Shown: piece by piece, positions 1-64,000 of the stretch
Layout: each line of letters opens with the position of its first letter
How positions within the stretch are numbered: the first letter of the stretch is position 1
Source of the DNA: a virus
Taxonomy: Duplodnaviria > Caudoviricetes
IMG/VR virus record: IMGVR_UViG_3300032247_001693
Location: 23,996-87,995 of that record
Strand: one strand, 5' to 3'
Length of the DNA: 64,000 nucleotides
Position numbers and translations under genes: made by a program
The notes under the pieces: model-generated
The model's input: only the letters and a program-made list of their open reading frames with translations
Databases searched by the model: none
Told to the model about the DNA's origin: nothing

Positions 1-87
1 TTAGCACCATACTAGTATGTGATGCTCCTTGAATGATCTTCCCGTCAGGTGTTCGCCTGAAACCATCAATTTCTTGAGAGATAGTAT

Positions 88-291
88 TCATGATACTTCC
101 CTAACTAGGTGAGTGTTCCTTATTTTAGAACGTAATTCTCTAGCCATTACGATTTCATTTTCTAACTTTTTAAGATAATCATCATTAGAATGTGAAAGAC
201 TATTAACATAATCCCTCTTTGTCGCAAAAATAAATTGACTAAGAACATTAGCTAACAAATCTTTTTCTTCTGCTAAAATATCCAAAATCAT
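88..291 (-). CDS. hypothetical protein (start moved to the ATG after an AAGGA RBS; the longer ORF runs into the tRNA)
   Basis: ORF track plus RBS. Confidence 0.6.
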   Translation of the reverse strand: MILDILAEEKDLLANVLSQFIFATKRDYVNSLSHSNDDYLKKLENEIVMARELRSKIRNTHLVREVS

Positions 292-315
292 TTCAAATTC
301 CTTTAAAAAAATAAG

Positions 316-391
316 TAGGGGAGGCGGGATTCGCACCCGCGATCTCTAGCTTATGAGGCTAGCGAGGACAACTAGACTCCTCTACTCCCCG
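316..391 (-). tRNA. tRNA-Met(CAT), initiator-like
   Basis: Cloverleaf read by hand; C1:T72 mismatch, A11:T24 pair, anticodon loop CTCATAA; no encoded CCA. Confidence 0.9.
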
Positions 392-412
392 TCAGTGAAA
401 TTTTAAACTTAG

Positions 413-486
413 TGGAACCTCTGGGGATCGAACCCAGAACCCTCGGATTAAAAGTCCGATGCTCTAACCAGTTGAGCTAAGGTTCC
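413..486 (-). tRNA. tRNA-Lys(TTT)
   Basis: Acceptor GGAACCT/AGGTTCC, loop CTTTTAA, T-loop TTCGATC. Confidence 0.95.
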
Positions 487-494
487 TCCCTATA

Positions 495-523
495 ATTCTA
501 TCACAATCAACACACTCTGTCAA
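495..523 (-). promoter_or_regulatory. sigma70-type promoter for tRNA-Lys/Met
   Basis: TTGACA-N17-TAGAAT. Confidence 0.75.
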
Positions 524-528
524 TCCTA

Positions 529-783
529 TCAGTCAACAATTTTTTGAAAATCATCAACCGTAACCGTAAAACCTTCTCTCTCCAATACAACCCCTTCAGA
601 TGGTTCTACGGTATTTCCAAAGATAATTTCAAAAACTTTATATGGTTCAGACCAATAGTTCTCGTGGCTATTGCAGTCAGTATCTGCGTAATTATCTCCG
701 TCTTCAACAGACATAAATCCATCGTACTGTTCAATCAAACATCTCAAATCTTCCAAAAAGTTTTCTTTTGTCAACTCACTCAT
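529..783 (-). CDS. hypothetical protein
   Basis: ORF with GAGGAG RBS, downstream of promoter. Confidence 0.7.
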   Translation of the reverse strand: MSELTKENFLEDLRCLIEQYDGFMSVEDGDNYADTDCNSHENYWSEPYKVFEIIFGNTVEPSEGVVLEREGFTVTVDDFQKIVD

Positions 784-804
784 TCTTATCTCCTCATTCC
801 AATC

Positions 805-846
805 ATTCTACTACAATATTATCGACCTGTCAAGACCAAAACTTTA
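805..846 (-). promoter_or_regulatory. overlapping sigma70 and sigma28-like promoter
   Basis: TTGACA-N17-TAGAAT plus TAAAGTTT-N12-GTCGATAA. Confidence 0.7.
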
Positions 847-850
847 AGAA

Positions 851-900
851 TTCTCGCTGACTACAGCCAACTAGCCAAAACCGACAGGATTAGCAAAAAC
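851..900. repeat. ~48-bp dispersed repeat, copy 1 of 3
   Basis: GCTGACTA..TAGCC..AAACCG..GGATTAGCAAAAAC; similar copies at 10201 and 14460. Confidence 0.7.
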
Positions 901-905
901 AAAAA

Positions 906-978
906 TGACGCTACTGGGAATCGAACCCAGATTGACAGATTGAAAGTCTGCTTTCCTGACCATTTAGAAGATAGCGCC
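906..978 (-). tRNA. tRNA-Glu(TTC)
   Basis: Acceptor GGCGCTA/TAGCGTC, loop CTTTCAA, T-loop TTCGATT. Confidence 0.92.
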
Positions 979-986
979 AAAAAAAG

Positions 987-1057
987 CAAAGGCGGAGGGA
1001 GTCGAACCCTCATCCACGGTTTTGGAGACCGTCATTCTACCGTTGAACTACGCCAAT
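987..1057 (-). tRNA. tRNA-Trp(CCA), acceptor stem with two U-U mismatches
   Basis: Loop CTCCAAA; D and T arms intact; acceptor ATTGGCG/CGCCTTT. Confidence 0.8.
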
Positions 1058-1081
1058 AACATCAGCCTCCGAAGCACTCCT

Positions 1082-1122
1082 ATTATACACAATCTATCGG
1101 TATTGTCAATGCCAATTCTTGA
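1082..1122 (-). promoter_or_regulatory. overlapping sigma70 and sigma28-like promoter (tRNA-Trp/Glu)
   Basis: TTGACA-N16-TATAAT; TCAAG-N16-ACCGATA. Confidence 0.7.
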
Positions 1123-1130
1123 GCTAGTCC

Positions 1131-1208
1131 TAAAGTCTTGAGAAATAAGGACTTACGTCGAGCCGGGGCGCCCGGTCTAGCTCTAAGTCTTTTGTTTTCA
1201 ACACTTTA
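1131..1208. repeat. 78-bp four-arm element, copy 1
   Basis: taaagtctt-gagaaat-aaggactta N28 taagtcttt-tgttttc-aacacttta. Confidence 0.9.
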
Positions 1209-1213
1209 CGTCA

Positions 1214-1286
1214 GGTGGCTAGTGGGATTTGAACCCACAACCTACAGGATCACAACCTATCGCTCTGCCAATTGAGCTATAGCCAC
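1214..1286 (-). tRNA. tRNA-His(GTG)
   Basis: Acceptor GTGGCTA/TAGCCAC, loop TTGTGAT. Confidence 0.92.
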
Positions 1287-1288
1287 AG

Positions 1289-1375
1289 CGGAATATGAAA
1301 GAATCGAACTTTCACCGGTTTTACCCGGCCAATTTTAGCAAAATTGTGCAGCGAACCAGTATCTGCCTATATTCC
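1289..1375 (-). tRNA. tRNA-Ser(GCT)
   Basis: Loop TTGCTAA, long variable arm, acceptor GGAATAT/ATATTCC. Confidence 0.92.
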
Positions 1376-1393
1376 AAATTTTCTATCTATAAG

Positions 1394-1465
1394 CTGTGAG
1401 GGTCAGAGTCGGACTGACATTGACCAAATTAACAGTTTGGGGCATTACCATTATGCTACCTCACA
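1394..1465 (-). tRNA. tRNA-Asn(GTT)
   Basis: Loop CTGTTAA, acceptor TGTGAGG/CCTCACA; atypical T-loop TCCGACT. Confidence 0.88.
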
Positions 1466-1469
1466 ATAA

Positions 1470-1542
1470 ATACCCAGGTAGGATTCAAACCTACAACCTA
1501 GGGAACCAAAATCCCTTGCTCTATCAGTTAAGCTACTGGGTA
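1470..1542 (-). tRNA. tRNA-Gln(TTG)
   Basis: Loop TTTTGGT, acceptor TACCCAG/CTGGGTA. Confidence 0.88.
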
Positions 1543-1545
1543 AAA

Positions 1546-1755
1546 CTACCTATCTCTATGACTTCCACTATCTTTTTTACTTTCTCTCAAATATTTAGAA
1601 GCCTCAATCAACCAATACCCCATCATTTCTAGCTTTTCAGCCTCTTTACCAGTTAGGTAAGATGCTACATGAATAAAGGCATACTCAATTTTACCCTTAG
1701 AAACAATCTCTAAGGTTCCAAATGTTGGATCACTAAATTTTTCTGGTTTATCCAT
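1546..1755 (-). CDS. hypothetical protein
   Basis: ORF with GGAG RBS between tRNAs. Confidence 0.65.
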   Translation of the reverse strand: MDKPEKFSDPTFGTLEIVSKGKIEYAFIHVASYLTGKEAEKLEMMGYWLIEASKYLRESKKDSGSHRDR

Positions 1756-1770
1756 AAAGTCTCCACCTAA

Positions 1771-1843
1771 AGCCGATGATCAGAGTCGAACTGATGACAG
1801 GCAGTTTACAAAACTGCTACTCTACCAACTGAGTTACATCGGC
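1771..1843 (-). tRNA. tRNA-Thr(TGT)
   Basis: Loop TTTGTAA, acceptor GCCGATG/CATCGGC. Confidence 0.92.
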
Positions 1844-1893
1844 AACATACCTATTATAATCAATAACCTTGATCTCGCAAGTATTGTTGACGC

Positions 1894-2250
1894 TCACCGG
1901 AGCGTGTACGGGTTCGTCGTGGACGGGAATCGTGCGATCCGCTCCCGCTCAGGTGCGTATTGTGTCCCATTGGGAGTTCCCAACGCTTCTTGATCTTGAT
2001 TGTAACGTTCTCGTATTTGCGGCGGCTGGTCATACCATTTTCCATCTGTGTAATAGTACCAAATTTTGTCATTATTAGGATCATACGCTACATGGTACAG
2101 GTAATAGCGTACTGATTTTAACTGATGATCGCTCAATTGTTCTGTGGTCATTACCACAGGATGATTTTTTCTATAATCCTTATACTCACCATACACCAAC
2201 ATGCCCAAACCAATCAGGCCCGCCACTAGTTGTACCACATACTGCTTCAT
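1894..2250 (-). CDS. hypothetical protein with N-terminal membrane anchor
   Basis: Hydrophobic N-terminus, AAGGAG RBS. Confidence 0.6.
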   Translation of the reverse strand: MKQYVVQLVAGLIGLGMLVYGEYKDYRKNHPVVMTTEQLSDHQLKSVRYYLYHVAYDPNNDKIWYYYTDGKWYDQPPQIRERYNQDQEALGTPNGTQYAPERERIARFPSTTNPYTLR

Positions 2251-2275
2251 CTGTCAAGTTCTCCTTTAAGATATT

Positions 2276-2302
2276 TATCGGCAGTCTGGGGTGGATTCTT
2301 GA
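2276..2302 (-). promoter_or_regulatory. stand-alone sigma28-like promoter
   Basis: TCAAG-N15-GCCGATAA with no TTGACA in the usual position. Confidence 0.6.
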
Positions 2303-2415
2303 GGAATTGGGTAGTGAAACTCGTAAATTGGGTAGCAAATTGGGTAGTGGGGAGGGGTTTTCCCGAAAGGGCTAGTTTCCGATGACGGAAAATGTGGTTT
2401 TAAGGAAAACTGATG

Positions 2416-2493
2416 TAAGTCTATATGGGTTAAGGGTTTAGAGCGAATCCGGCCCGCCCCGCTCGCCCTAAGTCCTTATGGGACAAGGGTTTG
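2416..2493. repeat. 78-bp element, copy 2
   Basis: taagtctat-atgggtt-aagggttta N28 taagtcctt-atgggac-aagggtttg. Confidence 0.9.
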
Positions 2494-2504
2494 CGGCAAG
2501 TCGG

Positions 2505-2711
2505 CTATTTCCCGCCAACAGGATAGTTATAATTGTATGTATCTAGATCAATTTCTGTATGATCATATTCCTTATAACGTTTACATCTTTGGCAGTAGCA
2601 AGATAATGTGGTAAGGAAAGTACACTCTGTTGGTGTATGATTTGTGGTATTTTCACAATTAGCACACATAAATACATGTCTTACTGCACGATCATCAATT
2701 TGTCGCCACAT
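2505..2711 (-). CDS. small Cys-rich (putative zinc-binding) protein
   Basis: CxxC...CxCxxC. Confidence 0.65.
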   Translation of the reverse strand: MWRQIDDRAVRHVFMCANCENTTNHTPTECTFLTTLSCYCQRCKRYKEYDHTEIDLDTYNYNYPVGGK

Positions 2712-2720
2712 ATTAAACTC

Positions 2721-2951
2721 CTAAGAAATTGTCCATTTAGCTTGTCTTACTACTGCCTCTGTGGGCAACACGATAGTATCGGGTTGGGCTGTTGAATAAT
2801 CTCGAAATCCCCGTTCGTCAAGATAGAAGTTCTCATGAAGAGTATCATCTTTATTACTTTCCCATAGTACATCCGCCGCTGCTTCTAGTGGAGGTTTATC
2901 TGTACTATAGATTAGGTGAAGGGTGCCCGATTGAATGTAATACTTAGCCAT
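2721..2951 (-). CDS. hypothetical protein
   Basis: ORF, GGAG RBS. Confidence 0.7.
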   Translation of the reverse strand: MAKYYIQSGTLHLIYSTDKPPLEAAADVLWESNKDDTLHENFYLDERGFRDYSTAQPDTIVLPTEAVVRQAKWTIS

Positions 2952-3093
2952 TATTCATAATCTCCTCTAGATTGTTAATCAAAAGTTGAATATCTTTAGA
3001 AAAAGCGGGCTCTTGAGCTTGATTCAAATCTCTATACAAAGTTAGAGCATCTAGAATAATAAACATATCATGTTTTTCAATATGGTAGTTCAT
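2944..3093 (-). CDS. 49-aa hypothetical protein (below ORF-track cutoff)
   Basis: Hand translation MNYHIEKHDMF...; overlaps the next start. Confidence 0.55.
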   Translation of the reverse strand: MNYHIEKHDMFIILDALTLYRDLNQAQEPAFSKDIQLLINNLEEIMNNG

Positions 3094-3166
3094 TTTAACC
3101 TTTCAATGGTTGGAAAAAGTCACCCCTCTATGTCAATTTGGTGTATATAAACATAAGGAGATTACT

Positions 3167-3754
3167 ATGAAAAAAACGCCACAAGATCAGATAGATCGTA
3201 ATGTCAAATGGGCCAAAAACAACTCTAATAAGGTTCGTGAATACAAAAGAAAATATAAACAAGAACAAAAAGAATTATTGAAACAATATGTTAAAGAAAC
3301 TAAAGAGCATAATGGTTGTAAAATTTGTGGTTGTATAAATATTAATTGTTTAGATTTTCATCATCGTATTGACTCCAATAAAAAAGATACTATTTGTAAT
3401 CTCGTTAGACATGCTTATTCTTTATCTGTAGTTAAAGAAGAAATCGAAAAATGCGATATAATCTGCTCTAACTGTCATAGGACTCAACACTATACTGGTA
3501 GATATATGAGAAATAAAAAGAATATTAAAATTCATAATCTTAAACAGAGAAGTAAATGTTTACACTGCGGATGTAATAAAGTTGAATGTTTAGATTTTCA
3601 TCACTCATCAGACAAAACAGATGGCATAGGTTCGATGATTAGAGATAAAATGATATCTATAGAACAGTTAGAGACAGAGATAAAGAAATGTATTATACTC
3701 TGCTCTAACTGCCATAGGATACTTCATTCTAATGACAAGGGAAAAGAACATTAG
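3167..3754 (+). CDS. HNH endonuclease-like protein with two tandem HNH/Zn domains
   Basis: Two copies of CxxCG..CLDFHH..K..I...E.xKCxxxCSNCHR.xH; AGGAG RBS before ATG 3167. Confidence 0.85.
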   Translation: MKKTPQDQIDRNVKWAKNNSNKVREYKRKYKQEQKELLKQYVKETKEHNGCKICGCININCLDFHHRIDSNKKDTICNLVRHAYSLSVVKEEIEKCDIICSNCHRTQHYTGRYMRNKKNIKIHNLKQRSKCLHCGCNKVECLDFHHSSDKTDGIGSMIRDKMISIEQLETEIKKCIILCSNCHRILHSNDKGKEH

Positions 3755-4436
3755 GCTTATTTCCATCCAAACACATTTTACAGGCTTGTCCCTCTTTAGT
3801 ACCAGTACAAGTTACAAAATCCCGACCCTTACGAATTTCTGGACATGTTACAAACTTCTCACCGTGTAATACAACCAGTTTTGGTAGTGCTTTTCTCCAG
3901 ATATCAGCCTTAATCTTACTCTTAGGCCGCTTAGGAGCAATCTTTTGGTCACTATCGCACCATGCGAATTTAGTAAATCCCTTACTCTTAGCAAGATTCA
4001 TATCGTGTTCATTATGAATACTAGCAAAGATAGAAAAATACTTACTAAGTGCCACCAGCCTTGAATCATACACATGAGTATAAAACCACATATCGGGTAG
4101 TTCGATACCATCAGAAATAATACTCTCACAGGCCCATGTTACATTCTCTACAAATTCAACGTCAAGTTCCCCATTTTTGTACCAATCCCCACGTTCCATG
4201 AAACGAATACTTTTATCTTTTTTGATAGCGTCAAGTATCATGGCCCGAATACGATTCTTTTCAGTAATCATATTAACAAAACCAGCCACCCGAGCATTTT
4301 TATACTGTCTCTCTGTTGCTTCCGCATAACAGCCATTATCTAGAAATACGCAAGATGATGGACAGGTGTCGCCAACTGGCCTACTAACTACCAGACAATT
4401 CTTACCTAACTTATCGTTACCGTTTGCAACTTTCAT
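3729..4436 (-). CDS. Cys-rich phage protein, GP88-like (possible Fe-S/radical-SAM-related fold)
   Basis: GNxK..SRPVGDTCPxxC.....CYA N-terminus, C-terminal C..C..C..C..H; family from memory only. Confidence 0.55.
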   Translation of the reverse strand: MKVANGNDKLGKNCLVVSRPVGDTCPSSCVFLDNGCYAEATERQYKNARVAGFVNMITEKNRIRAMILDAIKKDKSIRFMERGDWYKNGELDVEFVENVTWACESIISDGIELPDMWFYTHVYDSRLVALSKYFSIFASIHNEHDMNLAKSKGFTKFAWCDSDQKIAPKRPKSKIKADIWRKALPKLVVLHGEKFVTCPEIRKGRDFVTCTGTKEGQACKMCLDGNKPNVLFPCH

Positions 4437-4462
4437 GATCTTTTTCTCCCTTGTGTCCACTG

Positions 4463-4503
4463 ATTATACAGTAGATATCGGCACTGTCAAGGGGGATTCT
4501 TTA
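4463..4503 (-). promoter_or_regulatory. overlapping sigma70 and sigma28-like promoter
   Basis: TTGACA-N16-TATAAT; TAAAG-N16-GCCGATA. Confidence 0.7.
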
Positions 4504-4512
4504 AAAAATCTT

Positions 4513-4528
4513 TGGCATGATATTTGCT
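4513..4528 (+). promoter_or_regulatory. sigma54 -24/-12-like site
   Basis: TGGCAT-GATAT-TTGCT. Confidence 0.6.
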
Positions 4529-4583
4529 AGTGTTAAAATGTGTAAGCTAGGGCCAACATTGTTGGTTTAGCTGGAACTTTACC

Positions 4584-4661
4584 TAAGTCTATATTCTATA
4601 AGGACTTACAACAAACCGGGGCGCCCGCCCTTGAGCTAAGTCTTTTAGCAGCAAGGGTTTA
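4584..4661. repeat. 78-bp element, copy 3
   Basis: taagtctat-attctat-aaggactta N28 taagtcttt-tagcagc-aagggttta. Confidence 0.9.
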
Positions 4662-4671
4662 GGTCATTAGG

Positions 4672-4947
4672 TCAACCACTAGGATAATCGGGCGGAACTG
4701 GTCGGCTAGGCTTTTTTGTTGGCCTATCCATCACTCCATCATCAATCATCCACCACGGAGCAGTCAGCCTATCAATGAAGCCCAAAGATTCATGTTTGAG
4801 GATTACATCTAGCTCTGCTGGATCACCGGGAGAAGAGCAATACTCTCCACAACCAACTCCAATACTGTGACCATAATACCAGATACCCTGACCATCTTCG
4901 GGTTGCTTATCAAAAAAACTGATCCACTGATTTTCAATAGCAGTCAT
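4672..4947 (-). CDS. hypothetical protein
   Basis: ORF; start at GGAG-preceded ATG. Confidence 0.65.
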   Translation of the reverse strand: MTAIENQWISFFDKQPEDGQGIWYYGHSIGVGCGEYCSSPGDPAELDVILKHESLGFIDRLTAPWWMIDDGVMDRPTKKPSRPVPPDYPSG

Positions 4948-5155
4948 AAATATCTCCATCAATTTCGTCAATGCCTAAACTCGCCCCAACACCATAATCC
5001 CCGTCAGCTGTCCTAGCAAGCCGGGACTCAATAAAATCCTGAGCATCTGCTAAATCTTGAAATTTTAGCGGGGCGTCAGGATGAAAAGCGATCCATCCAT
5101 CTTTGCCAATTCGTTCCCCATCATAAGGCCCGCCACAAACAATCACGACAAACAT
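4934..5155 (-). CDS. hypothetical protein
   Basis: ORF, GGGAG RBS, after promoter. Confidence 0.7.
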   Translation of the reverse strand: MFVVIVCGGPYDGERIGKDGWIAFHPDAPLKFQDLADAQDFIESRLARTADGDYGVGASLGIDEIDGDIYDCY

Positions 5156-5178
5156 TTTAGTTTCTCCCTTGTTGTCTC

Positions 5179-5219
5179 ATTCTACATTCTATATCGACAA
5201 TGTCAAGGGGTAGTCTTGA
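5179..5219 (-). promoter_or_regulatory. overlapping sigma70 and sigma28-like promoter
   Basis: TTGACA-N16-TAGAAT; TCAAG-N16-GTCGATA. Confidence 0.7.
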
Positions 5220-5236
5220 AAATTTCAGGATAGGCG

Positions 5237-5314
5237 TAAAGTCTTTAAGAATAAGGACTTAGGAGAAATGGGGCCGCCCGCTCTTGACGTAAGTCTTTAC
5301 GTTCTAAGGCTTTA
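5237..5314. repeat. 78-bp element, copy 4
   Basis: taaagtctt-taagaat-aaggactta N28 taagtcttt-acgttct-aaggcttta. Confidence 0.9.
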
Positions 5315-5359
5315 GGGAAAGTCTCGCATAGGGATTCTATAATAGCTTGTTGCATTTTT

Positions 5360-5596
5360 TCAAGGCTTGTCATATGCAAAGTATCCATGTACTACAATGA
5401 TATTGTCATTTTCATCGAAAAAAGTAAAACTTCCATCTGCCAAACCAACAGCATTCGCTTGATGATGTTTTTGAAACAAACAGTTACCCTCAAGTTTCAT
5501 AAATACAGTTCCACTCTCATTTTCAGTTACGAATATTTCACCGGAATTAATATCTGTGAATTTTTCAACTTCGACTGGTCTTGGTATAATTTTCAT
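5360..5596 (-). CDS. hypothetical protein, probable paralog of 5599-5805
   Basis: Shared F.D/T...G..F...K.E...NA..L/M.DGS...F pattern. Confidence 0.7.
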   Translation of the reverse strand: MKIIPRPVEVEKFTDINSGEIFVTENESGTVFMKLEGNCLFQKHHQANAVGLADGSFTFFDENDNIIVVHGYFAYDKP

Positions 5597-5598
5597 TT

Positions 5599-5805
5599 TT
5601 ACTCCTCTACAAAGATTCCCTCTACAGGAATAACACCATGTGATTGTGTGAAACTATCTTGACTCCCATCTTCCATTCTAATAGCATTCATATTAAAATA
5701 GGTTTCACATTTTACATAAAGTCTATTGCACCATTTAAAAAGATCGCCACACTTAAGTGTATCAAAATTTACTACATGGCGGTACTGTTTATATCTGATT
5801 TTCAT
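5599..5805 (-). CDS. hypothetical protein, probable paralog of 5360-5596
   Basis: See above. Confidence 0.7.
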   Translation of the reverse strand: MKIRYKQYRHVVNFDTLKCGDLFKWCNRLYVKCETYFNMNAIRMEDGSQDSFTQSHGVIPVEGIFVEE

Positions 5806-5933
5806 TAGTTAGTTACCTCGATTTGCCACTTGTTATTAACGGATTCCACCACGATCACATTCATATTCAGTTTAACCAGTTCTGCCACAATCTTTGCCAA
5901 ACTCTCAACATCATTCATATTCAGATAGATCAT
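5805..5933 (-). CDS. 42-aa hypothetical protein
   Basis: Hand translation; TAATG stop/start coupling at both ends. Confidence 0.55.
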   Translation of the reverse strand: MIYLNMNDVESLAKIVAELVKLNMNVIVVESVNNKWQIEVTN

Positions 5934-6097
5934 TACGTCCTCATAGATATATTCATCCAAGCTTCGATCACCTCAGACACCGTTATACCATACTCCTTCG
6001 CTAAAGTCAAGACCTCATCTGTACGAGGCTTGCAAACAGCGGCCATAGGACTTTTCAAAACTTTCAAAATCTTAACTATTGCTTCGTCTTTAGTCAT
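5933..6097 (-). CDS. 54-aa hypothetical protein
   Basis: Hand translation MTKDEAIVKI...; coupled to downstream ORF. Confidence 0.55.
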   Translation of the reverse strand: MTKDEAIVKILKVLKSPMAAVCKPRTDEVLTLAKEYGITVSEVIEAWMNISMRT

Positions 6098-6395
6098 AAG
6101 TCACCCCTATATGAAAACCAGCGAATCTTTTACGTTCCGATTCTATAGTCCACACCACCGATTTGCTTTGTTTCCCTCGGCTTTGGAATAAGTGTGGAAA
6201 CCGCCCACGACATTAGCCTTAGAGAATGATCTTTTCTCCTTGCTTATGCTATTATTTAACGGTTACTGGTTGTATTATAATGGCAGAGTTTTTAGCCTAT
6301 CGCTGGTTTGATGTTATCTCCCCATATCAATTAAGACAAGGATGGGAAGGGCGAACTCTTTTAATCCTAACCTATTATCTAGAAACCATTGTATT

Positions 6396-6524
6396 GTGGT
6401 GGCTGGGAATCAAACCCAGTAGATTGGCATTACTATCCGACGTTAGCCCCGTCAGAAGCGTGCCATCTCAATAAGGCATAGCTTGTCGTATGGGCTATCC
6501 CAATCTAATCATCAGACCCACCAT
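6396..6524 (-). ncRNA. candidate tRNA-like structured RNA
   Basis: Terminal stem TGGTGG/CCACCA, T-arm CTGGG-TTTGATT-CCCAG, 8-bp stem TAGATTGG/CCAATCTA enclosing three hairpins; no ORF. Confidence 0.55.
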
Positions 6525-6533
6525 TGTTGTATT

Positions 6534-6680
6534 GTGAAGGCGGATGGATTCGTCTTGAGCTATCATTGAACTTCCTACAGTTCTCGGCTCGCAACTTGAC
6601 CATCTACATAACTTACCTGCTTATCCGCGTAGGGGCAGATGCTATCGGTGAGTTGCTCCGTGCAACCTTGCAACCTTCAT
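6534..6680 (-). ncRNA. candidate structured RNA starting at the predicted TSS
   Basis: Terminal stem TGAAGG/CCTTCA, internal hairpins, 5' end 7 nt from the -10 box. Confidence 0.5.
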
Positions 6681-6686
6681 GCTATC

Positions 6687-6714
6687 ATTATACTCTTTTT
6701 ATCGACCATGTCAA
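6687..6714 (-). promoter_or_regulatory. sigma70-type promoter with internal GTCGATA
   Basis: TTGACA-N16-TATAAT. Confidence 0.75.
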
Positions 6715-6754
6715 CCCCACAGCTAGAGAAAATCTAAAAATTTTGAGAATGCTC

Positions 6755-6832
6755 TAAGTGGTTATTCTGTAAGGACTTACGGCGATCCGGGGCGCCCGCC
6801 CTATCCCTAAGTTCTTTAAGGATAAGGACTTA
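6755..6832. repeat. 78-bp element, copy 5
   Basis: taagtggtt-attctgt-aaggactta N28 taagttctt-taaggat-aaggactta. Confidence 0.9.
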
Positions 6833-6835
6833 CGA

Positions 6836-7015
6836 CTAGTAGTCTTCGGCCTCAATAAACTCATCACATTCATAATTAGAGTTGGATAGAACTTCCGGGC
6901 GATATTTGCTCAACACTTTATCAGCACATTTCCCACAAACTCTAGCAAGGGGAATTCCACGGGCATCAGTTTCCCACCAACTACTCTCACCAGACCCACA
7001 ATTACAAACTTTCAT
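6836..7015 (-). CDS. 59-aa Cys-containing protein
   Basis: Hand translation MKVCNCGSG..DARGIPLARVCGKC; stop 3 bp from element 5. Confidence 0.65.
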   Translation of the reverse strand: MKVCNCGSGESSWWETDARGIPLARVCGKCADKVLSKYRPEVLSNSNYECDEFIEAEDY

Positions 7016-7024
7016 GATTTTTCC

Positions 7025-7231
7025 TTAGTTGTTGCTAGGATCAATAGAACACAAACCAGAAACCACATTATCTCTTCGAGCAATTTCCAAAGCACTACAG
7101 AAAAATTCAAAAAAAATCTCCAACTCATTACGAACATCTGGTTCACTACCGGTAGATGCAGCATTGAACAAATTAACTGCAAATTCGGCCACTCTATCAC
7201 GAGCAGCAGTCCGCTCTTCATGCGTCAACAT
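7025..7231 (-). CDS. hypothetical protein
   Basis: ORF, AGGA RBS. Confidence 0.65.
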   Translation of the reverse strand: MLTHEERTAARDRVAEFAVNLFNAASTGSEPDVRNELEIFFEFFCSALEIARRDNVVSGLCSIDPSNN

Positions 7232-7233
7232 AA

Positions 7234-7440
7234 CTACTTCCTATTTGTCAAAGTTTTACGACGGCGAATCTCATCAGCACAATAGCAAATCTCATCTGCA
7301 TAATACCCATGATTGGGGGTATCGGGCCAAACGCTCAAAACCTCACCACAATCCTTGATCACAAAATTCAACTCATCTATAGTCATCTTCTTAACCTTAC
7401 GACTATACATAGCATGATCAAAGATTTTTGTCATCGACAT
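7234..7440 (-). CDS. hypothetical protein
   Basis: ORF; start refined. Confidence 0.6.
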   Translation of the reverse strand: MSMTKIFDHAMYSRKVKKMTIDELNFVIKDCGEVLSVWPDTPNHGYYADEICYCADEIRRRKTLTNRK

Positions 7441-7573
7441 TTTCCACTTTCTCCACATACAAGTTTGAACCGAACAATTTTTGAGCTTTAAATAAAGCCC
7501 CGGCTTCGTGCAAATGCTCCACATATCCCACAAACTTACAATTCTGCACAACTCTCCAGATATATTTACTCAT
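7418..7573 (-). CDS. hypothetical protein
   Basis: ORF; GAGG RBS before ATG 7573. Confidence 0.55.
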   Translation of the reverse strand: MSKYIWRVVQNCKFVGYVEHLHEAGALFKAQKLFGSNLYVEKVENVDDKNL

Positions 7574-7829
7574 CGTCTTCCTCTTCATCATCGCCACCAA
7601 ACATCTTGTCCCAATATTCCTTATCGAATCCGGTAATACAAACCTCCCTATCGTCCACAGACAAATAAGGAAAGCACTCTTGAATCAGACCTCCATTCAT
7701 GTAGCGGTTGAGATCAACCAGATTGACTGTCAAATTGACAGCTTTTCCGCCAAGACTCTTACCAGACAAAACCACAGAACCACCATCTTCGCTAAGAGTC
7801 CGACTGAAATTGTTCAAAGCGTACATCAT
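7566..7829 (-). CDS. hypothetical protein, acidic C-terminus
   Basis: ORF, AGGAG RBS. Confidence 0.7.
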   Translation of the reverse strand: MMYALNNFSRTLSEDGGSVVLSGKSLGGKAVNLTVNLVDLNRYMNGGLIQECFPYLSVDDREVCITGFDKEYWDKMFGGDDEEEDDE

Positions 7830-7853
7830 AATTCTTCTCCTTGTGTTCCTCGT

Positions 7854-7896
7854 ATTCTACACAACTCTTATCGTCCTGTCAAGAGGCTAATCTTAA
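7854..7896 (-). promoter_or_regulatory. overlapping sigma70 and sigma28-like promoter
   Basis: TTGACA-N17-TAGAAT; TTAAG-N16-GACGATAA. Confidence 0.7.
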
Positions 7897-7913
7897 GAAA
7901 AAATAGATTTCTG

Positions 7914-7991
7914 TAAACTGTTGACAAATAAGGACTTACATCAAAACGGGGCGCCCGTCCTCGTCGCAAGTCCTTATGCGACAAGGGTTTG
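7914..7991. repeat. 78-bp element, copy 6
   Basis: taaactgtt-gacaaat-aaggactta N28 caagtcctt-atgcgac-aagggtttg. Confidence 0.9.
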
Positions 7992-8000
7992 GGTCAAATA

Positions 8001-8381
8001 CTAGAGCGTGTCACTCTGAATGGTCTTATCGTTGATCTTAAAATCAAATCCATGTCCATAATACCCATTGTGAATATTATACAGATGAATAAACTTTTCA
8101 TTTTCTCCATTTACGATACGGAATACTACCATTCCACCACCATCAAAGAGATATTCATCATCAGAAACAATTTGCTTGAAATAGGAGGTATCAAATACCC
8201 AATCAGACAGATCTACTTCATCAATGTTTCTATCCATAGGCTTTTCACACACAGTATCAGAGATAAACCAATTAGCTTCTTCACAGCAGTCCTGAGACAT
8301 ATCATATCCAAGATAAACATTATTTTCATCAACAAAATTAACCTTTTCCACCCAAGGCTCTTCCGCATTGAAAATCTTCAT
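8001..8381 (-). CDS. hypothetical protein
   Basis: ORF, GAGGAG RBS; SQDCCE and NxHNGYYGH motifs. Confidence 0.75.
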   Translation of the reverse strand: MKIFNAEEPWVEKVNFVDENNVYLGYDMSQDCCEEANWFISDTVCEKPMDRNIDEVDLSDWVFDTSYFKQIVSDDEYLFDGGGMVVFRIVNGENEKFIHLYNIHNGYYGHGFDFKINDKTIQSDTL

Positions 8382-8420
8382 TTTCTACTCCTCTTTGATT
8401 TTTATCCGTTCTGTTCTATC

Positions 8421-8448
8421 ATTATACTCTAATATCGACCAATGTCAA
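8421..8448 (-). promoter_or_regulatory. sigma70-type promoter with internal GTCGATA
   Basis: TTGACA-N16-TATAAT. Confidence 0.7.
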
Positions 8449-8468
8449 GCTAATTTTTATAGAAATCC

Positions 8469-8546
8469 TAAATCCTCATAGAATAAGGACTTACATCAAA
8501 ACGGGGCGGCCCGGCCCACCCTAAGTCCTTATTAGATAAAGACTTA
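8469..8546. repeat. 78-bp element, copy 7
   Basis: taaatcctc-atagaat-aaggactta N28 taagtcctt-attagat-aaagactta. Confidence 0.9.
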
Positions 8547-8575
8547 GAGCAGGTGGGTAGCTTGTTGATGAGAAA

Positions 8576-8980
8576 TTAAAGAATCAAGCTAGCCAATCGG
8601 GGAACCTTGAAGAGTTGCTTCCCGAACAGGGGCCGACGAAGATTTCGAGTTCGTTCGGCATAAAAATTGCGAACCGTACCGTCCATGCTCTGGCAGGTCA
8701 CCAGATGCGAAGTACGGATAAAAGAAGGGTCATCACTACGATACCGACTTCGACGATTCAGCTTCTCAATCTGAGCATCGGTCAGCTTGCGAACATCCAG
8801 CACCTTTGCCAGATACCGCTCTGCCGTCCCCTCAAGAGGCTGTTCGTAAGTGAAATGAACAATCTCACCAACCTTGGAGCTAGACAGACTGCCATGCAGA
8901 CCACCGTAGACACCAACATACAACACGCAACCAGCAACAATCAGAGACGCAGCAATAGCACAACCAATAGCAAACATCAT
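8576..8980 (-). CDS. membrane-anchored hypothetical protein
   Basis: N-terminal hydrophobic helix. Confidence 0.7.
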   Translation of the reverse strand: MMFAIGCAIAASLIVAGCVLYVGVYGGLHGSLSSSKVGEIVHFTYEQPLEGTAERYLAKVLDVRKLTDAQIEKLNRRSRYRSDDPSFIRTSHLVTCQSMDGTVRNFYAERTRNLRRPLFGKQLFKVPRLASLIL

Positions 8981-9022
8981 TTCAAAAACCTCATTAGTGT
9001 TAGGATCACTTGAACTTCGATC

Positions 9023-9062
9023 ATTATACAGTGTTATCGGTAAAAGTCAAGCGGTAGCTTTA
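9023..9062 (-). promoter_or_regulatory. overlapping sigma70 and sigma28-like promoter
   Basis: TTGACT-N16-TATAAT; TAAAG-N16-ACCGATAA. Confidence 0.7.
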
Positions 9063-9081
9063 AGAATTTTTTGAGTTGACA

Positions 9082-9159
9082 CAACTCGTTGAAAAATAAA
9101 GACTTATGTCGAGCCGGGGCAGCCTGCCTTTCTCTAAGTCTTTTAGAGATAAGGGCTTA
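9082..9159. repeat. 78-bp element, copy 8
   Basis: caactcgtt-gaaaaat-aaagactta N28 taagtcttt-tagagat-aagggctta. Confidence 0.9.
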
Positions 9160-9168
9160 TGGCTTTCT

Positions 9169-9414
9169 TTATTCGAATTCGACGAAGATCACCTGATTAT
9201 AGCCACGGGGCTTGATGGTGAAGCTGTCGCCATAATTTTCCGTATCGGCCTTAACGCCGGTCATTCCCGCCATAGCCTTAGCTTGACGAACAACGCTGTG
9301 CTGAGATTCAGCATTCTTCGGAAGAAACTCAAACCGATTCGCCCAACCATAGTTAGCTTCGCCACCGAAAAGATCGGTATGGGTCACAACGCACTTGATA
9401 GCCTTCATTTTCAT
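9169..9414 (-). CDS. hypothetical protein
   Basis: ORF; TDLFGGEANY motif; start refined. Confidence 0.7.
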   Translation of the reverse strand: MKMKAIKCVVTHTDLFGGEANYGWANRFEFLPKNAESQHSVVRQAKAMAGMTGVKADTENYGDSFTIKPRGYNQVIFVEFE

Positions 9415-9459
9415 TTTCCTGTTAAAGTTAGTTCTAATCGTTCTCATCATCATGTTGGC

Positions 9460-9502
9460 ATTCTACTACACTAGTATCGACAAGTCAATAGCCTCTTCTT
9501 GA
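9460..9502 (-). promoter_or_regulatory. overlapping sigma70 and sigma28-like promoter
   Basis: TTGACT-N17-TAGAAT; TCAAG-N16-GTCGATA. Confidence 0.7.
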
Positions 9503-9518
9503 AAAAACCTTTTTGATG

Positions 9519-9596
9519 TAACTCGTTGAAAAATAAGGACTTACGATAAACCGGGGCGCTCGGCCTTGATCTAAGTCCTTTAGATTCAAGACCTTA
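9519..9596. repeat. 78-bp element, copy 9
   Basis: taactcgtt-gaaaaat-aaggactta N28 taagtcctt-tagattc-aagacctta. Confidence 0.9.
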
Positions 9597-9598
9597 CG

Positions 9599-10000
9599 TC
9601 AAATGTTGGCGTAGACCCGTTTTCCCCTAGTGACCAGTTTATCAAAAATTTTGCAGTCGATATCTTCGTCGCTATTTTCGTAGTGCCAATACTTTTGCAC
9701 CTTGGGGTCATATACTACCATTTTCATCTCTTTAATATCAGTAGCTCCACAGCTAGCAATATCGCTCAAGATAAAACCATAGCATTTAATCCACCCACAA
9801 ACATCTCGTTTTTGAGACTCGAAAACTTTAGCAGCTTTCTTGGGGCGATTAATAAGCTGGCATTCGCTCATCAAAATCTCATAATGTTCGGGATTCCAAT
9901 ATGATACGGTCATAAGGTTTCCATTATGGTAACTCTTCATCTGCCAGTGCTTATAATGTTCACCTGCACCCAGATGGAATCTTACTTCGTAATGTCTCAT
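9599..10000 (-). CDS. hypothetical protein
   Basis: ORF; stop 2 bp from element 9. Confidence 0.7.
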   Translation of the reverse strand: MRHYEVRFHLGAGEHYKHWQMKSYHNGNLMTVSYWNPEHYEILMSECQLINRPKKAAKVFESQKRDVCGWIKCYGFILSDIASCGATDIKEMKMVVYDPKVQKYWHYENSDEDIDCKIFDKLVTRGKRVYANI

Positions 10001-10140
10001 TTTTGTACCACAATAAGGTTAGGTAGATAGCCCATCAACATCTCAACAAACTGAGCTTTTCCAAATAATTTATATGCTTCTCTTTGTGTCATCTGAACTG
10101 TTCGTCCAGTATCAACACTAGTAATTTCATAAACTTTCAT
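9997..10140 (-). CDS. 47-aa hypothetical protein
   Basis: Hand translation; ATGA overlap with next gene. Confidence 0.55.
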   Translation of the reverse strand: MKVYEITSVDTGRTVQMTQREAYKLFGKAQFVEMLMGYLPNLIVVQK

Positions 10141-10158
10141 TTCTCACCCTTTCACTCT

Positions 10159-10187
10159 ATTCTATACCACCAATATTAGCTTGTCAA
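10159..10187 (-). promoter_or_regulatory. sigma70-type promoter
   Basis: TTGACA-N17-TAGAAT. Confidence 0.7.
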
Positions 10188-10200
10188 GGGGGCTACAGTT

Positions 10201-10247
10201 CTTGCTGACTATACCACCTAGCCGAAATCCGGAGGATTAGCAGAAAC
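10201..10247. repeat. ~48-bp dispersed repeat, copy 2 of 3
   Basis: GCTGACTATACCACCTAGCCGAAATCCGGAGGATTAGCAGAAAC. Confidence 0.75.
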
Positions 10248-10318
10248 GTTCCAATCGGTAGTATAACCCGAACCCATACGAGTTGATCAGCCTCGTCGTT
10301 CACTATGGCTGTCTGTCA

Positions 10319-10359
10319 AGTATACCTCTATTATCGACTTTGTCAAGTGGTCAGCTTGA
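10319..10359 (-). promoter_or_regulatory. overlapping sigma70 and sigma28-like promoter
   Basis: TTGACA-N16-TATACT; TCAAG-N16-GTCGATAA. Confidence 0.65.
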
Positions 10360-10377
10360 GAAAATTTCATACTGACG

Positions 10378-10455
10378 TAAAGTGTTGAGAAATAAGGACT
10401 TAGGGCGAAAGCGGGCGCCCCCGTTCGCCCTAAGTGCTTACACACAAAGGGTTTA
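10378..10455. repeat. 78-bp element, copy 10
   Basis: taaagtgtt-gagaaat-aaggactta N28 taagtgctt-acacaca-aagggttta. Confidence 0.9.
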
Positions 10456-10465
10456 CGGTTAGCTC

Positions 10466-10882
10466 TTAAAGATAGTGAGCATCACACCCAATATCCCGAA
10501 GTTGAGTAGCCACACGATGCCCAATATGATAGTCAGCTATTTCCATAGAGTTAGGCTTTCCATCTTCATATCCACTATATCGATAGTCGCCACAAGATCC
10601 ACCACGAACAACATCACAGAACTTTTTAGCTTCATATAAGCTAGTTCCGGCTGTGTTACGAATAATCCTAATAGCATTAATAAATTGATCTGGAGGAATA
10701 CTTTTCAAAATTAATGTTGCACACCTAGAAAAACTATCGATGGGGGGAATAGAGCATTCTGCTGGCGGTACACTAACAATAGCATCCTCCAAAGCTTTCA
10801 ACAGCTTATTATACAGATCATCACAACTAGTGCTTTCAATAATAGCAACGATCTCTTTTACCGTCAAACTAACATTAACCAT
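10466..10882 (-). CDS. protein with ribosomal L7/L12 C-terminal-like motif
   Basis: INAIRIIRNTAGTSLYEAKKFCD resembles KIxAIKxVRxxTGLGLKEAKxxVE. Confidence 0.55.
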   Translation of the reverse strand: MVNVSLTVKEIVAIIESTSCDDLYNKLLKALEDAIVSVPPAECSIPPIDSFSRCATLILKSIPPDQFINAIRIIRNTAGTSLYEAKKFCDVVRGGSCGDYRYSGYEDGKPNSMEIADYHIGHRVATQLRDIGCDAHYL

Positions 10883-11060
10883 TTTTTCTATCTCCTAATT
10901 TTGAATCATTCACAATAGTTTGAAAATCTTTTGCAAGAGCAGTCCAATCGTCCCGTTCGATCTCTGGGTGGTCAAAATAAAAATCGTCAAGAATTTCTGC
11001 TGCTGTTTTTGGAAACGCCCAATCAAACAACGACATAAAACCCTTTAGTAGCCAACTCAC
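10875..11060 (-). CDS. hypothetical protein
   Basis: ORF, coupled to neighbours. Confidence 0.6.
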   Translation of the reverse strand: MSWLLKGFMSLFDWAFPKTAAEILDDFYFDHPEIERDDWTALAKDFQTIVNDSKLGDRKNG

Positions 11061-11323
11061 TCCCCACCTCCTAGCCTTGCAAGCATGTTGCGGAGAACGG
11101 CCACGCCCCAGCCCATTTCGTGAAGCTGTTCAATCACAGCTTCAATCGCATCCAGCTCCTCCGGTCGCAGCCGTAGCCGCTCCACCTCTGCCCTCAGAAA
11201 TTCAATTTCTTTAATAGTCTCTTGAATCAACTCATACTCAGTTTTGTCTCCATAGAGCTCCCAAACATTATTACATGTCCAAATTGATTTCAGCATGTCA
11301 ACAAGATTATTAACGTCAGTCAT
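11057..11323 (-). CDS. coiled-coil hypothetical protein, paralog of 11628-11843
   Basis: M.DV..xVD.L...IQ.xIKEI..LR.EVERLR shared. Confidence 0.65.
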   Translation of the reverse strand: MTDVNNLVDMLKSIWTCNNVWELYGDKTEYELIQETIKEIEFLRAEVERLRLRPEELDAIEAVIEQLHEMGWGVAVLRNMLARLGGGE

Positions 11324-11627
11324 TCTTTCTCTTCTTTGTGTATGGGCGGGATTTTTGTTATTCTCGCTATGGCTAACCCGCATTCCCACAGATCAGTTGG
11401 GAGCTACCCAACCACTTTGTGTCACCAATATAGCATACGTTCTTGGTTTGTCAAGCGTACAACACCGAATGAATCGGATTTTCGTTGGTGACTTTTTATT
11501 GCAAGGGACGGGTGGGTTCGTTTCAACAATGCGTTAGCATCTCCACTGACCACCTACTCTACTACCGGCTTAGTAGCTAGCAAGCATCGTGAGCCACTCA
11601 AGTGGCCTAGCAATCCCTTTTGTATTG

Positions 11628-11843
11628 TCAAGATAAACGGTTCACCTCATCGGAATGCGCCTGCGCCTCCTGCTCCCAATATTCAGCGGCTCGCCGCAGC
11701 CGCTCCACCTCTAACCTGAGAGATTTAATCTCTTTGATAGCCTTTTGAATCAACCTATACTCAATATGATTACCACCACATTCATAACATGAAGATAATC
11801 CAATGAAATCAAGTCTATCTACGATATCTTTAACGTCATTCAT
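11628..11843 (-). CDS. coiled-coil hypothetical protein, paralog of 11057-11323
   Basis: See above. Confidence 0.65.
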   Translation of the reverse strand: MNDVKDIVDRLDFIGLSSCYECGGNHIEYRLIQKAIKEIKSLRLEVERLRRAAEYWEQEAQAHSDEVNRLS

Positions 11844-12024
11844 TTTTATTCCAAGCCTCCAAATTAGTTTCTTTCTCCAGAATCTTTGACAAACTATTCA
11901 TCCACTCATTTGCAGACTTCATAGCATCAGGTCCCATAGTAGTCATGATCCAATGCCATTCGCCTTCGCAATTAGCCAACACAGACCAACAATCAGCACC
12001 GTTTTTTTCTATCTTCAGCAACAT
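11836..12024 (-). CDS. hypothetical protein
   Basis: ORF, AAGGA RBS. Confidence 0.6.
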   Translation of the reverse strand: MLLKIEKNGADCWSVLANCEGEWHWIMTTMGPDAMKSANEWMNSLSKILEKETNLEAWNKNE

Positions 12025-12042
12025 TATTTTCCTTTTCCTTTT

Positions 12043-12201
12043 CTAACCAAACATCTCGTACTCTTCATCAGTCAACGCCACCTCATCTGGACGATAACAT
12101 CCGTTACCATGCAAATCACGATTAGTAGGACGCTTTTCCCACTCATCCATAAATCGCTTGTTTTCAATACGACGCTTTTCTTCTTCATTCTTCTCTATCA
12201 T
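12043..12201 (-). CDS. hypothetical protein
   Basis: ORF; start refined to GAGG-preceded ATG. Confidence 0.55.
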   Translation of the reverse strand: MIEKNEEEKRRIENKRFMDEWEKRPTNRDLHGNGCYRPDEVALTDEEYEMFG

Positions 12202-12226
12202 TTGTCTTCCTCTTTCTTGTTCTATC

Positions 12227-12267
12227 ATTCTACACCTATCATCGGTAGTTGTCAAGCCCCCTCTTTA
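12227..12267 (-). promoter_or_regulatory. overlapping sigma70 and sigma28-like promoter
   Basis: TTGACA-N17-TAGAAT; TAAAG-N16-ACCGATG. Confidence 0.65.
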
Positions 12268-12285
12268 AGAAAAATGCGTTTGATG

Positions 12286-12363
12286 TAAGTTGTTGAGAAA
12301 TAAACACTTAGGACAAATCGGCCCGCCCGCTTTCGCCCTAAGTCCTTTATGGACAAGGGTTTG
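12286..12363. repeat. 78-bp element, copy 11
   Basis: taagttgtt-gagaaat-aaacactta N28 taagtcctt-tatggac-aagggtttg. Confidence 0.9.
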
Positions 12364-12372
12364 CGGTTAGTC

Positions 12373-12669
12373 TCAAAAATCCCCATCATCTAGGTGCCAA
12401 TCATCGGGTTGGTCGGCATCACACCCATAGCCCCCAAAATCGTCATCCCCGTAGCTCCCGTAGTCCTCATCAGTGCCAAAACCGGCACTTGATAGGGCGG
12501 ATTCGTGGTCGCCGTCCATAGAATCATCATAATCTTCATCCTCATCATCCCAATCACAATCATCATCTTCCCAATCGTCATCTTCATCCCAATCATCATC
12601 ATCATCATCAAAATAGCCCTCAACTTCGTTTTCGTAGTCGTAGTCGTGAAGGGGGTCAGGATGGCTCAT
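12373..12669 (-). CDS. extremely acidic (Asp-rich) protein
   Basis: Poly-D/E tracts with W/Y/F; GGAG RBS. Confidence 0.7.
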   Translation of the reverse strand: MSHPDPLHDYDYENEVEGYFDDDDDDWDEDDDWEDDDCDWDDEDEDYDDSMDGDHESALSSAGFGTDEDYGSYGDDDFGGYGCDADQPDDWHLDDGDF

Positions 12670-12728
12670 CTTAAAAACTCCAAAGGGTTAGGACTGATGG
12701 ATGTAGTATACCGGGACAAAAACAATTG

Positions 12729-12902
12729 TCAAGAGGTCTGATACTCGTATGGTACAAATTCTTCAACGATCCCCACAGCTTCGGCCCAATCCCAAAAATT
12801 GATTTCAAGATTAGGATCGTCGATAGGCTCGACCATCATCTCAAGGATAGAATCATCACCCAACTGATTCAGCACCAGATTCATTTCATCCAAATTGAAC
12901 AT
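12729..12902 (-). CDS. 57-aa acidic protein
   Basis: Hand translation MFNLDEMNLV...; follows promoter at 12942. Confidence 0.55.
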   Translation of the reverse strand: MFNLDEMNLVLNQLGDDSILEMMVEPIDDPNLEINFWDWAEAVGIVEEFVPYEYQTS

Positions 12903-12941
12903 AGTAGAATTCCTTGATAGGGTTATCGGCCTGATGAAATC

Positions 12942-12969
12942 ATTCTACTAAGTATATCGACAAGGTCAA
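12942..12969 (-). promoter_or_regulatory. sigma70-type promoter with internal GTCGATA
   Basis: TTGACC-N16-TAGAAT. Confidence 0.65.
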
Positions 12970-13013
12970 GAGCATCCCCTTAAATATTTTTCTTGCAATA
13001 TCTTAAGGTAGCG

Positions 13014-13091
13014 TAAAGTCTTGAAGAATAAGGACTTACGTCAAAAGCGGGCGCCCGCCCTAGCTGCAAGTCTTTTGCAGATAAGGACTTA
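13014..13091. repeat. 78-bp element, copy 12
   Basis: taaagtctt-gaagaat-aaggactta N28 caagtcttt-tgcagat-aaggactta. Confidence 0.9.
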
Positions 13092-13094
13092 CGT

Positions 13095-13466
13095 TCAGTC
13101 TTCAATTTCGCGGAAAATTGAGATTTCCAACCCAGATGCCATAATGGCAGCATACTGTTCGACCATAGCTGCCACTCTGTCAGATGATCCCGGCTTGCCA
13201 ACTGGCAGCAACATTAGGTCATCAGCGTTTTTCAGTCTCTTATTGACTTTTTCTTTCTTGCTGGTAGAAATTTTCTTCAAGGCTTTTTGATTGAACTTCA
13301 AAACTTTTTCCGTAACCAACACCCTCTTTCGGGTGGCTAGTTCACAAGAGTAGGTTTCATCCTCGATTACCAGATGGTCTGCAATCTCAACCATATCGGG
13401 AATCGCTAGACCCAGGAAACAATTGCGGGCCTGCCGCTTTGCTCTCTCAACAATCTCAAATTTCAT
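13095..13466 (-). CDS. hypothetical protein, paralog of 15010-15327
   Basis: MKFxIVExAKRQARNCFLGxAIP...EKVLKFNxKALK shared. Confidence 0.75.
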   Translation of the reverse strand: MKFEIVERAKRQARNCFLGLAIPDMVEIADHLVIEDETYSCELATRKRVLVTEKVLKFNQKALKKISTSKKEKVNKRLKNADDLMLLPVGKPGSSDRVAAMVEQYAAIMASGLEISIFREIED

Positions 13467-13550
13467 CGTAAAATCCCTTGTGAAGTTAGAACTTGTCTCG
13501 ATATTCTACAGGAAGATTCAAGCCTTGTCAACCTTACAATACCGCAAGGT

Positions 13551-13745
13551 TTACGCATCTTCCCACTTATGTTCGGACTGATTATAAATCTTCACCTGCT
13601 CAACGCCGGTCTTCACCACCACCGCTTTGCGAACATCCATCCAATCCTTACCCGAAAACGGCCCAAGATACTTGCCATCGACGGTGAACACGCAGAAATT
13701 CTTGACTTTCATATTTTTCTCACTGGGTTTGGTTTTGGTACTCAT
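13551..13745 (-). CDS. hypothetical protein (start 13745 or 13712)
   Basis: ORF after promoter. Confidence 0.55.
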   Translation of the reverse strand: MSTKTKPSEKNMKVKNFCVFTVDGKYLGPFSGKDWMDVRKAVVVKTGVEQVKIYNQSEHKWEDA

Positions 13746-13751
13746 GTCATC

Positions 13752-13791
13752 ATTATACACTCTTATCGGCATTTGTCAATAGCGATCTTGA
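13752..13791 (-). promoter_or_regulatory. overlapping sigma70 and sigma28-like promoter
   Basis: TTGACA-N16-TATAAT; TCAAG-N16-GCCGATAA. Confidence 0.7.
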
Positions 13792-13809
13792 AGAATTTTG
13801 ATATTGATC

Positions 13810-13887
13810 TAAGTTGTTGAAAAATAAGGACTTACGACGATCCGGGGCGCCCGCCCTTGCCGCAAGTCCTTTGAGGCTAAGGGTTTA
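13810..13887. repeat. 78-bp element, copy 13
   Basis: taagttgtt-gaaaaat-aaggactta N28 caagtcctt-tgaggct-aagggttta. Confidence 0.9.
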
Positions 13888-14157
13888 GGAGCGATGTAAT
13901 TTTGGGTCGTTTTTTGAGCCACGATAGAAACGATCACGGGAAGCTTCCGCCATCGGGCAGGAAAATCCCATTTTGTTTCTCCACCGGAGCAAACTTTTGA
14001 TAGCTGCCCCAGTTTCACCATTAACTACATCTTCTGTCACAACAATAGTACCGTCTTCAACTTTGACCAGAGCAACTAGCGTCTTACCCTGTTGTGGACG
14101 CACCACAATTGTCAAGCCATTAGAGGCCCGATCTATTTCGCATTGTCGAAGTTTCAT
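13885..14157 (-). CDS. hypothetical protein
   Basis: ORF; stop codon lies in the last arm of element 13. Confidence 0.6.
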   Translation of the reverse strand: MKLRQCEIDRASNGLTIVVRPQQGKTLVALVKVEDGTIVVTEDVVNGETGAAIKSLLRWRNKMGFSCPMAEASRDRFYRGSKNDPKLHRS

Positions 14158-14166
14158 AGGCCACCA

Positions 14167-14337
14167 TTAAATTGCCTTATTGATTTTGTGATAAAGAGCC
14201 TTCAATCTCTCTAATTCATCCTCATAAGAAACATTTGTTTCTTTGGTACTATACTCATACGTCTTAAGAATCTCAACCTTTTTCATCCGCGACATAACAG
14301 ACATACTCAGGTCAAACAATTCAGAAGGACTAAACAT
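14167..14337 (-). CDS. 56-aa hypothetical protein
   Basis: Hand translation; AAGGAG RBS. Confidence 0.55.
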   Translation of the reverse strand: MFSPSELFDLSMSVMSRMKKVEILKTYEYSTKETNVSYEDELERLKALYHKINKAI

Positions 14338-14459
14338 TACCAACTCCTTTTTAGGTTACTTACTACTATATCGACATTTTACCCTGTAGATTCCAGTTTG
14401 TCAAGAAAAATCTTTCCTTGCAAAACCTACAGATTAACCCATCTTCAACAGACCCCCTA

Positions 14460-14509
14460 TTCTCGCTGACTATACCACATAGCCGCAAATCCGGAGGATT
14501 AGGAAAAAC
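14460..14509. repeat. ~48-bp dispersed repeat, copy 3 of 3
   Basis: TCTCGCTGACTATACCACATAGCCGCAAATCCGGAGGATTAGGAAAAAC. Confidence 0.75.
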
Positions 14510-14852
14510 AATGAAGACCCCCCCTTCAGACCCAAGCCACCGCCCAAAACCCCCAAACCTCCCAGACTACCCAACTACCACAACCACCCCAACTACCCCA
14601 GACTTCCTAGAATTCATATCCTGTATAGCCTTCACAGTATACGGGAGCATAGTTCACCTAATTGATAAGGATTGCAAAGATAATTCCGCAAATCAGACAA
14701 ATCCCCAAAATCGCCCTATCTTTCCTACTCATCCTATTTCCCCTATCTTCTATTAGTTTTCCAATCTGCTTCTATTACCATATATCGTCCATTTTACCAT
14801 CCAAACTTGAACTTGTCAAACCTTAAAATTTCGTAAGGTAGATCATTCGTCG

Positions 14853-14930
14853 TAAGTGCTTGAAGAATAAAGACTTACGTCAAGGTGGGGCGGCCCGTTT
14901 TGCTCTAAGTCCTTATTTTTCAACACTTTA
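14853..14930. repeat. 78-bp element, copy 14
   Basis: taagtgctt-gaagaat-aaagactta N28 taagtcctt-atttttc-aacacttta. Confidence 0.9.
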
Positions 14931-15009
14931 TGTCAAGTGCTAAAACTAGTGGACAAAAGACCACCACCCCCACCAGAGAGGTAGTGTACATGCTTATCCC
15001 CCGTTGGGG

Positions 15010-15327
15010 TTATGCAACCTCCCCAAAGGCGGAGAGTTCCAACCGAGCCACCACACCATATTGAGCGGCCAGCAGTTCAACACGCTCACGCGAACCGGGG
15101 AGAGTACCACCAGCAGAAATCATGAGATCATCACCCCTACTCATGCGGGGGTCATTCTTGACCTTTGCAACCTTGCCAGCATTCTTCAAGGCTTTGCGAT
15201 TGAACTTCAAAACCTTCTCAACCACCACCATCTCTCCGTCGATGTTCTTAGCTTCGGAAGGGATAGCGATTCCCAAAAAGCAGTTACGGGCTTGACGCTT
15301 GGCATTTTCTACGATTGCAAACTTCAT
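15010..15327 (-). CDS. hypothetical protein, paralog of 13095-13466
   Basis: Start refined (GAGG RBS); shared N-terminus. Confidence 0.75.
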   Translation of the reverse strand: MKFAIVENAKRQARNCFLGIAIPSEAKNIDGEMVVVEKVLKFNRKALKNAGKVAKVKNDPRMSRGDDLMISAGGTLPGSRERVELLAAQYGVVARLELSAFGEVA

Positions 15328-15569
15328 TTTCACATCCTCAAGGTTTCTCATTCTCATACCCCTATTATACAGGGGAGTTTTGGAATTGCAAGCACAAAGT
15401 TTCCTTAAATTTTCGTAAGGTAGTCGAAAGCTCTGGAAACCGCAGTATCCAAAAACCCCCGCACAATCTCCCCACCAGCCTTGAAAACTTCGTGTACGGT
15501 GTAGGTGAGGAATGCACAAAAGGTCAGTATACAGGTGATCATTACGATATCGTAGAGCATGTTTTCCTC

Positions 15570-15791
15570 TTAAGCTACTTTGATGAAAATTTCGACTACG
15601 CCAGACTTCGTTGACAGTGTGACCAGAAATTTCCGACCGCTACCATCTTCAATCCTCATACCATTTACCAAACCAATGAATGGCATATCTACTGAATCAT
15701 ACAGCAGAATTTCATACCGACCACGCATAGCCTCTACAATATCGCTCAAAAGATAGACCTTGCGAATCGAGCGGGGTACTACAGTGTTCAT
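15570..15791 (-). CDS. hypothetical protein
   Basis: ORF, AAGGA RBS. Confidence 0.7.
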   Translation of the reverse strand: MNTVVPRSIRKVYLLSDIVEAMRGRYEILLYDSVDMPFIGLVNGMRIEDGSGRKFLVTLSTKSGVVEIFIKVA

Positions 15792-15820
15792 TTTTCTTTT
15801 TCCTTTTTCTCTACTGGTTA

Positions 15821-15855
15821 TATCGTCATTATACAGGGGAAACTTTAGTTGTCAA
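15821..15855 (-). promoter_or_regulatory. sigma70 promoter with downstream-shifted sigma28-like promoter
   Basis: TTGACA-N16-TATAAT; TAAAGTTT-N12-GACGATA. Confidence 0.7.
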
Positions 15856-15858
15856 GTC

Positions 15859-16062
15859 CTATTCACCATCATATCCGACATACCAAATCTCACCTTTTTC
15901 ATCAGCCATTTTCTTGAATCCCTTTTTTGCCATGTGACGATCTTGAATGAAATTATCTACAATTCCAAAAGCCTGAGCCATCAGCCAGAAGCCTACCGTC
16001 ATGGAAAGATAGATGGTGGCAATCAGAGCGATCCAGCAGAGAGCAATTATGAGGCTTGTCAT
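15859..16062 (-). CDS. small membrane protein
   Basis: Long hydrophobic N-terminal segment. Confidence 0.65.
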   Translation of the reverse strand: MTSLIIALCWIALIATIYLSMTVGFWLMAQAFGIVDNFIQDRHMAKKGFKKMADEKGEIWYVGYDGE

Positions 16063-16098
16063 TTTCTTATTCCTGTTTTTTCTTTTCCCTACGTCTTA

Positions 16099-16133
16099 TA
16101 TCGTCATTATACAGGCTTTTCTTTAGCCGTCAA
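16099..16133 (-). promoter_or_regulatory. sigma70 promoter with downstream-shifted sigma28-like promoter
   Basis: TTGACG-N16-TATAAT; TAAAG-N15-GACGATA. Confidence 0.7.
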
Positions 16134-16187
16134 GCATATTTTCCAGAATTTTCGGAATATAATTTCATGCCAAACATAATTTTTCTT

Positions 16188-16222
16188 TGGCATGTTATTT
16201 GCTCTTTGCAAAAGTTGTGCCA
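16188..16222. promoter_or_regulatory. head-to-head pair of sigma54 -24/-12-like sites
   Basis: +TGGCATGTTATTTGCT, 3-bp gap, -TGGCACAACTTTTGCA. Confidence 0.65.
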
Positions 16223-16247
16223 AACTCAAAAAAATATGGATTCGACG

Positions 16248-16325
16248 TAAGTGCTTGAAGAATAAGGACTTAGAGATAGCCGGGGCGGGCCGATTCGACG
16301 TAAGTCCTTTGGTGGTAAGGGTTTA
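16248..16325. repeat. 78-bp element, copy 15
   Basis: taagtgctt-gaagaat-aaggactta N28 taagtcctt-tggtggt-aagggttta. Confidence 0.9.
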
Positions 16326-16426
16326 CGTCAAGTGGCCTTTTCGCATCCCTCGTCCGTGGGGGTAGTTCCACCATAAGGCAGATCTTCCCCCCGGCTGGGG
16401 AGTGTACGTTTGGTTACCCCCCAAAA

Positions 16427-16657
16427 TCAGTAGTAGATAAAATCGTTGACGATATTTCCTGCAATGTCAACCCCGATGAATTCATCCTCATCATCGCATG
16501 GGAAAAAATTCCTGATTTCCATTCCACTACCAAAAGCTTCAACCAAAAGAGCCCCACCAATACGGGCGATTCCCACCAGAGTATCGGGAGAGGAAGAATC
16601 TTCCCCATAGAGCAATTCATTCAGTTCGGCACGGGTGTTGATGGTGATCATTTTCAT
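16427..16657 (-). CDS. hypothetical protein, paralog of 18292-18519
   Basis: MITINxRxELNExLYG....DTLVGxARxGG.LL.EA...DxxIYY shared. Confidence 0.75.
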   Translation of the reverse strand: MKMITINTRAELNELLYGEDSSSPDTLVGIARIGGALLVEAFGSGMEIRNFFPCDDEDEFIGVDIAGNIVNDFIYY

Positions 16658-16694
16658 TTTTCCTTTTTCTACTGGTCTTTTCTCTTGTGTTTCA

Positions 16695-16723
16695 ATTATA
16701 CAGAGTATATCGTCCCCTGTCAA
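16695..16723 (-). promoter_or_regulatory. sigma70-type promoter with internal GACGATA
   Basis: TTGACA-N17-TATAAT. Confidence 0.75.
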
Positions 16724-16923
16724 GCCCCCACCTTAGAAAAATATCGGACAAATTCCAGCCGAATATCTTCACGATTGAAAGGGAATTTTCCGTTGTAGGT
16801 ATCGTTCCACATCTTCTCTACCATTGGCATAGCATCCATCCAAGTTTCGGCTGTTACGAATCCGAAACTCCACTCGCCACGGGAGGTTGCGACCAAAATC
16901 TCAAATTGAATTTCATTTTTCAT
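16720..16923 (-). CDS. hypothetical protein
   Basis: ORF; start refined. Confidence 0.65.
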   Translation of the reverse strand: MKNEIQFEILVATSRGEWSFGFVTAETWMDAMPMVEKMWNDTYNGKFPFNREDIRLEFVRYFSKVGA

Positions 16924-16962
16924 TTTCATTTCCTTCTCTTGTGTTTTCCCTGTCATGCTTTC

Positions 16963-16990
16963 ATTATACAGAGTATATCGGCAGTGTCAA
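16963..16990 (-). promoter_or_regulatory. sigma70-type promoter with internal GCCGATA
   Basis: TTGACA-N16-TATAAT. Confidence 0.7.
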
Positions 16991-17045
16991 GAAAATTCTG
17001 GAATATTTTTGAAATATAATTTCGTGCCAAATAAAATTTTTCTTG

Positions 17046-17080
17046 TGGTATGATATTTGCTAGTAGCGAATGCTGTGCCA
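17046..17080. promoter_or_regulatory. head-to-head pair of sigma54-like sites
   Basis: +TGGTATGATATTTGCT, 3-bp gap, -TGGCACAGCATTCGCT. Confidence 0.6.
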
Positions 17081-17140
17081 AAGTTTCCTTACAATTTCGT
17101 AAGGTTGGCGCAACCCCATCAGTTTAGCTAATACTAGACG

Positions 17141-17218
17141 TAAGCTCTTGAGAAATAAGGACTTAGGTCGAGCCGGGGCGCCCCGTTTTGACGCAAGTCC
17201 TTTGGTGGCAAGACTTTA
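17141..17218. repeat. 78-bp element, copy 16
   Basis: taagctctt-gagaaat-aaggactta N28 caagtcctt-tggtggc-aagacttta. Confidence 0.9.
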
Positions 17219-17296
17219 CGTCGAATGGGTTTTGAGTAGTGAACAACCATACAGACCACCCCCCAAATAGGGTAGTGTACAGATGATCACCCCGCC

Positions 17297-17530
17297 TTAG
17301 ATATACTTCTTGACTCCCCACTTGTAAGCAGTGATACGCTTACCCTCAATTCTCACCTTCCCAGTCTTCTTACTAGTGATCCTCAATTCTGCCTTGCTAC
17401 CATCAGCACAATCAGCACAACGGTAGTAGACATCAAATCGATCATCCTTGCTCCAATTGATCACGATCATGCTGACATCCTCATTACGCAGGATGAAATT
17501 TGTGGTAGTACGATTGATGCTGCTATTCAT
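17297..17530 (-). CDS. hypothetical protein
   Basis: ORF after promoter at 17567-17595. Confidence 0.65.
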   Translation of the reverse strand: MNSSINRTTTNFILRNEDVSMIVINWSKDDRFDVYYRCADCADGSKAELRITSKKTGKVRIEGKRITAYKWGVKKYI

Positions 17531-17652
17531 GGGATCGAATCCTAGTAGGTTAATGGGTCTCTCACCATTCTACATTCATTATCGTCTATCGTCAAGCCTC
17601 CCCAATAAAAATTCTTCAAATATAATCTTGTGCCAAAAAACCTTTTTCTATT

Positions 17653-17687
17653 TGGTATACCATTTGCTCTATGCAAGTATCGTGCCA
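17653..17687. promoter_or_regulatory. head-to-head pair of sigma54-like sites
   Basis: +TGGTATACCATTTGCT, 3-bp gap, -TGGCACGATACTTGCA (full consensus). Confidence 0.65.
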
Positions 17688-17712
17688 AACCGTGAAAAAT
17701 TTTCATTTGACG

Positions 17713-17790
17713 TAAGTGTTTGATACATAAGGACTTAGAGCTATCCGGGGCCGCCCGATTTGACGTAAGTCCTTTATTCATAAGGGTTTA
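17713..17790. repeat. 78-bp element, copy 17
   Basis: taagtgttt-gatacat-aaggactta N28 taagtcctt-tattcat-aagggttta. Confidence 0.9.
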
Positions 17791-17882
17791 CGTCAAGCCT
17801 GTGTTCACTACTGTACATACCAACACATACGCCCCCCATTAGGGGAGTGTACGCTTGGCTACCCTGCCATGTGGGGGTTGTG

Positions 17883-18092
17883 TCAGCCCCCCTCATCTTC
17901 GGGCGACCAGTCTACATCGTCAGGATCAACACCATCAAAAGCGTCAAGATCATAAACGTCCCCATCCTCAAAATTCTCAATATCCTCATCACCATCCTCA
18001 AACACCACATCACAATGTTCCCAGCAGCAGGGACACAACTCAAGATCGGCCACATCTATCACCACCTCTACACCACAGCATTCGCTCTTCAT
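17883..18092 (-). CDS. small acidic protein with N-terminal Cys cluster
   Basis: SECCG...CPCCWEHC then D/E-rich tail; AAGGA RBS. Confidence 0.7.
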   Translation of the reverse strand: MKSECCGVEVVIDVADLELCPCCWEHCDVVFEDGDEDIENFEDGDVYDLDAFDGVDPDDVDWSPEDEGG

Positions 18093-18291
18093 TGTCTTAT
18101 TCCTTTTCCTGAGCCTGCAATTCGATAACCAATTTCCAGCACACATCAAACGTCACATGACGGGCCACTACCTTGCCACCGTACCACACTTCATATCGGT
18201 CGCCCGTGCGATTTGAAGTATTCCAGTAGATCATTTTTTTGCTCATTGAATTATTGTAGGGAAATTTTCTAGCCCTGTCAACCCCCCAAAA

Positions 18292-18519
18292 TCAGTAGTA
18301 GATGCAATCGTCAACCACGATTCCGTTCGCGTCAACTTCAATCCATTCACCTTCATCTCCCATTGGGAAGAAACCAGTGATCTGGCGGAAATCAGTTTCC
18401 AAAGCTTCGGAGAGCAATTCTCCACCAAAACGGGCGACACCAACCAAAGTGTCATAATGTTCGGTAGTCCCACCATAAAGGATTTCGTTCAGTTCGGTGC
18501 GATTGTTGATGGTGATCAT
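18292..18519 (-). CDS. hypothetical protein, paralog of 16427-16657
   Basis: Start refined; shared sequence. Confidence 0.75.
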   Translation of the reverse strand: MITINNRTELNEILYGGTTEHYDTLVGVARFGGELLSEALETDFRQITGFFPMGDEGEWIEVDANGIVVDDCIYY

Positions 18520-18562
18520 TTTCGTTGTCCTTTTTTCTATCGTTCTCTTCTCTTCTTCTACC

Positions 18563-18602
18563 ATTATACAGACTCTATCGACGCTTGCAAGCAAAATCTT
18601 GA
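18563..18602 (-). promoter_or_regulatory. overlapping sigma70 and sigma28-like promoter
   Basis: TTGCAA-N16-TATAAT; TCAAG-N15-GTCGATA. Confidence 0.65.
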
Positions 18603-18655
18603 AAATTTTCAAAATATAATTTCGTACCAAATAAAAAAATTTTTTTCTATCCGAA

Positions 18656-18724
18656 TGGCACACAATTTGCTCTATGCAAAAGTTATGCCAAACAAAATTA
18701 TTCCGTTTTGGCACAAAATTTGCT
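18656..18724. promoter_or_regulatory. three sigma54-like sites (head-to-head pair plus one)
   Basis: +TGGCACACAATTTGCT, -TGGCATAACTTTTGCA, +TGGCACAAAATTTGCT. Confidence 0.65.
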
Positions 18725-18743
18725 AGCGCGGATCGATTTGACG

Positions 18744-18821
18744 TAAAGTGTTGATATATAAGGACTTAGAACGAGCGGGGGCGTCCGGATTTGACGTAAG
18801 TCCTTTAGATATAAGGGTTTA
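18744..18821. repeat. 78-bp element, copy 18
   Basis: taaagtgtt-gatatat-aaggactta N28 taagtcctt-tagatat-aagggttta. Confidence 0.9.
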
Positions 18822-18959
18822 GGTCAAGTCCCCACCTAAAGGGGGGTTTTTTCATTCTAGATAAGCTGGGCAATTTAGGCAGGAAAAACGCCGGGTGGTC
18901 TACACATAACAAGCCCATCCCCTATAAATTAGCCAGTTTAATAGCCACTTTCTTTAAAT

Positions 18960-18995
18960 AAAAAAAGGCAAGGCTCCTCCTAAGAACCCTGCCTC
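18960..18995 (-). terminator. intrinsic terminator after the DUF1559 operon
   Basis: AGGCAGG...CCTTGCCT hairpin followed by a T-tract on the minus strand. Confidence 0.65.
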
Positions 18996-19021
18996 TTTTA
19001 AAACAGTACAATCTATTAACT

Positions 19022-19345
19022 TTAGTGTCCAAAAACTCCGTATCCATTAGCAACTGGATATAGTCCGCTAGGAAAAAAGGTCCACACTCCATTTATAATT
19101 AGCCAATTTCCCCCAACCTCTTGTTTTTGAACCAAAACCGGAACCATGTTAACTACTGGTGTTACCACCGGCACATAATTAACATAGTAACTTTGAACTG
19201 GAACTAGAACAACGGGAGATGATGCTACCATAGGAACCCACGGAACAACCACAGGAGTTTGTTGATATTGATGTTTTAACCAACATGGTCCCGCCCCCAT
19301 AGAAGTTATTAATATTAATCCAACACATAGAGTTTTCAGTATCAT
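19022..19345 (-). CDS. putative secreted Pro/Val-rich protein
   Basis: Signal-peptide-like N-terminus. Confidence 0.6.
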   Translation of the reverse strand: MILKTLCVGLILITSMGAGPCWLKHQYQQTPVVVPWVPMVASSPVVLVPVQSYYVNYVPVVTPVVNMVPVLVQKQEVGGNWLIINGVWTFFPSGLYPVANGYGVFGH

Positions 19346-19356
19346 AAAAGCCCCCT

Positions 19357-20466
19357 TTAATCTCCAATTCCTGCATCATAGACCTGACCATCGGCCGGGT
19401 TAACTAGATAAGGAACAATATTAGCACTAATGCCCACACTAACAGACTGAACACTACCATCTAACATTCCCATTAAACAAACCCCCGGATGTTCAGTATA
19501 GGGCTCATCATTACTACCAACATTATTAGTTGTCATAGCATATGAAGTCGCCCCAATAGTCTGAGGATTCTTAGTCTGATTATTAATCATCTGCAAAGTT
19601 CTAGAAGAAGCTGTTTCTTCAGCAGGATGACCACTCCAACCAGACGCATTATCTCCATCCGCCCAACGAGCAGGACAAGTTCCCGCTGCTGATCCACCCT
19701 GAGCGGCCGGATGAGTAGTTAGTGATCCATCGGTCCAATTAGAGTCCGCTGTTACTTGAACCATCTTACCACCCCTTAGTTTATACCAATCAGTATTTCC
19801 CGTTAGAGTAGGACTTCTTTTCCCACCATAATAAGAAACCCGGCTAGTATCTTCTGTAAAAACCGCCGTTTTACTTAAACCGTCCCTAATATTAGCTACT
19901 CTCTTAATAATATAACCACTTAAAGCCCCCTCAGCATAACTATTAGCAACAGATGCACCCGCCGCTAATGTTGCAGCATTTCGTTGACCATTAACTGGAT
20001 TAATATCAGTATAAGCAAATGGCATATAATCACTAATACCAAAAGCGGCCGAACCACTTCCCCCAACATCAGTATTGGCTAAACTACTAGCGCACCTAAA
20101 CAATGGAATATTATTCATTGCTAAAGTAGCATTATTAGTTGACCAATAAGGTTGATCATTATTCCATGCTGATGCTATATTATTATTTTCCGTAAAAGGC
20201 AATATAGCCTGAAACAGAGATTGTAAACAAAGAGCCTCCCTTCCACTAGCGAAATTCTTAAACTCCCCGCTATTAGGATAGTATCTATTAGCACTCTCAA
20301 AATTAGCAATACCAAGCGAAATTTGCTTAATATTATTTCCACAACTCATTCTCTGAGCAGCACCCCGCGCCGCTTGAACTGCTGGTAGTAACAAACCTAC
20401 CAAAGTCCCGATAATAGCAATAACCACCAACAACTCTACTAGAGTAAAACCTTTTCTTTGCTGCAT
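19357..20466 (-). CDS. DUF1559 prepilin-type N-terminal cleavage/methylation protein (Planctomycetota-type)
   Basis: RKG|[36 protein letters not shown]; C-terminal H-X9-DG ([12 protein letters not shown]). Confidence 0.92.
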
Positions 20467-20507
20467 AAAATCTCCTTATATAAATTAAAAAGTAAAATTA
20501 AAAACAA

Positions 20508-20765
20508 TTATAGACCACTTTCCGACACAACCGACGAACTAACATTATCACTACCAACCTCACTAGGAGCAAGAACTTTCTTAACTGGTCGCCCCCTTGG
20601 TTTACTTAACAACAACTTTCTTCGTTGTCTTCGTACCATAGCGGTACTAATCTTTTGACCACTAATTTGGCTTAATTTAACGGCCAATTCCTCATCAGGA
20701 ATCGAAACATGATTATTTCTAATATATTCTATCTCATTTTGAGACCATTTTTTGTAAACTGACAT
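20508..20765 (-). CDS. putative DNA-binding protein (HTH/Myb-like plus AT-hook)
   Basis: KWS..E..YIR.N, KPRGRP. Confidence 0.55.
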   Translation of the reverse strand: MSVYKKWSQNEIEYIRNNHVSIPDEELAVKLSQISGQKISTAMVRRQRRKLLLSKPRGRPVKKVLAPSEVGSDNVSSSVVSESGL

Positions 20766-20792
20766 TTAATTCTCCTTTTGGTGTTATAAATA

Positions 20793-20821
20793 TTGACAAG
20801 TTATGTCCCAACTCATATTAT
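20793..20821 (+). promoter_or_regulatory. sigma70-type promoter for the sigma-factor operon
   Basis: TTGACA-N17-TATTAT. Confidence 0.65.
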
Positions 20822-20856
20822 ATTATTAGTTGGCAACTTTTTCGCAAGGAGAGAAA

Positions 20857-21018
20857 ATGTTAAAAGGTACAAATTTCAACATAGTTGGTTCAGTTTTGAG
20901 CGTTAAAGCCTCTGGTTCGGCCGATTACGACCAAAGGATAAAAGAAGAACTAAATTTACCAATAGGAAAAAGCATAGCGCAATTATTAGATGAAGAAAAA
21001 ACCCAAAACAGAAAATGA
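20857..21018 (+). CDS. small hypothetical protein
   Basis: AAGGAG RBS before ATG 20857. Confidence 0.55.
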   Translation: MLKGTNFNIVGSVLSVKASGSADYDQRIKEELNLPIGKSIAQLLDEEKTQNRK

Positions 21019-21658
21019 TAATATATCTTTGCCTAATGGGGTAACCCAAGAACAATTTTTAGAAGTATTAGATAATATAAGCAAAAGATTAGGACACAAG
21101 TTCAAATTTGCTTATCACGACTTTTCCGACATGAAACAACAAGCGGCCATTTTTGCCCTAGAGGGTTTACAAAATTATGATAATAGTCGCCCCCTAGAAA
21201 ACTTCTTATGGACCCACGTTAGAAATCGCCTCTTTAATTACAAACGTAACAATTATCAAAGGCCCGACAAACCCTGCTTAACTTGTCCCCTCTTTGATAA
21301 AAACTATAAACTTTCTAAAAACCAGTGTTCAAAATATATTGATAAAGAAGAATGCGAACTATATATTTCATGGTTTAAAAGAAATGAAAATAAAAAGAAT
21401 ATTATTCAGCCCTCATCTATGGAAGCCGATACCCACACCAACAAAAAGAAAGATGTCGTTTCTTTACTCCAAGACAAAGAGATTATAGATTTTCTTGATG
21501 GTAATATAAAATCGGAATTTAGAGAGTCTTATTTAAAATTAAAGCACGGACTCAAAATCCCCAAACAACAGTTATTAAAACTTAAAGCCCACATCTTATT
21601 AATAATGGAGGAGTCCCAATGGAACCAGTTAAAATTCCACGAAAACGAGGACAACTAA
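20990..21658 (+). CDS. phage RNA polymerase sigma factor-like protein
   Basis: Region-2-like D.KQQA.IFALEGL..YD...LE.FLW.HVRNRL.N; Cys-rich insert. Confidence 0.7.
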   Translation: MKKKPKTENDNISLPNGVTQEQFLEVLDNISKRLGHKFKFAYHDFSDMKQQAAIFALEGLQNYDNSRPLENFLWTHVRNRLFNYKRNNYQRPDKPCLTCPLFDKNYKLSKNQCSKYIDKEECELYISWFKRNENKKNIIQPSSMEADTHTNKKKDVVSLLQDKEIIDFLDGNIKSEFRESYLKLKHGLKIPKQQLLKLKAHILLIMEESQWNQLKFHENEDN

Positions 21659-22446
21659 GTTTAGAAGAAGAAAAATATATTACGGACAATTTTGGCGCCC
21701 TAGCAATAGAACAAATAGCCAACAACCTTAACCGTAATCCTGCACCAATCCAAAGATTTATTACCGAAAACCGTTTATATAATAATGAAGAAAAAGATGG
21801 CGACGAATTTTTAAGACAAAAACTATATAGTAAAACGTTTTGGAGCGAGGTACGTAGACAATTTGATGTTGATTCGGGCGAACTCCAATATTTCGAGGAT
21901 ACGTGGATTGGTCTTATTAAACAATTCCGCGAGGATGTTTTGCCCGCCGAAGAACTCCAAATCAAACAATTTATCACCATAGATATTCTTATTAATAGGA
22001 GTATGAAGGAAAGAAAGCGCCATATTAGTGAAACTGAAAAACTACAAAAAGTTGTTGACAAAGAATATGATAAGCCCGAAGATCAAAGAGATGTTGCTCG
22101 CTTAATGAACTTAGAACAACAGTTAAGTTTTGCACGAAATAGTATTGCTAATTATACCAACGAATATACCAAACTGCTAAATGAACAACAAAAAATTAGC
22201 AAAGACTTAAAGGCTACCAGAGAACAAAGAATCAAAAGAATAGAAGATGGCAAAAGCTCTTGGGTTGGCCTTATTCGGATGTTAGAGGACGAGACAATAA
22301 GAGAGCGAGAAGGCAAAGAGATGGAAATTATCAATATGGCAACTGGTAAATTCCGAAAACAACTTCAAGAATATCATTCTTATCAGGATAATACTATAGA
22401 CATCCCCTTTTTAACCCCGGACACAATAGAGGAAAGAAATGACTAA
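21619..22446 (+). CDS. hypothetical protein, possible terminase small subunit
   Basis: Helical/coiled-coil; position upstream of TerL. Confidence 0.4.
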   Translation: MEPVKIPRKRGQLSLEEEKYITDNFGALAIEQIANNLNRNPAPIQRFITENRLYNNEEKDGDEFLRQKLYSKTFWSEVRRQFDVDSGELQYFEDTWIGLIKQFREDVLPAEELQIKQFITIDILINRSMKERKRHISETEKLQKVVDKEYDKPEDQRDVARLMNLEQQLSFARNSIANYTNEYTKLLNEQQKISKDLKATREQRIKRIEDGKSSWVGLIRMLEDETIREREGKEMEIINMATGKFRKQLQEYHSYQDNTIDIPFLTPDTIEERND

Positions 22447-23434
22447 AAAAGCTTTAATAACGGGAATAACCGGCCAAGATGGATCCTATTTAGCAGAAAA
22501 TCTATTAGGCAAAGATTATAAGGTAGTGGGGCTACATAGAAGAAGTAGTGTTAATAATTTCGAGAGAATAAAGCATCTACTTAATAATAAGAATTTTATA
22601 TTAGAGGAATTTGATCTTACTGATCCTAGCGACTGTTCTTATATTATTGAAAAATATCAACCCGATGAATTATATAATTTGGCGGCCCAAAGTCATGTTG
22701 CTACCAGTTTTAAGCAACCAACAACAACCTTTGAAATTAATACTGTGGGGGTTATTAACTTGTTGGAGGCTTTACGGGTTAGGTCACCTCATACCCGGTT
22801 TTATCAGGCATCTACTAGTGAAATGTTTGGGGAAAATTATGATGGGGCCGAAGGAGCAAAATATCAGAACGAAAATACTTCATTCTTACCTCAGAGTCCT
22901 TACGCTGTTGCTAAATTAGCTAGTCATCGCATGGTTCAAATAACACGGGAATCTTACGGGTCTTTTGCTTGTTCGGGTATTTTATTTAATCACGAGAGTC
23001 CTCGACGGGGCGAAAATTTTGTTACTCGAAAAATTACAAAATATATTGGGGGATTAGCTAACGGAATTATTGATAAGTCTGTAAAATTAAAGTTGGGAAA
23101 TATCGAGGCAACAAGAGACTGGGGTCATGCTAAAGATTATGTTGAGGCTATGTATCTTATGCTTCAACAAGATGTTGCTAGTGATTATGTAGTAGCAACG
23201 GGTCAAGCTTATACTGTTAGGGAATTTTTAGATAAAGCTTTTAGTTGTATTAATCTAGACTATAAAAATTATATAGAAATAGATCCTGAACTTTATAGGC
23301 CAGCAGAAGTAGTTTACCTTAAGGGAGATAGTTCAAAAGCCCACCAAAGACTAGGGTGGAAGCCAACTATTTCTTTAGACTCTTTGGTTGAAGATATGGT
23401 ATTTAGTGATATAAGGGCCAATAAAAGTGTATAG
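22439..23434 (+). CDS. gmd: GDP-mannose 4,6-dehydratase
   Basis: GITGQDGSYL, YNLAAQSHV, ASTSEMFG, SPYAVAK, FNHESPRRG, RDWGHA. Confidence 0.95.
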   Translation: MTKKALITGITGQDGSYLAENLLGKDYKVVGLHRRSSVNNFERIKHLLNNKNFILEEFDLTDPSDCSYIIEKYQPDELYNLAAQSHVATSFKQPTTTFEINTVGVINLLEALRVRSPHTRFYQASTSEMFGENYDGAEGAKYQNENTSFLPQSPYAVAKLASHRMVQITRESYGSFACSGILFNHESPRRGENFVTRKITKYIGGLANGIIDKSVKLKLGNIEATRDWGHAKDYVEAMYLMLQQDVASDYVVATGQAYTVREFLDKAFSCINLDYKNYIEIDPELYRPAEVVYLKGDSSKAHQRLGWKPTISLDSLVEDMVFSDIRANKSV

Positions 23435-23699
23435 AAACTTTGAAGATCCTCAATATAAAAAATGGAGAAAAGAAGTTTACAAAAGAGACAAGCATACTTG
23501 TCAGTGGCCGGGATGTTCTTGTAAGAAAAGATTAAATGCTCACCATATTAAAACTTGGGCAAATTTTCCAGGTTTAAGATTCGATATTAATAACGGGATT
23601 ACTCTCTGTTATGATCATCATAAATCTATTAAAGGTATGGAAGAAATTTATTCATCAGTTTTCCTTCAAATGGCAATAAATAATGCTAAACCAAAATGA
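23427..23699 (+). CDS. HNH endonuclease
   Basis: RD..TCQ..C...L.AHHIK......F..NNGITLC..HH. Confidence 0.85.
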   Translation: MYRNFEDPQYKKWRKEVYKRDKHTCQWPGCSCKKRLNAHHIKTWANFPGLRFDINNGITLCYDHHKSIKGMEEIYSSVFLQMAINNAKPK

Positions 23700-24162
23700 A
23701 TTTACAATAATAGTTGATACTAGAGAGCAACAACCGTGGACTTTTGATCATTACGCGGTAGCAAAAAGGAAATTAGATACCGGAGACTATAGCATAGAGG
23801 GCTTAGAATCAGTATTAGCTATAGAACGAAAGAAAAGTGTTAGCGAAATAGCAAATAATATCACGGAATCTAGATTTCAAGATGTTGTAGAAAGATTGAG
23901 TCAACTTAAACATTCATTTATTTTATTTGAATTTGATCTAGAAGATGTTCTAGTTTATCCCATAGGTTCTAGCTTGCCTAAAAAAATGTGGAATAAGATT
24001 AGAGTTACTCCAGCATTTATAATGAAACATATACTAGAACTACAATTAAACCACAATATTAAAATCGTATTTTGTGGTTCTGCTAGTAATGCTGAAAAAA
24101 TGGCAGAATATATTATGAAAAAAATCTATTATATAGAAAAAATTAAAGATACCAATGGATGA
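23683..24162 (+). CDS. ERCC4-domain nuclease
   Basis: VDTREQ, GDYSI, IERK motifs. Confidence 0.8.
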   Translation: MLNQNEFTIIVDTREQQPWTFDHYAVAKRKLDTGDYSIEGLESVLAIERKKSVSEIANNITESRFQDVVERLSQLKHSFILFEFDLEDVLVYPIGSSLPKKMWNKIRVTPAFIMKHILELQLNHNIKIVFCGSASNAEKMAEYIMKKIYYIEKIKDTNG

Positions 24163-27100
24163 TCATAAAAAAATATACGAAGACGCATGGTTAGGATTAG
24201 GAGATATATCTCTAATTACTTTTGATCATAATCTTATGATTAATAGGTCTAGGGAAGATATAGAAAATCCAGACCTTCATCTAATGAGACTGTTACGAGA
24301 TCCAAAATATTTAGGAACAACATGTAAATTATTATTCAATATTGAATTACATCCTATACAAGTAGCCATCTTACAAGAGTTTTGGGTAAGAGCATTTCCG
24401 ATGTTTATTGCGAGTAGAGGATTTGGTAAAGCTTTATCTCCAGATACTCCAGTACTATCTGAACATGGATGGAAGAACATAAAAGATATATCTGCTGGAG
24501 AAAGAGTCTATGGTTCAGATGGACAACTGACTAATGTTACTGGAACTACAATAGAGCAGAAAAATTTAAAATTTTATAAAATTACACTTAGAGACAATAG
24601 GACCATAAGATGTTGTGAAGATCATTTATGGAAAATTTGGGATAAAAATCAAAATAGAAATAATAAACAAAATAACTATACAACTATTTCTACTAAAGAA
24701 ATGTTTAAAAATTATTACTGGGATCGTACAGGAGAAAAAAGTAATGGCAAAGAATTTAGATATGCTTTACCTATTAATAAACCTATATCTAATTGGCCTA
24801 AAATAACACATATAATACATCCATACATAGTAGGAGTACTTTTGGGAGATGGTTGTTTAACTCAAAAAACAATTACAATAACTTCAAGAGACCAAGAAAT
24901 TATAGATAGAGTTAATAGTTTACTTCCTAATGGATATAAAGCAATAAAACATAAATCTTCATTATGCTCTTTTGGTATTAAAAGAACTGACAAGAAATTA
25001 CCAGCATTTTATAAACTATGTGAACAGATAGGTATATGGAAATATAATTCTAGCACTAAATTCATACCAAAAGATTATCAGTTTTGTTCTATTGAACAAA
25101 GACTAGACTTATTAAAAGGGTTAATGGATACGGATGGATATTCTGACAGGACAATAAAAGAATACTATACAATTTCTCAGCAATTATCAGACGATTTTCT
25201 AAATGTTGCTAGGTCTCTAGGATTTCATTGCAAGCATACCATTAAAGAATCTTGGATAAAAGATACTCAATATTCTGATTGTCATAGGATATCTATTTAT
25301 ACTAACGAACCCATTTTCTATTTATCTCGAAAATTAGAATATTTAAACTATAGCGTTTCTAAACAAGGTCAATCTAAATACGATAAAGTATTTATTATTG
25401 ATATTCAAGAAGACGGTTATGATAATGGATATTGTATATCTGTAGACAATAAAGATAAAACATATATTATAAAAGACTATATTGTAACCCATAATTCTTT
25501 TATCATGGCGCTATATTGTATTTTAAGATGTACATTTTTCCCAGGAACAAAAATAGTAGTAGTGGGCGCTGCTTTTAGACAGAGTAAAATCATATTTGAA
25601 TATATGGAAACTATATGGAGAAATAGTCCCATATTAAGAAGTATATTTAATAGCAATAATGATGGTCCACGAAGAGACGTTGATCGTTGTACCATGAGAT
25701 TAGGAGATAGCTGGACAATAGCTATTCCTATGGGTGACGGTTCCAAGATCAGAGGATTACGTGCTCATATAATTATTGCAGATGAATTTGCGTCTATATC
25801 TCCTGATATTTACGAGACAGTAGTATCAGGATTTGCTGCCGTATCTGCTAATCCAATACAAAATGTAAAAGAATTTGCAAAAAAGAAAGCTATGACAGAA
25901 GCGGGATTGTGGAATCCAGAATTAGAAGCTCTTAATACAAAAATGGGAAATCAAGCCATAATATCAGGAACAGCAGATTATGACTTTAAACATTTTGCAG
26001 GCTATTGGAAAAGATATAAGGGAATTATACAAAGTAGGGGAGATAAACAAAAACTAGAAGAATTATTTAAGGGAGAAGTTCCAGATAATTTTAATTGGAA
26101 AGACTATAGTATTATTAGAATACCCTATGAATTAATTCCAAAAGGATTTATGGATGATAAGCAGGTATCGAGAGCTAAAGCTACAATTCATACTGGCATA
26201 TATAATATGGAATATGGGGCATGTTTTATGAGTGATAGTGAAGGATTCTTTAGAAGAAGATTGATTGAGAGTTGTGTAGTTTCTGAAAATAATCCAATAA
26301 TCATAGATAATAAACAAATACTATTTGAGTCAGCAGTTGTTGGAAATCCAAACTCTCAATATATTTATGGAATCGACCCCGCTAGTGAACAAGATAATTT
26401 TAGCATAATAATATTAGAAGTTTTTCCTACTCATGCTAGAGTGGTATATTGTTGGACTACTAATAGAAATAATTTTAAAGAAAGACTAAAAACAGGACTA
26501 GTAAAAGAACATGATTTTTATGGATTCTGTGCTAGAAAAATTAGAAACTTAATGAAAGTATTTCCTTGTATTAGAATTGGTCTAGATGCTCAGGGTGGAG
26601 GAGTAGCTATTGAAGAGGCGCTACACGATCCCTCTAAGCTAGAAGAAGGAGAACATTTAATTTGGCCCGCAATAGACCCTGATAAATCTAAAGACACTGA
26701 TGATCAAACAGGATTACATATTTTAGAATTAGTTCAGTTTGCCAAAGCAGAATGGACAGCTCAGGCTAATCACGGATTAAGAAAAGACTTAGAAGATAAA
26801 GTTTTATTATTTCCAAGATTTGATAATTTAACATTAGGATTAGCTTTAGATAGTGAAGGACAAGATATATTAAACTCTGATATGAAAAATTTATATGATA
26901 ATCCTAGTGAATGTATTTTAGAAATAGAAGAACTAAAGAATGAATTAACAACTATTGTTATGACTCAAACTAGTACTGGTCCTAATGCTAGAGATCGTTG
27001 GGATACTCCAGAAATTAAAATGCCCAATGGTAAAAAGGGTAGATTAAGAAAAGATCGTTATAGTTCATTAATTATAGCAAATATGTTAGCTAGACAATTA

Positions 27101-27247
27101 AATAGAATTTTACAGCCAGTAATCTATGAAGTTGTTGGGGGAAATGCCAGAAACATGCTTAAAAATCAAGGAGCAATGTACAAGGGGCCAGATTGGTTCA
27201 CCAGTGGTGGGGCTAATGATGATTCCTATGTCGGAGTTTATAGATAA
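24155..27247 (+). CDS. terL: terminase large subunit with intein
   Basis: Walker A SRGFGK|S, RG.R..xxIADE Walker B, GIDPAS nuclease motif, KDRYSS; upstream of portal. Confidence 0.9.
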   Translation: MDDHKKIYEDAWLGLGDISLITFDHNLMINRSREDIENPDLHLMRLLRDPKYLGTTCKLLFNIELHPIQVAILQEFWVRAFPMFIASRGFGKALSPDTPVLSEHGWKNIKDISAGERVYGSDGQLTNVTGTTIEQKNLKFYKITLRDNRTIRCCEDHLWKIWDKNQNRNNKQNNYTTISTKEMFKNYYWDRTGEKSNGKEFRYALPINKPISNWPKITHIIHPYIVGVLLGDGCLTQKTITITSRDQEIIDRVNSLLPNGYKAIKHKSSLCSFGIKRTDKKLPAFYKLCEQIGIWKYNSSTKFIPKDYQFCSIEQRLDLLKGLMDTDGYSDRTIKEYYTISQQLSDDFLNVARSLGFHCKHTIKESWIKDTQYSDCHRISIYTNEPIFYLSRKLEYLNYSVSKQGQSKYDKVFIIDIQEDGYDNGYCISVDNKDKTYIIKDYIVTHNSFIMALYCILRCTFFPGTKIVVVGAAFRQSKIIFEYMETIWRNSPILRSIFNSNNDGPRRDVDRCTMRLGDSWTIAIPMGDGSKIRGLRAHIIIADEFASISPDIYETVVSGFAAVSANPIQNVKEFAKKKAMTEAGLWNPELEALNTKMGNQAIISGTADYDFKHFAGYWKRYKGIIQSRGDKQKLEELFKGEVPDNFNWKDYSIIRIPYELIPKGFMDDKQVSRAKATIHTGIYNMEYGACFMSDSEGFFRRRLIESCVVSENNPIIIDNKQILFESAVVGNPNSQYIYGIDPASEQDNFSIIILEVFPTHARVVYCWTTNRNNFKERLKTGLVKEHDFYGFCARKIRNLMKVFPCIRIGLDAQGGGVAIEEALHDPSKLEEGEHLIWPAIDPDKSKDTDDQTGLHILELVQFAKAEWTAQANHGLRKDLEDKVLLFPRFDNLTLGLALDSEGQDILNSDMKNLYDNPSECILEIEELKNELTTIVMTQTSTGPNARDRWDTPEIKMPNGKKGRLRKDRYSSLIIANMLARQLNRILQPVIYEVVGGNARNMLKNQGAMYKGPDWFTSGGANDDSYVGVYR
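24431..25495 (+). mobile_element. 355-aa class 3 intein with LAGLIDADG homing endonuclease
   Basis: Ala1 (ALSPDTP), block B HLW, block F YCISV, block G VTHN/Ser+1; LLGDG and LMDTDG motifs. Confidence 0.85.
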
Positions 27248-27310
27248 ATTGGTGTAATACTAATATGATTCAAATGCATTTCAATCAAAAAATTTAGATA
27301 ATAAATAATT

Positions 27311-29527
27311 ATGGCTAAAAAATATCCCAAAAGTGAAATTATACAAAATGCTTCAGCAGTAGTACCTGAAGAAGCTTATGTTACTTGGGGAGATGACTTA
27401 CAAAGTAAACAAGATGCCATAACAAAATCAGCAGGTTCTTTAGAAGAATTCGTAGGAATACACAAAGCAGAAGCTGCTGGAAGAAGATATAGTTTAGATT
27501 ATTCAAATTTAAGTCCAAATACTTCTGGTAGGCCGGGACTAACAAGATCAGACTACTATTATTTTCGTCCGGACGAAGCTCCTCCAAAAGATCTTAAACT
27601 AATTATTAGAAGATCAGAAGATATTTATCAAAAGGTAGGATTAGTAAAAAATGTTATTGATTTGATGGGTGATTTTGCTGCTCAGGGAGTAAGAATTGTT
27701 CATAGAAATAAAAGAATTGAAAGATTTTATAAGCAGTGGTTTAAAAAAATTAGAGGAAAAGATAGAAGCGAAAGATTTCTTAATAATTTATATAAGACTG
27801 GTAATGTTGTTGTTAGCAAACAGACAGCTAAACTTAGCCTAAGAGTTTCCGATAAATTATATCAATCAATAGCTAGTCCAGATATACAAGTACAAGACTT
27901 AGACATTATAAGAACGGAAAAAAGAGAAATTCCTTGGGTCTATACCTTTATTGATCCTGTTTTAGTAGAGGTTGCAGCAGGATCACTATCTTCTTTTGTT
28001 AATGATTCTCAAAAAAGATACGAATTAACTCTTCCAGCTAATTTAAGAAGAACCATAGTAACTCCAAAAACAGAATCTGAAAAAGCTGTTGTTTCACAGC
28101 TACCTTTGGTGATTATTGAAGCAGCAAAAAACAAGACTAGATATCCTTTGGATCCAGAAAAAACATCAGTCTTCCATTATAAGAAAGATGATTGGCAAAC
28201 TTGGGCCTATCCAATGGTATATGCTATTATGGATGATATTACTGTTTTAGAAAAATTAAAACTAGCAGATATGGCCGCTTTAGATGGTGCTATTTCTAAT
28301 ATTAGAATTTTTAAATTAGGAAGCTTAGAACATAAAATCGCTCCAACAAAAGCAGCTACCGCTAAACTAGCTAGTATTTTAGGTAATAATGTTGGAGGAG
28401 GAACAATGGATATTGTTTGGGGGCCAGATCTTGAGCTGATCGAATCCAAAACAACAGTTCATAATTTCTTAGGTGAAAGTAAATATATTCCTCATTTAAA
28501 TTCTGTTTATGCAGGATTAGGAATTCCTCCTACTCTAACTGGAACTTTCGGAGCTAGCGGAACAACAAACAATTTTATTAGCTTAAAAACTCTTACTCAA
28601 AGACTACAGTATGGAAGAGATGTTTTAGTAAGTTTTTGGGAAAAAGAAATTGAACAAGTTCAAAAAGCAATGGGTTTTAAATATGCCGCTAAAATAGAGT
28701 TTGATAGGATGGATCTAAGTAATGAAGATACAGAAAAAGCTCTATTAATTCAACTAGCGGATAGAAATATTGTATCTGATGAAGTTATTCAAGGTAGATT
28801 TGGTTTTGATTCAGAAATGGAAAAGACCAGACTTAATAGAGAAAATAAAGATAGAAAAACAAATAGAATGGTCAATAAAGCTGGTCCTTGGTTTGATCCT
28901 CAATTTAGCAACTCTTTGAAGAAGATAGCTCTACAAACAGGGGTAGTAGCTCCTAGCCAAGTAGGACTAGAATTAGACAAGAAGAAATCTGGGGAAAAAA
29001 CGGCTATGGAATTAAAGATTCCTCCTATGGGTGCTTCTCCTCCTACTAAGCTTGGCAACGCTCCGGTTTCGGATGCGTTGCCTAAAGAAGCTGGTGATGG
29101 TAGGCCAAAAATGGCGAAAGACACACAAAAAAGAAAAACGAAAACCTTCAAACCCCGAACTGGAGCTAAATTAACTATCTGGGCCAATGCAGCACAAGAT
29201 AAAATTAGTGACATTATTAATCCAGTATTATTAGAATTCTATAATAAGAAAAATTTAAGAAGTTTATCTAATAATGAAAGTCAAGAATTAGAGATAGTTA
29301 AAACAAATATATTGTTTAGTATACTCCCCGATTCTAAAATAAATGAAGATATAATAGTTAATGCCTTTAATAAGACGCCCCAAACACAATCATTATCTGC
29401 ACAATATTATTCTTGGCTTAAAAATCTACAGTCTGATCTTGGTCGAGAATTATCTGTTGATGAAAATAGACAAGCTAAAGCTACTTTTTATTCTATGGTG
29501 TATGGTGATTCTATAACCGAGGAGTAA
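27311..29527 (+). CDS. portal protein
   Basis: Size, position between TerL and protease/capsid; helical core. Confidence 0.75.
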   Translation: MAKKYPKSEIIQNASAVVPEEAYVTWGDDLQSKQDAITKSAGSLEEFVGIHKAEAAGRRYSLDYSNLSPNTSGRPGLTRSDYYYFRPDEAPPKDLKLIIRRSEDIYQKVGLVKNVIDLMGDFAAQGVRIVHRNKRIERFYKQWFKKIRGKDRSERFLNNLYKTGNVVVSKQTAKLSLRVSDKLYQSIASPDIQVQDLDIIRTEKREIPWVYTFIDPVLVEVAAGSLSSFVNDSQKRYELTLPANLRRTIVTPKTESEKAVVSQLPLVIIEAAKNKTRYPLDPEKTSVFHYKKDDWQTWAYPMVYAIMDDITVLEKLKLADMAALDGAISNIRIFKLGSLEHKIAPTKAATAKLASILGNNVGGGTMDIVWGPDLELIESKTTVHNFLGESKYIPHLNSVYAGLGIPPTLTGTFGASGTTNNFISLKTLTQRLQYGRDVLVSFWEKEIEQVQKAMGFKYAAKIEFDRMDLSNEDTEKALLIQLADRNIVSDEVIQGRFGFDSEMEKTRLNRENKDRKTNRMVNKAGPWFDPQFSNSLKKIALQTGVVAPSQVGLELDKKKSGEKTAMELKIPPMGASPPTKLGNAPVSDALPKEAGDGRPKMAKDTQKRKTKTFKPRTGAKLTIWANAAQDKISDIINPVLLEFYNKKNLRSLSNNESQELEIVKTNILFSILPDSKINEDIIVNAFNKTPQTQSLSAQYYSWLKNLQSDLGRELSVDENRQAKATFYSMVYGDSITEE

Positions 29528-29530
29528 ATT

Positions 29531-31033
29531 ATGCCAAAAATTTTTGAACAAGAAATATTAGATGGGTTAGAAGATGCGCTTAAGGCGTCCTCATCTATTA
29601 GTTACGCTTCTATTGCAAACTCTTGCGTCAAGCCCAAAAATACAGATGGTGTTAAATTTTATAAGAGTGTTGCTTCTATAGAGGACGCTGATCTTTATTA
29701 TACTCAGTCTATTTTAGTAACATCTTCTTGGAATAAAAATGACGATATTTTTGACAAAGTAGAAGTATGGAACGCTAAAGATACTCCCGAAGATAAGCCA
29801 ACCAATTTAGAGCATGATGAGAGTGTTATTGTTGGACATATAACAAGTAATTGGCCCATTACAGAAGAGGGCGAATTAATTTCCGAAGATATTAATCCAG
29901 AAATGCTACCAGATAAATATCACATATTAACAGGCTCAGTTATTTATAAGGGATTTAGTAATGAAGATCTCAGAGAACGATCTGCTAAACTAATATCTGA
30001 AATAGATAATGGTACAAAGTATGTTAGTATGGAGTGTTTCTTTAAGGGTTTTGATTATGGATTAATTAATAAAACAACTGGAGAGTATACTGTATTATCT
30101 AGAAATGAAGCTACAGCATATTTAACAAAATTTTTAAGAGCATATGGCGGAATTGGAGAACATGATAATTATAAAGTTGGTAGAGTTCTTAGAAATATTA
30201 CTTTTAGTGGAAAAGGTTTTGTTGATCGTCCAGCAAATGAAGATAGTATAATTTTTACAAAAAATATCTTCCCAGAAAAAAATGATGATTTTTCTTTATC
30301 AGGTGTATCTATTTCACAGTCAAATAATAAATCGGAGACTATAACTATGAGTTCAGAAAAAAAAGTTGTTGAAACAGTGGTTGCTAATGAAGCTGTAGTT
30401 GATACCGCAACAGTTAGTACAGTTGAGACAACTCTAAAATCTCAAATTACAGAGCTAACACAAAGCAATGAACAGCTAAAAACAGAAGTATCTGAAGCTG
30501 CTAGAAAAAGCGAAGAGCAAATCAAAGCTATCAAAGAAGAAGCCGCTCAGAATATTGTTAGTGTTCAAGAAGAACTAAAGAAAATACAAAGTGAGATCGA
30601 AGCTGCAAATGAAGTTATTGCTGCTTATAAGGCAAAAGAGATGGAAATGGTTAAGAAAGATAAGAAGATGAAGAGACAAGCAGCTCTTGTTGAGCAGGGC
30701 ATCGATCTTGATGTTGCAACAAGCACAGTTGAAAAATTTGAATCTTTAGATGATGAAGCTTTTGATGCCATGACCAGTCTTTTTGCTGGCAAAATGCCTC
30801 CTTGGTTGGAAAACATAAAGAAAAAAGATTCTAAGACTGAAGATTCTAAAGACGCTAAGAAAAAGGCATCCGAAGAGAATTCAGATGTTAAAGTCCTAGA
30901 GACTGCTGAAGTTGAAGCTAGTGTTAATCTTGCTGTTGGCGAAGAGTCAACTGAAGAATCAGCAGAAGTCGAAACCACAAGAGCAGCATTAAACGAATTT
31001 GTTTGCAGTAGATTAGGTAAAAAACACAAATAA
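29531..31033 (+). CDS. prohead protease fused to C-terminal scaffold
   Basis: NKNDDIF, NLEH, VSMEC, FSGKGFVDRPAN; C-terminal coiled coil. Confidence 0.7.
   Translation: MPKIFEQEILDGLEDALKASSSISYASIANSCVKPKNTDGVKFYKSVASIEDADLYYTQSILVTSSWNKNDDIFDKVEVWNAKDTPEDKPTNLEHDESVIVGHITSNWPITEEGELISEDINPEMLPDKYHILTGSVIYKGFSNEDLRERSAKLISEIDNGTKYVSMECFFKGFDYGLINKTTGEYTVLSRNEATAYLTKFLRAYGGIGEHDNYKVGRVLRNITFSGKGFVDRPANEDSIIFTKNIFPEKNDDFSLSGVSISQSNNKSETITMSSEKKVVETVVANEAVVDTATVSTVETTLKSQITELTQSNEQLKTEVSEAARKSEEQIKAIKEEAAQNIVSVQEELKKIQSEIEAANEVIAAYKAKEMEMVKKDKKMKRQAALVEQGIDLDVATSTVEKFESLDDEAFDAMTSLFAGKMPPWLENIKKKDSKTEDSKDAKKKASEENSDVKVLETAEVEASVNLAVGEESTEESAEVETTRAALNEFVCSRLGKKHK
30347..31033 (+). CDS. putative nested in-frame scaffold protein
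   Basis: GGAG RBS 9 nt before internal ATG; GGTGTA motif at 30302. Confidence 0.5.
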   Translation: MSSEKKVVETVVANEAVVDTATVSTVETTLKSQITELTQSNEQLKTEVSEAARKSEEQIKAIKEEAAQNIVSVQEELKKIQSEIEAANEVIAAYKAKEMEMVKKDKKMKRQAALVEQGIDLDVATSTVEKFESLDDEAFDAMTSLFAGKMPPWLENIKKKDSKTEDSKDAKKKASEENSDVKVLETAEVEASVNLAVGEESTEESAEVETTRAALNEFVCSRLGKKHK

Positions 31034-31048
31034 TAAGGGAGAATAGCA

Positions 31049-31498
31049 ATGGCTTTAAAACCAGATCGTATTGAACTTTTGACTGATATTTCATTTTTCA
31101 TGAATACTGTCGCCGAAAGAGGCGGAGTAGCTTGTGTAACAGTTTCCGGCGCTTCCGGCGTCGCTATGGATGATTCCGCCGCTGTCGTAGCTTATGCTGC
31201 CACAGTATCTGGATCAAAACCAATCGGAGTTCTGTTGAACGATGTTGTTAATATTGATCTAACAAGACAACATATCAACTGGAACAGAGACGAAGTTCAG
31301 CTAGGCGGCAAGGTAACTCTGCTCCGTCAGGGTCAGGTATCAACAAACAAGGTAGCTGGAACTCCTGCTGCGGGCGTAGACGCTTATGTTGGTGTTAGTG
31401 GTCTAATTGGCACTAGCTCAACTAATGCTGTTAAGATCGGCACCTTCTTGAGTCAGGTTGATGCCGACGGTTACGCTAAAGTTTCAGTAAATCTATAA
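31049..31498 (+). CDS. head decoration protein
   Basis: Small beta-rich protein immediately before the capsid gene. Confidence 0.55.
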   Translation: MALKPDRIELLTDISFFMNTVAERGGVACVTVSGASGVAMDDSAAVVAYAATVSGSKPIGVLLNDVVNIDLTRQHINWNRDEVQLGGKVTLLRQGQVSTNKVAGTPAAGVDAYVGVSGLIGTSSTNAVKIGTFLSQVDADGYAKVSVNL

Positions 31499-31528
31499 TT
31501 TGTTTTACCAATAAAGGGAGAAAAGAAC

Positions 31529-32539
31529 ATGTCAGCTAAATCCGAAAAGTTTACAGCAAACCCAGCCTTAACCGATCTTTTGATTCGTTCTGGCTCAAAC
31601 CACAAAGAGACCAGTCTAGCCGCTAATGCAGAAATTGCAAAAGCTCTAGAACTACCTTTGCGTAGAGGTCTAATGAGTGGTAATATTCTAGATGGTATTT
31701 TCGAACCAATTCAGTTGGCTCAGAGTGCTACTCCAGAATTTCCTCTTGATTTCTTGGCTCCTGGAACAGAGAAGGACTTTGTGGCCTACACAATTCCTAA
31801 TCATGGTTATATTCCAGAACGCCACGTTGAGAGCGATTACGTTATGGTTCCAACTTATGACGTTGGTTCCTCAATCGATTATCTTCTAAAGTATGCCCGC
31901 GATGCCCGTTGGGACGTTGTTGGCCGCGCTATGGAAGTTCTCGAAGGTTCTTTCGTTAAGAAACTCAATGATGACGGCTGGCACACACTAATGGCTGCTG
32001 GTGTTGATCGTAACATCGTAGTTTATGATAGTGATGCTAATACTAGTCAGTTTACCAAACGATTGGTAAGCTTGATGAAGACAGTTATGCGTAGAAACGG
32101 TGGTGGTAACTCCGCTAGTAACAACCGTGGTATGTTGACTGATCTTTATGTTTCTCCAGAAGCGATGGAAGATATTCGTAACTGGGGAATTGAGCAGGTT
32201 GACGAAACTACTCGTAGAGAGATCTATACTGCTGCTGATGGTAGCATCAACCGCATTTTCGGTATCAATCTGCATGACCTAGACGAACTAGGTGTTGGTC
32301 AAGAATATCAGTTGTTCTACAGTAGCACATTGGGTGCTAGTATGCCAAGTGGTAAGACCGAAGTTGTTGTTGGTCTTGATCTTCGTAAGAACGATAGTTT
32401 CATTATGCCAGTTCGCCAAGAAGTTCAGATCTTCGAAGATGATACCCTACATCGTCAGAAGAGGGCTGGTTTCTACGGCTGGGCTGAACAGGGTTTTGCA
32501 GTCTTGGATAATCGTAGAGTATTAGTCGGAGCTCTATAA
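31529..32539 (+). CDS. major capsid protein
   Basis: Size, strong RBS, position, followed by terminator. Confidence 0.8.
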   Translation: MSAKSEKFTANPALTDLLIRSGSNHKETSLAANAEIAKALELPLRRGLMSGNILDGIFEPIQLAQSATPEFPLDFLAPGTEKDFVAYTIPNHGYIPERHVESDYVMVPTYDVGSSIDYLLKYARDARWDVVGRAMEVLEGSFVKKLNDDGWHTLMAAGVDRNIVVYDSDANTSQFTKRLVSLMKTVMRRNGGGNSASNNRGMLTDLYVSPEAMEDIRNWGIEQVDETTRREIYTAADGSINRIFGINLHDLDELGVGQEYQLFYSSTLGASMPSGKTEVVVGLDLRKNDSFIMPVRQEVQIFEDDTLHRQKRAGFYGWAEQGFAVLDNRRVLVGAL

Positions 32540-32573
32540 TATTGTCTATATAAAAAAACGATTAAGGGCTAGA

Positions 32574-32593
32574 GTAAAATCTAGCTCTTTTTT
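32574..32593 (+). terminator. intrinsic terminator
   Basis: GGGCTAGA-GTAAAA-TCTAGCTC followed by a T-tract. Confidence 0.75.
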
Positions 32594-32662
32594 GTGTACC
32601 TAGCTAGGACATATGGATTGACACAACTAGGATTCGCCTTATTATAATAAAAAGGAGACCAT

Positions 32663-34375
32663 ATGCTACAAAATGAAAAAACCGTAAAAGATTTCGGATA
32701 CTCTATTGATAGTTTATCTGATTTTTCAAATAAAAAAATTATAGTGAATTGTGATTATTGTGACAATATAATCATCAAATCTTATAAGTCTAGAAATATT
32801 CAAAATTCTATATTAGATAAAGATTGTTGCAACTCTTGTAAATTCAAAAAAAGAGAAGAGCTATCCCTGTTAAAATATGGAGTAAAAAACTCTAGTCAGA
32901 GAAGTGAAATTAAGTCTAAATTATCTAATTATAATATTGAAGACTATAAAGATAGGATCATAGAACTAAATAGCCAAGGATACTCTATGCAAAATATCTC
33001 TTGTAAATTAAATATACCAAAAACTTCTTTAAATAGATATGTTAAAACTATACCTATTAATGTTTCTAAAAATGATATACAAAGCAAAAAAAATAAAACT
33101 TTAATTGAAAAATATGGAGAAAATTGTCAACAGTTAATGTCTGAAAAAAGAAAAAAAACAAACTTGAATAAATTTGGCTATGAGAATCCATTTCAAGATC
33201 CTAATATTAAAACTAAAATTAAAAATAATAACTTAGAAAAATTAGGAGTAGAACATCACTCTCAAGATCCTCAAAATCAAGAGAAAAAGAAAAAAACCAA
33301 CATACAAAGATACGGTCACGATAATGTTGCAAAAATACCAGAAATTCAGGCTAAAATCAAACAAACAAATCTAGAAGTCTACGGATATGAACACGCAACA
33401 CAAAATATAGATATTAAACACAAGATAGTATCTACTATGATAAAAAATGGAAATGCAAATTACTATAATAATAAAACCAGTAAAGAATGGGCAGAGCAAA
33501 CAGGATATTGTGTTAGTAGATTTAATCAGCTGGTCAATGATTATGGTTTTGAAATTGCTAGTAAAATGGAAAGAGGAAATAAATATACTTCTTTAGAGCA
33601 AAGTCTGAAATTGTTTTTAGAAGAATTAAAAACCCCCTATGAACAACAATTTCGAATTAAATATAGTAATGATAAAACATATATATCTGATTTTAAGATA
33701 AATAATTTATTAATAGAATGCGATGGTTTATACTGGCACAGCGATTCTGTTCAGAAAGATAATAAGTATCATTCTCAGAAAAAACAAGTCTATGACAACA
33801 ATAATTATGAATCTTTATTTTTTAGAGAAGACGAACTCAGAGATAAGTCAGACATAGTAAAATCAATCATATCAAATAAATTAAACTTATCAAATAGAAT
33901 TTATGCTAGAAAATGCGAAATAGTTAAACTATCAAATTTAGAAAGCGATAAATTTTTTACAGATAATCATTTAATGGGCAAAGGCAAAGGGGATACTTTT
34001 TGTCTAAAATATGAAGACCAACCAGTTTGCTGCATAAGAATTAAAAAACTAAAAGATCAGAATTATGAAATATCTAGATTTTGCAATAAAATAAATATGT
34101 CTGTAGTTGGTGGATTTAGCAAGCTATTAAATAGTGCTATAGTTCAAATCAAACCTTCATCGGTTATAACATTTATTGATAGAAGATATGGTGGAAAAGG
34201 AGATTATTTAACCAAATTGGGTTTTTCTTATATTCATACCTTTAATAGTTTTAAATGGACTGATGGACAAAATTCTTTCCATAGACTACAATTTCCGGGG
34301 AATTCTGGTTATGGTAAAAATCTATATAAAATTTGGGATTGTGGACAAGCTAAATGGGTACTTAATGTCTCTTAG
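32663..34375 (+). CDS. Hef-like/PD-(D/E)XK homing endonuclease with N-terminal DNA-binding repeats
   Basis: Repeated T.L.KYG.E...Q units; SDF...LIECDGLYWHS; IYARKC..., VVGGFSKLL, IWDCG. Confidence 0.65.
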   Translation: MLQNEKTVKDFGYSIDSLSDFSNKKIIVNCDYCDNIIIKSYKSRNIQNSILDKDCCNSCKFKKREELSLLKYGVKNSSQRSEIKSKLSNYNIEDYKDRIIELNSQGYSMQNISCKLNIPKTSLNRYVKTIPINVSKNDIQSKKNKTLIEKYGENCQQLMSEKRKKTNLNKFGYENPFQDPNIKTKIKNNNLEKLGVEHHSQDPQNQEKKKKTNIQRYGHDNVAKIPEIQAKIKQTNLEVYGYEHATQNIDIKHKIVSTMIKNGNANYYNNKTSKEWAEQTGYCVSRFNQLVNDYGFEIASKMERGNKYTSLEQSLKLFLEELKTPYEQQFRIKYSNDKTYISDFKINNLLIECDGLYWHSDSVQKDNKYHSQKKQVYDNNNYESLFFREDELRDKSDIVKSIISNKLNLSNRIYARKCEIVKLSNLESDKFFTDNHLMGKGKGDTFCLKYEDQPVCCIRIKKLKDQNYEISRFCNKINMSVVGGFSKLLNSAIVQIKPSSVITFIDRRYGGKGDYLTKLGFSYIHTFNSFKWTDGQNSFHRLQFPGNSGYGKNLYKIWDCGQAKWVLNVS

Positions 34376-34428
34376 GTGTATAACTATCATATTACCGATA
34401 AAATAAATCAAATATTAAGGCTAATACT

Positions 34429-34833
34429 ATGGCAGCAGGCAAATACGATTTTGCTATAGAGCAGGGAACATCATTTAGATTATCTTTCATATATAAAGAT
34501 AGCGATGGAAATGTTATAAATTTGACTAATTGGTGTGCTAGATTAATATGGAAAACTAATGCTAATGCTATGCAAACCTTTACTTCTACTAATATAGACT
34601 ATAGTGTTTATAAATTTACTATAGAACCCTTATTAGGAAAAGTAACCCTATTATTCCCTGCTGAAACTACCAATGATTTTGCTTTTACGAATGCTAAATA
34701 TGACTTAGAATTACAGTCTCCCGATAATTTATATGTTGGAGGAGGTAAATATACTGTAAGAATTTTATATGGAATAGTAACAATTACTAAACGATATAGT
34801 CAAAGCTCTACAGCGTTGGAGTGTCAAGTATGA
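34429..34833 (+). CDS. virion beta-sandwich protein (BppU-N-like)
   Basis: IEQG.xF...YKD..G..INLT; YDLEL; paralogous to the N-terminus of 42712-43689. Confidence 0.5.
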   Translation: MAAGKYDFAIEQGTSFRLSFIYKDSDGNVINLTNWCARLIWKTNANAMQTFTSTNIDYSVYKFTIEPLLGKVTLLFPAETTNDFAFTNAKYDLELQSPDNLYVGGGKYTVRILYGIVTITKRYSQSSTALECQV

Positions 34834-35066
34834 GTAATTTTATAGTTGAAATACTAGATCAGGGCGCTAATACTATTGAAATAGAAACTAGTTTAATTAC
34901 TAATGATAATAATATAGAGATTCAAAATTATACAGCTTATATTATAGATATTATAAATGTAGATAAAGTATTGGCTTCAGATATATTAGACGATATTCCA
35001 GTTACTAAAATAGATGGGCTAGATAATTATTTAGACTATTACGAATTTGATTGCGGAACACCATAA
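34830..35066 (+). CDS. small acidic virion-module protein
   Basis: ORF ending DCGTP. Confidence 0.55.
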   Translation: MSNFIVEILDQGANTIEIETSLITNDNNIEIQNYTAYIIDIINVDKVLASDILDDIPVTKIDGLDNYLDYYEFDCGTP

Positions 35067-35084
35067 AAATATGTGGAGAATAAA

Positions 35085-36071
35085 ATGCCAGTTCAAACTA
35101 GAATTCAAATAAGAAGAGGCACTAGCGCCCAGTGGACAGCATCAACCGATGCTCTTAGTTCTGGAGAAATAGGCTATGATACCACATTAAAAAAAATAAA
35201 ACTGGGAGATGGTAGTACATTATTTAATAGTTTGCCTTGGTTGAGCGTTTTACCGTCCGGAGCGGGCGGTTTATCTGGTACTAGCGGAATATATTTAATT
35301 GGCGATTCTTCTGGAGGAGTCTTAATTAGTTTAACAGGATTAAAGATTGGCTCAGATATCCAAGCTTATGACGCTGGATTAAATAGTATAGCTAATCTAA
35401 ATACAGTTAGTGGAAATTATATTTATACTACTGGAACAGACGCTTATACTACAGGAACTATAACAGCTTTTGCCCGAAATCTTTTAGCAGCAGCAGATGC
35501 AGCAGCATCAAGAGTTTCTCTTGGTTTGGGAACTATAGCTACCGAACCTAGTGGTAATTACGCTTTAACTTCTCATACTCATCTATGGTCAAATATCTCT
35601 GATGCTTCCTCAAGAGCAACATTAACAGAATTAAGTTATTTATCAGGAGTTAGCCCCGGAGTTGGTTCTGGTACTAGGGCCGTTGTACTAGATTCTAATA
35701 AAGACTTTTCCGGTATTAGAAACTTAACTATGACGGGGGATTTAACAGTTCAAAATTTGAATGTTAATGGAACCACCACTACTGTTAATAGTACAACGGT
35801 AAATATTGGAGATAATATTATTAGGGTTAATACTAGTGGATTAACTACTGGAGGTATTGAAGTTTACACCCCATCCTCAACTGTACAATCTTTATTATGG
35901 AATAATCCTAATAATAGATGGGAATTTACTGGTGGAAATGTTTATACTAGTGGATATTTCTTAAGTTCTATTAGTGGTGGAACCGCAGTATCATTATCTT
36001 ATATAAGCGGAGTTAGTGCTGCTAGTCCAACGTATTTGTATAATTGCGCTATTGATGGAGGATCTCCTTGA
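35085..36071 (+). CDS. tail/capsid fibre protein with Mtd-N-like domain
   Basis: IQIRRGTSAQW...L.SGEIGYDT...KLGDG...NSL. Confidence 0.7.
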   Translation: MPVQTRIQIRRGTSAQWTASTDALSSGEIGYDTTLKKIKLGDGSTLFNSLPWLSVLPSGAGGLSGTSGIYLIGDSSGGVLISLTGLKIGSDIQAYDAGLNSIANLNTVSGNYIYTTGTDAYTTGTITAFARNLLAAADAAASRVSLGLGTIATEPSGNYALTSHTHLWSNISDASSRATLTELSYLSGVSPGVGSGTRAVVLDSNKDFSGIRNLTMTGDLTVQNLNVNGTTTTVNSTTVNIGDNIIRVNTSGLTTGGIEVYTPSSTVQSLLWNNPNNRWEFTGGNVYTSGYFLSSISGGTAVSLSYISGVSAASPTYLYNCAIDGGSP

Positions 36072-36117
36072 CATAAAAGGATAATAATTTATATCAAATA
36101 TATAGGAGAGGATATTA

Positions 36118-37122
36118 ATGCCAATTAATGATTTAATTCAATTAAGAAAAGGAACTAGTTCTCAGTGGAGTTCTAGTAATCCAATATTAGCTAGTGGAGA
36201 ACCAGGATATGATGTTACTGGTAAAGTTCTAAAGATAGGAGATGGAGTTACGGCTTGGAATAGTTTAAGCGGAATATCTTCTTCTGCTGGAGGATCGAAT
36301 TATGATCCTGCTAATGTTAATATTACTGGTGGATCTATCAACGCTACTAATATAGGATTATCAACAGCAGGTACTGGTAATTTTAGTAGTTTAAAAGTAA
36401 ATAATACTGAGGTTAGTTTAAGTGGACATATTCATTCTACTGGAGATATAACGGGATTATACTCTGCTATTACCGGATCTATTTCTACATCATTATCTGG
36501 GGTTTCTGGTATTCAGTTATCCTATAATAGTAGTACTGATACATTATTTATTGGAACAACAGGATTACAGCCTAGCGGGAATTATGCAGCGTCGGTTCAT
36601 ACTCACACCTCAAGCAACATTACCGACTTTAACAGCAGTGTTAGTGGACTAGTTAATGGTATTTACGCTCCGTTATCTGGGGCGTCTTTTAGCGGAGCCA
36701 TTTCTTCAACTAGCGGAAACTTTAACGCTTTAACGGTTACTGGCATTCCAGTTAGTATCAGCGGACATTCACACTTGTCAACAGATATTTCCGATAGTAC
36801 AACTGTTGGACGAGCATTATTAACTTCAGCAAATGCAACTGCTCAAAGAACATCTTTGGGATTAGGAACGATAGTAACATATAATAGTGGAGACTATTCT
36901 TTAATTTCACATTCTCTATCTATAGGTAGTGGAAATAATAATATTGCTATAAGTTATCCAGCAACCGGAGTATTAAATATAGTTGGTAGCGGAGGAACTA
37001 GTTTAATTTATGATAATATTTTAAAACTATTAACAATAGCTAGTAGTGGAACTTCTTCAGTATCTAGCGGCCCCGTTAGCTCAGTAGGATCAGATTTATT
37101 TTTATGGTCAAATTTCAGATAA
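36118..37122 (+). CDS. second fibre protein with Mtd-N-like domain
   Basis: IQLRKGTSSQW.S.NPILASGEPG...KIGDG.TAWNSL; HxH motifs. Confidence 0.7.
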   Translation: MPINDLIQLRKGTSSQWSSSNPILASGEPGYDVTGKVLKIGDGVTAWNSLSGISSSAGGSNYDPANVNITGGSINATNIGLSTAGTGNFSSLKVNNTEVSLSGHIHSTGDITGLYSAITGSISTSLSGVSGIQLSYNSSTDTLFIGTTGLQPSGNYAASVHTHTSSNITDFNSSVSGLVNGIYAPLSGASFSGAISSTSGNFNALTVTGIPVSISGHSHLSTDISDSTTVGRALLTSANATAQRTSLGLGTIVTYNSGDYSLISHSLSIGSGNNNIAISYPATGVLNIVGSGGTSLIYDNILKLLTIASSGTSSVSSGPVSSVGSDLFLWSNFR

Positions 37123-37140
37123 AAGATAAAGGAGAATATT

Positions 37141-37551
37141 ATGGCAAGTAGTCCAGCTTTTGCAACAGGTCCGAGAATAGGATTTGTTCAAGTTACCGGT
37201 GCTAGTGCAGGAGTTAGAGATGGAACAGGATTAACATCTAATGCTGTTACATTATTAATAGGTGGAGTTAGCGGTACAAGAATAGCTGAAATATCAGCAC
37301 AGGCAGCAGTTACAACTACTGCTGGTATGGTAAGAATTTTTGTTAGTGGCGTTGATACCACAGGAGCTAGTACAGTTAGAATGTGGGATGAATTAACGAT
37401 AGCGGCTGTTACTCCAGCAGCAGGAACAATAGCAGCAAGAACTACAAAACTGTATAATAATTTAGTATTACCAAATACCAACTGGAGATTAGTTGCAACA
37501 ACAGAAGTTGCCAATGCTATTAACGTATTTGCAATGGGAGCAGATTTGTGA
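37141..37551 (+). CDS. hypothetical virion protein
   Basis: ORF, GGAG RBS. Confidence 0.55.
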   Translation: MASSPAFATGPRIGFVQVTGASAGVRDGTGLTSNAVTLLIGGVSGTRIAEISAQAAVTTTAGMVRIFVSGVDTTGASTVRMWDELTIAAVTPAAGTIAARTTKLYNNLVLPNTNWRLVATTEVANAINVFAMGADL

Positions 37552-40500
37552 ATAATGGGATTTTTAATATAAAAGAAGGATCTAATGCTAGTATTAATGG
37601 CGGACTAGTTAGTATGCCTCTTGATACTAATGGTGGAGCTTCAGTTTTTCCAACTCCATATGGTTTGAGTGCTAGTAATCCTGATGAAGACTTTGTAGTA
37701 ATGATTGATACAACAATTAATGCTACAACAGCTAGTCCAACAACATTAATCCTTCCTATTACAGCGGGAGCAACTGTTGATTGTACAGTATTTTGGGGAG
37801 ATGGAACTAGCGATTACTATAATACTTCTGGAGATAAAACTCACACTTATGGTGGTCATGGGACTTATATTATTAGAATAAGGAGGACTTTATCCTCTCT
37901 TGGAGATACAGCGGGTAGTGTCGGTTTAAACAGTTTGGGGTCTAAAACTATTAAAATCTTGAGTTTTGGAAACATAGGACTGAATAGTATTAATAATGCA
38001 TTTGGTGGATATTATAGTACTGGAACAAAATCTTATATTCTTCCACTAATCGATATTCCATTATATCTGCCGTCTGGATTAACGAATTTAAATGCTCTAT
38101 TTAGTTTCTGGGGTAGCGCTGCTGCTCAAAGCCCGTTAGCGATAAATACATATTTCCCACCATCTTTATACTCTTCCTCTTCTCAAAGAATAGCGGCAGC
38201 TATAAAAGGTTGGAATACCAGCAACGTAACAAATATGGGGAGTTTATTTTTTGGAAATACAGCACTATTAAATTCAATAAGTAGTATGAACGCTATTAGT
38301 AATTGGGACACTAGTAGTGTTACCGATATGAGTTATATGTTTTTTCTAAATTTTAGTTATCAAGGTCAAGGTGGGATTGCTCCCGACGTATCAAAGTGGA
38401 ATGTTAGTAAAGTTACGAATTTTTTCAATATGTTTGGTTATGCTAGTTTTACAAATCAAGATTTTAGTAATTGGGATACTAGTAGTGCAATCAATATGGG
38501 TAGTATGCTTGGACCAACAAACTTTAATAATGCTGGAAGTATTACAGGAGGTATTGCTTTATGGAATGTTGGTAATGTAACCACTATGGCTTCAATTTTT
38601 CGTAATAATACTCATAATGCTAATCTTAGTAATTGGAATGTGGGGAAAGTTACAACATTTGATAATATGTTTTTAAGTTGCTCTTCTTGGAATAACGGCG
38701 GAAGCTCTGGTATAAATGGATGGAATACTAGCTCTGCTATTAATATGAATAATATGTTTAATGGGGCAAGTATTTTTAATCAACCTATAGGAAATTGGCA
38801 AGTTAGTGGTGTTACTAATATGAGTTCTATGTTTTCGAATACTAATAATTTTAATAATGGTAATAATCCTAATATTAGTGGATGGAATACTAGTAATGTA
38901 ACTGATATGAATAGTATGTTTGTAAATGCTAACAGTTTTAATCAACCTATAGGGTCTTGGAATGTTGGTAACGTTATTAGTATGAATAATATGTTTAATA
39001 CGAGTATTAATATAAATGCATTTAATCAAGATATAGGCTCTTGGGATGTTGGTAAAGTTCAAAATATGTTCAGGATGTTCTACGGTCTTTTTGGTGTTTT
39101 GGGTCGTAATTCATTTAATAATGGAGGATCAAGCAGTATTAGTGGATGGAATACTAGTAGCGTAACAAATATGAGTGATATGTTTAATGGAGCATATAAT
39201 TTTAATCAACCTATTGGTAGCTGGAATACTGGTAAAGTAAATACTATGAGTACTATGCTTGCTAATTGTACTGGCTTTAATCAAAATATTGGTTCTTGGA
39301 ATGTTAGTGGAGTTACTACTTTTAATAGTATGTTTGCTGGTCCTACTACAGGATCTTTATTTAATAATGGAGATAGTTCTAGTATTAGTGGATGGAATAC
39401 AGTTAGTGCTACTAACATGGCTAGTATGTTTAGTTTTTGTACTGGATTTAACCAACCTATCAACTCATGGAATACATCCAAAGTCACCGATATGAATAGT
39501 ATGTTTAGTAATGCTAGTGGATTTAATCAAAGTGTTAGTTCTTGGAATGTTAGTGGAGTAACTAATTTTAGTAATATGTTTTTTAATGCTAGAGCTTTTA
39601 ATAATGCTGCTGATACTGGAATAGGAAATTGGAATACTGGTAGAGCAACTACTATGAGTAATATGTTTAACTATACATTATTTAATCGAAATATAGGAAA
39701 TTGGAATGTTAGTGGAGTTACTGATTTTACTTATATGTTTAATCAAACAAATTTTACCAATGGTGGATCAGCTAGTATCAGTGGCTGGAATACAAGTAGC
39801 GCTACTGGTATGATTGGTATGTTTAGAGGACCAGGAAACGGTTTTAATCAACCAATAGGTTCTTGGAATGTTAGTAAAGTAACAGATTTTAGTCTTATGT
39901 TTAATAGTAATGGAACATTTAATCAACCTCTTAGTGGTTGGAATACTTCTAGTGCCACCAATATGAATGCTATGTTTACTACTGCTTCAGCATTTAATCA
40001 AGATATAGGAAATTGGAATGTTAGTGGTGTTACCAATATGTCTAGTATGTTTTTTAATGCTACAGCTTTTAATAATGGAGGAAGTTCTAGTATTAGCGGA
40101 TGGAATACTAGTAATGTTACCACTATGGCTAATATGTTTATTTCTGCAAACTCTTTTAATCAGCCTATAGGAAGTTGGAATACTAGTAATGTTAATATTA
40201 TGAATATTATGTTTAGCGGAGCTTCTATTTTTAATCAAAATATTGGAACTTGGCAAGTTAGTGGCGTTAATAGTATGAATGGTATGTTTATGAGTGCTAC
40301 AGCTTTTAATAATGGAGGAAGTTCTAGTATTAGCGGGTGGAATACAAGAAGTGTTACTAATATGGGTAATATGTTTTTTGGCGCCACAGGATTTAACCAA
40401 CCCGTAAGTTATTGGAATGTTACCGGCGTAACTACTATGGCTAATATGTTTGTAAATGCTAGCAGTTTTAATCAAACTTTAAGTGGATGGAACTTATGTA

Positions 40501-40751
40501 ATATTGCTGTTGGAGGAGGCATAACTTTGAGCGGTACTTCTATGGCATTTTCTACTGCAAATTACGACAATACTTTAATAGATTGGAATAATAGAAAATC
40601 TGTTGGTGTTAATGGAGTTAAAAATTGGAATGTGGGAGTTACTCATAATTTTGGAACCACAAGATGTTCTTTTGCTGGTGGTGGAGCAGCAGCTAGAAGC
40701 GGATTAATAACATATGGTATAACAATCACGGATGGGGGAACACCATTATGA
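37548..40751 (+). CDS. DUF285/BspA-type leucine-rich-repeat protein
   Basis: Many FNQPIGSWNTSxVTxMxxMF repeats; N-terminal V.WGDGT (PKD-like) segment. Confidence 0.85.
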   Translation: MNNGIFNIKEGSNASINGGLVSMPLDTNGGASVFPTPYGLSASNPDEDFVVMIDTTINATTASPTTLILPITAGATVDCTVFWGDGTSDYYNTSGDKTHTYGGHGTYIIRIRRTLSSLGDTAGSVGLNSLGSKTIKILSFGNIGLNSINNAFGGYYSTGTKSYILPLIDIPLYLPSGLTNLNALFSFWGSAAAQSPLAINTYFPPSLYSSSSQRIAAAIKGWNTSNVTNMGSLFFGNTALLNSISSMNAISNWDTSSVTDMSYMFFLNFSYQGQGGIAPDVSKWNVSKVTNFFNMFGYASFTNQDFSNWDTSSAINMGSMLGPTNFNNAGSITGGIALWNVGNVTTMASIFRNNTHNANLSNWNVGKVTTFDNMFLSCSSWNNGGSSGINGWNTSSAINMNNMFNGASIFNQPIGNWQVSGVTNMSSMFSNTNNFNNGNNPNISGWNTSNVTDMNSMFVNANSFNQPIGSWNVGNVISMNNMFNTSININAFNQDIGSWDVGKVQNMFRMFYGLFGVLGRNSFNNGGSSSISGWNTSSVTNMSDMFNGAYNFNQPIGSWNTGKVNTMSTMLANCTGFNQNIGSWNVSGVTTFNSMFAGPTTGSLFNNGDSSSISGWNTVSATNMASMFSFCTGFNQPINSWNTSKVTDMNSMFSNASGFNQSVSSWNVSGVTNFSNMFFNARAFNNAADTGIGNWNTGRATTMSNMFNYTLFNRNIGNWNVSGVTDFTYMFNQTNFTNGGSASISGWNTSSATGMIGMFRGPGNGFNQPIGSWNVSKVTDFSLMFNSNGTFNQPLSGWNTSSATNMNAMFTTASAFNQDIGNWNVSGVTNMSSMFFNATAFNNGGSSSISGWNTSNVTTMANMFISANSFNQPIGSWNTSNVNIMNIMFSGASIFNQNIGTWQVSGVNSMNGMFMSATAFNNGGSSSISGWNTRSVTNMGNMFFGATGFNQPVSYWNVTGVTTMANMFVNASSFNQTLSGWNLCNIAVGGGITLSGTSMAFSTANYDNTLIDWNNRKSVGVNGVKNWNVGVTHNFGTTRCSFAGGGAAARSGLITYGITITDGGTPL

Positions 40752-40993
40752 TAGTAGTTCAAAATCCTACTAATACTACTTATTGGATTTTAAAAATAAA
40801 CGATATATATATTAATGGAATTACAGAAATAAATCAAACTACAGAAACTACTGATATTGCTACTATAGAATATTTGGGCGAAGATGAGATTGAATATAAT
40901 AATAAACTTATAGAGTTTGGATTAGTATCTCCAGAAGTTATTCCAGAAATAATGCCAGAAATTATAATAGAAACTCCTAATGAAAATAATTAA
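40748..40993 (+). CDS. hypothetical protein
   Basis: ORF coupled to upstream gene. Confidence 0.55.
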   Translation: MIVVQNPTNTTYWILKINDIYINGITEINQTTETTDIATIEYLGEDEIEYNNKLIEFGLVSPEVIPEIMPEIIIETPNENN

Positions 40994-40995
40994 TT

Positions 40996-41862
40996 ATGGC
41001 AATATTTTATATACAAAATAATAATGGAAACTTTAAACTTATTGGAAGCAAGATAAGAACTGATCTTCAGATAACCCCTAGTCCTACTCCTACCAATACG
41101 GTTACTCCTACTCTTTCTATAAGTCCAAGTATTACTCCTTCGATAACACCCACAATCTCAATTACTCCTAGCGTAACAACGTCAGTTACCCCAACTGTCA
41201 CGCCCACAATCTCGGTAACGCCTAGCGTAACAGCGTCAGTCACCCCAACTGTCACGCCCACAATCTCAATTACTCCTAGCGTAACAGCGTCAATTACCCC
41301 GACTAGAACTCCAACTATCTCGTTAACGCCTAGCATAACAGCGTCAGTCACCCCCACAATCTCGGTAACGCCTAGCGTAACAGCGTCAGTCACCCCAACT
41401 GTCACGCCCACAATTTCGATTAGCCCCAGTATAACTCCTTCCATTACTCCAACTAAAACAACAACCCCCACACCCAGTAGTAGTACCCCCGGAGTATTAT
41501 TCAATTCCCCAAATAATGCTTGGACCGCCGGATCATTAACAGGAAATGGTTCCATTAGTACCCCATTCGCCTCATCTTCATTTTTAACTTCAGGAGGAAC
41601 TTTCACAGCAGCATCGATCACCTGTATAAATTCCGGAGTTATTCATATCACAGCATCATCAGTTACTTCTGATGCTCAAGTTAATATTTATAAAAATGGA
41701 ACTAATGTATATAGTAGTTATTACGATCCTATAAATGGCGTTACAGTAAATAGTTTAAATATTACCTTTACTTCTATAACTAATAATTTTGTTATTAAAC
41801 TTGGTGACGATAATGACTATACTACTTTTAATACTTTCAGAATGTGGTGGACAGCAACATAA
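40996..41862 (+). CDS. protein with long Ser/Thr/Pro/Val repeat stalk
   Basis: Tandem (S/T)VTP(S/T) repeats at about 41070-41480. Confidence 0.75.
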   Translation: MAIFYIQNNNGNFKLIGSKIRTDLQITPSPTPTNTVTPTLSISPSITPSITPTISITPSVTTSVTPTVTPTISVTPSVTASVTPTVTPTISITPSVTASITPTRTPTISLTPSITASVTPTISVTPSVTASVTPTVTPTISISPSITPSITPTKTTTPTPSSSTPGVLFNSPNNAWTAGSLTGNGSISTPFASSSFLTSGGTFTAASITCINSGVIHITASSVTSDAQVNIYKNGTNVYSSYYDPINGVTVNSLNITFTSITNNFVIKLGDDNDYTTFNTFRMWWTAT

Positions 41863-41877
41863 TATTATGGAGAAAAT

Positions 41878-42099
41878 ATGATAACAATACAAAAAACAGA
41901 AATTTGTGCTAATGGTCTAATTTATGTAAGATTTTCAGATATAGTATCTACTCCTAGTGGAGATATTACTATTAATCAAAGAATTAAATTTGAACCAGGA
42001 ATTTATCCTCCACCCACTTTTAATGATGCTTTTCAAATAGCTAAATTATTATGGACTCCAACTATAATACAATCTTATATTCAAAATAAAAAAATATAG
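41878..42099 (+). CDS. hypothetical protein
   Basis: GGAG RBS. Confidence 0.55.
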   Translation: MITIQKTEICANGLIYVRFSDIVSTPSGDITINQRIKFEPGIYPPPTFNDAFQIAKLLWTPTIIQSYIQNKKI

Positions 42100-42168
42100 A
42101 TAAAAAATAAGGCTAATGTCAGTGGTGTATTAAGTTACTATACATCCCAAATATAAAAGAGGCTAATT

Positions 42169-42690
42169 ATGAGCTGGCAAATGGAAATCCCTATTATAGT
42201 AAGAGCATTAGTTAATGATCTTTCTGACCAACCAGTTTATAGTGATGAAAGACTTCAACAAACTATAGCTATTGCCGCTCAATATGTAGAGTTCGATGTT
42301 GTACTAGATAATAAGTATGTAGTGGATATAGTTAATCCTAACATAATTCCTGATCCAACAACTTTAGATATTAAAGATACTATTTTTATTAGTTTAGTAA
42401 GCTTAAAAGCAGCATGTATTATAGATCAAAGTACATTCCGAACAAAAGCAGCAATGGAGGGTATAAAAGCTTCATTAGGATCAGCCAGTTTAAGTGTTGG
42501 TGGTAGTTTAGCAGGATGGAGAACTATACTAGAAGTGGGGCCTTGTGCTTTATATGCGTCCCTAACGGAGCATTGGGACGTTCAGAACGCTACTGCTATT
42601 GCTTCTATCCTTAGTCCGTTCGTTGGTAATCACTTTGATCCTACCAATCTTACTTATCCCGGAGATAGAAGAAGAGATATTTATAGTTAA
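42169..42690 (+). CDS. putative head-tail adaptor
   Basis: Position, helical, VR.LxND....YSDE.L. Confidence 0.5.
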   Translation: MSWQMEIPIIVRALVNDLSDQPVYSDERLQQTIAIAAQYVEFDVVLDNKYVVDIVNPNIIPDPTTLDIKDTIFISLVSLKAACIIDQSTFRTKAAMEGIKASLGSASLSVGGSLAGWRTILEVGPCALYASLTEHWDVQNATAIASILSPFVGNHFDPTNLTYPGDRRRDIYS

Positions 42691-42711
42691 TCTACAACAT
42701 AAGGATTTAAT

Positions 42712-43689
42712 ATGGCCGCAGCAGTATATAATTTTATCATAGAACAAGGTTCTGATTTTAGTATAGTATTTCAATATAATGATGCTAATGGGAAAGGTAT
42801 AGATTTAACCTCTAAATGTGTTTTATTAAGATTTATAGATAATCTCTCACAAAATATTAAGACCTTTAATAGCTGCGAGGCGAATAGTTTAGCTGGTCCA
42901 AACGGATATTCTTTAACAGCAGACAATGCCGGAACCATAGCACTCCAGATATCTGCAAAAATTACAAAAGGTTATACTTTTGATATTGCTAATTATGAGT
43001 TGGATGTTGTACAAGGATTACTTTCTGATATTGATTATAAAAATACCAGAATATCAACAGGACAAATTTCTATTTTAAAAAGATCATCTGGTATTGCGGT
43101 TTCCGATGGACAAAATAATGGTAATCCCACAACAACACCAACCGTCACAGTAACCAACCCAACTGTAACATCTCAAATAACAGATTTATGTTTACCAGAC
43201 TGTTTAACTCTAGATGTTTATTCTACAGTTTATACTGGTAGTGGTTTGTCTATATTAGATAATCAGAGTGTTAGTGGATCTGTAAATGTAACTAATACTG
43301 GTTTAATAGAAAATATTGAAATTGCCATCAATGGATTAAGACATGATAATCCTCAAGATTTAAGAATGTTTTTGTGTCCTCCTTCTGGCAATAAAGTGTT
43401 GTTATCTGCTAATAATAAAATTTCTAATTATCAGTCTGGCTTTAGTTTTATGTTCTCTAATAAAGCCCCAGCAACAACATACTTGAATACTGTAAGTCAT
43501 GGTGGAATTTGCAATATATTAGATAAAACTAGTATTGTTAAATTTAGTAATGAAACTTTAACTGGTAGTTTAACAGGATTATTCAATCGCTCTGGCACTG
43601 GAAATTGGGCGTTACTACTTAACGATAGTGATATAGGGGGATCTGGTTCTATTGATTCTTGGAAGTTAATAGTAACATATGTGGCATAA
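42712..43689 (+). CDS. virion protein with C-terminal proprotein-convertase P-domain
   Basis: I.NIEI.ING.RH....DL..FL.PPSG ... GNW.L...D...G..GSIDSWKL. Confidence 0.65.
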   Translation: MAAAVYNFIIEQGSDFSIVFQYNDANGKGIDLTSKCVLLRFIDNLSQNIKTFNSCEANSLAGPNGYSLTADNAGTIALQISAKITKGYTFDIANYELDVVQGLLSDIDYKNTRISTGQISILKRSSGIAVSDGQNNGNPTTTPTVTVTNPTVTSQITDLCLPDCLTLDVYSTVYTGSGLSILDNQSVSGSVNVTNTGLIENIEIAINGLRHDNPQDLRMFLCPPSGNKVLLSANNKISNYQSGFSFMFSNKAPATTYLNTVSHGGICNILDKTSIVKFSNETLTGSLTGLFNRSGTGNWALLLNDSDIGGSGSIDSWKLIVTYVA

Positions 43690-43691
43690 TA

Positions 43692-43886
43692 ATGAGAATA
43701 TTTCAAACATCAAATACTTATAATTCTTTAACTATAACAACTCCTATTATTAGAATAGTTCAACAAGATATAAATTCCATTGTTTTTCAAACAACTAATA
43801 CTATTTTTAATTCTTCAGTATATCTAGAAGAAAATATTCAATTAAACTCAGAGAATAATCCAACATTGTTAATATCGGAAAATTAA
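43692..43886 (+). CDS. small hypothetical protein
   Basis: ORF; start refined. Confidence 0.45.
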   Translation: MRIFQTSNTYNSLTITTPIIRIVQQDINSIVFQTTNTIFNSSVYLEENIQLNSENNPTLLISEN

Positions 43887-43887
43887 T

Positions 43888-44418
43888 ATGATAAATATGT
43901 TTGATGGACTAATTAACGATAATTTTAAAAATTTATTTAATAATGCTATAGATTCATTATTAGTAAAAGGAGCCCTAACTGTTCCTTGTACATTAAGATA
44001 TTTTGGAAATAAGACCCCCACCTTATGCTCTAATTGTATAATAGACCCAGTATCTAAAATGTCTTCTAATAAGTATAATGGGAGTGGCCCCAAAAGATTC
44101 TCAGACAATAGTATTTGTCCAATATGTCATGGGGCAGGAATGACAACGGTAGACTCTCAAGAAATCCTATATTTAGCAGTTATTTTTGATAGTAAATACT
44201 TTTTGAACTGGTCATCAAAAACAATTAAAATACCAGATGGATTAGTTCAGACTATATGTTTAGCTTCTTATTTACCAAAATTAAAAAATGCTAATGAAAT
44301 TATATTTGATACAGATATCGGAAGTTATGGTACATATGTTTATGAAAAAGCGGGCGATCCCACGCCTATCGGTTTTGGCAGCAATAGATATATTACTGCT
44401 ATGTGGAAGAATAAATAA
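43888..44418 (+). CDS. putative head-closure/neck protein with Zn finger
   Basis: CxNC...CPICxGxG; position. Confidence 0.5.
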   Translation: MINMFDGLINDNFKNLFNNAIDSLLVKGALTVPCTLRYFGNKTPTLCSNCIIDPVSKMSSNKYNGSGPKRFSDNSICPICHGAGMTTVDSQEILYLAVIFDSKYFLNWSSKTIKIPDGLVQTICLASYLPKLKNANEIIFDTDIGSYGTYVYEKAGDPTPIGFGSNRYITAMWKNK

Positions 44419-45062
44419 TGAATATTTCTGTTAAATTATTAGAAAGTAATTCCGTAATTAGAAATTTAATTTTATCAGCACTAAGAGACGATATAAATGC
44501 CTGTATTAGTAAATCTATGTCTAGTATAACAGATCAAGTAAAAGACGTTGTAAGAAAAGCCCTAAAAGATGAACCAGAATATTCATCATTAATATCAGGA
44601 CAATTAAAAGCCGAATTTGGTATATCAGATAGTTCTTCTGTTGATGCTGTAATTAATAAATTAGTAGATACATTAGTTATAACAAGAAACCCTGTATCAT
44701 ATAATAATGCGGGACTAACTGGGGGTTTTACATTAACAATGATAAAATCAGATGATTTAGGAGGAGTAGTAGGCGATGAGTCGGCAAAAGTTGTTGATTC
44801 TGAAAGAGGTTATGAACTACCTTGGCTAGAATGGTTGGCTTTATTTGGTAATCGGGCAATAGTAAAAAATTATGAGGTTAAAATGGGCGCCCATTCTCAT
44901 TCGAGATCTGGCTTGGCTATTATGGTTGAGTCTAAGAAAAATTGGAGAGTTCCCGCCCAATTCGTAGGAACAATAACCAGTAACTGGATAACAAGAGCAA
45001 TCGAAAGAGTAGACCCACAAATTTATAAGATAATACAAAATGCAATTGAGGCTAATATATGA
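44418..45062 (+). CDS. putative neck/tail-completion protein
   Basis: Position; coupled ORF. Confidence 0.45.
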   Translation: MNISVKLLESNSVIRNLILSALRDDINACISKSMSSITDQVKDVVRKALKDEPEYSSLISGQLKAEFGISDSSSVDAVINKLVDTLVITRNPVSYNNAGLTGGFTLTMIKSDDLGGVVGDESAKVVDSERGYELPWLEWLALFGNRAIVKNYEVKMGAHSHSRSGLAIMVESKKNWRVPAQFVGTITSNWITRAIERVDPQIYKIIQNAIEANI

Positions 45063-45997
45063 GTCAATTTCAAAATGTTACCAGTATAGGAAGAAAAGAA
45101 GCAACATCGTCTTTAGAAGATAATCTTAAAAGTTTTTTAGATTGGTCTTTTTTACAGATAGGTGGCTTTATTAATGTTGACTCGTCAACAACCGGCTTAG
45201 ATAGTCTAAACTATAATCAATTAAAAGTAGTTTCCGATCCAGTAGCAACAAGCAGTAAGATGTGGCAATCTCCCAGAAAAGATTGGATATATGAAAGCGG
45301 TATAGCTTATAGTGGATCTTCCCCAATATCCATTTCGGGAATATCTCTTAATGGTACTTTTTTGCCCACTCCCACAGGAAGTGGCAGTTATACTTATTCT
45401 ATTAATTATCCACTAGGCATAGTAACATTCGATAATAATGTATCCTCAGCAAGCTCCTTATCCTTAAATTATTCTTATAGATATATTCAAGTTTATAAGG
45501 CTAATGATTCTTCTTGGTGGAAAGAATTACAAGATTATGCTTATACTCCTTCAAATTCTAAAACTAACAATAATGCAATTTTTACAGCTAGTCATGGAAT
45601 TCAGATGCCATTAATTATGGTAGAAAATATAGCACGAACAGTTTTAACTCCTTATGAGCTTGGAACGACTCAAAATATTATTACTCAAGATGTTTTATTG
45701 CATATTTTTACAGAAACCCCCACGCAAAGAGATACCATAACAGACATACTTTTACTACAAAAAGATAAAACTCTTTCTTTATACGATGTTACTAAAGTAG
45801 TCCAAAATCAAGTTTTTCCACTAAATTATAAAGGCCAAATTAATCCTAGTGGATTAAATTATAGTCAATTATTTAATAGTTCAACTTATAGATCTCATTG
45901 GGCTACTATTAAAAATGCTAATGTTTCAGAAATGAATAATTTTACAAATAGTTTATTTAACACCATAGTAAGGTGGTCAGTAGAAATTTTTCCATAA
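45059..45997 (+). CDS. putative tail terminator/completion protein
   Basis: Position immediately before the tail tube gene. Confidence 0.45.
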   Translation: MSQFQNVTSIGRKEATSSLEDNLKSFLDWSFLQIGGFINVDSSTTGLDSLNYNQLKVVSDPVATSSKMWQSPRKDWIYESGIAYSGSSPISISGISLNGTFLPTPTGSGSYTYSINYPLGIVTFDNNVSSASSLSLNYSYRYIQVYKANDSSWWKELQDYAYTPSNSKTNNNAIFTASHGIQMPLIMVENIARTVLTPYELGTTQNIITQDVLLHIFTETPTQRDTITDILLLQKDKTLSLYDVTKVVQNQVFPLNYKGQINPSGLNYSQLFNSSTYRSHWATIKNANVSEMNNFTNSLFNTIVRWSVEIFP

Positions 45998-46072
45998 GTT
46001 GATTTTTTTGGTGTACTTTATGATTAGACAATACAAATAACCCCTTCTACAAATTAAGATGGAGATATAGTT

Positions 46073-47164
46073 ATGCCAGCTAATAATAGAATTTTTTATG
46101 CTTCTCAGGCTTTGAATCTAAGAGGACAAAATACAGACGGAACATCTTTTGGAACTTGGTATTCTCCAAAAGGAGTTCAAAGTGTTGGCATGACAACCAA
46201 TTTTAATATTGATCAGGTTTTCCAATTAGGTCAAATTGAACTCTATGATCAGGTAGAAGCTGTGCCAGAAATTGAAGTTACTTTAAACAAAGTATTAGAC
46301 GGCACTGTTCCACTTTATCTCTTATGTATGTGTGGAGCTACTTCTCCTTCAACTGCTAGTGGTAAAGAAATGGTTAATTTAGCCAATAATAGAGTTAATG
46401 TTAGATTAGGTATTTTTAATGATACTTTAAGTACTGCTACTGGAGCCCCTAGTTTTTATGTTGATGCTTCTGGCATGTATTTAAGTCGTTTTACTTATAC
46501 TATTCCTGTTGATGGTAATGCTACAGAAGATATTACTCTTGTTGGTAATAATAAATATTGGGGAGCTAGTGGTCTTGGAACCCCAGGAACTTCTAGTGCT
46601 AATTTCGGATATGCCTCTGCAACAGGCGCATCTCCATCAACAATTCGTAGATATAGTTTTAATTATGCTGGATCTAGTTTGCCAACTGGTGTTGGCGGCA
46701 TTAGAATCCCAAGTGGAAGAAGTAATGCTAGACCATATGTTCAGAGCGTAACAGTTAGTTCCGATCTTGGTCGTGAAGCTATCTATGAAATCGGAAGAAT
46801 GGCTCCTTACTATCGTTATGTAAGATTCCCAGTAGAAGTAACTTCAGAATTTCAAGTTATAGCTTCTGACGGAGACTATATTGATGCTAGCGACTTTAGT
46901 AACGTTACTGGTTGCGGAGCATCTTACAAGAATCTTAGTGAGCAGAATATAGTTATTCAGGTTTGTGGGTCTGGAGGTAGCGATACACTAACTTTTGATC
47001 TTGGAACTAAGAATAAATTAACATCTGTTAACTATACTGGTGGAGATACTGGTGGTGGTAATGCTAGTCTAACATATAGTTTTAGAACTTTTAATAAGTT
47101 CGTTATGACTGGTGCTGGTAGTTTTATCAATACCTCTCTACTTGGTACTGTTACTACTACCTGA
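46073..47164 (+). CDS. major tail (tube) protein
   Basis: GVQSVG.T, FQLGQ.E.Y, RExxYExG; beta-rich; position. Confidence 0.65.
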   Translation: MPANNRIFYASQALNLRGQNTDGTSFGTWYSPKGVQSVGMTTNFNIDQVFQLGQIELYDQVEAVPEIEVTLNKVLDGTVPLYLLCMCGATSPSTASGKEMVNLANNRVNVRLGIFNDTLSTATGAPSFYVDASGMYLSRFTYTIPVDGNATEDITLVGNNKYWGASGLGTPGTSSANFGYASATGASPSTIRRYSFNYAGSSLPTGVGGIRIPSGRSNARPYVQSVTVSSDLGREAIYEIGRMAPYYRYVRFPVEVTSEFQVIASDGDYIDASDFSNVTGCGASYKNLSEQNIVIQVCGSGGSDTLTFDLGTKNKLTSVNYTGGDTGGGNASLTYSFRTFNKFVMTGAGSFINTSLLGTVTTT

Positions 47165-47218
47165 TAGTTAGTATAATAAAGAATAGGTTAAAGCTAAGGG
47201 AATTAGGAATATTAATGT

Positions 47219-47362
47219 ATGGACGATTTATTTATAACAATAGGAAAACTGTATGTAGACATCTCTAGTATGCAAAAAGTATTAGAGATGCTACAAAAAC
47301 AGTTAAAAGAAAAAGATTCAGAAATTTTAGAATTAAAAAAATCTAGGATAAAGGATGAATGA
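47219..47362 (+). CDS. 47-aa coiled-coil protein
   Basis: Hand translation MDDLFITIGKLYVD...; overlaps next start. Confidence 0.5.
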   Translation: MDDLFITIGKLYVDISSMQKVLEMLQKQLKEKDSEILELKKSRIKDE

Positions 47363-48398
47363 TGCTGAACTAGAATTTCTAGTTTATAGAATTCTTTCTG
47401 GGGTATTATATTTTTATTTTAAAAATGAAAAATATGAGCTTAAATATCCAGACAATAATATTAGATATAGCGCTAATTTAATATATAATAATATTATTAA
47501 TGATGAGAAATATAATGATTGGATACGAGAAGAAAATTTAATAAATATGTTGGTTTATTTAGGACTATGGAATCGAGATACCGTTAAACTCTTAAAAGAA
47601 TTAGATAAAAAAATAGAAAATCAAAAAGTTGAACTATATAATAATTTAATTTTTCCAGATAAACAAAAAAGAATCAGATTAAAATTATCAGAATTACGTA
47701 TGCAGATTAATAAATTGAACAGTATCAAGAATGAATTTTTTACTAATACTTTAGAAGGATATGCTTCTGGTATTAAAAACGAACATATAATCTGTCATAC
47801 TTTATATAATAAAAATGGATCACTAATCTTTAATAGTGATTCTAAAATTAATTCTTCTTATGCTAATTTTAATGACCTTGTTAATGAGGTAAATAAAAGT
47901 ACTATTAGTATAGAGTCTTTTAAAAAGATAGCTCGTAGTCAATTATGGAGATCTTTTTGGAATGCTAGCAAAGATCATGTTTTTCCAGGACCAGTATGTT
48001 ATTGGACAGATGATCAGAGAACATTAGTTAATATTACAAAAATGTATGATAGTGTTTATGAGCATCCGGAGTGTCCTGCTGATGAAATTATAGAAGATGA
48101 TGATATGTTAGATGGTTGGATGATAGTTCAAAAACGGAAGAATGATAAAGCTAAAAAACAAAAAAATATTGACGAAATGAATCCCAATTTAAAGAATGCT
48201 GGTGAAGTATTCTTAATGAGTAATGATCAAGAATCTTTTGAAAATATTATGAGTTTGAACGATCCTCAAGCATCTATGAGAATGAGAGAAAAATTTGGAT
48301 ATATAACTTCTGCTGGAACCGCAGAAGACTACGAGCTACCAGATGTTCAAAGAGAAATTAGAAATAAAGGTGCCGAACTTCTTAAGAATAGGAAATAA
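47355..48398 (+). CDS. hypothetical protein (tail assembly region)
   Basis: ORF; position. Confidence 0.6.
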   Translation: MNDAELEFLVYRILSGVLYFYFKNEKYELKYPDNNIRYSANLIYNNIINDEKYNDWIREENLINMLVYLGLWNRDTVKLLKELDKKIENQKVELYNNLIFPDKQKRIRLKLSELRMQINKLNSIKNEFFTNTLEGYASGIKNEHIICHTLYNKNGSLIFNSDSKINSSYANFNDLVNEVNKSTISIESFKKIARSQLWRSFWNASKDHVFPGPVCYWTDDQRTLVNITKMYDSVYEHPECPADEIIEDDDMLDGWMIVQKRKNDKAKKQKNIDEMNPNLKNAGEVFLMSNDQESFENIMSLNDPQASMRMREKFGYITSAGTAEDYELPDVQREIRNKGAELLKNRK

Positions 48399-48401
48399 TT
48401 T

Positions 48402-48698
48402 ATGATAGATAAAGAGATATTAATGATAAATCTTACTAAAAGATTTAAAACAACAATGATAGGTGCAATTGCTCAATTCGAAGAATCTTTTGGATATTTA
48501 TGGGAACAAGATAATATAAATAGAGAACACTTTGAAGACTTGTGGGAAGAGACCAGAAATATTATATTGAATAATGGAAATAGACAATTGAGAGCAGCTA
48601 TTGATGAGGTTTCGGGCTTTATATCGGATGGACCAAAACAAAAATATCAATATAAATTTTATCTTGATAATAATAACAAACCCTATAACGGAGAATAA
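48402..48698 (+). CDS. hypothetical protein
   Basis: ORF. Confidence 0.6.
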   Translation: MIDKEILMINLTKRFKTTMIGAIAQFEESFGYLWEQDNINREHFEDLWEETRNIILNNGNRQLRAAIDEVSGFISDGPKQKYQYKFYLDNNNKPYNGE

Positions 48699-48700
48699 TT

Positions 48701-49588
48701 ATGAAAACAAAGACTTTTTCAGTTAAGATAGATGATGTTCAGAAGGAATTTTTAGTTCGTAGTCCTTCTTTGCAGGACCAGAGAGAGGCCCAGAAGATTT
48801 ACAATCAAGCTTTTACAGACGCTATTAAGAGTAAGAGCGTTGTTAGGGCAAAACTAGAAGATCTATTACAGGATCAGGGGTTGTGGAATAATGAAAAGCA
48901 GGCCCGATTTACAGAACTTCAGAGCGAGTTGAGTGAGGGCGAAAAACGATTAGCAAAGGGTGGATTCGGCTTAAATGAGGCTAAAGACCTTGCTATTAAA
49001 ATGAAGAGCGTTAGAGATCAAATTAGAGAGCTAATTAGTGTTAGAACATCACTAGATAATCATAGTGCAGAAGGTCAGGCTGATAATGCTAGATTTAATT
49101 ATTTAGTATCTGCTTGTGTGGTGTATAATGATACTAAAGAGCCATATTTTAAAGATATGGAAGATTATTTAAATAGATCAACAGAAGAAGTTAGTGCTTT
49201 GGCCGCGCAGAATTTGGCTAATATGTTGTATGGTCTGGATAATGATTATGAAATTAATCTACCAGAAAATAAATTTTTGAAAAAGTATAAGTTCATTGAT
49301 GAGAAGCTTCGTCTAGTAGATAAAAAAGGGCGATTGATCGATAGTGAGGGTAGACTAGTTAATGAGAATGGTAGATTTATTAATGAAGAAGGGAAATTTG
49401 TTGATAAGTCGGGGAACTTAGTAGATGATGAGGGCGATTATATTGTTGACTCACAACCATTCTTAGATGAAAATGGAAAACCAATTATTCTGGATGAAGT
49501 TAAAAATGAAACAAAAACTGATGAAGAAAAACCTGTCGCTTCAACAGAACCCGTTGTTTCGGAACCGACACCACCAAAGCCCGAATAG
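48701..49588 (+). CDS. putative tail assembly chaperone
   Basis: Immediately upstream of TMP; short (D/N)xxG(R/K/N)(L/F) repeats. Confidence 0.5.
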   Translation: MKTKTFSVKIDDVQKEFLVRSPSLQDQREAQKIYNQAFTDAIKSKSVVRAKLEDLLQDQGLWNNEKQARFTELQSELSEGEKRLAKGGFGLNEAKDLAIKMKSVRDQIRELISVRTSLDNHSAEGQADNARFNYLVSACVVYNDTKEPYFKDMEDYLNRSTEEVSALAAQNLANMLYGLDNDYEINLPENKFLKKYKFIDEKLRLVDKKGRLIDSEGRLVNENGRFINEEGKFVDKSGNLVDDEGDYIVDSQPFLDENGKPIILDEVKNETKTDEEKPVASTEPVVSEPTPPKPE

Positions 49589-49618
49589 ACTTTACCATAA
49601 TAATCACAAGAATAATAG

Positions 49619-49659
49619 TCCCCACTTAGTTGAAAGACTATCTGGGGATTTTATTTTTT
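49619..49659 (+). terminator. intrinsic terminator-like hairpin before the TMP gene
   Basis: TCCCCA..TAGTT-GAAA-GACTA..TGGGGA followed by a T-rich tract. Confidence 0.55.
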
Positions 49660-49674
49660 AATTAAGGAAGAATA

Positions 49675-52600
49675 ATGGCACAAGCTTTCAATCTTACTGC
49701 ACAATTAAATTTGCGTGGACCAACAAATGTTAATGCTGTTGTTACCAACATTCGTAGACAAATTGGTAATATTAGTGCTAATGTTAGTATAAACGTTAAT
49801 GCTTCAACAGCAAATAATATCGCTCAATTAAATACTAGATTAGCAGCTCTTAATACAACATTAAGAACAACAACTACCAGAGCAACTTCCGCTTCTCAAG
49901 CTATTAGACAGTTAGGACAAGCTTTTAGCTCTGTTCATGTTGGAAATATACCAGCTCAAATTAATGCGGCAGCAACAGCTATAGGTAATTTACATAGAGC
50001 AAATGCTAATGTTCATAGAGGACTAGCTCAAACATCAACAGAAATGGAAGAGTTTGGTAGACAAGCCGGATTAGCTATTCGTAGATTTTCAGCTTTCTCC
50101 ACAGTTTCCGGAGTTATTTTTGGACTTACTAATGCTATTACTCAAGGCTTAAAAGCATTTATAGATTATGATAGAGAAATAGTTAAATTACAACAGGTTA
50201 CCGGTGAATCTGCGGCAGGATTAGCGGGTTTAGGGAAAACTATTAGCACTTTAGCTACTTCTCTTGGAGTTTCATCTAGTGAATTAACAACAGTATCTAG
50301 TACATTAGCTCAGGCTGGTTTGAGTGCTAGAGATACTGAAAAAGCTCTAAAGGCTTTAGCATTAAGTAGTTTAGCTCCATCATTTGACGATATGAATAAA
50401 ACGGTGGAAGGCTCTATCGCCCTTATGAGACAGTTTGGTATTAGTGCTGGAGATTTAGATAAAGCATTAGGTTCTATTAACGCTGTTGCTGCTAAATTCG
50501 CCGTTGAAGCTAGCGACATTGTTACTGCTATTCAGCGTACCGGAGGTGTGTTTGCTACTGCTAGTAAAGGTGTTAGCGAAGGAACAGATGCCCTTAATGA
50601 ATTCATGGCTATCTTTACTAGTGTTAGAGCAACAACCCGTGAAAGTGCCGAAACTATTGCTACTGGCTTAAGAACAATTTTTACCAGAGTTCAAAGAGGC
50701 AGTACAATAGAAGCCTTAAAAGAATATGGTGTTAATTTACAAGATTTAGATGGAAAATTCGTAGGAGCATATAAAGCTGTTGAGTTATTGAGTAAGGGGT
50801 TAAACTCTATTGATCCTAGAGATATGAAATTTTCACAGATTGTTGAAGAGTTGGGAGGTTTTCGTCAGATTGGTAAAGTTATTCCTTTGATTCAACAGTT
50901 TACAACAACTCAAGAAGCATTAAAGGTTGCCCAACAAGGTCAGGGAAGTTTAGCAAAAGATGCTGCCACAGCACAACTATCACTAGCTAATCAAATTATT
51001 AAAGTAAGAGAAGAATTTTTAACATTATTTCGTACGATAGGATCCTCAGATACTTTTCAAGTTATGATTAAGGGGGCATTAAGTTTAAGTAGTGCTTTTA
51101 TTAGGATTGCTGATAGTATTAAAGGTATATTGCCAGCCCTAGCTATTTTTGCCGCATTTAAGGGAGCTTCTGCGGCCACTCAATTTATTGGGGGATTTGC
51201 TGGGGCAGTTAGAGGAGGCCAAAGAAGAGCAGAAGGAGGCCCCATAAGAAGATTTGCCTCTGGAGGTTTTGTTCCCGGTAGTGGAGATGGAGATACTGTA
51301 TCTGCCAGATTAACTCCTGGTGAATTCGTTATTCGTAAAAAAGCCGTTCAAGCTATTGGTGTTGATAATCTTCATCAAATGAATAGATATGCTGAGGGAG
51401 GATCAGTAAGATCGTCTAAAAATACTGGGGATGTTTCTAGAAATAATAGGTATTTTGATGGTGGAACAGTAAAAGAATTAATATCTAAAACCAAGGGTGG
51501 ATCAACAATAGCTAATTATCAAAAAAATAATTCTGATATTATTCAAGATACTGATAGGGTTAAATCTAATAGAGACTCTATACAATATCGATTAACGGAT
51601 GACGATAAACGGGAATTATTTAATAGTACATTAAATTCTTCTGGTGGCAGAAATAGATTCGTTAAGGGTGGAATAAAAAGATATAATAAAGTAGAATGGG
51701 CTGATACTTTTGAGTCTATAATAGCTAAAAAATATGGTTATTCTAAAACTAGTGATATTCAAAAATATGGACCTTCTTTTGCTCAAGATCTAGAAAACGC
51801 AAAAGGTGAATTTGCAGAAGTTAAATTTACAAAAAATCCAGTAAGTTTAGAGCATCTTGTAAGTAAAAAATTAAGAACAATTTTACAAACTAGACCTAAA
51901 AGCAGTTGGGGATTTACCTCATCACCAAATGATCAGAATGATTTAGGAGCAATTAAAGTATTTGAATTAGCAGAAGGGGAAAAAGATAATTTTGTTAAAG
52001 AATATAGAGGGAAAAAATTCGATCCCAAATATAATCCGAAAAGACTTAATACTGGTGGATTAGTTCAAAAGTTTGCTGCTGGAGATGTTGTAAAAAGATC
52101 AATAGGTTACATAGATAGGGACGTATTGGCTGATCAGGAAAATTCTGCAATTGTTGGTCCAGAAATGGAGAGATTAAAAATAAAAGAATTTTCTGAATAT
52201 AAAATGTATTTATCAAAATTAGCAATTGCTGCTAGAAAAAAGGGGGATGTTTCTAAACTTACGCCAATAGTTGGTGTTGCTGGAGCTGGCAAAAGTTCAT
52301 TAGTTCAAGGAAGAGGAACCGACACTGGAAGATTAAGACAAACTACTCGTTTTCCAATATTAACAGCTCAAGATATTAGTAGGGCAACACAAATATTAGA
52401 TATTACTAGTACAGTAACTCCAGAAAAATTAGATGCATTTTTAAAAGATGCAGATAAACCAGTATCTATATCTTCTTCAACAAAAGAAGAAATGGAAGAA
52501 ATTATAAGAAGAAGAGGAGAAAGAGTTATTACTAGAAAAAATTTATTTGGTAGAGAACCTAATTCTACAGATAAAGCTCCAGTAGATAGTGGGCCACTAG

Positions 52601-55600
52601 AAGCTATGCTAGCTTCCGAAATAAATCCCAAAAAAATAATAACACTAGGAGTTAAAACTGGAGGCGGATTCAATATTAAAAGAGATACTGGAGTATCAGT
52701 AGAAAATACTAAAATTGCATCATTTACAGGTTTTCTTGGTCCAACACAAAGAGGACATGAATCTCAAATGGACATAAGTGCTTCTTTAGGTTTTAAGCCA
52801 GAAAATTTTGTTGCTGTAGTAACTGGTAATGAGTCTATAGATAGTAGCGATCCTGATCCACACTCTTATAGATCAGCTATTTTAGATCAAGATTCAAGAA
52901 CCATAATGGCAAGAGCTGCTTTTGAAGCTAGGGGAGGAAGAGTAGCTAAATTACCACAAGATATTGGATTTAATAAAGTTCCACATATTTTAGAAATAGA
53001 GGGTGGAAAAAATGGTAAAAGACACTTTGTTAGAGCAAAGAAAGGAAGCGTTGCTCTTACTCAAGGTAAAACTTCAGGACAAGTTCAAAAATATATTGAT
53101 GCTGGATTTATAAGCCATAATGTCGAAGAACGTACCGGAGGTTTTAGTGGTACTCAGGCAAGACAAGCTATTTTAGATGGCAATATTCCAGAAATGCAAA
53201 AAATACTATCTCCAGAGGTTTTTGCCCTAGTTAGCAAAAATTTATCTCAAATACAAAATAGAAGTAATATATTACCAAAAATAGTCTCAAAAATAGAACA
53301 AAATAAACAAAAATTATTAGCTCCGATAAAAGAACAAATAGATTCTTTTCCTATAAAAAGAATAGATACTAAAAAATTAGCAGCAGAAGGAAAAAATTCT
53401 GAATATGGTAGAATGGTAGATCAATTAGTTGAATTGAGAAACTCTAGAGAAAAAATAAAAAAATCTGGTGGCTTTGAACCATTTAGTCTAATAAGAAAAT
53501 TAGAAAAAAGATATCCAGATAGATATCGTCTAAATTTTGGTGGAGCTTCTTCTGGATTACAAGAAGGAATATTAAAAACAGCCACTTCTTCTAAAGTTTC
53601 TAGACAAGCTGAACCACTATCTCCAGAATCATTAAGTTTCTTAGAAAGTACTTTGCCAAAAATTCCAACAAAAGTTGAATCTTCTGTACTTGATCAATTT
53701 TTTAAAGGAAAATTAATACCAAAAGATCCATCTATATATGGGGAGTTTGCTGGAAAATATGTAGATCAGGTAACAAAGAAAGTAAATAGAGATTCTTATT
53801 CTAGCCAGCTTACTCCAGAAAAATTAGCATACTACTCTGCCACTAAGGACTTTTTATATAAGGGGTATTCTGCGGACAAAATCGCAGAAAGAGAAGGTAT
53901 TATATCTTCAGTAGCAAAATCTACTAAGGTCGGAATTGTTGGTTTGCAACCAGCAGATTTCGCAAGTGTAAAACAGCCACAGATGCTTGGCGGCGAAAAT
54001 GTAACTATGTTTATTCAGGGACTTTCTTCTAAATACGAAAAAGATGTAGCAAAAGTAAGAAAAACTTTAAAAAGAACTGTTGGTGCATTTGGTTCTAATT
54101 TAGAAAAAACATCAGGAGTATCAAAAACTCCATTAAGAGAGATGAGACAAGAAGAAGAAAATGCTTCTGGTATGGCTAATGTTGAGGGTGCTGTTTTAGA
54201 GATGGTATTATCAAGATTAGGAGCAGTGGGAGGAACTGTTCAAAATAGAGCTATTGATTATCCAAATGGTTTGGGAGCTAGAGCAGCTAAATTTTTCCCA
54301 GGGATTGGACCAAACTGGCCCACAGAAGTAAAAAGAACATTAGATTACGACGCCTTATCAGATGCTAAAGACGAATTTATTAGATATTTTAGTGGAAAAA
54401 ATGGAGTATCAATAGAGAAAAAAGCTGAACCTGTGAAAATGATGGCTGGAGGAAAAGTTAAAGAGGTTTTTGGTTCAGGAAAAACCAAATTTCCTCCAAG
54501 CACACAAACAGCCTATGAGAAAGCAACAATGAAAAGAAGGGTTCGTGAGCGTTTTCCCGATATGTACCCAACAGATGAACGGGTGTTTGTTGATTCTAGT
54601 AAAGTTGAAGAAAAATTTGATTCTCCCGAACCTTTTGACCTAGAGAAATTTAAAGCATCTTTTAGTGGAAAAGTTAGTAGAGATAGTCTTATTACTAGTT
54701 TAAGTGATTTTGCTAAATTTATTGGTCTTCCTAAAGATCAACTCACCAAAGTATTACCCACCCATCTAGATTTTGGAGGTATGCGTAGTGCGTTTCATAA
54801 AATGCCAACAGGGTCAAGAGGCAAAGAAGGATTTGATTTATCCTCTGGATGGAATGAAAAAGATGAACAGGATCTTTTTGGTTATGAACGATTACTAGAA
54901 AAGAACCAAAAAGAAGGCGGAAAAATACGAAAAACCGCATTAGAAACATATTCTGATGGATCTATCCGTATAGATAGAATAGCTGAACAAAAAAATATTG
55001 ATGAAAGTAATAATATTAGAAATAAGATATTCGAATTAGGTGAGAAAAAAAGAAACACAGAGAATTCTGTTATAAAAGAGAAAACAGATTTTGCAAAACA
55101 AACCGGCAGAGGAGTAATTACTCTTGGTGGAGATACTAATCGTAGACCATCAAATCATGTTCTATATCATGAACTTACTCATCAACTATTTAATGGTTTG
55201 AGCACAGGATCATCAGATGTTTTTGCTAAATATTCTCAAAGAGTAAATTCTTTATTTGACGGAGATAATAATCAGTTAGCAGAAGCGTTTGATGCTTTGG
55301 GCGAACATGAGTATAAAAGTGCGGATGTTGTTTATGGAAGATCATACAAATCCTCTAGACTCACAGATATTATTAGAGAAAAAGCTCTCAAAAGGGAAAA
55401 AAACGGAGTTGCTGGTGTCTCATATGATCCCAAAGAATTTGATGAAGCAGTAATACTGAGAGGCAAAGCCGATGCTGCAAACAAAGCTATGCAGTTTAAA
55501 CCTCTTAATCCAAATGTTAATAAAACCTTATTAGCTAATCATACTAGTCAAGAGGTGATTAATGCTTATGAAGATTCTGGTAAACAAGAATTTTTAACTA

Positions 55601-58600
55601 CTTTAGTACAAAAATTACCAACTTTAGATTCTCATCTGCTGTCTATACTAGACTCAACGATAGAAAGCTTATTGGGGGATGCTGGAATAAAAAGACAAAA
55701 GTTTGCTATGGGTGGATCAGCAGAAGATACTGTTTCCGCACTATTAACTCCTGGTGAATTTGTTATTAATAAAAAAGCTGCTGGTAGAATAGGTTTAGAT
55801 AATTTACATAAGTTAAATCATGCTGATAAAATTAGTGGATTTAATAAAGGAGGATCTGTTGGAGGAGTTCAAAGATTTCTTACTGGAGGAAGTGTACAAG
55901 CAGAAACTGATACTTTAACAGCAAATAGTCCAAGAGCAACACAAAATGGATTTTTGCCAAGACTTGGACCACTAGATAGATCCTTGATGGCAACAAATGC
56001 ACAATTTACAGCACTAGGAGCAACTATAACGGCTATTGGAGGCCAATTAAGAGCTTTTACAGCCTTGCAGCGTACTGTTGGAGATAAATCTTTAGCTCAA
56101 ATTAAAAGAGCTATAAGGGCAGATATTGAAAATACAGCAGCACAAGGAAATATGGCTACTCAAACAGAAGGATTGAGAAGAGTTTTGGATCAAGTAGTTA
56201 ATGTTGAACAATCTGCTACTACTAGTGTTAGAGAAACTGTTGAAGCTAGAAAAAGATCAACATTAGGAGGAAGAATAAGAGAAGGATTACAAGGACAGGG
56301 TGGCTTCTACGCGAGTGCTGCTATAGGTATGTTATCTGGTCAGGCAGAAAATATATTTGGTAAAAAAACAGGATCAGCACAAAACGCTGGTAATGTTGCG
56401 GGTTTTGAAGCAGCAACCTCAACAGCTAGTACGGGATTTGCTTTAGCTAGTCAATCATTAGCTCTGCCAATAGTTGGCCCCGCTATTGCTAGTGTAGTAG
56501 CTATAAGCACAGCTTTAAAAACATGGCAAAATGCTCTTAAAGCATCAAAAGAAGCTATAAGAGAATTTAATGATCAACTAAAAGTAACAAGAATTCAAAC
56601 TGGTTTAGAAGCCCTCGCTGCTAATCTAGAAGCGTTTAATAAAGATATAACCAATACAGAAAGAAGAGATGCATTAGAGCAAAAAGTTGGACAAGTATCT
56701 TCTGATATTAATAGTAGAACTCCAGGATTAATGACAAAAGCATTAGAAGATAGACAAGAGCAAGAAAAGAATAGAGCGTACTCTGCTTCTAAATTTTATG
56801 ATCCAAATGCTGGAGGAAAAGATACAGATATTTTTGATATATCACAAAATTTTGGTAATACATTATCTATGGTACTAGATAAATATATTGGGACCGCTAA
56901 TGGTAATCCATACGAAGGTCTAACTTCTAAAACATTAGGAGCAGAAGATTATACAAAAATAGCTCAAGCAATACAAAAAGAAAGAGACCCCCTAGCAGCT
57001 GCACAAATATCTGCTTTTGAAGCAAAAGTTAAATTAGGAGAAACAACTTTTAAAGATTTCTCACAAGCTAATGATGCTCAAAGTATGAGTCAAAAAGAAG
57101 CTATAGCTAGAGGAAACCCAGAAGTAGATGCTGAATTAATGAGACTAGAGAATACAATGGGTAAATCTAGCGACCAAAGAACCCAAGCACTATATCAAGA
57201 AACTAAACAAAATGTAATAAATAAAGCTATTGAAAATAGTGCAATGATGCAAGGTATTGATACTACATATAAAATGACCAAAGCTATGGAAGAAGCAGAA
57301 AAGGCTGGAAGAAAACTGGGCGCCAGCTTTAATAGATTAATTAGTAGTTCAGAACAATCTCTAAATAAAACAAACTATGAATTATCTAAAATAGATGACA
57401 GTATGTCGGCAGCTATTGAAGATTTTTCTGGAAATGCAAGAATACGATCTGTTAAATCTGATGCTGTTAATACTTTATCTAATCCAAAAGCATATTCTGA
57501 TCAAAAAGTCGAGGAAGCTGTTAAACAAGCAGTAAGTATTATTGGAACTAATACTCCAGAAGGTCAAATGATGCAGGGGATGTTATCTATTGGAAATAAT
57601 ATAGAAAAACAAATGTCGGGACAAGTAAGACTCGCGGCCGGAAATAATGCCTCAATAGATCTTGGTACTGGGATTGGGATTGCTAGAAAATCCGGAAATG
57701 AAGAAATAGATAGATCAGTATTGCCCACAGAACTAAAAGATCAATTAAAAATACAGCTTAATGAAAGCTTAAAGGGATTAGAGATTAAGCTAGGAAAAGA
57801 AGTTGGTGGAACAGATTCTAAATCAATAGAAGTAGATAAGCTGGACAAAGCACTAGAAGACGGGGCAAAATTAGCCACGGATAATATAAATAAAGAATTA
57901 AATGAGCTTGCTAAAAAATTCTTAGAATTTAGAGTAGAAACCTTTAATAAATATACGGAGGCTTTAAATCAGATAGCAGAAAAACAAGCAGAAGCAGCCG
58001 GTTATTTTAATAAAGCGTCTGATATTGTAACAGAAGGAGCCTTAAAACTAAAAGAAGAAATGCTTGGAGGTAGTACTAGTTTGGGCGAAATAGTTGCTGA
58101 TAAAGTTAATAAAGTAGGAAGATTAACGGGGGGAATAGTAGACTCTAATCTTATTGCTGATAATATTAGGAAATTAAATGCAAAGGTACAAGATACTGAT
58201 AAGAATACATCTAATAGCATAAAAGATCAAATGGATATTGCTGTACAGTCTGGAGATTTTGATAAAGCTAAAGTTTTGGCGGACTCCTTACAAAAAGCTA
58301 ATATAGAACTAAAAAATAATCAAACTGCTCTTAAAAGTTTAGCGGATAACACCGAGCTTGTATCTGCGGCAATGAGTAGATTAAATACGATAACAAAAGC
58401 TCAAGAAGCTACAAAAAATGCTTCAGAAAAAATATTAACAAGTAGTGATGAAGATTTAATGAAGAAAGATGCTACTTATGGAAGAATACAAAGAAGAAAT
58501 GCTGGACAGCTAGTTGAGGCAACTCCGGAAGAAAGAGCAGATGAATTTACTTTATTAAATGAAAATAAAGAGATAATGAAAATTCAACATCAGAGAAATA

Positions 58601-61600
58601 TGAAAGCTCTTAAAAATAGAGGATTTAATGTTGATGATTCGGAACAAGGTGCTGAAAAAGAATTTAATAAACTCTATGCTAGAGTTACAGAATCAATGTT
58701 CCATAGTTCTGGGGGAGTTGGCAGATACGGAAGAGAAGGATCAGCAATTATAGATCAATCGGTCAGCGTTAGCAATAGTAAAGCTAATGACCCATTATAT
58801 GCTGAAGCTGTTAAAGTTTATAGTGACGCTATTAAAATACAACAAGATGCTAATATGGCTCTTGGTAATTTAACTATGGAATTAAGTAAAGATCTAATGG
58901 GGCAAGCTGTTGATAGATTTAATAATAGTTTACCACAATTTTTACAAAATCTTAATGAGGCTAGATCTAAAGATAGAGCTATTGAATCTCCTCAAGTAGA
59001 CGTTCATGGAAGAATAGTTAATGTAAATACTTCAAATAACGGCGGGCCACAACCAGAACAATTAGCGGGGAATTACTCTGTGCCGGGAGTAGCTCCTCCT
59101 GTTATGCCAACAGTTTATGCTTCAAAAGGCGGGGTTGTATATGCTAGTGCCGGACAAGTTATAAATGAGGGAGGAGGAGTTGGATCTTTATTAAGAGAAA
59201 CTTCTAATACAAAATATATTCAGTATGAAACAAAAGGAACAGATAAAATTCCTGCTATGTTGACAGAAGGAGAAAGAGTAACAAATAAACGATCATCAAC
59301 TAAATATGCTGATATATTAGACGCTATAAATAAAGATCCAGAAGGAAAATTAAAGTTTATGTTAGCTGACCACAAAGCAGATGGTGGAAGGGTTGGATTT
59401 GCTAATGGAGGAGCTTATAAAACTATTGATATCCCACAATCTAGTATGCAAAATTCTTCTTGGGGAAATTCTAGAAATGACAATACGGTTAGTAATTATC
59501 TTGAAAATTTTGGAAATGCTCCAGAATTAGGGTCTGCTGCTTCAATTAATGAAATGCAAAATTCTTCTTGGGGAAAAAATAATAAAAAAGTACCATACTC
59601 TAAGCCTAGACTATCTCCTATTGGAACAAGAATAAACCGACCAGATTATTATGCCGAAGGAGGTATTGTTAGAAGCCGTCAAGATTTAGAAGCTCAAATA
59701 AATTCAGAACAGAATGAAGCTAGAACTATTCAAGAAACAATTAAAAGTAGAACAGAAGAATATAATTCTCCAGAGAATGAAGAAAGAATGGCGGATCAAC
59801 AACGAGCTTCAGAATTAAAAGAGGCCGAAGATATAGCTAGTGCTAGGGGAATGATAGCTAGTGCTGGAGCAGCAGCAGATAAACCTGATTTTAATAGAGA
59901 ATTAGCCCAGAGAAAAGCTGCTAGTAAATTTCAACATAAAAATGGATCAAATTCTTGGGACAAATTGACAGAACAACAAAAACAACAATTAATAGATGCA
60001 GAAGTATCTGGAATAGATACCTTAGTAGCTCAACATAAAGAGAATCCTTTTGATCTTGGAACAGAAAAAGACAGATTTATGGAAGCGATGAATGCTAGGG
60101 CAGAACAAGATTCATTAGTAAGAAAAAAGAGTCGTTCCTATAGTACCTACGAAGAAAAAACTAGGCTTATGACAATAGACCGAAATAATGATCCTAATAA
60201 TCCGGACCCAACCCCCAGAAGTATGTTAAATGATTGGGACATGGCTGAAAATAAACCAAATAGTTTTAATGAGTCTAAAATTAGATACGAGGCTGAAGGA
60301 ATAGCTCTTAAAAATGCTGGTGTCGATCAGTGGGATATTGACCATAGGGGCAGCGGTTATAGCATAAATAATCCTAATGGAATATCAATAGAAGAAGCTA
60401 GAAAACAAGCAGGTTATCAAGAAAGCGTATCAGCTGAAGCTGCAAAGGTTAGAGAAAAAGAAATATTCCAATCTAAAACTAGATTAGGAATACCAGCCAA
60501 TGCAGAACAAGAAAGGGTAGCTGCTGTAGAAGCAGGGACAGCTACTGATCAACAACTTCTTGATTATCATGCTTCTATGACTCCCTCAAGAGAAGCTGCA
60601 CAACGAACTAATTCTAGAAATCATCTAGAAGATCTTATGAAATTTAAAGCTGAAAAAGAACGTGCAGATAAATGGCTTGAGGAATATAGACAAAAATATA
60701 GACAGAGTACAAGTAATACTACAGATACCCCACAATCTCCGCAGCCAATTCCTTCTCCAGTTGATCCTGCTAATATACCAGAACCTCCGATGGCCCCAGC
60801 ACCCCCAACCGCCCCATCTCCTGTTCCACCAACAGTTCCTAGTCCTACTATGCCAACAAAACCAAAGAGTTGGATAGATAAAGCAACTAATGTAATCTCT
60901 GGGGCAACTAATGCAGTTGTTGGAGCAACTATGGCAGGAGTAAGTGCTGGCGCAGGATTGGTAGATCGCTCACTCGGACTCGGAGGAAAGAACCTTATAG
61001 ATAATAGTAATCCTATTATTAGCACAATAGGATATGGTGGGGGAGTTTTAGAAGGTATTGGTAATTTGGCTTATGGGGCAACTAATGTAATTGCTGGAAC
61101 TGCTGTTGCAGCAGCTTCTCCTGTTATTGCTGGAGCAGTTAGTGCAGCGGGATATATTACCGGATCCCCAGTAATAGGGGAAGAAGCATTAAAAGGAAAA
61201 AGATTAAATGCAGAATTACTAGCAGCACAACAAAATCTTTTAGATAGAAACAAAATTAGTTCTCCTGAAAAACAAGTTCATTTTAATCCAAAAGGAAGTA
61301 GTGGACCAAGTATATCAGATTTACAAATTCAAAATGAAAAATCTGACATATCCAAATATGCTGGCATGAATGCTATTGCTGGAGTAGGAACCAGTGCTGT
61401 TTCTCAAGGTTTACAAACATTGCCAGAATTAGCAGATGCTATATCATATCCTCTCGGAGTTAGTTCTGTTATACAACAAGGTGAAAAAACAGCTTTGACA
61501 AAAGGAAACGAAGAAAGAGTAAACCAGTCTGGATCATTAGGAAGAATAACAAGAAATTCACAGCTTTTTTCTCAAACTATGATAGGATTAGCTCAATTTG

Positions 61601-63993
61601 CTTCTGGTATGGGAGCACGAAATTTAGGAAATCCTACTGTTGCTGGAAGTTTGGCTAGATTTAGCGGACTTAGAAGAGCAGGCCGAATGACTGGATTAAC
61701 TAGAAGATCTCAAAGAGGTTTAAATAGATATCGTAGTGAAATTAATGCAGTAGCTGAGTCGGATATGGTAGGAGATTTATTCGGTAATAAAATAAAAACT
61801 GGTCAATATATTATCCCCTCTGTTTTCAGAGGTTTGGGGAATGCTCAAATAGCGGCTGGTCGTTCTCTTCTTGGAATGGGAAGTAATGTAAATGCTCTGA
61901 GTATCGCGGGAAGAGCTACTGATAGATATGCACTACCAGCGGCCCAAAAAGCTTTAGGGTACGGCATTCCAATGCTAAAATCAGCAGGTAAAAAAGGTGC
62001 TCAATTTGGAGATTCTGCTATTAGTTTTGTAGGGGGAATGCCGGGAAGAGCAATGGGCGCAACCATTAGAACTCTTGATAAATTTAGACTTTTACCGGGA
62101 GCTAGAGCAAGAAATATCGCAAGAAGAGCGGCAGCGAGAAATAACTCTCTTCCAACTGGTTCACCTGCTCAACAAGCAGCATCACAAGCGACGTCTCAAT
62201 ATCCAACACAACAATCAATAGCAACAATAGTTCAACAAGCACTAGAAGAACAGGCAGTACAACAGGCAGCAAAAGCGTCAGTACAACAAATTGCTAAACC
62301 TAGAGTTAGAATGGGATTAGCTGATTATATATCTCCGCAGGGAATAGCAGCAGCAAAAGAGATGTCTTCAAATACTTCTAAACGTAGAATTAAAATACCA
62401 GGAGCTAATTCTATATTTCCACAGGCAGCAGCACAAAAAACAGCTAAACCTAGAATGACATTAGCTGATTATCTATCTCAAGAGGCAGCAGCAAAAACAG
62501 CAGCAGCACAAAAAACAGCGACAGTACAACAGGCAGCAAAAGCTAAACAAGTAGCAGTAATTCCAGAAGATATTATGCTAAACAACCCCGCCCTATCTAT
62601 TTTTGGAAGAATTAAAAATTTCTTTTCAGGTAAAAAATTATCTCCAGCAGAAATATTAGAACAAAGGATGAGAAAAGAAGGTAGATCAGTAAGTAACTTT
62701 TTGTCTAAATATGCTAGTTCCAAAGAAAAAGCTAGAGAATTAAGAAAATATTCTGATATTGTAACACCTTCACACTTACATATTTCTATAGATCCCGACA
62801 TGGCTAAGTTAGGTAAACTTGGAAAATATAAGTCCAGTGGAGAGTTTATTTTTCCGAATTTATCTCCAGCAAAAGAACATATTGCTCATGAATTAACCCA
62901 TAGTTTTCAAGATATTAGTAATAGTAGACAGTTTGGATCTTCTATAGGTAGAATGAAATTTTTTTCAAAGAGTAAGGGAGGAGCAAACGTACTAACTAGA
63001 GAACAAGCTATTGCTAAAAATAGCGAGTTTGGTGGCTACTTTATAGATCAAGAAACACTAGACGCTACTAAGTGGGTAAGTCAAAAATCTATAAATAGAT
63101 TTTTAAATGGACGAAAAGGTAGTGGGGGATATTCTGATTTAATAGGAGACGCTAAGAATTTTTATAGTGCCGACAAAATAAAAGAGAATCCAGTAGAATT
63201 ATTATCGTCTTTAGTTCAAGCAAGATCATTACCGGGATTTAAGCAAAATAAACAAGCTCAAAAATTGTTACGTCAATTAGTGAGATTTTATGGATATGCA
63301 AATGGTGGAATAGTAAATGCTAATAATGGAGTTTTAATAGAAGCTCAAAATAGGGGAGGTAGAACCGATAATCTTTTAGCCGGATTGACTACTGGGGAGT
63401 TTGTTACGAATGTTGCAGCAACATCTAAACATCGTCCTCTATTAGAAGCTATTAATAGAAGTAGGGGTGGTCCAATTGAGCCTATGAGATATATGGCTAA
63501 TGGGGGATTTGTAGCCCCCAGATATTATTCGGGTGGTTCTGCTGTTGGACCAACTGGTACTGTTCAACAAAATAATAATAATGGTGGTGTATCTAATGGT
63601 GGAAGTGGTAGTTCGTTAATTGAAGCACTAGCTACTCATCAAACTAACTTGGCCGATTTTAAAGAAGCAGTATCAGCATTGGGCTCTTATATGGATTCTT
63701 TTAATCAGTCAGCTACTACTTTTGGAGGAGCGTCGGAAAGTATTAATAGTAGTATTTCTAAATTTGGAGAATCAGCAGAGGTGGTGTCAAATTTACCATC
63801 TAGCATAGCCTTTACACATGCAGGAGAACATAACGTAAAGATTCAAGGGGCTCAGGCTTTATCTGCTATGGATGAAACAATGAGAGGTTTAATTAATGAT
63901 AGTATGCGTCAAAGTTTGAGTAATTTAAATATTAATTCTTTTGATGGTGCATTGGGTGATCCTAATGGAATTATAGGTAAAGGTAAAGCATAA
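49675..63993 (+). CDS. giant tape-measure protein with inserted enzymatic domains (4772 aa)
   Basis: N-terminal TP901-type TMP pattern; four DT/K.xAxLTxGE(F/R)V modules; GVAGAGKS P-loop; two HELTH motifs. Confidence 0.85.
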   Translation: MAQAFNLTAQLNLRGPTNVNAVVTNIRRQIGNISANVSINVNASTANNIAQLNTRLAALNTTLRTTTTRATSASQAIRQLGQAFSSVHVGNIPAQINAAATAIGNLHRANANVHRGLAQTSTEMEEFGRQAGLAIRRFSAFSTVSGVIFGLTNAITQGLKAFIDYDREIVKLQQVTGESAAGLAGLGKTISTLATSLGVSSSELTTVSSTLAQAGLSARDTEKALKALALSSLAPSFDDMNKTVEGSIALMRQFGISAGDLDKALGSINAVAAKFAVEASDIVTAIQRTGGVFATASKGVSEGTDALNEFMAIFTSVRATTRESAETIATGLRTIFTRVQRGSTIEALKEYGVNLQDLDGKFVGAYKAVELLSKGLNSIDPRDMKFSQIVEELGGFRQIGKVIPLIQQFTTTQEALKVAQQGQGSLAKDAATAQLSLANQIIKVREEFLTLFRTIGSSDTFQVMIKGALSLSSAFIRIADSIKGILPALAIFAAFKGASAATQFIGGFAGAVRGGQRRAEGGPIRRFASGGFVPGSGDGDTVSARLTPGEFVIRKKAVQAIGVDNLHQMNRYAEGGSVRSSKNTGDVSRNNRYFDGGTVKELISKTKGGSTIANYQKNNSDIIQDTDRVKSNRDSIQYRLTDDDKRELFNSTLNSSGGRNRFVKGGIKRYNKVEWADTFESIIAKKYGYSKTSDIQKYGPSFAQDLENAKGEFAEVKFTKNPVSLEHLVSKKLRTILQTRPKSSWGFTSSPNDQNDLGAIKVFELAEGEKDNFVKEYRGKKFDPKYNPKRLNTGGLVQKFAAGDVVKRSIGYIDRDVLADQENSAIVGPEMERLKIKEFSEYKMYLSKLAIAARKKGDVSKLTPIVGVAGAGKSSLVQGRGTDTGRLRQTTRFPILTAQDISRATQILDITSTVTPEKLDAFLKDADKPVSISSSTKEEMEEIIRRRGERVITRKNLFGREPNSTDKAPVDSGPLEAMLASEINPKKIITLGVKTGGGFNIKRDTGVSVENTKIASFTGFLGPTQRGHESQMDISASLGFKPENFVAVVTGNESIDSSDPDPHSYRSAILDQDSRTIMARAAFEARGGRVAKLPQDIGFNKVPHILEIEGGKNGKRHFVRAKKGSVALTQGKTSGQVQKYIDAGFISHNVEERTGGFSGTQARQAILDGNIPEMQKILSPEVFALVSKNLSQIQNRSNILPKIVSKIEQNKQKLLAPIKEQIDSFPIKRIDTKKLAAEGKNSEYGRMVDQLVELRNSREKIKKSGGFEPFSLIRKLEKRYPDRYRLNFGGASSGLQEGILKTATSSKVSRQAEPLSPESLSFLESTLPKIPTKVESSVLDQFFKGKLIPKDPSIYGEFAGKYVDQVTKKVNRDSYSSQLTPEKLAYYSATKDFLYKGYSADKIAEREGIISSVAKSTKVGIVGLQPADFASVKQPQMLGGENVTMFIQGLSSKYEKDVAKVRKTLKRTVGAFGSNLEKTSGVSKTPLREMRQEEENASGMANVEGAVLEMVLSRLGAVGGTVQNRAIDYPNGLGARAAKFFPGIGPNWPTEVKRTLDYDALSDAKDEFIRYFSGKNGVSIEKKAEPVKMMAGGKVKEVFGSGKTKFPPSTQTAYEKATMKRRVRERFPDMYPTDERVFVDSSKVEEKFDSPEPFDLEKFKASFSGKVSRDSLITSLSDFAKFIGLPKDQLTKVLPTHLDFGGMRSAFHKMPTGSRGKEGFDLSSGWNEKDEQDLFGYERLLEKNQKEGGKIRKTALETYSDGSIRIDRIAEQKNIDESNNIRNKIFELGEKKRNTENSVIKEKTDFAKQTGRGVITLGGDTNRRPSNHVLYHELTHQLFNGLSTGSSDVFAKYSQRVNSLFDGDNNQLAEAFDALGEHEYKSADVVYGRSYKSSRLTDIIREKALKREKNGVAGVSYDPKEFDEAVILRGKADAANKAMQFKPLNPNVNKTLLANHTSQEVINAYEDSGKQEFLTTLVQKLPTLDSHLLSILDSTIESLLGDAGIKRQKFAMGGSAEDTVSALLTPGEFVINKKAAGRIGLDNLHKLNHADKISGFNKGGSVGGVQRFLTGGSVQAETDTLTANSPRATQNGFLPRLGPLDRSLMATNAQFTALGATITAIGGQLRAFTALQRTVGDKSLAQIKRAIRADIENTAAQGNMATQTEGLRRVLDQVVNVEQSATTSVRETVEARKRSTLGGRIREGLQGQGGFYASAAIGMLSGQAENIFGKKTGSAQNAGNVAGFEAATSTASTGFALASQSLALPIVGPAIASVVAISTALKTWQNALKASKEAIREFNDQLKVTRIQTGLEALAANLEAFNKDITNTERRDALEQKVGQVSSDINSRTPGLMTKALEDRQEQEKNRAYSASKFYDPNAGGKDTDIFDISQNFGNTLSMVLDKYIGTANGNPYEGLTSKTLGAEDYTKIAQAIQKERDPLAAAQISAFEAKVKLGETTFKDFSQANDAQSMSQKEAIARGNPEVDAELMRLENTMGKSSDQRTQALYQETKQNVINKAIENSAMMQGIDTTYKMTKAMEEAEKAGRKLGASFNRLISSSEQSLNKTNYELSKIDDSMSAAIEDFSGNARIRSVKSDAVNTLSNPKAYSDQKVEEAVKQAVSIIGTNTPEGQMMQGMLSIGNNIEKQMSGQVRLAAGNNASIDLGTGIGIARKSGNEEIDRSVLPTELKDQLKIQLNESLKGLEIKLGKEVGGTDSKSIEVDKLDKALEDGAKLATDNINKELNELAKKFLEFRVETFNKYTEALNQIAEKQAEAAGYFNKASDIVTEGALKLKEEMLGGSTSLGEIVADKVNKVGRLTGGIVDSNLIADNIRKLNAKVQDTDKNTSNSIKDQMDIAVQSGDFDKAKVLADSLQKANIELKNNQTALKSLADNTELVSAAMSRLNTITKAQEATKNASEKILTSSDEDLMKKDATYGRIQRRNAGQLVEATPEERADEFTLLNENKEIMKIQHQRNMKALKNRGFNVDDSEQGAEKEFNKLYARVTESMFHSSGGVGRYGREGSAIIDQSVSVSNSKANDPLYAEAVKVYSDAIKIQQDANMALGNLTMELSKDLMGQAVDRFNNSLPQFLQNLNEARSKDRAIESPQVDVHGRIVNVNTSNNGGPQPEQLAGNYSVPGVAPPVMPTVYASKGGVVYASAGQVINEGGGVGSLLRETSNTKYIQYETKGTDKIPAMLTEGERVTNKRSSTKYADILDAINKDPEGKLKFMLADHKADGGRVGFANGGAYKTIDIPQSSMQNSSWGNSRNDNTVSNYLENFGNAPELGSAASINEMQNSSWGKNNKKVPYSKPRLSPIGTRINRPDYYAEGGIVRSRQDLEAQINSEQNEARTIQETIKSRTEEYNSPENEERMADQQRASELKEAEDIASARGMIASAGAAADKPDFNRELAQRKAASKFQHKNGSNSWDKLTEQQKQQLIDAEVSGIDTLVAQHKENPFDLGTEKDRFMEAMNARAEQDSLVRKKSRSYSTYEEKTRLMTIDRNNDPNNPDPTPRSMLNDWDMAENKPNSFNESKIRYEAEGIALKNAGVDQWDIDHRGSGYSINNPNGISIEEARKQAGYQESVSAEAAKVREKEIFQSKTRLGIPANAEQERVAAVEAGTATDQQLLDYHASMTPSREAAQRTNSRNHLEDLMKFKAEKERADKWLEEYRQKYRQSTSNTTDTPQSPQPIPSPVDPANIPEPPMAPAPPTAPSPVPPTVPSPTMPTKPKSWIDKATNVISGATNAVVGATMAGVSAGAGLVDRSLGLGGKNLIDNSNPIISTIGYGGGVLEGIGNLAYGATNVIAGTAVAAASPVIAGAVSAAGYITGSPVIGEEALKGKRLNAELLAAQQNLLDRNKISSPEKQVHFNPKGSSGPSISDLQIQNEKSDISKYAGMNAIAGVGTSAVSQGLQTLPELADAISYPLGVSSVIQQGEKTALTKGNEERVNQSGSLGRITRNSQLFSQTMIGLAQFASGMGARNLGNPTVAGSLARFSGLRRAGRMTGLTRRSQRGLNRYRSEINAVAESDMVGDLFGNKIKTGQYIIPSVFRGLGNAQIAAGRSLLGMGSNVNALSIAGRATDRYALPAAQKALGYGIPMLKSAGKKGAQFGDSAISFVGGMPGRAMGATIRTLDKFRLLPGARARNIARRAAARNNSLPTGSPAQQAASQATSQYPTQQSIATIVQQALEEQAVQQAAKASVQQIAKPRVRMGLADYISPQGIAAAKEMSSNTSKRRIKIPGANSIFPQAAAQKTAKPRMTLADYLSQEAAAKTAAAQKTATVQQAAKAKQVAVIPEDIMLNNPALSIFGRIKNFFSGKKLSPAEILEQRMRKEGRSVSNFLSKYASSKEKARELRKYSDIVTPSHLHISIDPDMAKLGKLGKYKSSGEFIFPNLSPAKEHIAHELTHSFQDISNSRQFGSSIGRMKFFSKSKGGANVLTREQAIAKNSEFGGYFIDQETLDATKWVSQKSINRFLNGRKGSGGYSDLIGDAKNFYSADKIKENPVELLSSLVQARSLPGFKQNKQAQKLLRQLVRFYGYANGGIVNANNGVLIEAQNRGGRTDNLLAGLTTGEFVTNVAATSKHRPLLEAINRSRGGPIEPMRYMANGGFVAPRYYSGGSAVGPTGTVQQNNNNGGVSNGGSGSSLIEALATHQTNLADFKEAVSALGSYMDSFNQSATTFGGASESINSSISKFGESAEVVSNLPSSIAFTHAGEHNVKIQGAQALSAMDETMRGLINDSMRQSLSNLNINSFDGALGDPNGIIGKGKA

Positions 63994-64000
63994 AGGTAAA

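Follow-up and report, generated by a model that had tools for sequence, protein, structure and literature searches.

What is the repeated four-armed DNA element that punctuates the tRNA and short-ORF array of this phage contig? The window (the whole stretch of 64,000 nucleotides that was analysed) carries 18 copies of it, and on re-check all 18 start positions given by an earlier sequence-only reading were right, as was the layout of (9-7-9)-28-(9-7-9) with zero indels, in which two inverted-repeat sites with 9-nt arms and a 7-bp spacer flank a 28-bp linker. Its recurrent left spacers (4, 3 and 3 copies) and 18 different right spacers were also as described. The contig belongs to a tailed phage, because genes for a terminase large subunit and a portal are present. 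The array has a GC content of 41-43%, compared with 31-36% in most of the remaining contig, and its transcription is directed away from the structural genes, which start at 20990. The features, in window positions, are as follows.

315..18714, minus strand, array of short ORFs and tRNA genes, with a near-consensus sigma70-type promoter for each small unit
19357..20466, minus strand, DUF1559 prepilin-like gene, outside the element; homologues named Planctomycetaceae, Pirellulales and Pirellula
24155..29527, plus strand, terminase large subunit (with LAGLIDADG insert) and portal, outside the element
1131..1208, copy 1, a double symmetric site upstream of the tRNA-Trp/Glu unit; -35 box at 1109, 21 bp off
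2416..2493, copy 2; no sigma70-like promoter found within 320 bp
4584..4661, copy 3; -35 at 4490 (93 bp), sigma54-like box at 4513
5237..5314, copy 4; -35 at 5206 (30 bp)
6755..6832, copy 5; -35 at 6714 (40 bp)
7914..7991, copy 6; -35 at 7882 (31 bp)
8469..8546, copy 7; -35 at 8448 (20 bp)
9082..9159, copy 8; -35 at 9050 (31 bp)
9519..9596, copy 9; -35 at 9488 (30 bp)
10378..10455, copy 10; -35 at 10346 (31 bp)
12286..12363, copy 11; -35 at 12255 (30 bp)
13014..13091, copy 12; -35 at 12969 (44 bp)
13810..13887, copy 13; -35 at 13779 (30 bp)
14853..14930, copy 14; -35 at 14819 (33 bp), adjoined by an 18-bp palindrome at 14821
16248..16325, copy 15; -35 at 16133 (114 bp), with sigma54-like boxes between at 16188 (plus) and 16207 (minus)
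17141..17218, copy 16; -35 at 16990 (150 bp)
17713..17790, copy 17; -35 at 17595 (117 bp), sigma54-like boxes at 17653 (plus) and 17672 (minus)
18744..18821, copy 18, first in transcription order; promoter-like site at 18590, sigma54-like boxes at 18656, 18675 and 18709

Three more copies just left of the window (contig positions 21490, 22382 and 23531) bring the whole contig to 21, and a lone single site lies at contig position 18286. A profile scan detected 36 single sites in window positions 1-19000, against a mean of 0.04 (maximum 1) in 100 order-2 Markov simulations, and no additional double copy in the remainder of the 64-kb window. From the 9-nt arm consensus proposed earlier, the YAA, TT, AA and TTR letters proved near-invariant, giving YAA-N4-TT-N7-AA-N4-TTR for each site, but the middle four letters of the arms are variable, with GTCC preferred. 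Conservation is higher in the inner than in the outer arms, reaches 83-98% at element columns 8-9 (TT) with 17-18 (AA) and 61-62 with 70-71, and continues into CG/YG extensions that bring each site to about 37 bp. The linker core is 96% GC, yet it occurs as 82 distinct sequences.

The element is family-wide among large uncultured phages of 150-245 kb, with one array of about 20 kb per genome. Paired sites are spaced exactly 53 bp apart in 365 of 375 cases and 52-55 bp apart in the other 10, and the fixed geometry claimed from the window copies thus holds for those copies but has rare exceptions in relatives. INPHARED contained no cultured relative and no similar DNA, and our literature searches on the element, planctomycete phages and phage IHF promoters turned up no description of it. 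Judging from one gene, that of the DUF1559 protein, the hosts of the family are probably freshwater planctomycetes. A Planktophila MAG contig also carries the array; it is probably a mis-binned phage and was excluded from host assignment.

In E. coli, IHF sites such as lambda H' (WATCARnnnnTTR) have two AA-type kink pairs 9 bp apart (PMC1874591) and a TTR four bp beyond WATCAA (PMC1874591; 10.1101/382655). By sequence, the conserved letters of the element correspond to a two-fold symmetric IHF site, a match that had escaped the sequence-only reading. The AA/TT steps of its sites are 9 bp apart, TTR follows four bp past AA in 97-100% of cases in all four arms, ARnnnnTTR is present in 84-96% across the four arms (196 unique copies), and the extent of each site is close to the IHF footprint of about 35 bp. 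Unlike the E. coli sites, those of the element are two-fold symmetric with TTR on both sides and always come in pairs, 53 bp apart with a GC core between them; the element numbers about 20 copies per phage region and has mostly lost the WATC of the E. coli heterodimer consensus, with C in 11-63% of arms and the full 13-mer in 0-7%. Binding by a beta-type homodimer would explain this loss. Since the WATC half is mostly absent, assignment to the IHF class rests on the kink and TTR register together with the homodimer argument, and another protein might recognise the preferred GTCC and the CG extension.

Single symmetric sites of the same type occur in Planctomycetota chromosomes (50 sites in 35 of 151 genomes, with 9 for the reversed pattern and 4 for an 8-bp spacer as controls), compared with 1 site among 151 genomes of Pseudomonadota and none among 151 of Bacillota, which supports the link to Planctomycetota drawn earlier. 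Nine of 30 inspected sites lie within about 60 bp of a tRNA or tmRNA end or fragment, some adjoin integrase motifs and others are upstream of housekeeping genes; in this they resemble E. coli IHF sites, which likewise adjoin tRNA-type attachment junctions and promoters. Their unconstrained flanks show the same CG/YG preference as the phage copies. Because site and flank bias are shared with host chromosomes, the binder is unlikely to be phage-encoded; no PF00216 (DNABII) protein is encoded in the phage genomes. A loose pattern scan of GTDB genomes returned chiefly chance matches. The DNABII sets of 15 planctomycete genomes each include one R-x-E-x-R protein, aligned to IHF-beta R42/E44/R46, and the remaining readable DNABII proteins in them are HU-like; no alpha-type IHF partner was seen in the planctomycete genomes examined. 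Lynch et al. in 2003 reportedly found that the R-x-E-x-R triad of IHF-beta reads TTR.

Elements and the sigma70-type promoters downstream of them keep roughly the same helical phase, a relation also missed earlier. Promoters point away from one side of the element only (118 of 191, versus 6-8 in the other orientations), and the distances from element to -35 box are periodic (R of 0.60 versus a 99.9% null of 0.34), with 20, 30-31, 41 or 52-56 bp upstream of the box favoured; at the spacing seen most often, the nearer of the two sites is centred near -78. A period of 11.8, rather than 10.5, fits the distances best, and when distances of 30/31 are excluded, just 68% fall inside the favoured half-turn. 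At lambda PL and Mu Pe, an IHF site precedes a sigma70 promoter by about 70-90 bp, an AT-rich UP-like segment is present, and activation depends on the helical face. The predicted IHF site of the phage element is at a comparable distance, likewise with such an AT-rich segment, but those systems have one IHF site and one promoter, whereas here paired symmetric sites accompany about 20 promoters. Many strong promoters lie without an element both in and outside the array, and the element is therefore dispensable for promoter function.

The explanation that we favour overall, with moderate confidence, is that host IHF-type (DNABII) sites are paired into a loop that controls early promoters. Each 25-bp half would be a two-fold symmetric site for a host IHF-type protein, which is most likely the single beta-type IHF of Planctomycetota acting as a homodimer; the TT and AA steps, 9 bp apart, would be intercalated by its prolines while each subunit clamps a TTR flank. 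The two U-turns, 53 bp or about 5 turns apart, would curve the DNA the same way, and the GC-rich core, which is 26.5 bp from either centre, would sit where the major groove faces inward, so that the whole element would form a small loop of one turn. As this loop would stand in approximate register upstream of a strong host-type -35 box, it most likely tunes the early promoters of the accessory region, by activation or counter-silencing.

The sequence-only reading had led with a different idea, in which the copies are tyrosine-recombinase core or attC-like cassette sites for site-specific shuffling. This accounts for the inverted arms around a spacer within the 6-8 bp range, for the repeats that bound gene cassettes and for the existence of chimeric copies, but it is already largely refuted and we consider it very unlikely. 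Among 15 phage records, of which 14 are 90% or more complete, none has a true PF00589 match, though a host enzyme might act in trans, and 5 phage genomes have no resolvase. One PF00589 match, in record G002, is weak and partial (24 bits, below cut-off); the 302-aa ORF that contains it belongs to a sugar-metabolism cluster and does not resemble an integrase. Within genomes, 23 of 713 pairs of copies share the left spacer and 6 of 713 the right; attC cores (RYYYAAC, GTTRRRY; both strands) are present in 0 of 196 copies; there is neither a conserved single-strand fold nor covariation; and the cassettes have their own promoters and a largely collinear order among phages at 40-85% protein identity. 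Crossovers in the 7-bp spacer, proposed earlier as a check, were not what 15 parent-parent-chimera triplets, several of them old and noisy, revealed: the switch points are scattered over positions 6 to 82. Raw BLAST ends (clusters at 9-17 and 62) had suggested spacer crossovers; the triplet analysis overturned this, and given the scattered switch points those clusters are most likely alignments that stop at the variable spacers.

In one relative, the left part of copy 16 is fused to the right part of copy 17 and the cassette is absent, and the phages encode a RecA-family recombinase. Cassette swapping is best read as a by-product of homologous recombination, as with the PeSLs of T4-type phages (Arbiol et al. 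2010, PMC2839356), which are likewise intergenic repeats, are accompanied by strong early promoters of sigma70 type, lie in a hyperplastic region and form chimeric copies by homologous recombination at crossover points that vary. The PeSL repeat is a terminator stem-loop, whereas the element has a fixed protein-site geometry phased to the promoter. At contig level, too coarse for circles or exact crossovers, joints in relatives occur both at and away from elements (e.g. 13891 to 14178, in two studies).

Taken as a whole, the 78-mer forms an imperfect palindrome where transcription units end, as would suit an RNA or single-stranded DNA hairpin (a terminator, RNase III site, REP-like element or ssDNA promoter), but this is the least probable reading of all. 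Observed pairing matches the column-frequency expectation in all three possible folds (22.4/22.8, 7.0/7.3 and 7.2/7.5), real copies are less stable than chimeras on both strands (-27 versus -29 kcal/mol), the length is fixed, Rfam matched tRNAs only and not the element, and 5 genomes contain no Y1/RAYT transposase (PF01797). The earlier preference for a double-stranded DNA-protein site over an RNA hairpin is borne out by the missing covariation and the weaker folding of real copies. Such a site could be bound by host IHF for regional DNA organisation instead, as topological insulation or road-blocking between very strong tandem units, a role proposed for BIME-1/RIB elements, or for compaction or protection of the first-expressed DNA. 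The confinement to one block of about 20 kb per genome, with 18-42 strong promoters elsewhere that all lack the element, fits this role, as do the siting at unit boundaries, with few terminators there (17, against 13.6 expected), and the precedent of REP/BIMEs, which bind IHF and serve as topological insulators (PMC3333891). We nevertheless think it rather unlikely, as an insulator needs no one-sided, helically phased coupling to a -35 box. BIME-1/RIB (RIP) elements of E. coli (PMC3333891) are repeated intergenic IHF-binding modules at transcription-unit ends, as is predicted here, but they hold one asymmetric IHF site between two REP hairpins and are RAYT-linked, unlike two symmetric sites around a non-pairing core. 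Another dimeric protein, either a phage early repressor or activator or a planctomycete regulator, might occupy the copies as cooperative operator pairs. Palindromes that favour a GTCC centre and carry a CG extension would suit it, the phasing fits any activator, WATC is mostly absent, and many conserved ORFs of the phages fall into no family (for those in the cassettes, a Pfam name is nearly always lacking). This too is unlikely, and a shade more so, given that tRNA ends and housekeeping promoters of host chromosomes have the same site and flank bias, and that isolated TT, AA and TTR conserved around a free 7-bp centre are the IHF pattern.

The DNA-organising alternative of the sequence-only reading is thus supported over its recombinase idea. 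Under the preferred reading of paired host IHF-type sites, the repeats may also, as a secondary role, provide junctions at which cassettes are gained, lost or swapped by homologous recombination. More tentatively, we envisage about 20 nucleosome-like one-turn loops formed by a host homodimeric IHF in register with early promoters, an array of architectural enhancers or insulators that would also define a symmetric IHF consensus for Planctomycetota. The analysis removes a tempting but wrong phage-integron reading, and in a widespread family of uncultured phages the elements mark where cassettes begin and end, which allows the accessory genes to be catalogued. For Planctomycetota, whose chromatin and phages are little studied, it provides a testable consensus and a candidate protein for sequence-specific DNA bending; it points to possible symmetric DNA reading by a homodimeric IHF and would add an architectural layer to phage early-gene control.

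The element, a 78-bp double site, had been reported by the sequence-only reading in eighteen window copies (named here by their start), and when each copy was checked all coordinates proved correct, as did the 9-7-9/28/9-7-9 layout without a single indel. A profile search of the 88-kb contig added only three copies, all to the left of the window. Chance origin is excluded, because 36 single sites were observed against 0.04 in simulations. The copies occupy a 21-kb block (the array) made up of tRNA genes and short ORFs on the minus strand; it is transcribed away from the structural genes and has a GC content of 41-43%, versus 31-36% across most of the remaining contig. The contig belongs to a tailed phage, with terminase and portal genes, and a planctomycete host is suggested by one gene, DUF1559, whose named homologues are planctomycete.

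Exact-pattern scans of viral contigs gave 43 and 71 stretches. Complete relatives of 200-245 kb have one array each, with ~15-21 elements in a GC-richer block, and array gene order is largely collinear among phages at 40-85% protein identity, some cassettes having moved. When single sites were scanned independently, 365 of 375 close site pairs were spaced 53 bp apart and the remainder 52, 54 or 55 bp; loci had been seeded with a 28-bp pattern, most counted pairs not being seeds. The database search found no cultured relative. One 17.7-kb array-bearing contig (L131, JBJTKU010000149.1) is binned with an actinobacterial Planktophila MAG and is probably a mis-binned phage contig.

The fixed geometry had been taken to fit DNA-protein contacts better than an RNA hairpin, and the folding analysis agrees. 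Among 196 unique copies, Watson-Crick pairing matched what column frequencies alone predict, whether for the long fold or for either local fold, and the top mutual-information pairs were mostly neighbouring or nearby columns rather than pairing partners. When folded, on either strand, real copies were a little less stable than chimeras assembled from unrelated ones. Rfam matched only tRNAs, leaving the element without a match, and a hairpin acting as RNA is extremely improbable. The leading proposal, a cassette recombination site laid out like tyrosine-recombinase core sites, did not hold either. Recombination does pass through elements: in the relative L020, one copy joins the left part of 17141 to the right part of 17713 and the intervening cassette is absent. 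Nevertheless, switch points in 15 triplets fall anywhere from position 6 through 82, within-genome pairs rarely share a spacer (left, 23 of 713; right, 6 of 713), attC cores are absent from every copy, and no true tyrosine recombinase was matched in 15 phage records, 14 of them at least 90% complete. These findings speak strongly against a site-specific recombination site, which is very improbable; in 5 genomes, searches for a resolvase and for a Y1 transposase also came back empty. A RecA-family protein is encoded by the phages, and the chimeric copies follow the pattern of homologous shuffling described for PeSLs, the promoter/stem-loop cassette repeats of T4-type phages (PMC2839356).

The near-invariant letters of each half are only YAA, TT, AA and TTR. 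IHF sites contain two kink dinucleotides, usually AA, 9 bp apart, where proline intercalates (PMC1874591), and the IHF consensus places TTR four bp beyond WATCAA (10.1101/382655). ARnnnnTTR is present in 84-96% of the four arms, with the WATC part mostly absent, and each half thus reads as a putative IHF register written on both strands. Including its CG/YG extensions, a half spans ~37 bp, versus ~35 bp for IHF. Host IHF is the probable binder; that another protein occupies the element is unlikely.

A site read by a host protein would be expected on host chromosomes as well. Of 151 Planctomycetota genomes, 35 carried the symmetric pattern, with 50 occurrences in total (reversed control, 9; 8-bp-spacer control, 4); it occurred once in 151 Pseudomonadota genomes and never in 151 Bacillota genomes. 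Nine of 30 inspected sites lay within ~60 bp of a tRNA/tmRNA end or fragment, some adjoining integrase motifs, and others lay upstream of housekeeping genes; the unconstrained flanks show the same bias as those of phage sites. All 151 Planctomycetota genomes encode proteins of the DNABII (IHF/HU) family, for which our search of the phages found no gene. In the 15 genomes whose DNABII sets were read, one protein has R-x-E-x-R aligned to R42/E44/R46 of IHF-beta, the triad that recognises TTR, and the remaining readable proteins are HU-like, some genomes showing only one. A beta-type homodimer would predict a TTR in each flank with WATC missing, matching the observed sites. The host-lineage results are consistent with an IHF binder and lend it phylum-specific support. 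At some planctomycete tRNA-Ser ends (L262, L267, L298, L300), the symmetric site forms part of a long hairpin that precedes a T-run, immediately downstream of the tRNA 3' end, so at attachment junctions it may also act as a terminator. A repeated chromosomal element of a Phycisphaerae MAG (L090, L118, L150), whose arms carry the same motif, face inward and are separated by 18 bp, is another host arrangement of the site.

The two sites are 53 bp, or 5.05 turns, apart, so two IHF U-turns would curve the DNA the same way and give a small loop. The central 9 bp, located 2.5 turns from each site centre, are 96% GC yet comprise 82 different sequences; from general DNA mechanics, a continuing bend would compress the major groove there, which GC steps favour. 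In 118 of 191 copies a sigma70-type promoter faces outward on one particular side, versus 6-8 for the other orientations, and 17 of the 18 window copies have such a promoter within ~155 bp. Element-promoter distances cluster at 20, 30-31, 41, 52-56 and 61-65 bp (with near-identical flanks dropped, R 0.60; 99.9% null, 0.34). The best-fit period is 11.8, and of the distances that are not 30/31 only 68% are in phase. In the commonest spacing, the centre of the proximal site falls near -78 and an AT-rich, UP-like segment intervenes, a layout resembling lambda PL and Mu Pe, which are activated by IHF. Because many strong promoters lack an element, it probably modulates the promoters of a region and is not required for them; that its role is instead regional insulation or organisation by IHF is unlikely.

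Further motifs and genes accompany the copies; in the first cassettes, sigma54-type boxes and an 18-bp palindrome lie on the promoter side.

Features in and around the array (window coordinates unless stated)
4513, 16188-16222, 17046, 17653-17687, 18656-18690, 18709: sigma54-type -24/-12 boxes (TGGCAY-N5-TTGCW), between elements and sigma70 promoters
13532, 14821, 15403, 17087: 18-bp palindrome (CCTTAC-N6-GTAAGG) adjoining -35 boxes
14962-14986, 16345-16420, 17259-17293, 17832-17860, 18826-18849: C-rich/G-rich hairpins of the first cassettes, in the gap from gene end to element
3110-3754, plus strand: double-domain HNH endonuclease gene within the array, on the opposite strand
13095-13466 / 15010-15519 and 16427-16723 / 18292-18714: paralogous cassette genes of the array
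Contig 22479-23453 (outside the window, to its left): last cassette gene, highly conserved, relatives being 73-87% identical
6230-6700: stretch separating the fourth and fifth copies, driven by a promoter but lacking any credible ORF
49675-63993, plus strand: very long ORF (4772 aa), relatives' homologues 5000-6500 aa

All 9 sigma54-type boxes on the contig lie inside the array, several of them forming head-to-head pairs with 3 bp in between; 14 relatives gave 77 matches versus 7 in controls, often 9-15 bp from an element and directed into it. The palindrome, a candidate operator of a phage regulator, is restricted to the array in the related phages G001-G003 and absent from a fourth, G004. 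About half of the strong array promoters have CGAT (often GCCGATA) between -35 and -10, e.g. 13752-13779 and 16963-16990, and may be multi-sigma promoters. The hairpins are probably genuine terminators and are separate from the 78-bp element. The HNH endonuclease has a close homologue in the array of G002 and a distant one outside that of G003. The paralogous cassette genes are conserved across the phage family, and the members searched against Pfam and PHROG gave no match; the last cassette gene begins in a way that is reminiscent of DUF932-type early genes known from plasmids and phages. The ORF-free stretch, which had no Rfam match, possibly encodes non-coding RNAs, and the 4772-aa product is probably a tape-measure or virion protein.

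We found no description of the element in the literature searched. In its working it would resemble an IHF site, and in position it is comparable to PeSLs, yet it is not one of them, nor does it belong to attC sites, recombinase core sites or REP/BIME. In summary, the element is a real, widespread and rigid pair of symmetric IHF-type sites heading early phage transcription units, and we lean towards promoter tuning as its main job overall.

Follow-up and report, generated by a model that had tools for sequence, protein, structure and literature searches.

The early genes of an uncultured lake phage are parted into about twenty units by a rigid 86-bp palindrome made of four boxes. At a probability of roughly 55%, we read this element as a docking platform on duplex DNA for a putative sequence-specific, probably oligomeric protein that would bind or bend DNA, and also as a seam at which gene units are swapped. 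Directly observed are the anatomy of the element and its rigid geometry, its phasing with promoters, the recombination junctions, and a lack of both covariation and any recombinase.

Anatomy and distribution of the element

A fuzzy pattern combined with a position-weight scan located 18 copies in the window, the whole 64,000-nucleotide stretch that was analyzed, and 21 in the contig, where the three extra copies lie just upstream of the window. The same scans found no copy in the remaining 45 kb of the window, and a looser pattern gave 6 matches where 0.02 were expected from shuffles. All copies lie toward the minus (coding) strand of the small early genes, with a gene or a tRNA ending at the left edge of the element or within it. 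The repeated array reported in a preliminary description of this DNA was recovered; center-to-center distances in the window (437 to 2168 bp) agree with the units of 0.36 to 2.1 kb given there. No published description of the element was found.

Each module runs from the preceding gene's stop codon through four boxes with a GC-rich core and an A/T-rich tract to a near-consensus sigma70 promoter. The boxes (M1 to M4) are near-palindromes of the form TAAG-NN-CTTA, centered at element positions 24.5, 39.5, 77.5, and 92.5. Spans listed below comprise element positions 16 to 101 (86 bp), whereas the 78-bp element described previously extends from the TAA of the first box to the TTA of the fourth. 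The contig (G000, 60% complete) was compared with relatives G001 to G004, three of them complete (204 to 244 kb) and one 91% complete.

1127..1212, minus strand: element copy 1, M1 to M4 round a GC-rich core; tRNA-His 2 nt upstream
2412..2497, minus strand: element copy 2, not followed by any strong promoter that could be found
4580..4665, minus strand: element copy 3, from the pattern/weight scan
5233..5318, minus strand: element copy 4, at the junction of gene families 23 and 3, where G001 to G003 lack the element
6751..6836, minus strand: element copy 5, from the pattern/weight scan
7910..7995, minus strand: element copy 6, from the pattern/weight scan
8465..8550, minus strand: element copy 7, from the pattern/weight scan
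9078..9163, minus strand: element copy 8, from the pattern/weight scan
9515..9600, minus strand: element copy 9, TGA stop of the upstream gene at element position 15
10374..10459, minus strand: element copy 10, from the pattern/weight scan
12282..12367, minus strand: element copy 11, from the pattern/weight scan
13010..13095, minus strand: element copy 12, from the pattern/weight scan
13806..13891, minus strand: element copy 13, M1 TAA serving as stop of the 90-aa gene 13885-14157
14849..14934, minus strand: element copy 14, orientation ambiguous because the outer arms on both sides are M4-type
16244..16329, minus strand: element copy 15, part upstream of M2 replaced relative to L028
17137..17222, minus strand: element copy 16, right half matching that of the single L028 element
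17709..17794, minus strand: element copy 17, left half matching that of the single L028 element
18740..18825, minus strand: element copy 18, last in the array

Alignment of 150 copies produced 94 columns with zero gaps, although part of the rigidity in core length among relatives comes from ascertainment through the fixed-gap search, and other contigs have cores of 46 and 48 nt. In this alignment, every box had AA and TT dinucleotides that were invariant or almost so. In 13 of 18 cases the upstream gene stops no more than 11 bp from the 78-bp core or runs into it, with tRNA-His at 1214 included (11 of 18 had been counted before), and stop codons cluster at element positions 14-15, 20, and 7-8 in all relatives. 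As the preliminary description had stated, all cargo is co-oriented except for one gene:

3110..3754, plus strand: HNH endonuclease gene (phrog_3106, E=2e-33), the sole cargo on the opposite strand

Helical register with early promoters

Strict matches to TTGACA-N16/17-TATAAT in the contig fall on the minus strand in 32 of 33 cases, and a sigma70-like promoter lies no more than 150 nt downstream of 20 of the 21 elements, in keeping with the claim that the units carry their own promoters. The following were located past copies in the window.

1082..1109, minus strand: sigma70-type promoter, 17 nt past copy 1
4463..4490, minus strand: sigma70-type promoter, 89 nt past copy 3
5179..5206, minus strand: sigma70-type promoter, 26 nt past copy 4
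6687..6714, minus strand: sigma70-type promoter, 36 nt past copy 5
7854..7882, minus strand: sigma70-type promoter, 27 nt past copy 6
8421..8448, minus strand: sigma70-type promoter, 16 nt past copy 7
9023..9050, minus strand: sigma70-type promoter, 27 nt past copy 8
9460..9488, minus strand: sigma70-type promoter with 2 mismatches, 26 nt past copy 9
10319..10346, minus strand: sigma70-type promoter, 27 nt past copy 10
12227..12255, minus strand: sigma70-type promoter, 26 nt past copy 11
12942..12969, minus strand: sigma70-type promoter with 2 mismatches, 40 nt past copy 12
13752..13779, minus strand: sigma70-type promoter, 26 nt past copy 13
14791..14819, minus strand: sigma70-type promoter, 29 nt past copy 14

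Of the strong promoters in the array, about half are internal and not preceded by an element, and none of those in the contig's first 21 kb has an element either; therefore, the element is not a general requirement for promoters. The earlier picture of a unit as promoter, genes, and element holds for the array and its order but does not apply to every unit, since so many strong promoters are internal.

Element-to-promoter distances in the contig include 16, 17, 26 (four times), 27 (four times), 29, 36, 40, and 41 nt. Among 104 non-redundant copies, 85 have the −35 hexamer at 15 to 17, 25 to 29, 35 to 39, 46 to 49, or 57 to 61 nt from the element end, giving five bands about 10.6 nt, or about one helical turn, apart; distances of 18 to 22, 32 to 34, and 42 to 45 nt did not occur in this set. 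In short, the next sigma70 promoter is placed 16, 26-27, or 37-38 bp from the element. Such phasing could partly stem from the inheritance of a few module types and not from selection on spacing. Relative to the start site, the center of the promoter-proximal box falls at approximately −61, −71, −82, and −92, with an A/T-rich tract between the box and the −35 hexamer. Because this box is whole helical turns away (about −61, −71, −82), a bound protein and host RNA polymerase would share one face of the helix.

Comparable arrangements are found at class I activator sites, for example those of CRP at −61.5, −71.5, −82.5, and −92.5, and at phased upstream A-tracts or UP elements. The likeness lies in a site center whole helical turns from the promoter (85 of 104 distances), on one helix face, with an A/T-rich tract before the −35 hexamer. 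CRP sites differ in that their sequence is unrelated to the boxes and consists of one dyad, whereas here there are four boxes and a GC core and the factor is putative. In phage phi29, the regions between promoters A2c, A2b, and A3 carry fixed-spacing inverted repeats ahead of early promoters; they are bound by p4, a small regulator of the phage, which bends the DNA and makes contact with RNA polymerase. The present phage has a comparable series of regularly spaced inverted repeats before its early promoters, but phi29 has one such region against about twenty here, sequence and spacing are different, and the factor here is putative and may be host-encoded.

From these sequence features we infer that a protein binds the element, what kind of protein it is, and in which sense it acts on transcription. 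A Pfam scan of twenty early proteins found no DNA-binding domain, and neither an HU/IHF homologue nor a sigma54 activator was found encoded by the phages. In sequence, box M4 (CAA-N4-TTA) is similar to the core consensus of IHF. Allowing up to 3 mismatches, the dyad TAAGTCCTTA-N5-TAAGGACTTA was present at 92 sites versus 60 for the control in 301 Planctomycetota genomes, a modest 1.5-fold enrichment in genomes that are mostly much higher in G+C than the phage, and at 12 sites versus 50 for the control in 201 Pseudomonadota genomes. The Planctomycetota enrichment makes a host-encoded factor possible.

Conserved sequence and the question of folding

The palindromic look of the element is kept by conserved sequence and not by compensatory change. 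No base-pair covariation was found in the 150 aligned copies, where 69.8% of cells were paired versus 70.5% in column-shuffled alignments, with a second fold giving 72.1% versus 72.1%. Mutual information in the same copies revealed no long-range pairs, and the top pairs were all adjacent columns. As covariation is lacking in 150 copies, the element is not an attC-like folded site.

These data also bear on whether the element works as RNA, with an M2/M3 hairpin and GC-rich apex at the 3′ end of early transcripts serving as an intrinsic terminator, an mRNA stabilizer, or an RNase III-type processing site. The element does begin at or a few nucleotides from the upstream stop codon, is self-complementary (about −27 kcal/mol versus −19 in shuffles), and in this genome has T-rich spacers after M3, e.g., TTATTTCT and TTATTTTT. 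Moreover, PeSLs, which are palindromes directly before a sigma70-like early promoter that are repeated among small early open reading frames, occupy exactly the same position (PMC4122927). However, the paired cells match the shuffled expectation, a G·G mismatch is the commonest state beside the boxes (80 of 157 copies), and the strands are equally stable, with mean folding energies of −27.1 kcal/mol for the coding strand and −27.0 for the opposite one (no strand preference). Conservation of the T-rich tail does not extend to relatives G001, G003, and G004, a consensus terminator scan called none of the elements, and a role in RNA would leave M1, M4, and the promoter phasing without function. 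Action as RNA is therefore unlikely in our estimation, although some terminator activity may be present, given the T-rich spacer past M3 in this genome. A search of positions 1 to 20000 against Rfam 15 (E≤0.1) returned tRNAs only, with no family match for the element.

Exchange of gene units at the modules

Relatives that are at least 91% complete have 13 to 18 copies each, all within a single early stretch of 15 to 20 kb. Gene order is mostly colinear over the five diverged genomes, and about 17 gene families are common to all five arrays in mostly identical order. Gene adjacency is conserved in 176 of 287 cases (61%) across an element versus 216 of 251 (86%) elsewhere. Homology breakpoints lie within 60 nt of an element center 50 times, against 21 expected (2.4-fold), and 64% of breakpoints are more than 150 nt away from any element. 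Breaks occur at element positions 12-16, 34-36, 80-84, and 100-102, at box edges and in or beside both spacers; in addition to these junctions, which form at least four classes, one crossover lies within the GC core.

In the relative L028, a chimeric element (5451-5544) matches window copy 17 in its left half and copy 16 in its right half, and it stands exactly where the 572-bp unit that separates copies 16 and 17 is missing. Such a chimera would be the expected remnant of mini-circle excision between tandem modules. The 90-aa gene at 13885-14157 is also absent from L028, where homology stops at the left edge of copy 13, and in copy 15 spacer 1 and the preceding gene are replaced. Among the compared relatives, whole units have been relocated, and in G001 a 164-bp element-plus-promoter module separates gene families 9 and 34, the same genes overlapping in G003 and G004. 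Gain or loss between the same two genes concerns the element together with its promoter.

Integrons combine an IntI tyrosine recombinase, a folded and variable attC, promoterless cassettes on a common promoter, a single precise crossover, and cassettes excised as circles. Several features recall a site of this or another site-specific kind, at which a dedicated recombinase would excise and insert cassettes: an imperfect palindrome follows each co-oriented unit, the four boxes form two inverted pairs whose alternating orientation resembles attC R″-L″...L′-R′ with two core-type sites and 7-bp spacers, homology breaks in or beside both spacers, and unit-sized indels and relocations occur. Nevertheless, in the five genomes G000 to G004 there was nothing above the cut-off for tyrosine recombinases (PF00589, Phage_integrase) and no match for serine recombinases (PF00239, Resolvase) or the RAYT/Y1 transposase (PF01797, Y1_Tnp). 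Conserved sequence, fixed length, and missing structural covariation are the opposite of attC, and the several junction classes and the GC-core crossover do not amount to one cleavage point. Units come with promoters of their own, the array is mostly syntenic with cargo largely conserved among relatives and not a free pool, and most breakpoints are remote from elements. We consider such a site extremely unlikely, and the integron analogy of the preliminary description is not upheld. A single 24-bit, sub-threshold PF00589 match was seen in G002, distant from the array.

Very unlikely as well is a selfish miniature mobile element of the REP/BIME, REPIN, or MITE kind that has spread over early intergenic sites. 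Enterobacterial REP/BIME sequences, including the IHF-binding RIP/RIB, are chromosomal, dispersed, unphased with promoters, and mobilized by RAYT. Like them, the element is a multicopy, extragenic palindrome just past stop codons, REP/BIME being bound by DNA-bending proteins, and the presence of the module between the same genes varies among relatives. Yet within one genome copies are only about 60 to 78% alike outside the boxes, so there was no recent burst, and the RAYT/Y1 transposase was not found. Copies occupy one stretch per genome in a single orientation and in register with a promoter that is gained or lost along with them; chromosomal location, dispersal, absence of phasing, and RAYT mobilization are not seen here.

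PeSLs of T4-type phages were reportedly described by Arbiol et al. in 2010. Comeau et al. (2014) reported them in the T4-type phages RB49/phi1, PST/T4, and nt-1/KVP40 (PMC4122927). The present modules are similar in that a palindrome and a sigma70-like early promoter recur among small early genes whose function is unknown and are concentrated in a single plastic region, that indels, replacements, and displacements between close relatives terminate in or next to modules, and that the mechanism fits homologous exchange between repeats. They differ in that a PeSL consists of a short GC stem-loop followed by a T run, whereas the 86-bp element has four rigidly spaced boxes and shows neither covariation nor strand bias; in their phasing with the promoter by helical turns, which PMC4122927 does not describe for PeSLs; in a mostly conserved gene order; and in having relatives of 204 to 244 kb, with no cultured relative found by tblastn against 50,697 cultured phage records.

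Overall, the preliminary interpretation is partly supported. The PeSL-like seams that it proposed are borne out by the L028 chimera, the moved units, the gain and loss of modules, and the adjacency and breakpoint counts; fixed synteny across divergent relatives, which it had named as a refutation, was encountered half-way, the order being mostly fixed and the exceptions largely unit-sized.

In the docking-platform reading, a composite intergenic control module would have the element as its upstream half. A protein docked there could stimulate or gate the early unit that follows and perhaps block read-through out of the preceding one. About twenty similar modules in direct orientation within 20 kb would, as a side effect and in the manner of PeSLs in T4-type phages, serve as seams for ordinary homologous exchange, and exchange within a conserved box or within the GC core would delete, duplicate, replace, or relocate whole gene units.

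Early array and its repeated element

The window covers positions 23996-87995 of an IMG/VR virus contig of 87,995 bp judged about 60% complete. It holds small minus-strand genes of 41-44% G+C over window positions 1-19 kb and, from about 21 kb, large late genes on the plus strand with 30-36% G+C, among which are a terminase-like protein of 1030 aa, a portal, and one ORF exceeding 4772 aa. Such a gap in G+C between the early part (1-20000) and the late part (20000-64000) is unusually big for a single genome. Megablast with the first 20 kb found no close cultured phage (tRNA-Lys was the only match), and tblastn with the portal protein gave no match among 50,697 phage records. One exact-pattern scan of IMG/VR returned 45 related loci, most with several element copies at intervals of about 1 kb. 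The genomes of three relatives (238, 244, and 205 kb) are complete and have terminal repeats; that of a fourth, at 128 kb, is 91% complete. A pilin-like ORF just beyond the array is missing from L028, a contig from a close relative.

Genes in and around the early array (window coordinates)
315-1843, minus strand: nine tRNA genes
3110-3754, strand opposite to the array: HNH endonuclease gene
12373-12669, minus strand: 98-aa ORF, mostly short repeats coding runs of acidic residues
19357-20466, minus strand: 369-aa ORF with a pilin-like N-terminus (weak match to PHROG pilin)
22439-23434, plus strand: nucleotide-sugar epimerase gene

Repeat finding, a fuzzy pattern, and a position-weight scan agreed on 18 element copies in the window, from 1127 to 18825, and the array proposed in the preliminary description is thus real. 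The same scans located three further copies on the contig just upstream of the window and none elsewhere on it. Across this contig and the 45 related loci, 232 copies had weight-matrix scores of 32-113; as no score fell between 25 and 32, element membership is unambiguous. On the coding (minus) strand the consensus reads acT.gaC-gTAAacCCTTg-(5 nt)-tAAGGACTTAg-GgC.AggggGGCcGgCC..gtTtGaC-GTAAGTCCTTA-T.t..-cAAcgacTTAcG. Each of its four boxes, M1 to M4, is a near-palindrome TAAG-NN-CTTA with invariant or almost invariant AA and TT dinucleotides; successive box centres are separated by 15, 38, and 15 nt, and the whole unit has two-fold symmetry around a GC-rich core. The 78-bp core recognized earlier begins with the TAA of M1 and ends with the TTA of M4. 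A literature search for the box sequence found unrelated primers only and no published description.

All 21 copies of this contig share a single length; the search pattern had a fixed core length, so that ascertainment accounts for part of the rigidity seen across relatives. Scanning with a variable gap recovered additional contigs with a core 1 nt shorter or longer, and one contig mixes lengths. At about 9880-9975 of the oriented array of relative G001 (junction of ORF families 64 and 15), a recognizable copy has a core length altered by an indel. This copy was missed by the fixed-geometry scan, and the counts of 13-18 copies in each of the four relatives, all inside one 15-20 kb stretch, are therefore lower bounds. 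A core-pattern scan of genome contigs gave 16 matches, roughly the chance number, with real arrays only in L063 (JBJTKU010000149.1, from a Candidatus Planktophila MAG; seven full elements) and L076 (JBILVZ010000050.1, from a Methylococcaceae MAG; two full elements), both short. These two are probably phage contigs picked up by binning, not host DNA.

Much of the gene layout proposed for the array was borne out. Copy spacing is 437-2168 bp, which fits the unit sizes proposed, and 13 of 18 upstream genes (tRNA-His counted) overlap the 78-bp core or stop no more than 11 bp from it, compared with 11 of 18 in the preliminary description. Among 195 cases from all relatives, the upstream ORF has its stop codon at element positions 14-15 in 54, at 7-8 in 20, and at 20 in 11, a pile-up indicating that the left edge of the element often provides the stop codon. 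The lone gene on the opposite strand is an HNH endonuclease, as had been noted. The claim that units carry their own promoters also held, with a sigma70-like promoter within 150 nt downstream of 20 of the 21 elements; 32 of 33 strict TTGACA-N16/17-TATAAT promoters lie on the minus strand. Internal promoters with no element make up about half of the array's strong promoters, so the "promoter, genes, element" unit is a simplification.

Several further motifs accompany the early promoters. Many have a conserved CGATA in the spacer (TTGACA-N4/5-CGATA-N7-TATAAT), a clade-specific signature. Sequences fitting the sigma54 consensus TGGCAC-N5-TTGCW occur between element and sigma70 promoter in the last four units and one other; they often stand head to head, forming a 35-bp palindrome, and relatives have either orientation. 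Some units have an extra palindrome, CCTTAC-N6-GTAAGG, which reuses the box half-sites and separates the element from the -35 hexamer. The last four units (16244-18825) are tandem paralogues whose promoter, leader, and gene segments are 71-81% identical, which indicates unit duplication.

Promoter-associated sequences (window coordinates)
1082-1109, 4463-4490, 8421-8448: examples of promoters with CGATA
4513-4550, 16188-16225, 17046-17083, 17653-17690, 18656-18693: sigma54-like sequences
about 12970-13005 and 14820-14848: CCTTAC-N6-GTAAGG palindrome, also found in relatives G001 and G003

Hairpin and RNA readings of the element

Folding of the boxes was assessed in 150 copies aligned without gaps. 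For a long hairpin (M1 with M4, M2 with M3), 69.8% of cells were paired versus 70.5% when partners were shuffled among sequences, and for a two-hairpin fold (M1 with M2, M3 with M4) the values were 72.1% and 72.1%. The top mutual-information pairs were neighbouring columns in every case, and the commonest state next to the inner boxes is a G.G mismatch. Predicted stability is alike on both strands (-27.1 and -27.0 kcal/mol). A canonical intrinsic terminator is unlikely, as a consensus terminator scan did not call the elements, there is no strand bias, and the T-rich spacer after M3, a possible terminator tail here, is limited to this genome and not retained in relatives. Likewise, a known RNA family was rejected, since no Rfam family matches the element. 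We conclude that the element is probably not an RNA or single-strand hairpin. With conserved palindromic boxes but neither covariation nor strand bias, self-complementarity is probably a by-product; a duplex site recognized by a symmetric protein would be expected to show conservation of this kind.

Promoter phasing and candidate binding proteins

Over all copies, distances from the element end to the -35 hexamer peak at 16-17, 26-27, 37-38, 47-49, and 59-60 nt. When copies at least 80% alike were collapsed, 85 of 104 distances of up to 66 nt fell inside five bands about 10.6 nt apart, and none fell at 18-22, 32-34, or 42-45 nt. The distances on this contig are 16, 17, 26 (four times), 27 (four times), 29, 36, 40, and 41 nt. 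The centre of M4 is thereby placed near -61, -71, -82, or -92 relative to the start site, and the intervening DNA includes an A/T-rich tract. Class I activators such as CRP use positions -61, -71, -82, and -92, and the M4 centres thus occupy similar positions upstream of the start site. Inheritance of a few module types may contribute to this phasing; that inheritance is its only source is argued against by the intervening sequences, which differ widely among copies of equal distance. The primary role of the element is most likely that of a putative phased protein-docking site belonging to the next promoter.

Candidates for a docking protein were sought among the phage proteins. A Pfam scan of 20 early proteins found no DNA-binding domain, and most had no family at all; ten of the 20 were also scanned against PHROGs. 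The only named matches in these scans were DUF7227/GP88, DUF7448, DUF932, and a phosphoribosyltransferase-like domain. A phage-encoded HU/IHF or sigma54 activator was rejected as the binding protein, as these phages encode no HU/IHF homologue and no sigma54 activator.

Among bacterial genomes, the dyad TAAGTCCTTA-N5-TAAGGACTTA was counted with up to three mismatches, with the reversed dyad as a control. Counts were 92 sites versus 60 for the control in 301 Planctomycetota genomes and 12 versus 50 in 201 Pseudomonadota genomes. These counts may point to a host-type operator, but are suggestive rather than proof of the host or the factor. The phage is far poorer in G+C than most of the Planctomycetota genomes. 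Several of the best matches sit in G+C-rich DNA, unlike the phage; in one case a GC-rich stretch comes next, with the sequence TGGCAC-N5-TTGCT lying 30 nt downstream. DNA similarity between the phage and the planctomycete genomes richest in the dyad was confined to two matches of about 70 nt at 77-78% identity, too weak as a host link; both pair the sugar-epimerase gene of the window with one from G029, a Planctomycetota genome of low G+C that has five copies of the box dyad.

Exchange of units at the element

From BLAST segments and element alignment, the window at 11418-24000 and L028 are 83-98% identical, with seven interruptions by indels or replacements. Copies 16 and 17 of the window, 572 bp apart, correspond to one element in L028, whose left half (M1, spacer ATGAATA, M2) matches copy 17 and whose right half (core through M4 and beyond) matches copy 16. 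As read from the aligned sequences, this is a crossover in the GC core that removed or added exactly one unit. At copy 15, sequence upstream of M2 has been replaced up to the -35 hexamer of the promoter at 16695-16723, and at copy 13 the left edge adjoins a 90-aa gene that the window has and L028 lacks, its stop codon being the TAA of M1. No element borders the other events, at 11642-12021, 18248-18513, and the pilin-like gene (19379-20579).

Over all loci, high-identity matches have 283 non-redundant ends, of which 50 are no more than 60 nt from the centre of an element versus 21 expected, and the promoter zone just downstream has 36 versus 18 expected. These breakpoints agree with a role of the element as a seam; 64% of them are more than 150 nt from any element. 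Matches from the gene side end mostly at element positions 80-84, and those from the promoter side at 12-16 or 34-36. Several junction classes at box edges would be expected for exchange within short conserved sequences.

Synteny, which had been named as evidence against shuffling if fixed, is largely but not wholly kept: ORF families of the five arrays, about 17 of them common to all, run largely in the same order, yet units move and modules vary. Shared neighbour genes remain adjacent in 61% of cases with an element between them versus 86% without, counts that are not independent because three of the five genomes are closely related. Family 12, a single-gene unit, follows family 13 in four genomes and family 20 in this one, where families 13 and 14 are separate units located elsewhere. 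In G001, a 164-bp element-plus-promoter separates genes of families 9 and 34 that overlap in relatives G003 and G004. Modular shuffling was thus supported by a chimeric element, unit indels, relocations, and breakpoint enrichment, in the sense of the promoter-early stem-loops (PeSLs) of T4-type phages, which behave comparably as seams for exchange (PMC4122927); both are regulatory repeats serving as seams of modular exchange.

The analogy to integrons did not survive. Pfam models of tyrosine recombinases, serine recombinases, and Y1 transposases gave no match that passed the cut-off, either in this contig or in the four relatives with completeness of 91% or more, whereas the same searches gave matches in control genomes. 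Site-specific recombination of the integron type was rejected on these searches in five genomes, the covariation tests, and the multiple junction classes; the units' own promoters and largely conserved order also count against the analogy. A MITE or REP element was rejected because no transposase was found and the copies are divergent. A cassette-like layout need not mean an integron-like mechanism.

A tentative account, to which we assign a probability of roughly 0.3, is that an entire clade of uncultured freshwater jumbo phages copied a Planctomycetota-type host-factor operator as a rigid enhancer-and-insulator module. Standing upstream of some twenty early promoters, at a distance of one to five helical turns, the four-box modules would let one host transcription factor set the output of the entire host-takeover region, and the same modules would provide homology for the exchange of early units between phages.

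Early regions of large phages are rich in small genes of unknown function, and their control and evolution are little understood. The element offers a concrete handle, being sequence-defined, rigid, promoter-phased, and present at about 20 copies per genome (232 copies over 46 scanned contigs). Any protein that binds the element would be a master control point for early infection in this clade, which has no cultured members, and might give a clue to the host. The PeSL idea is extended beyond T4-type phages, with direct junction evidence.
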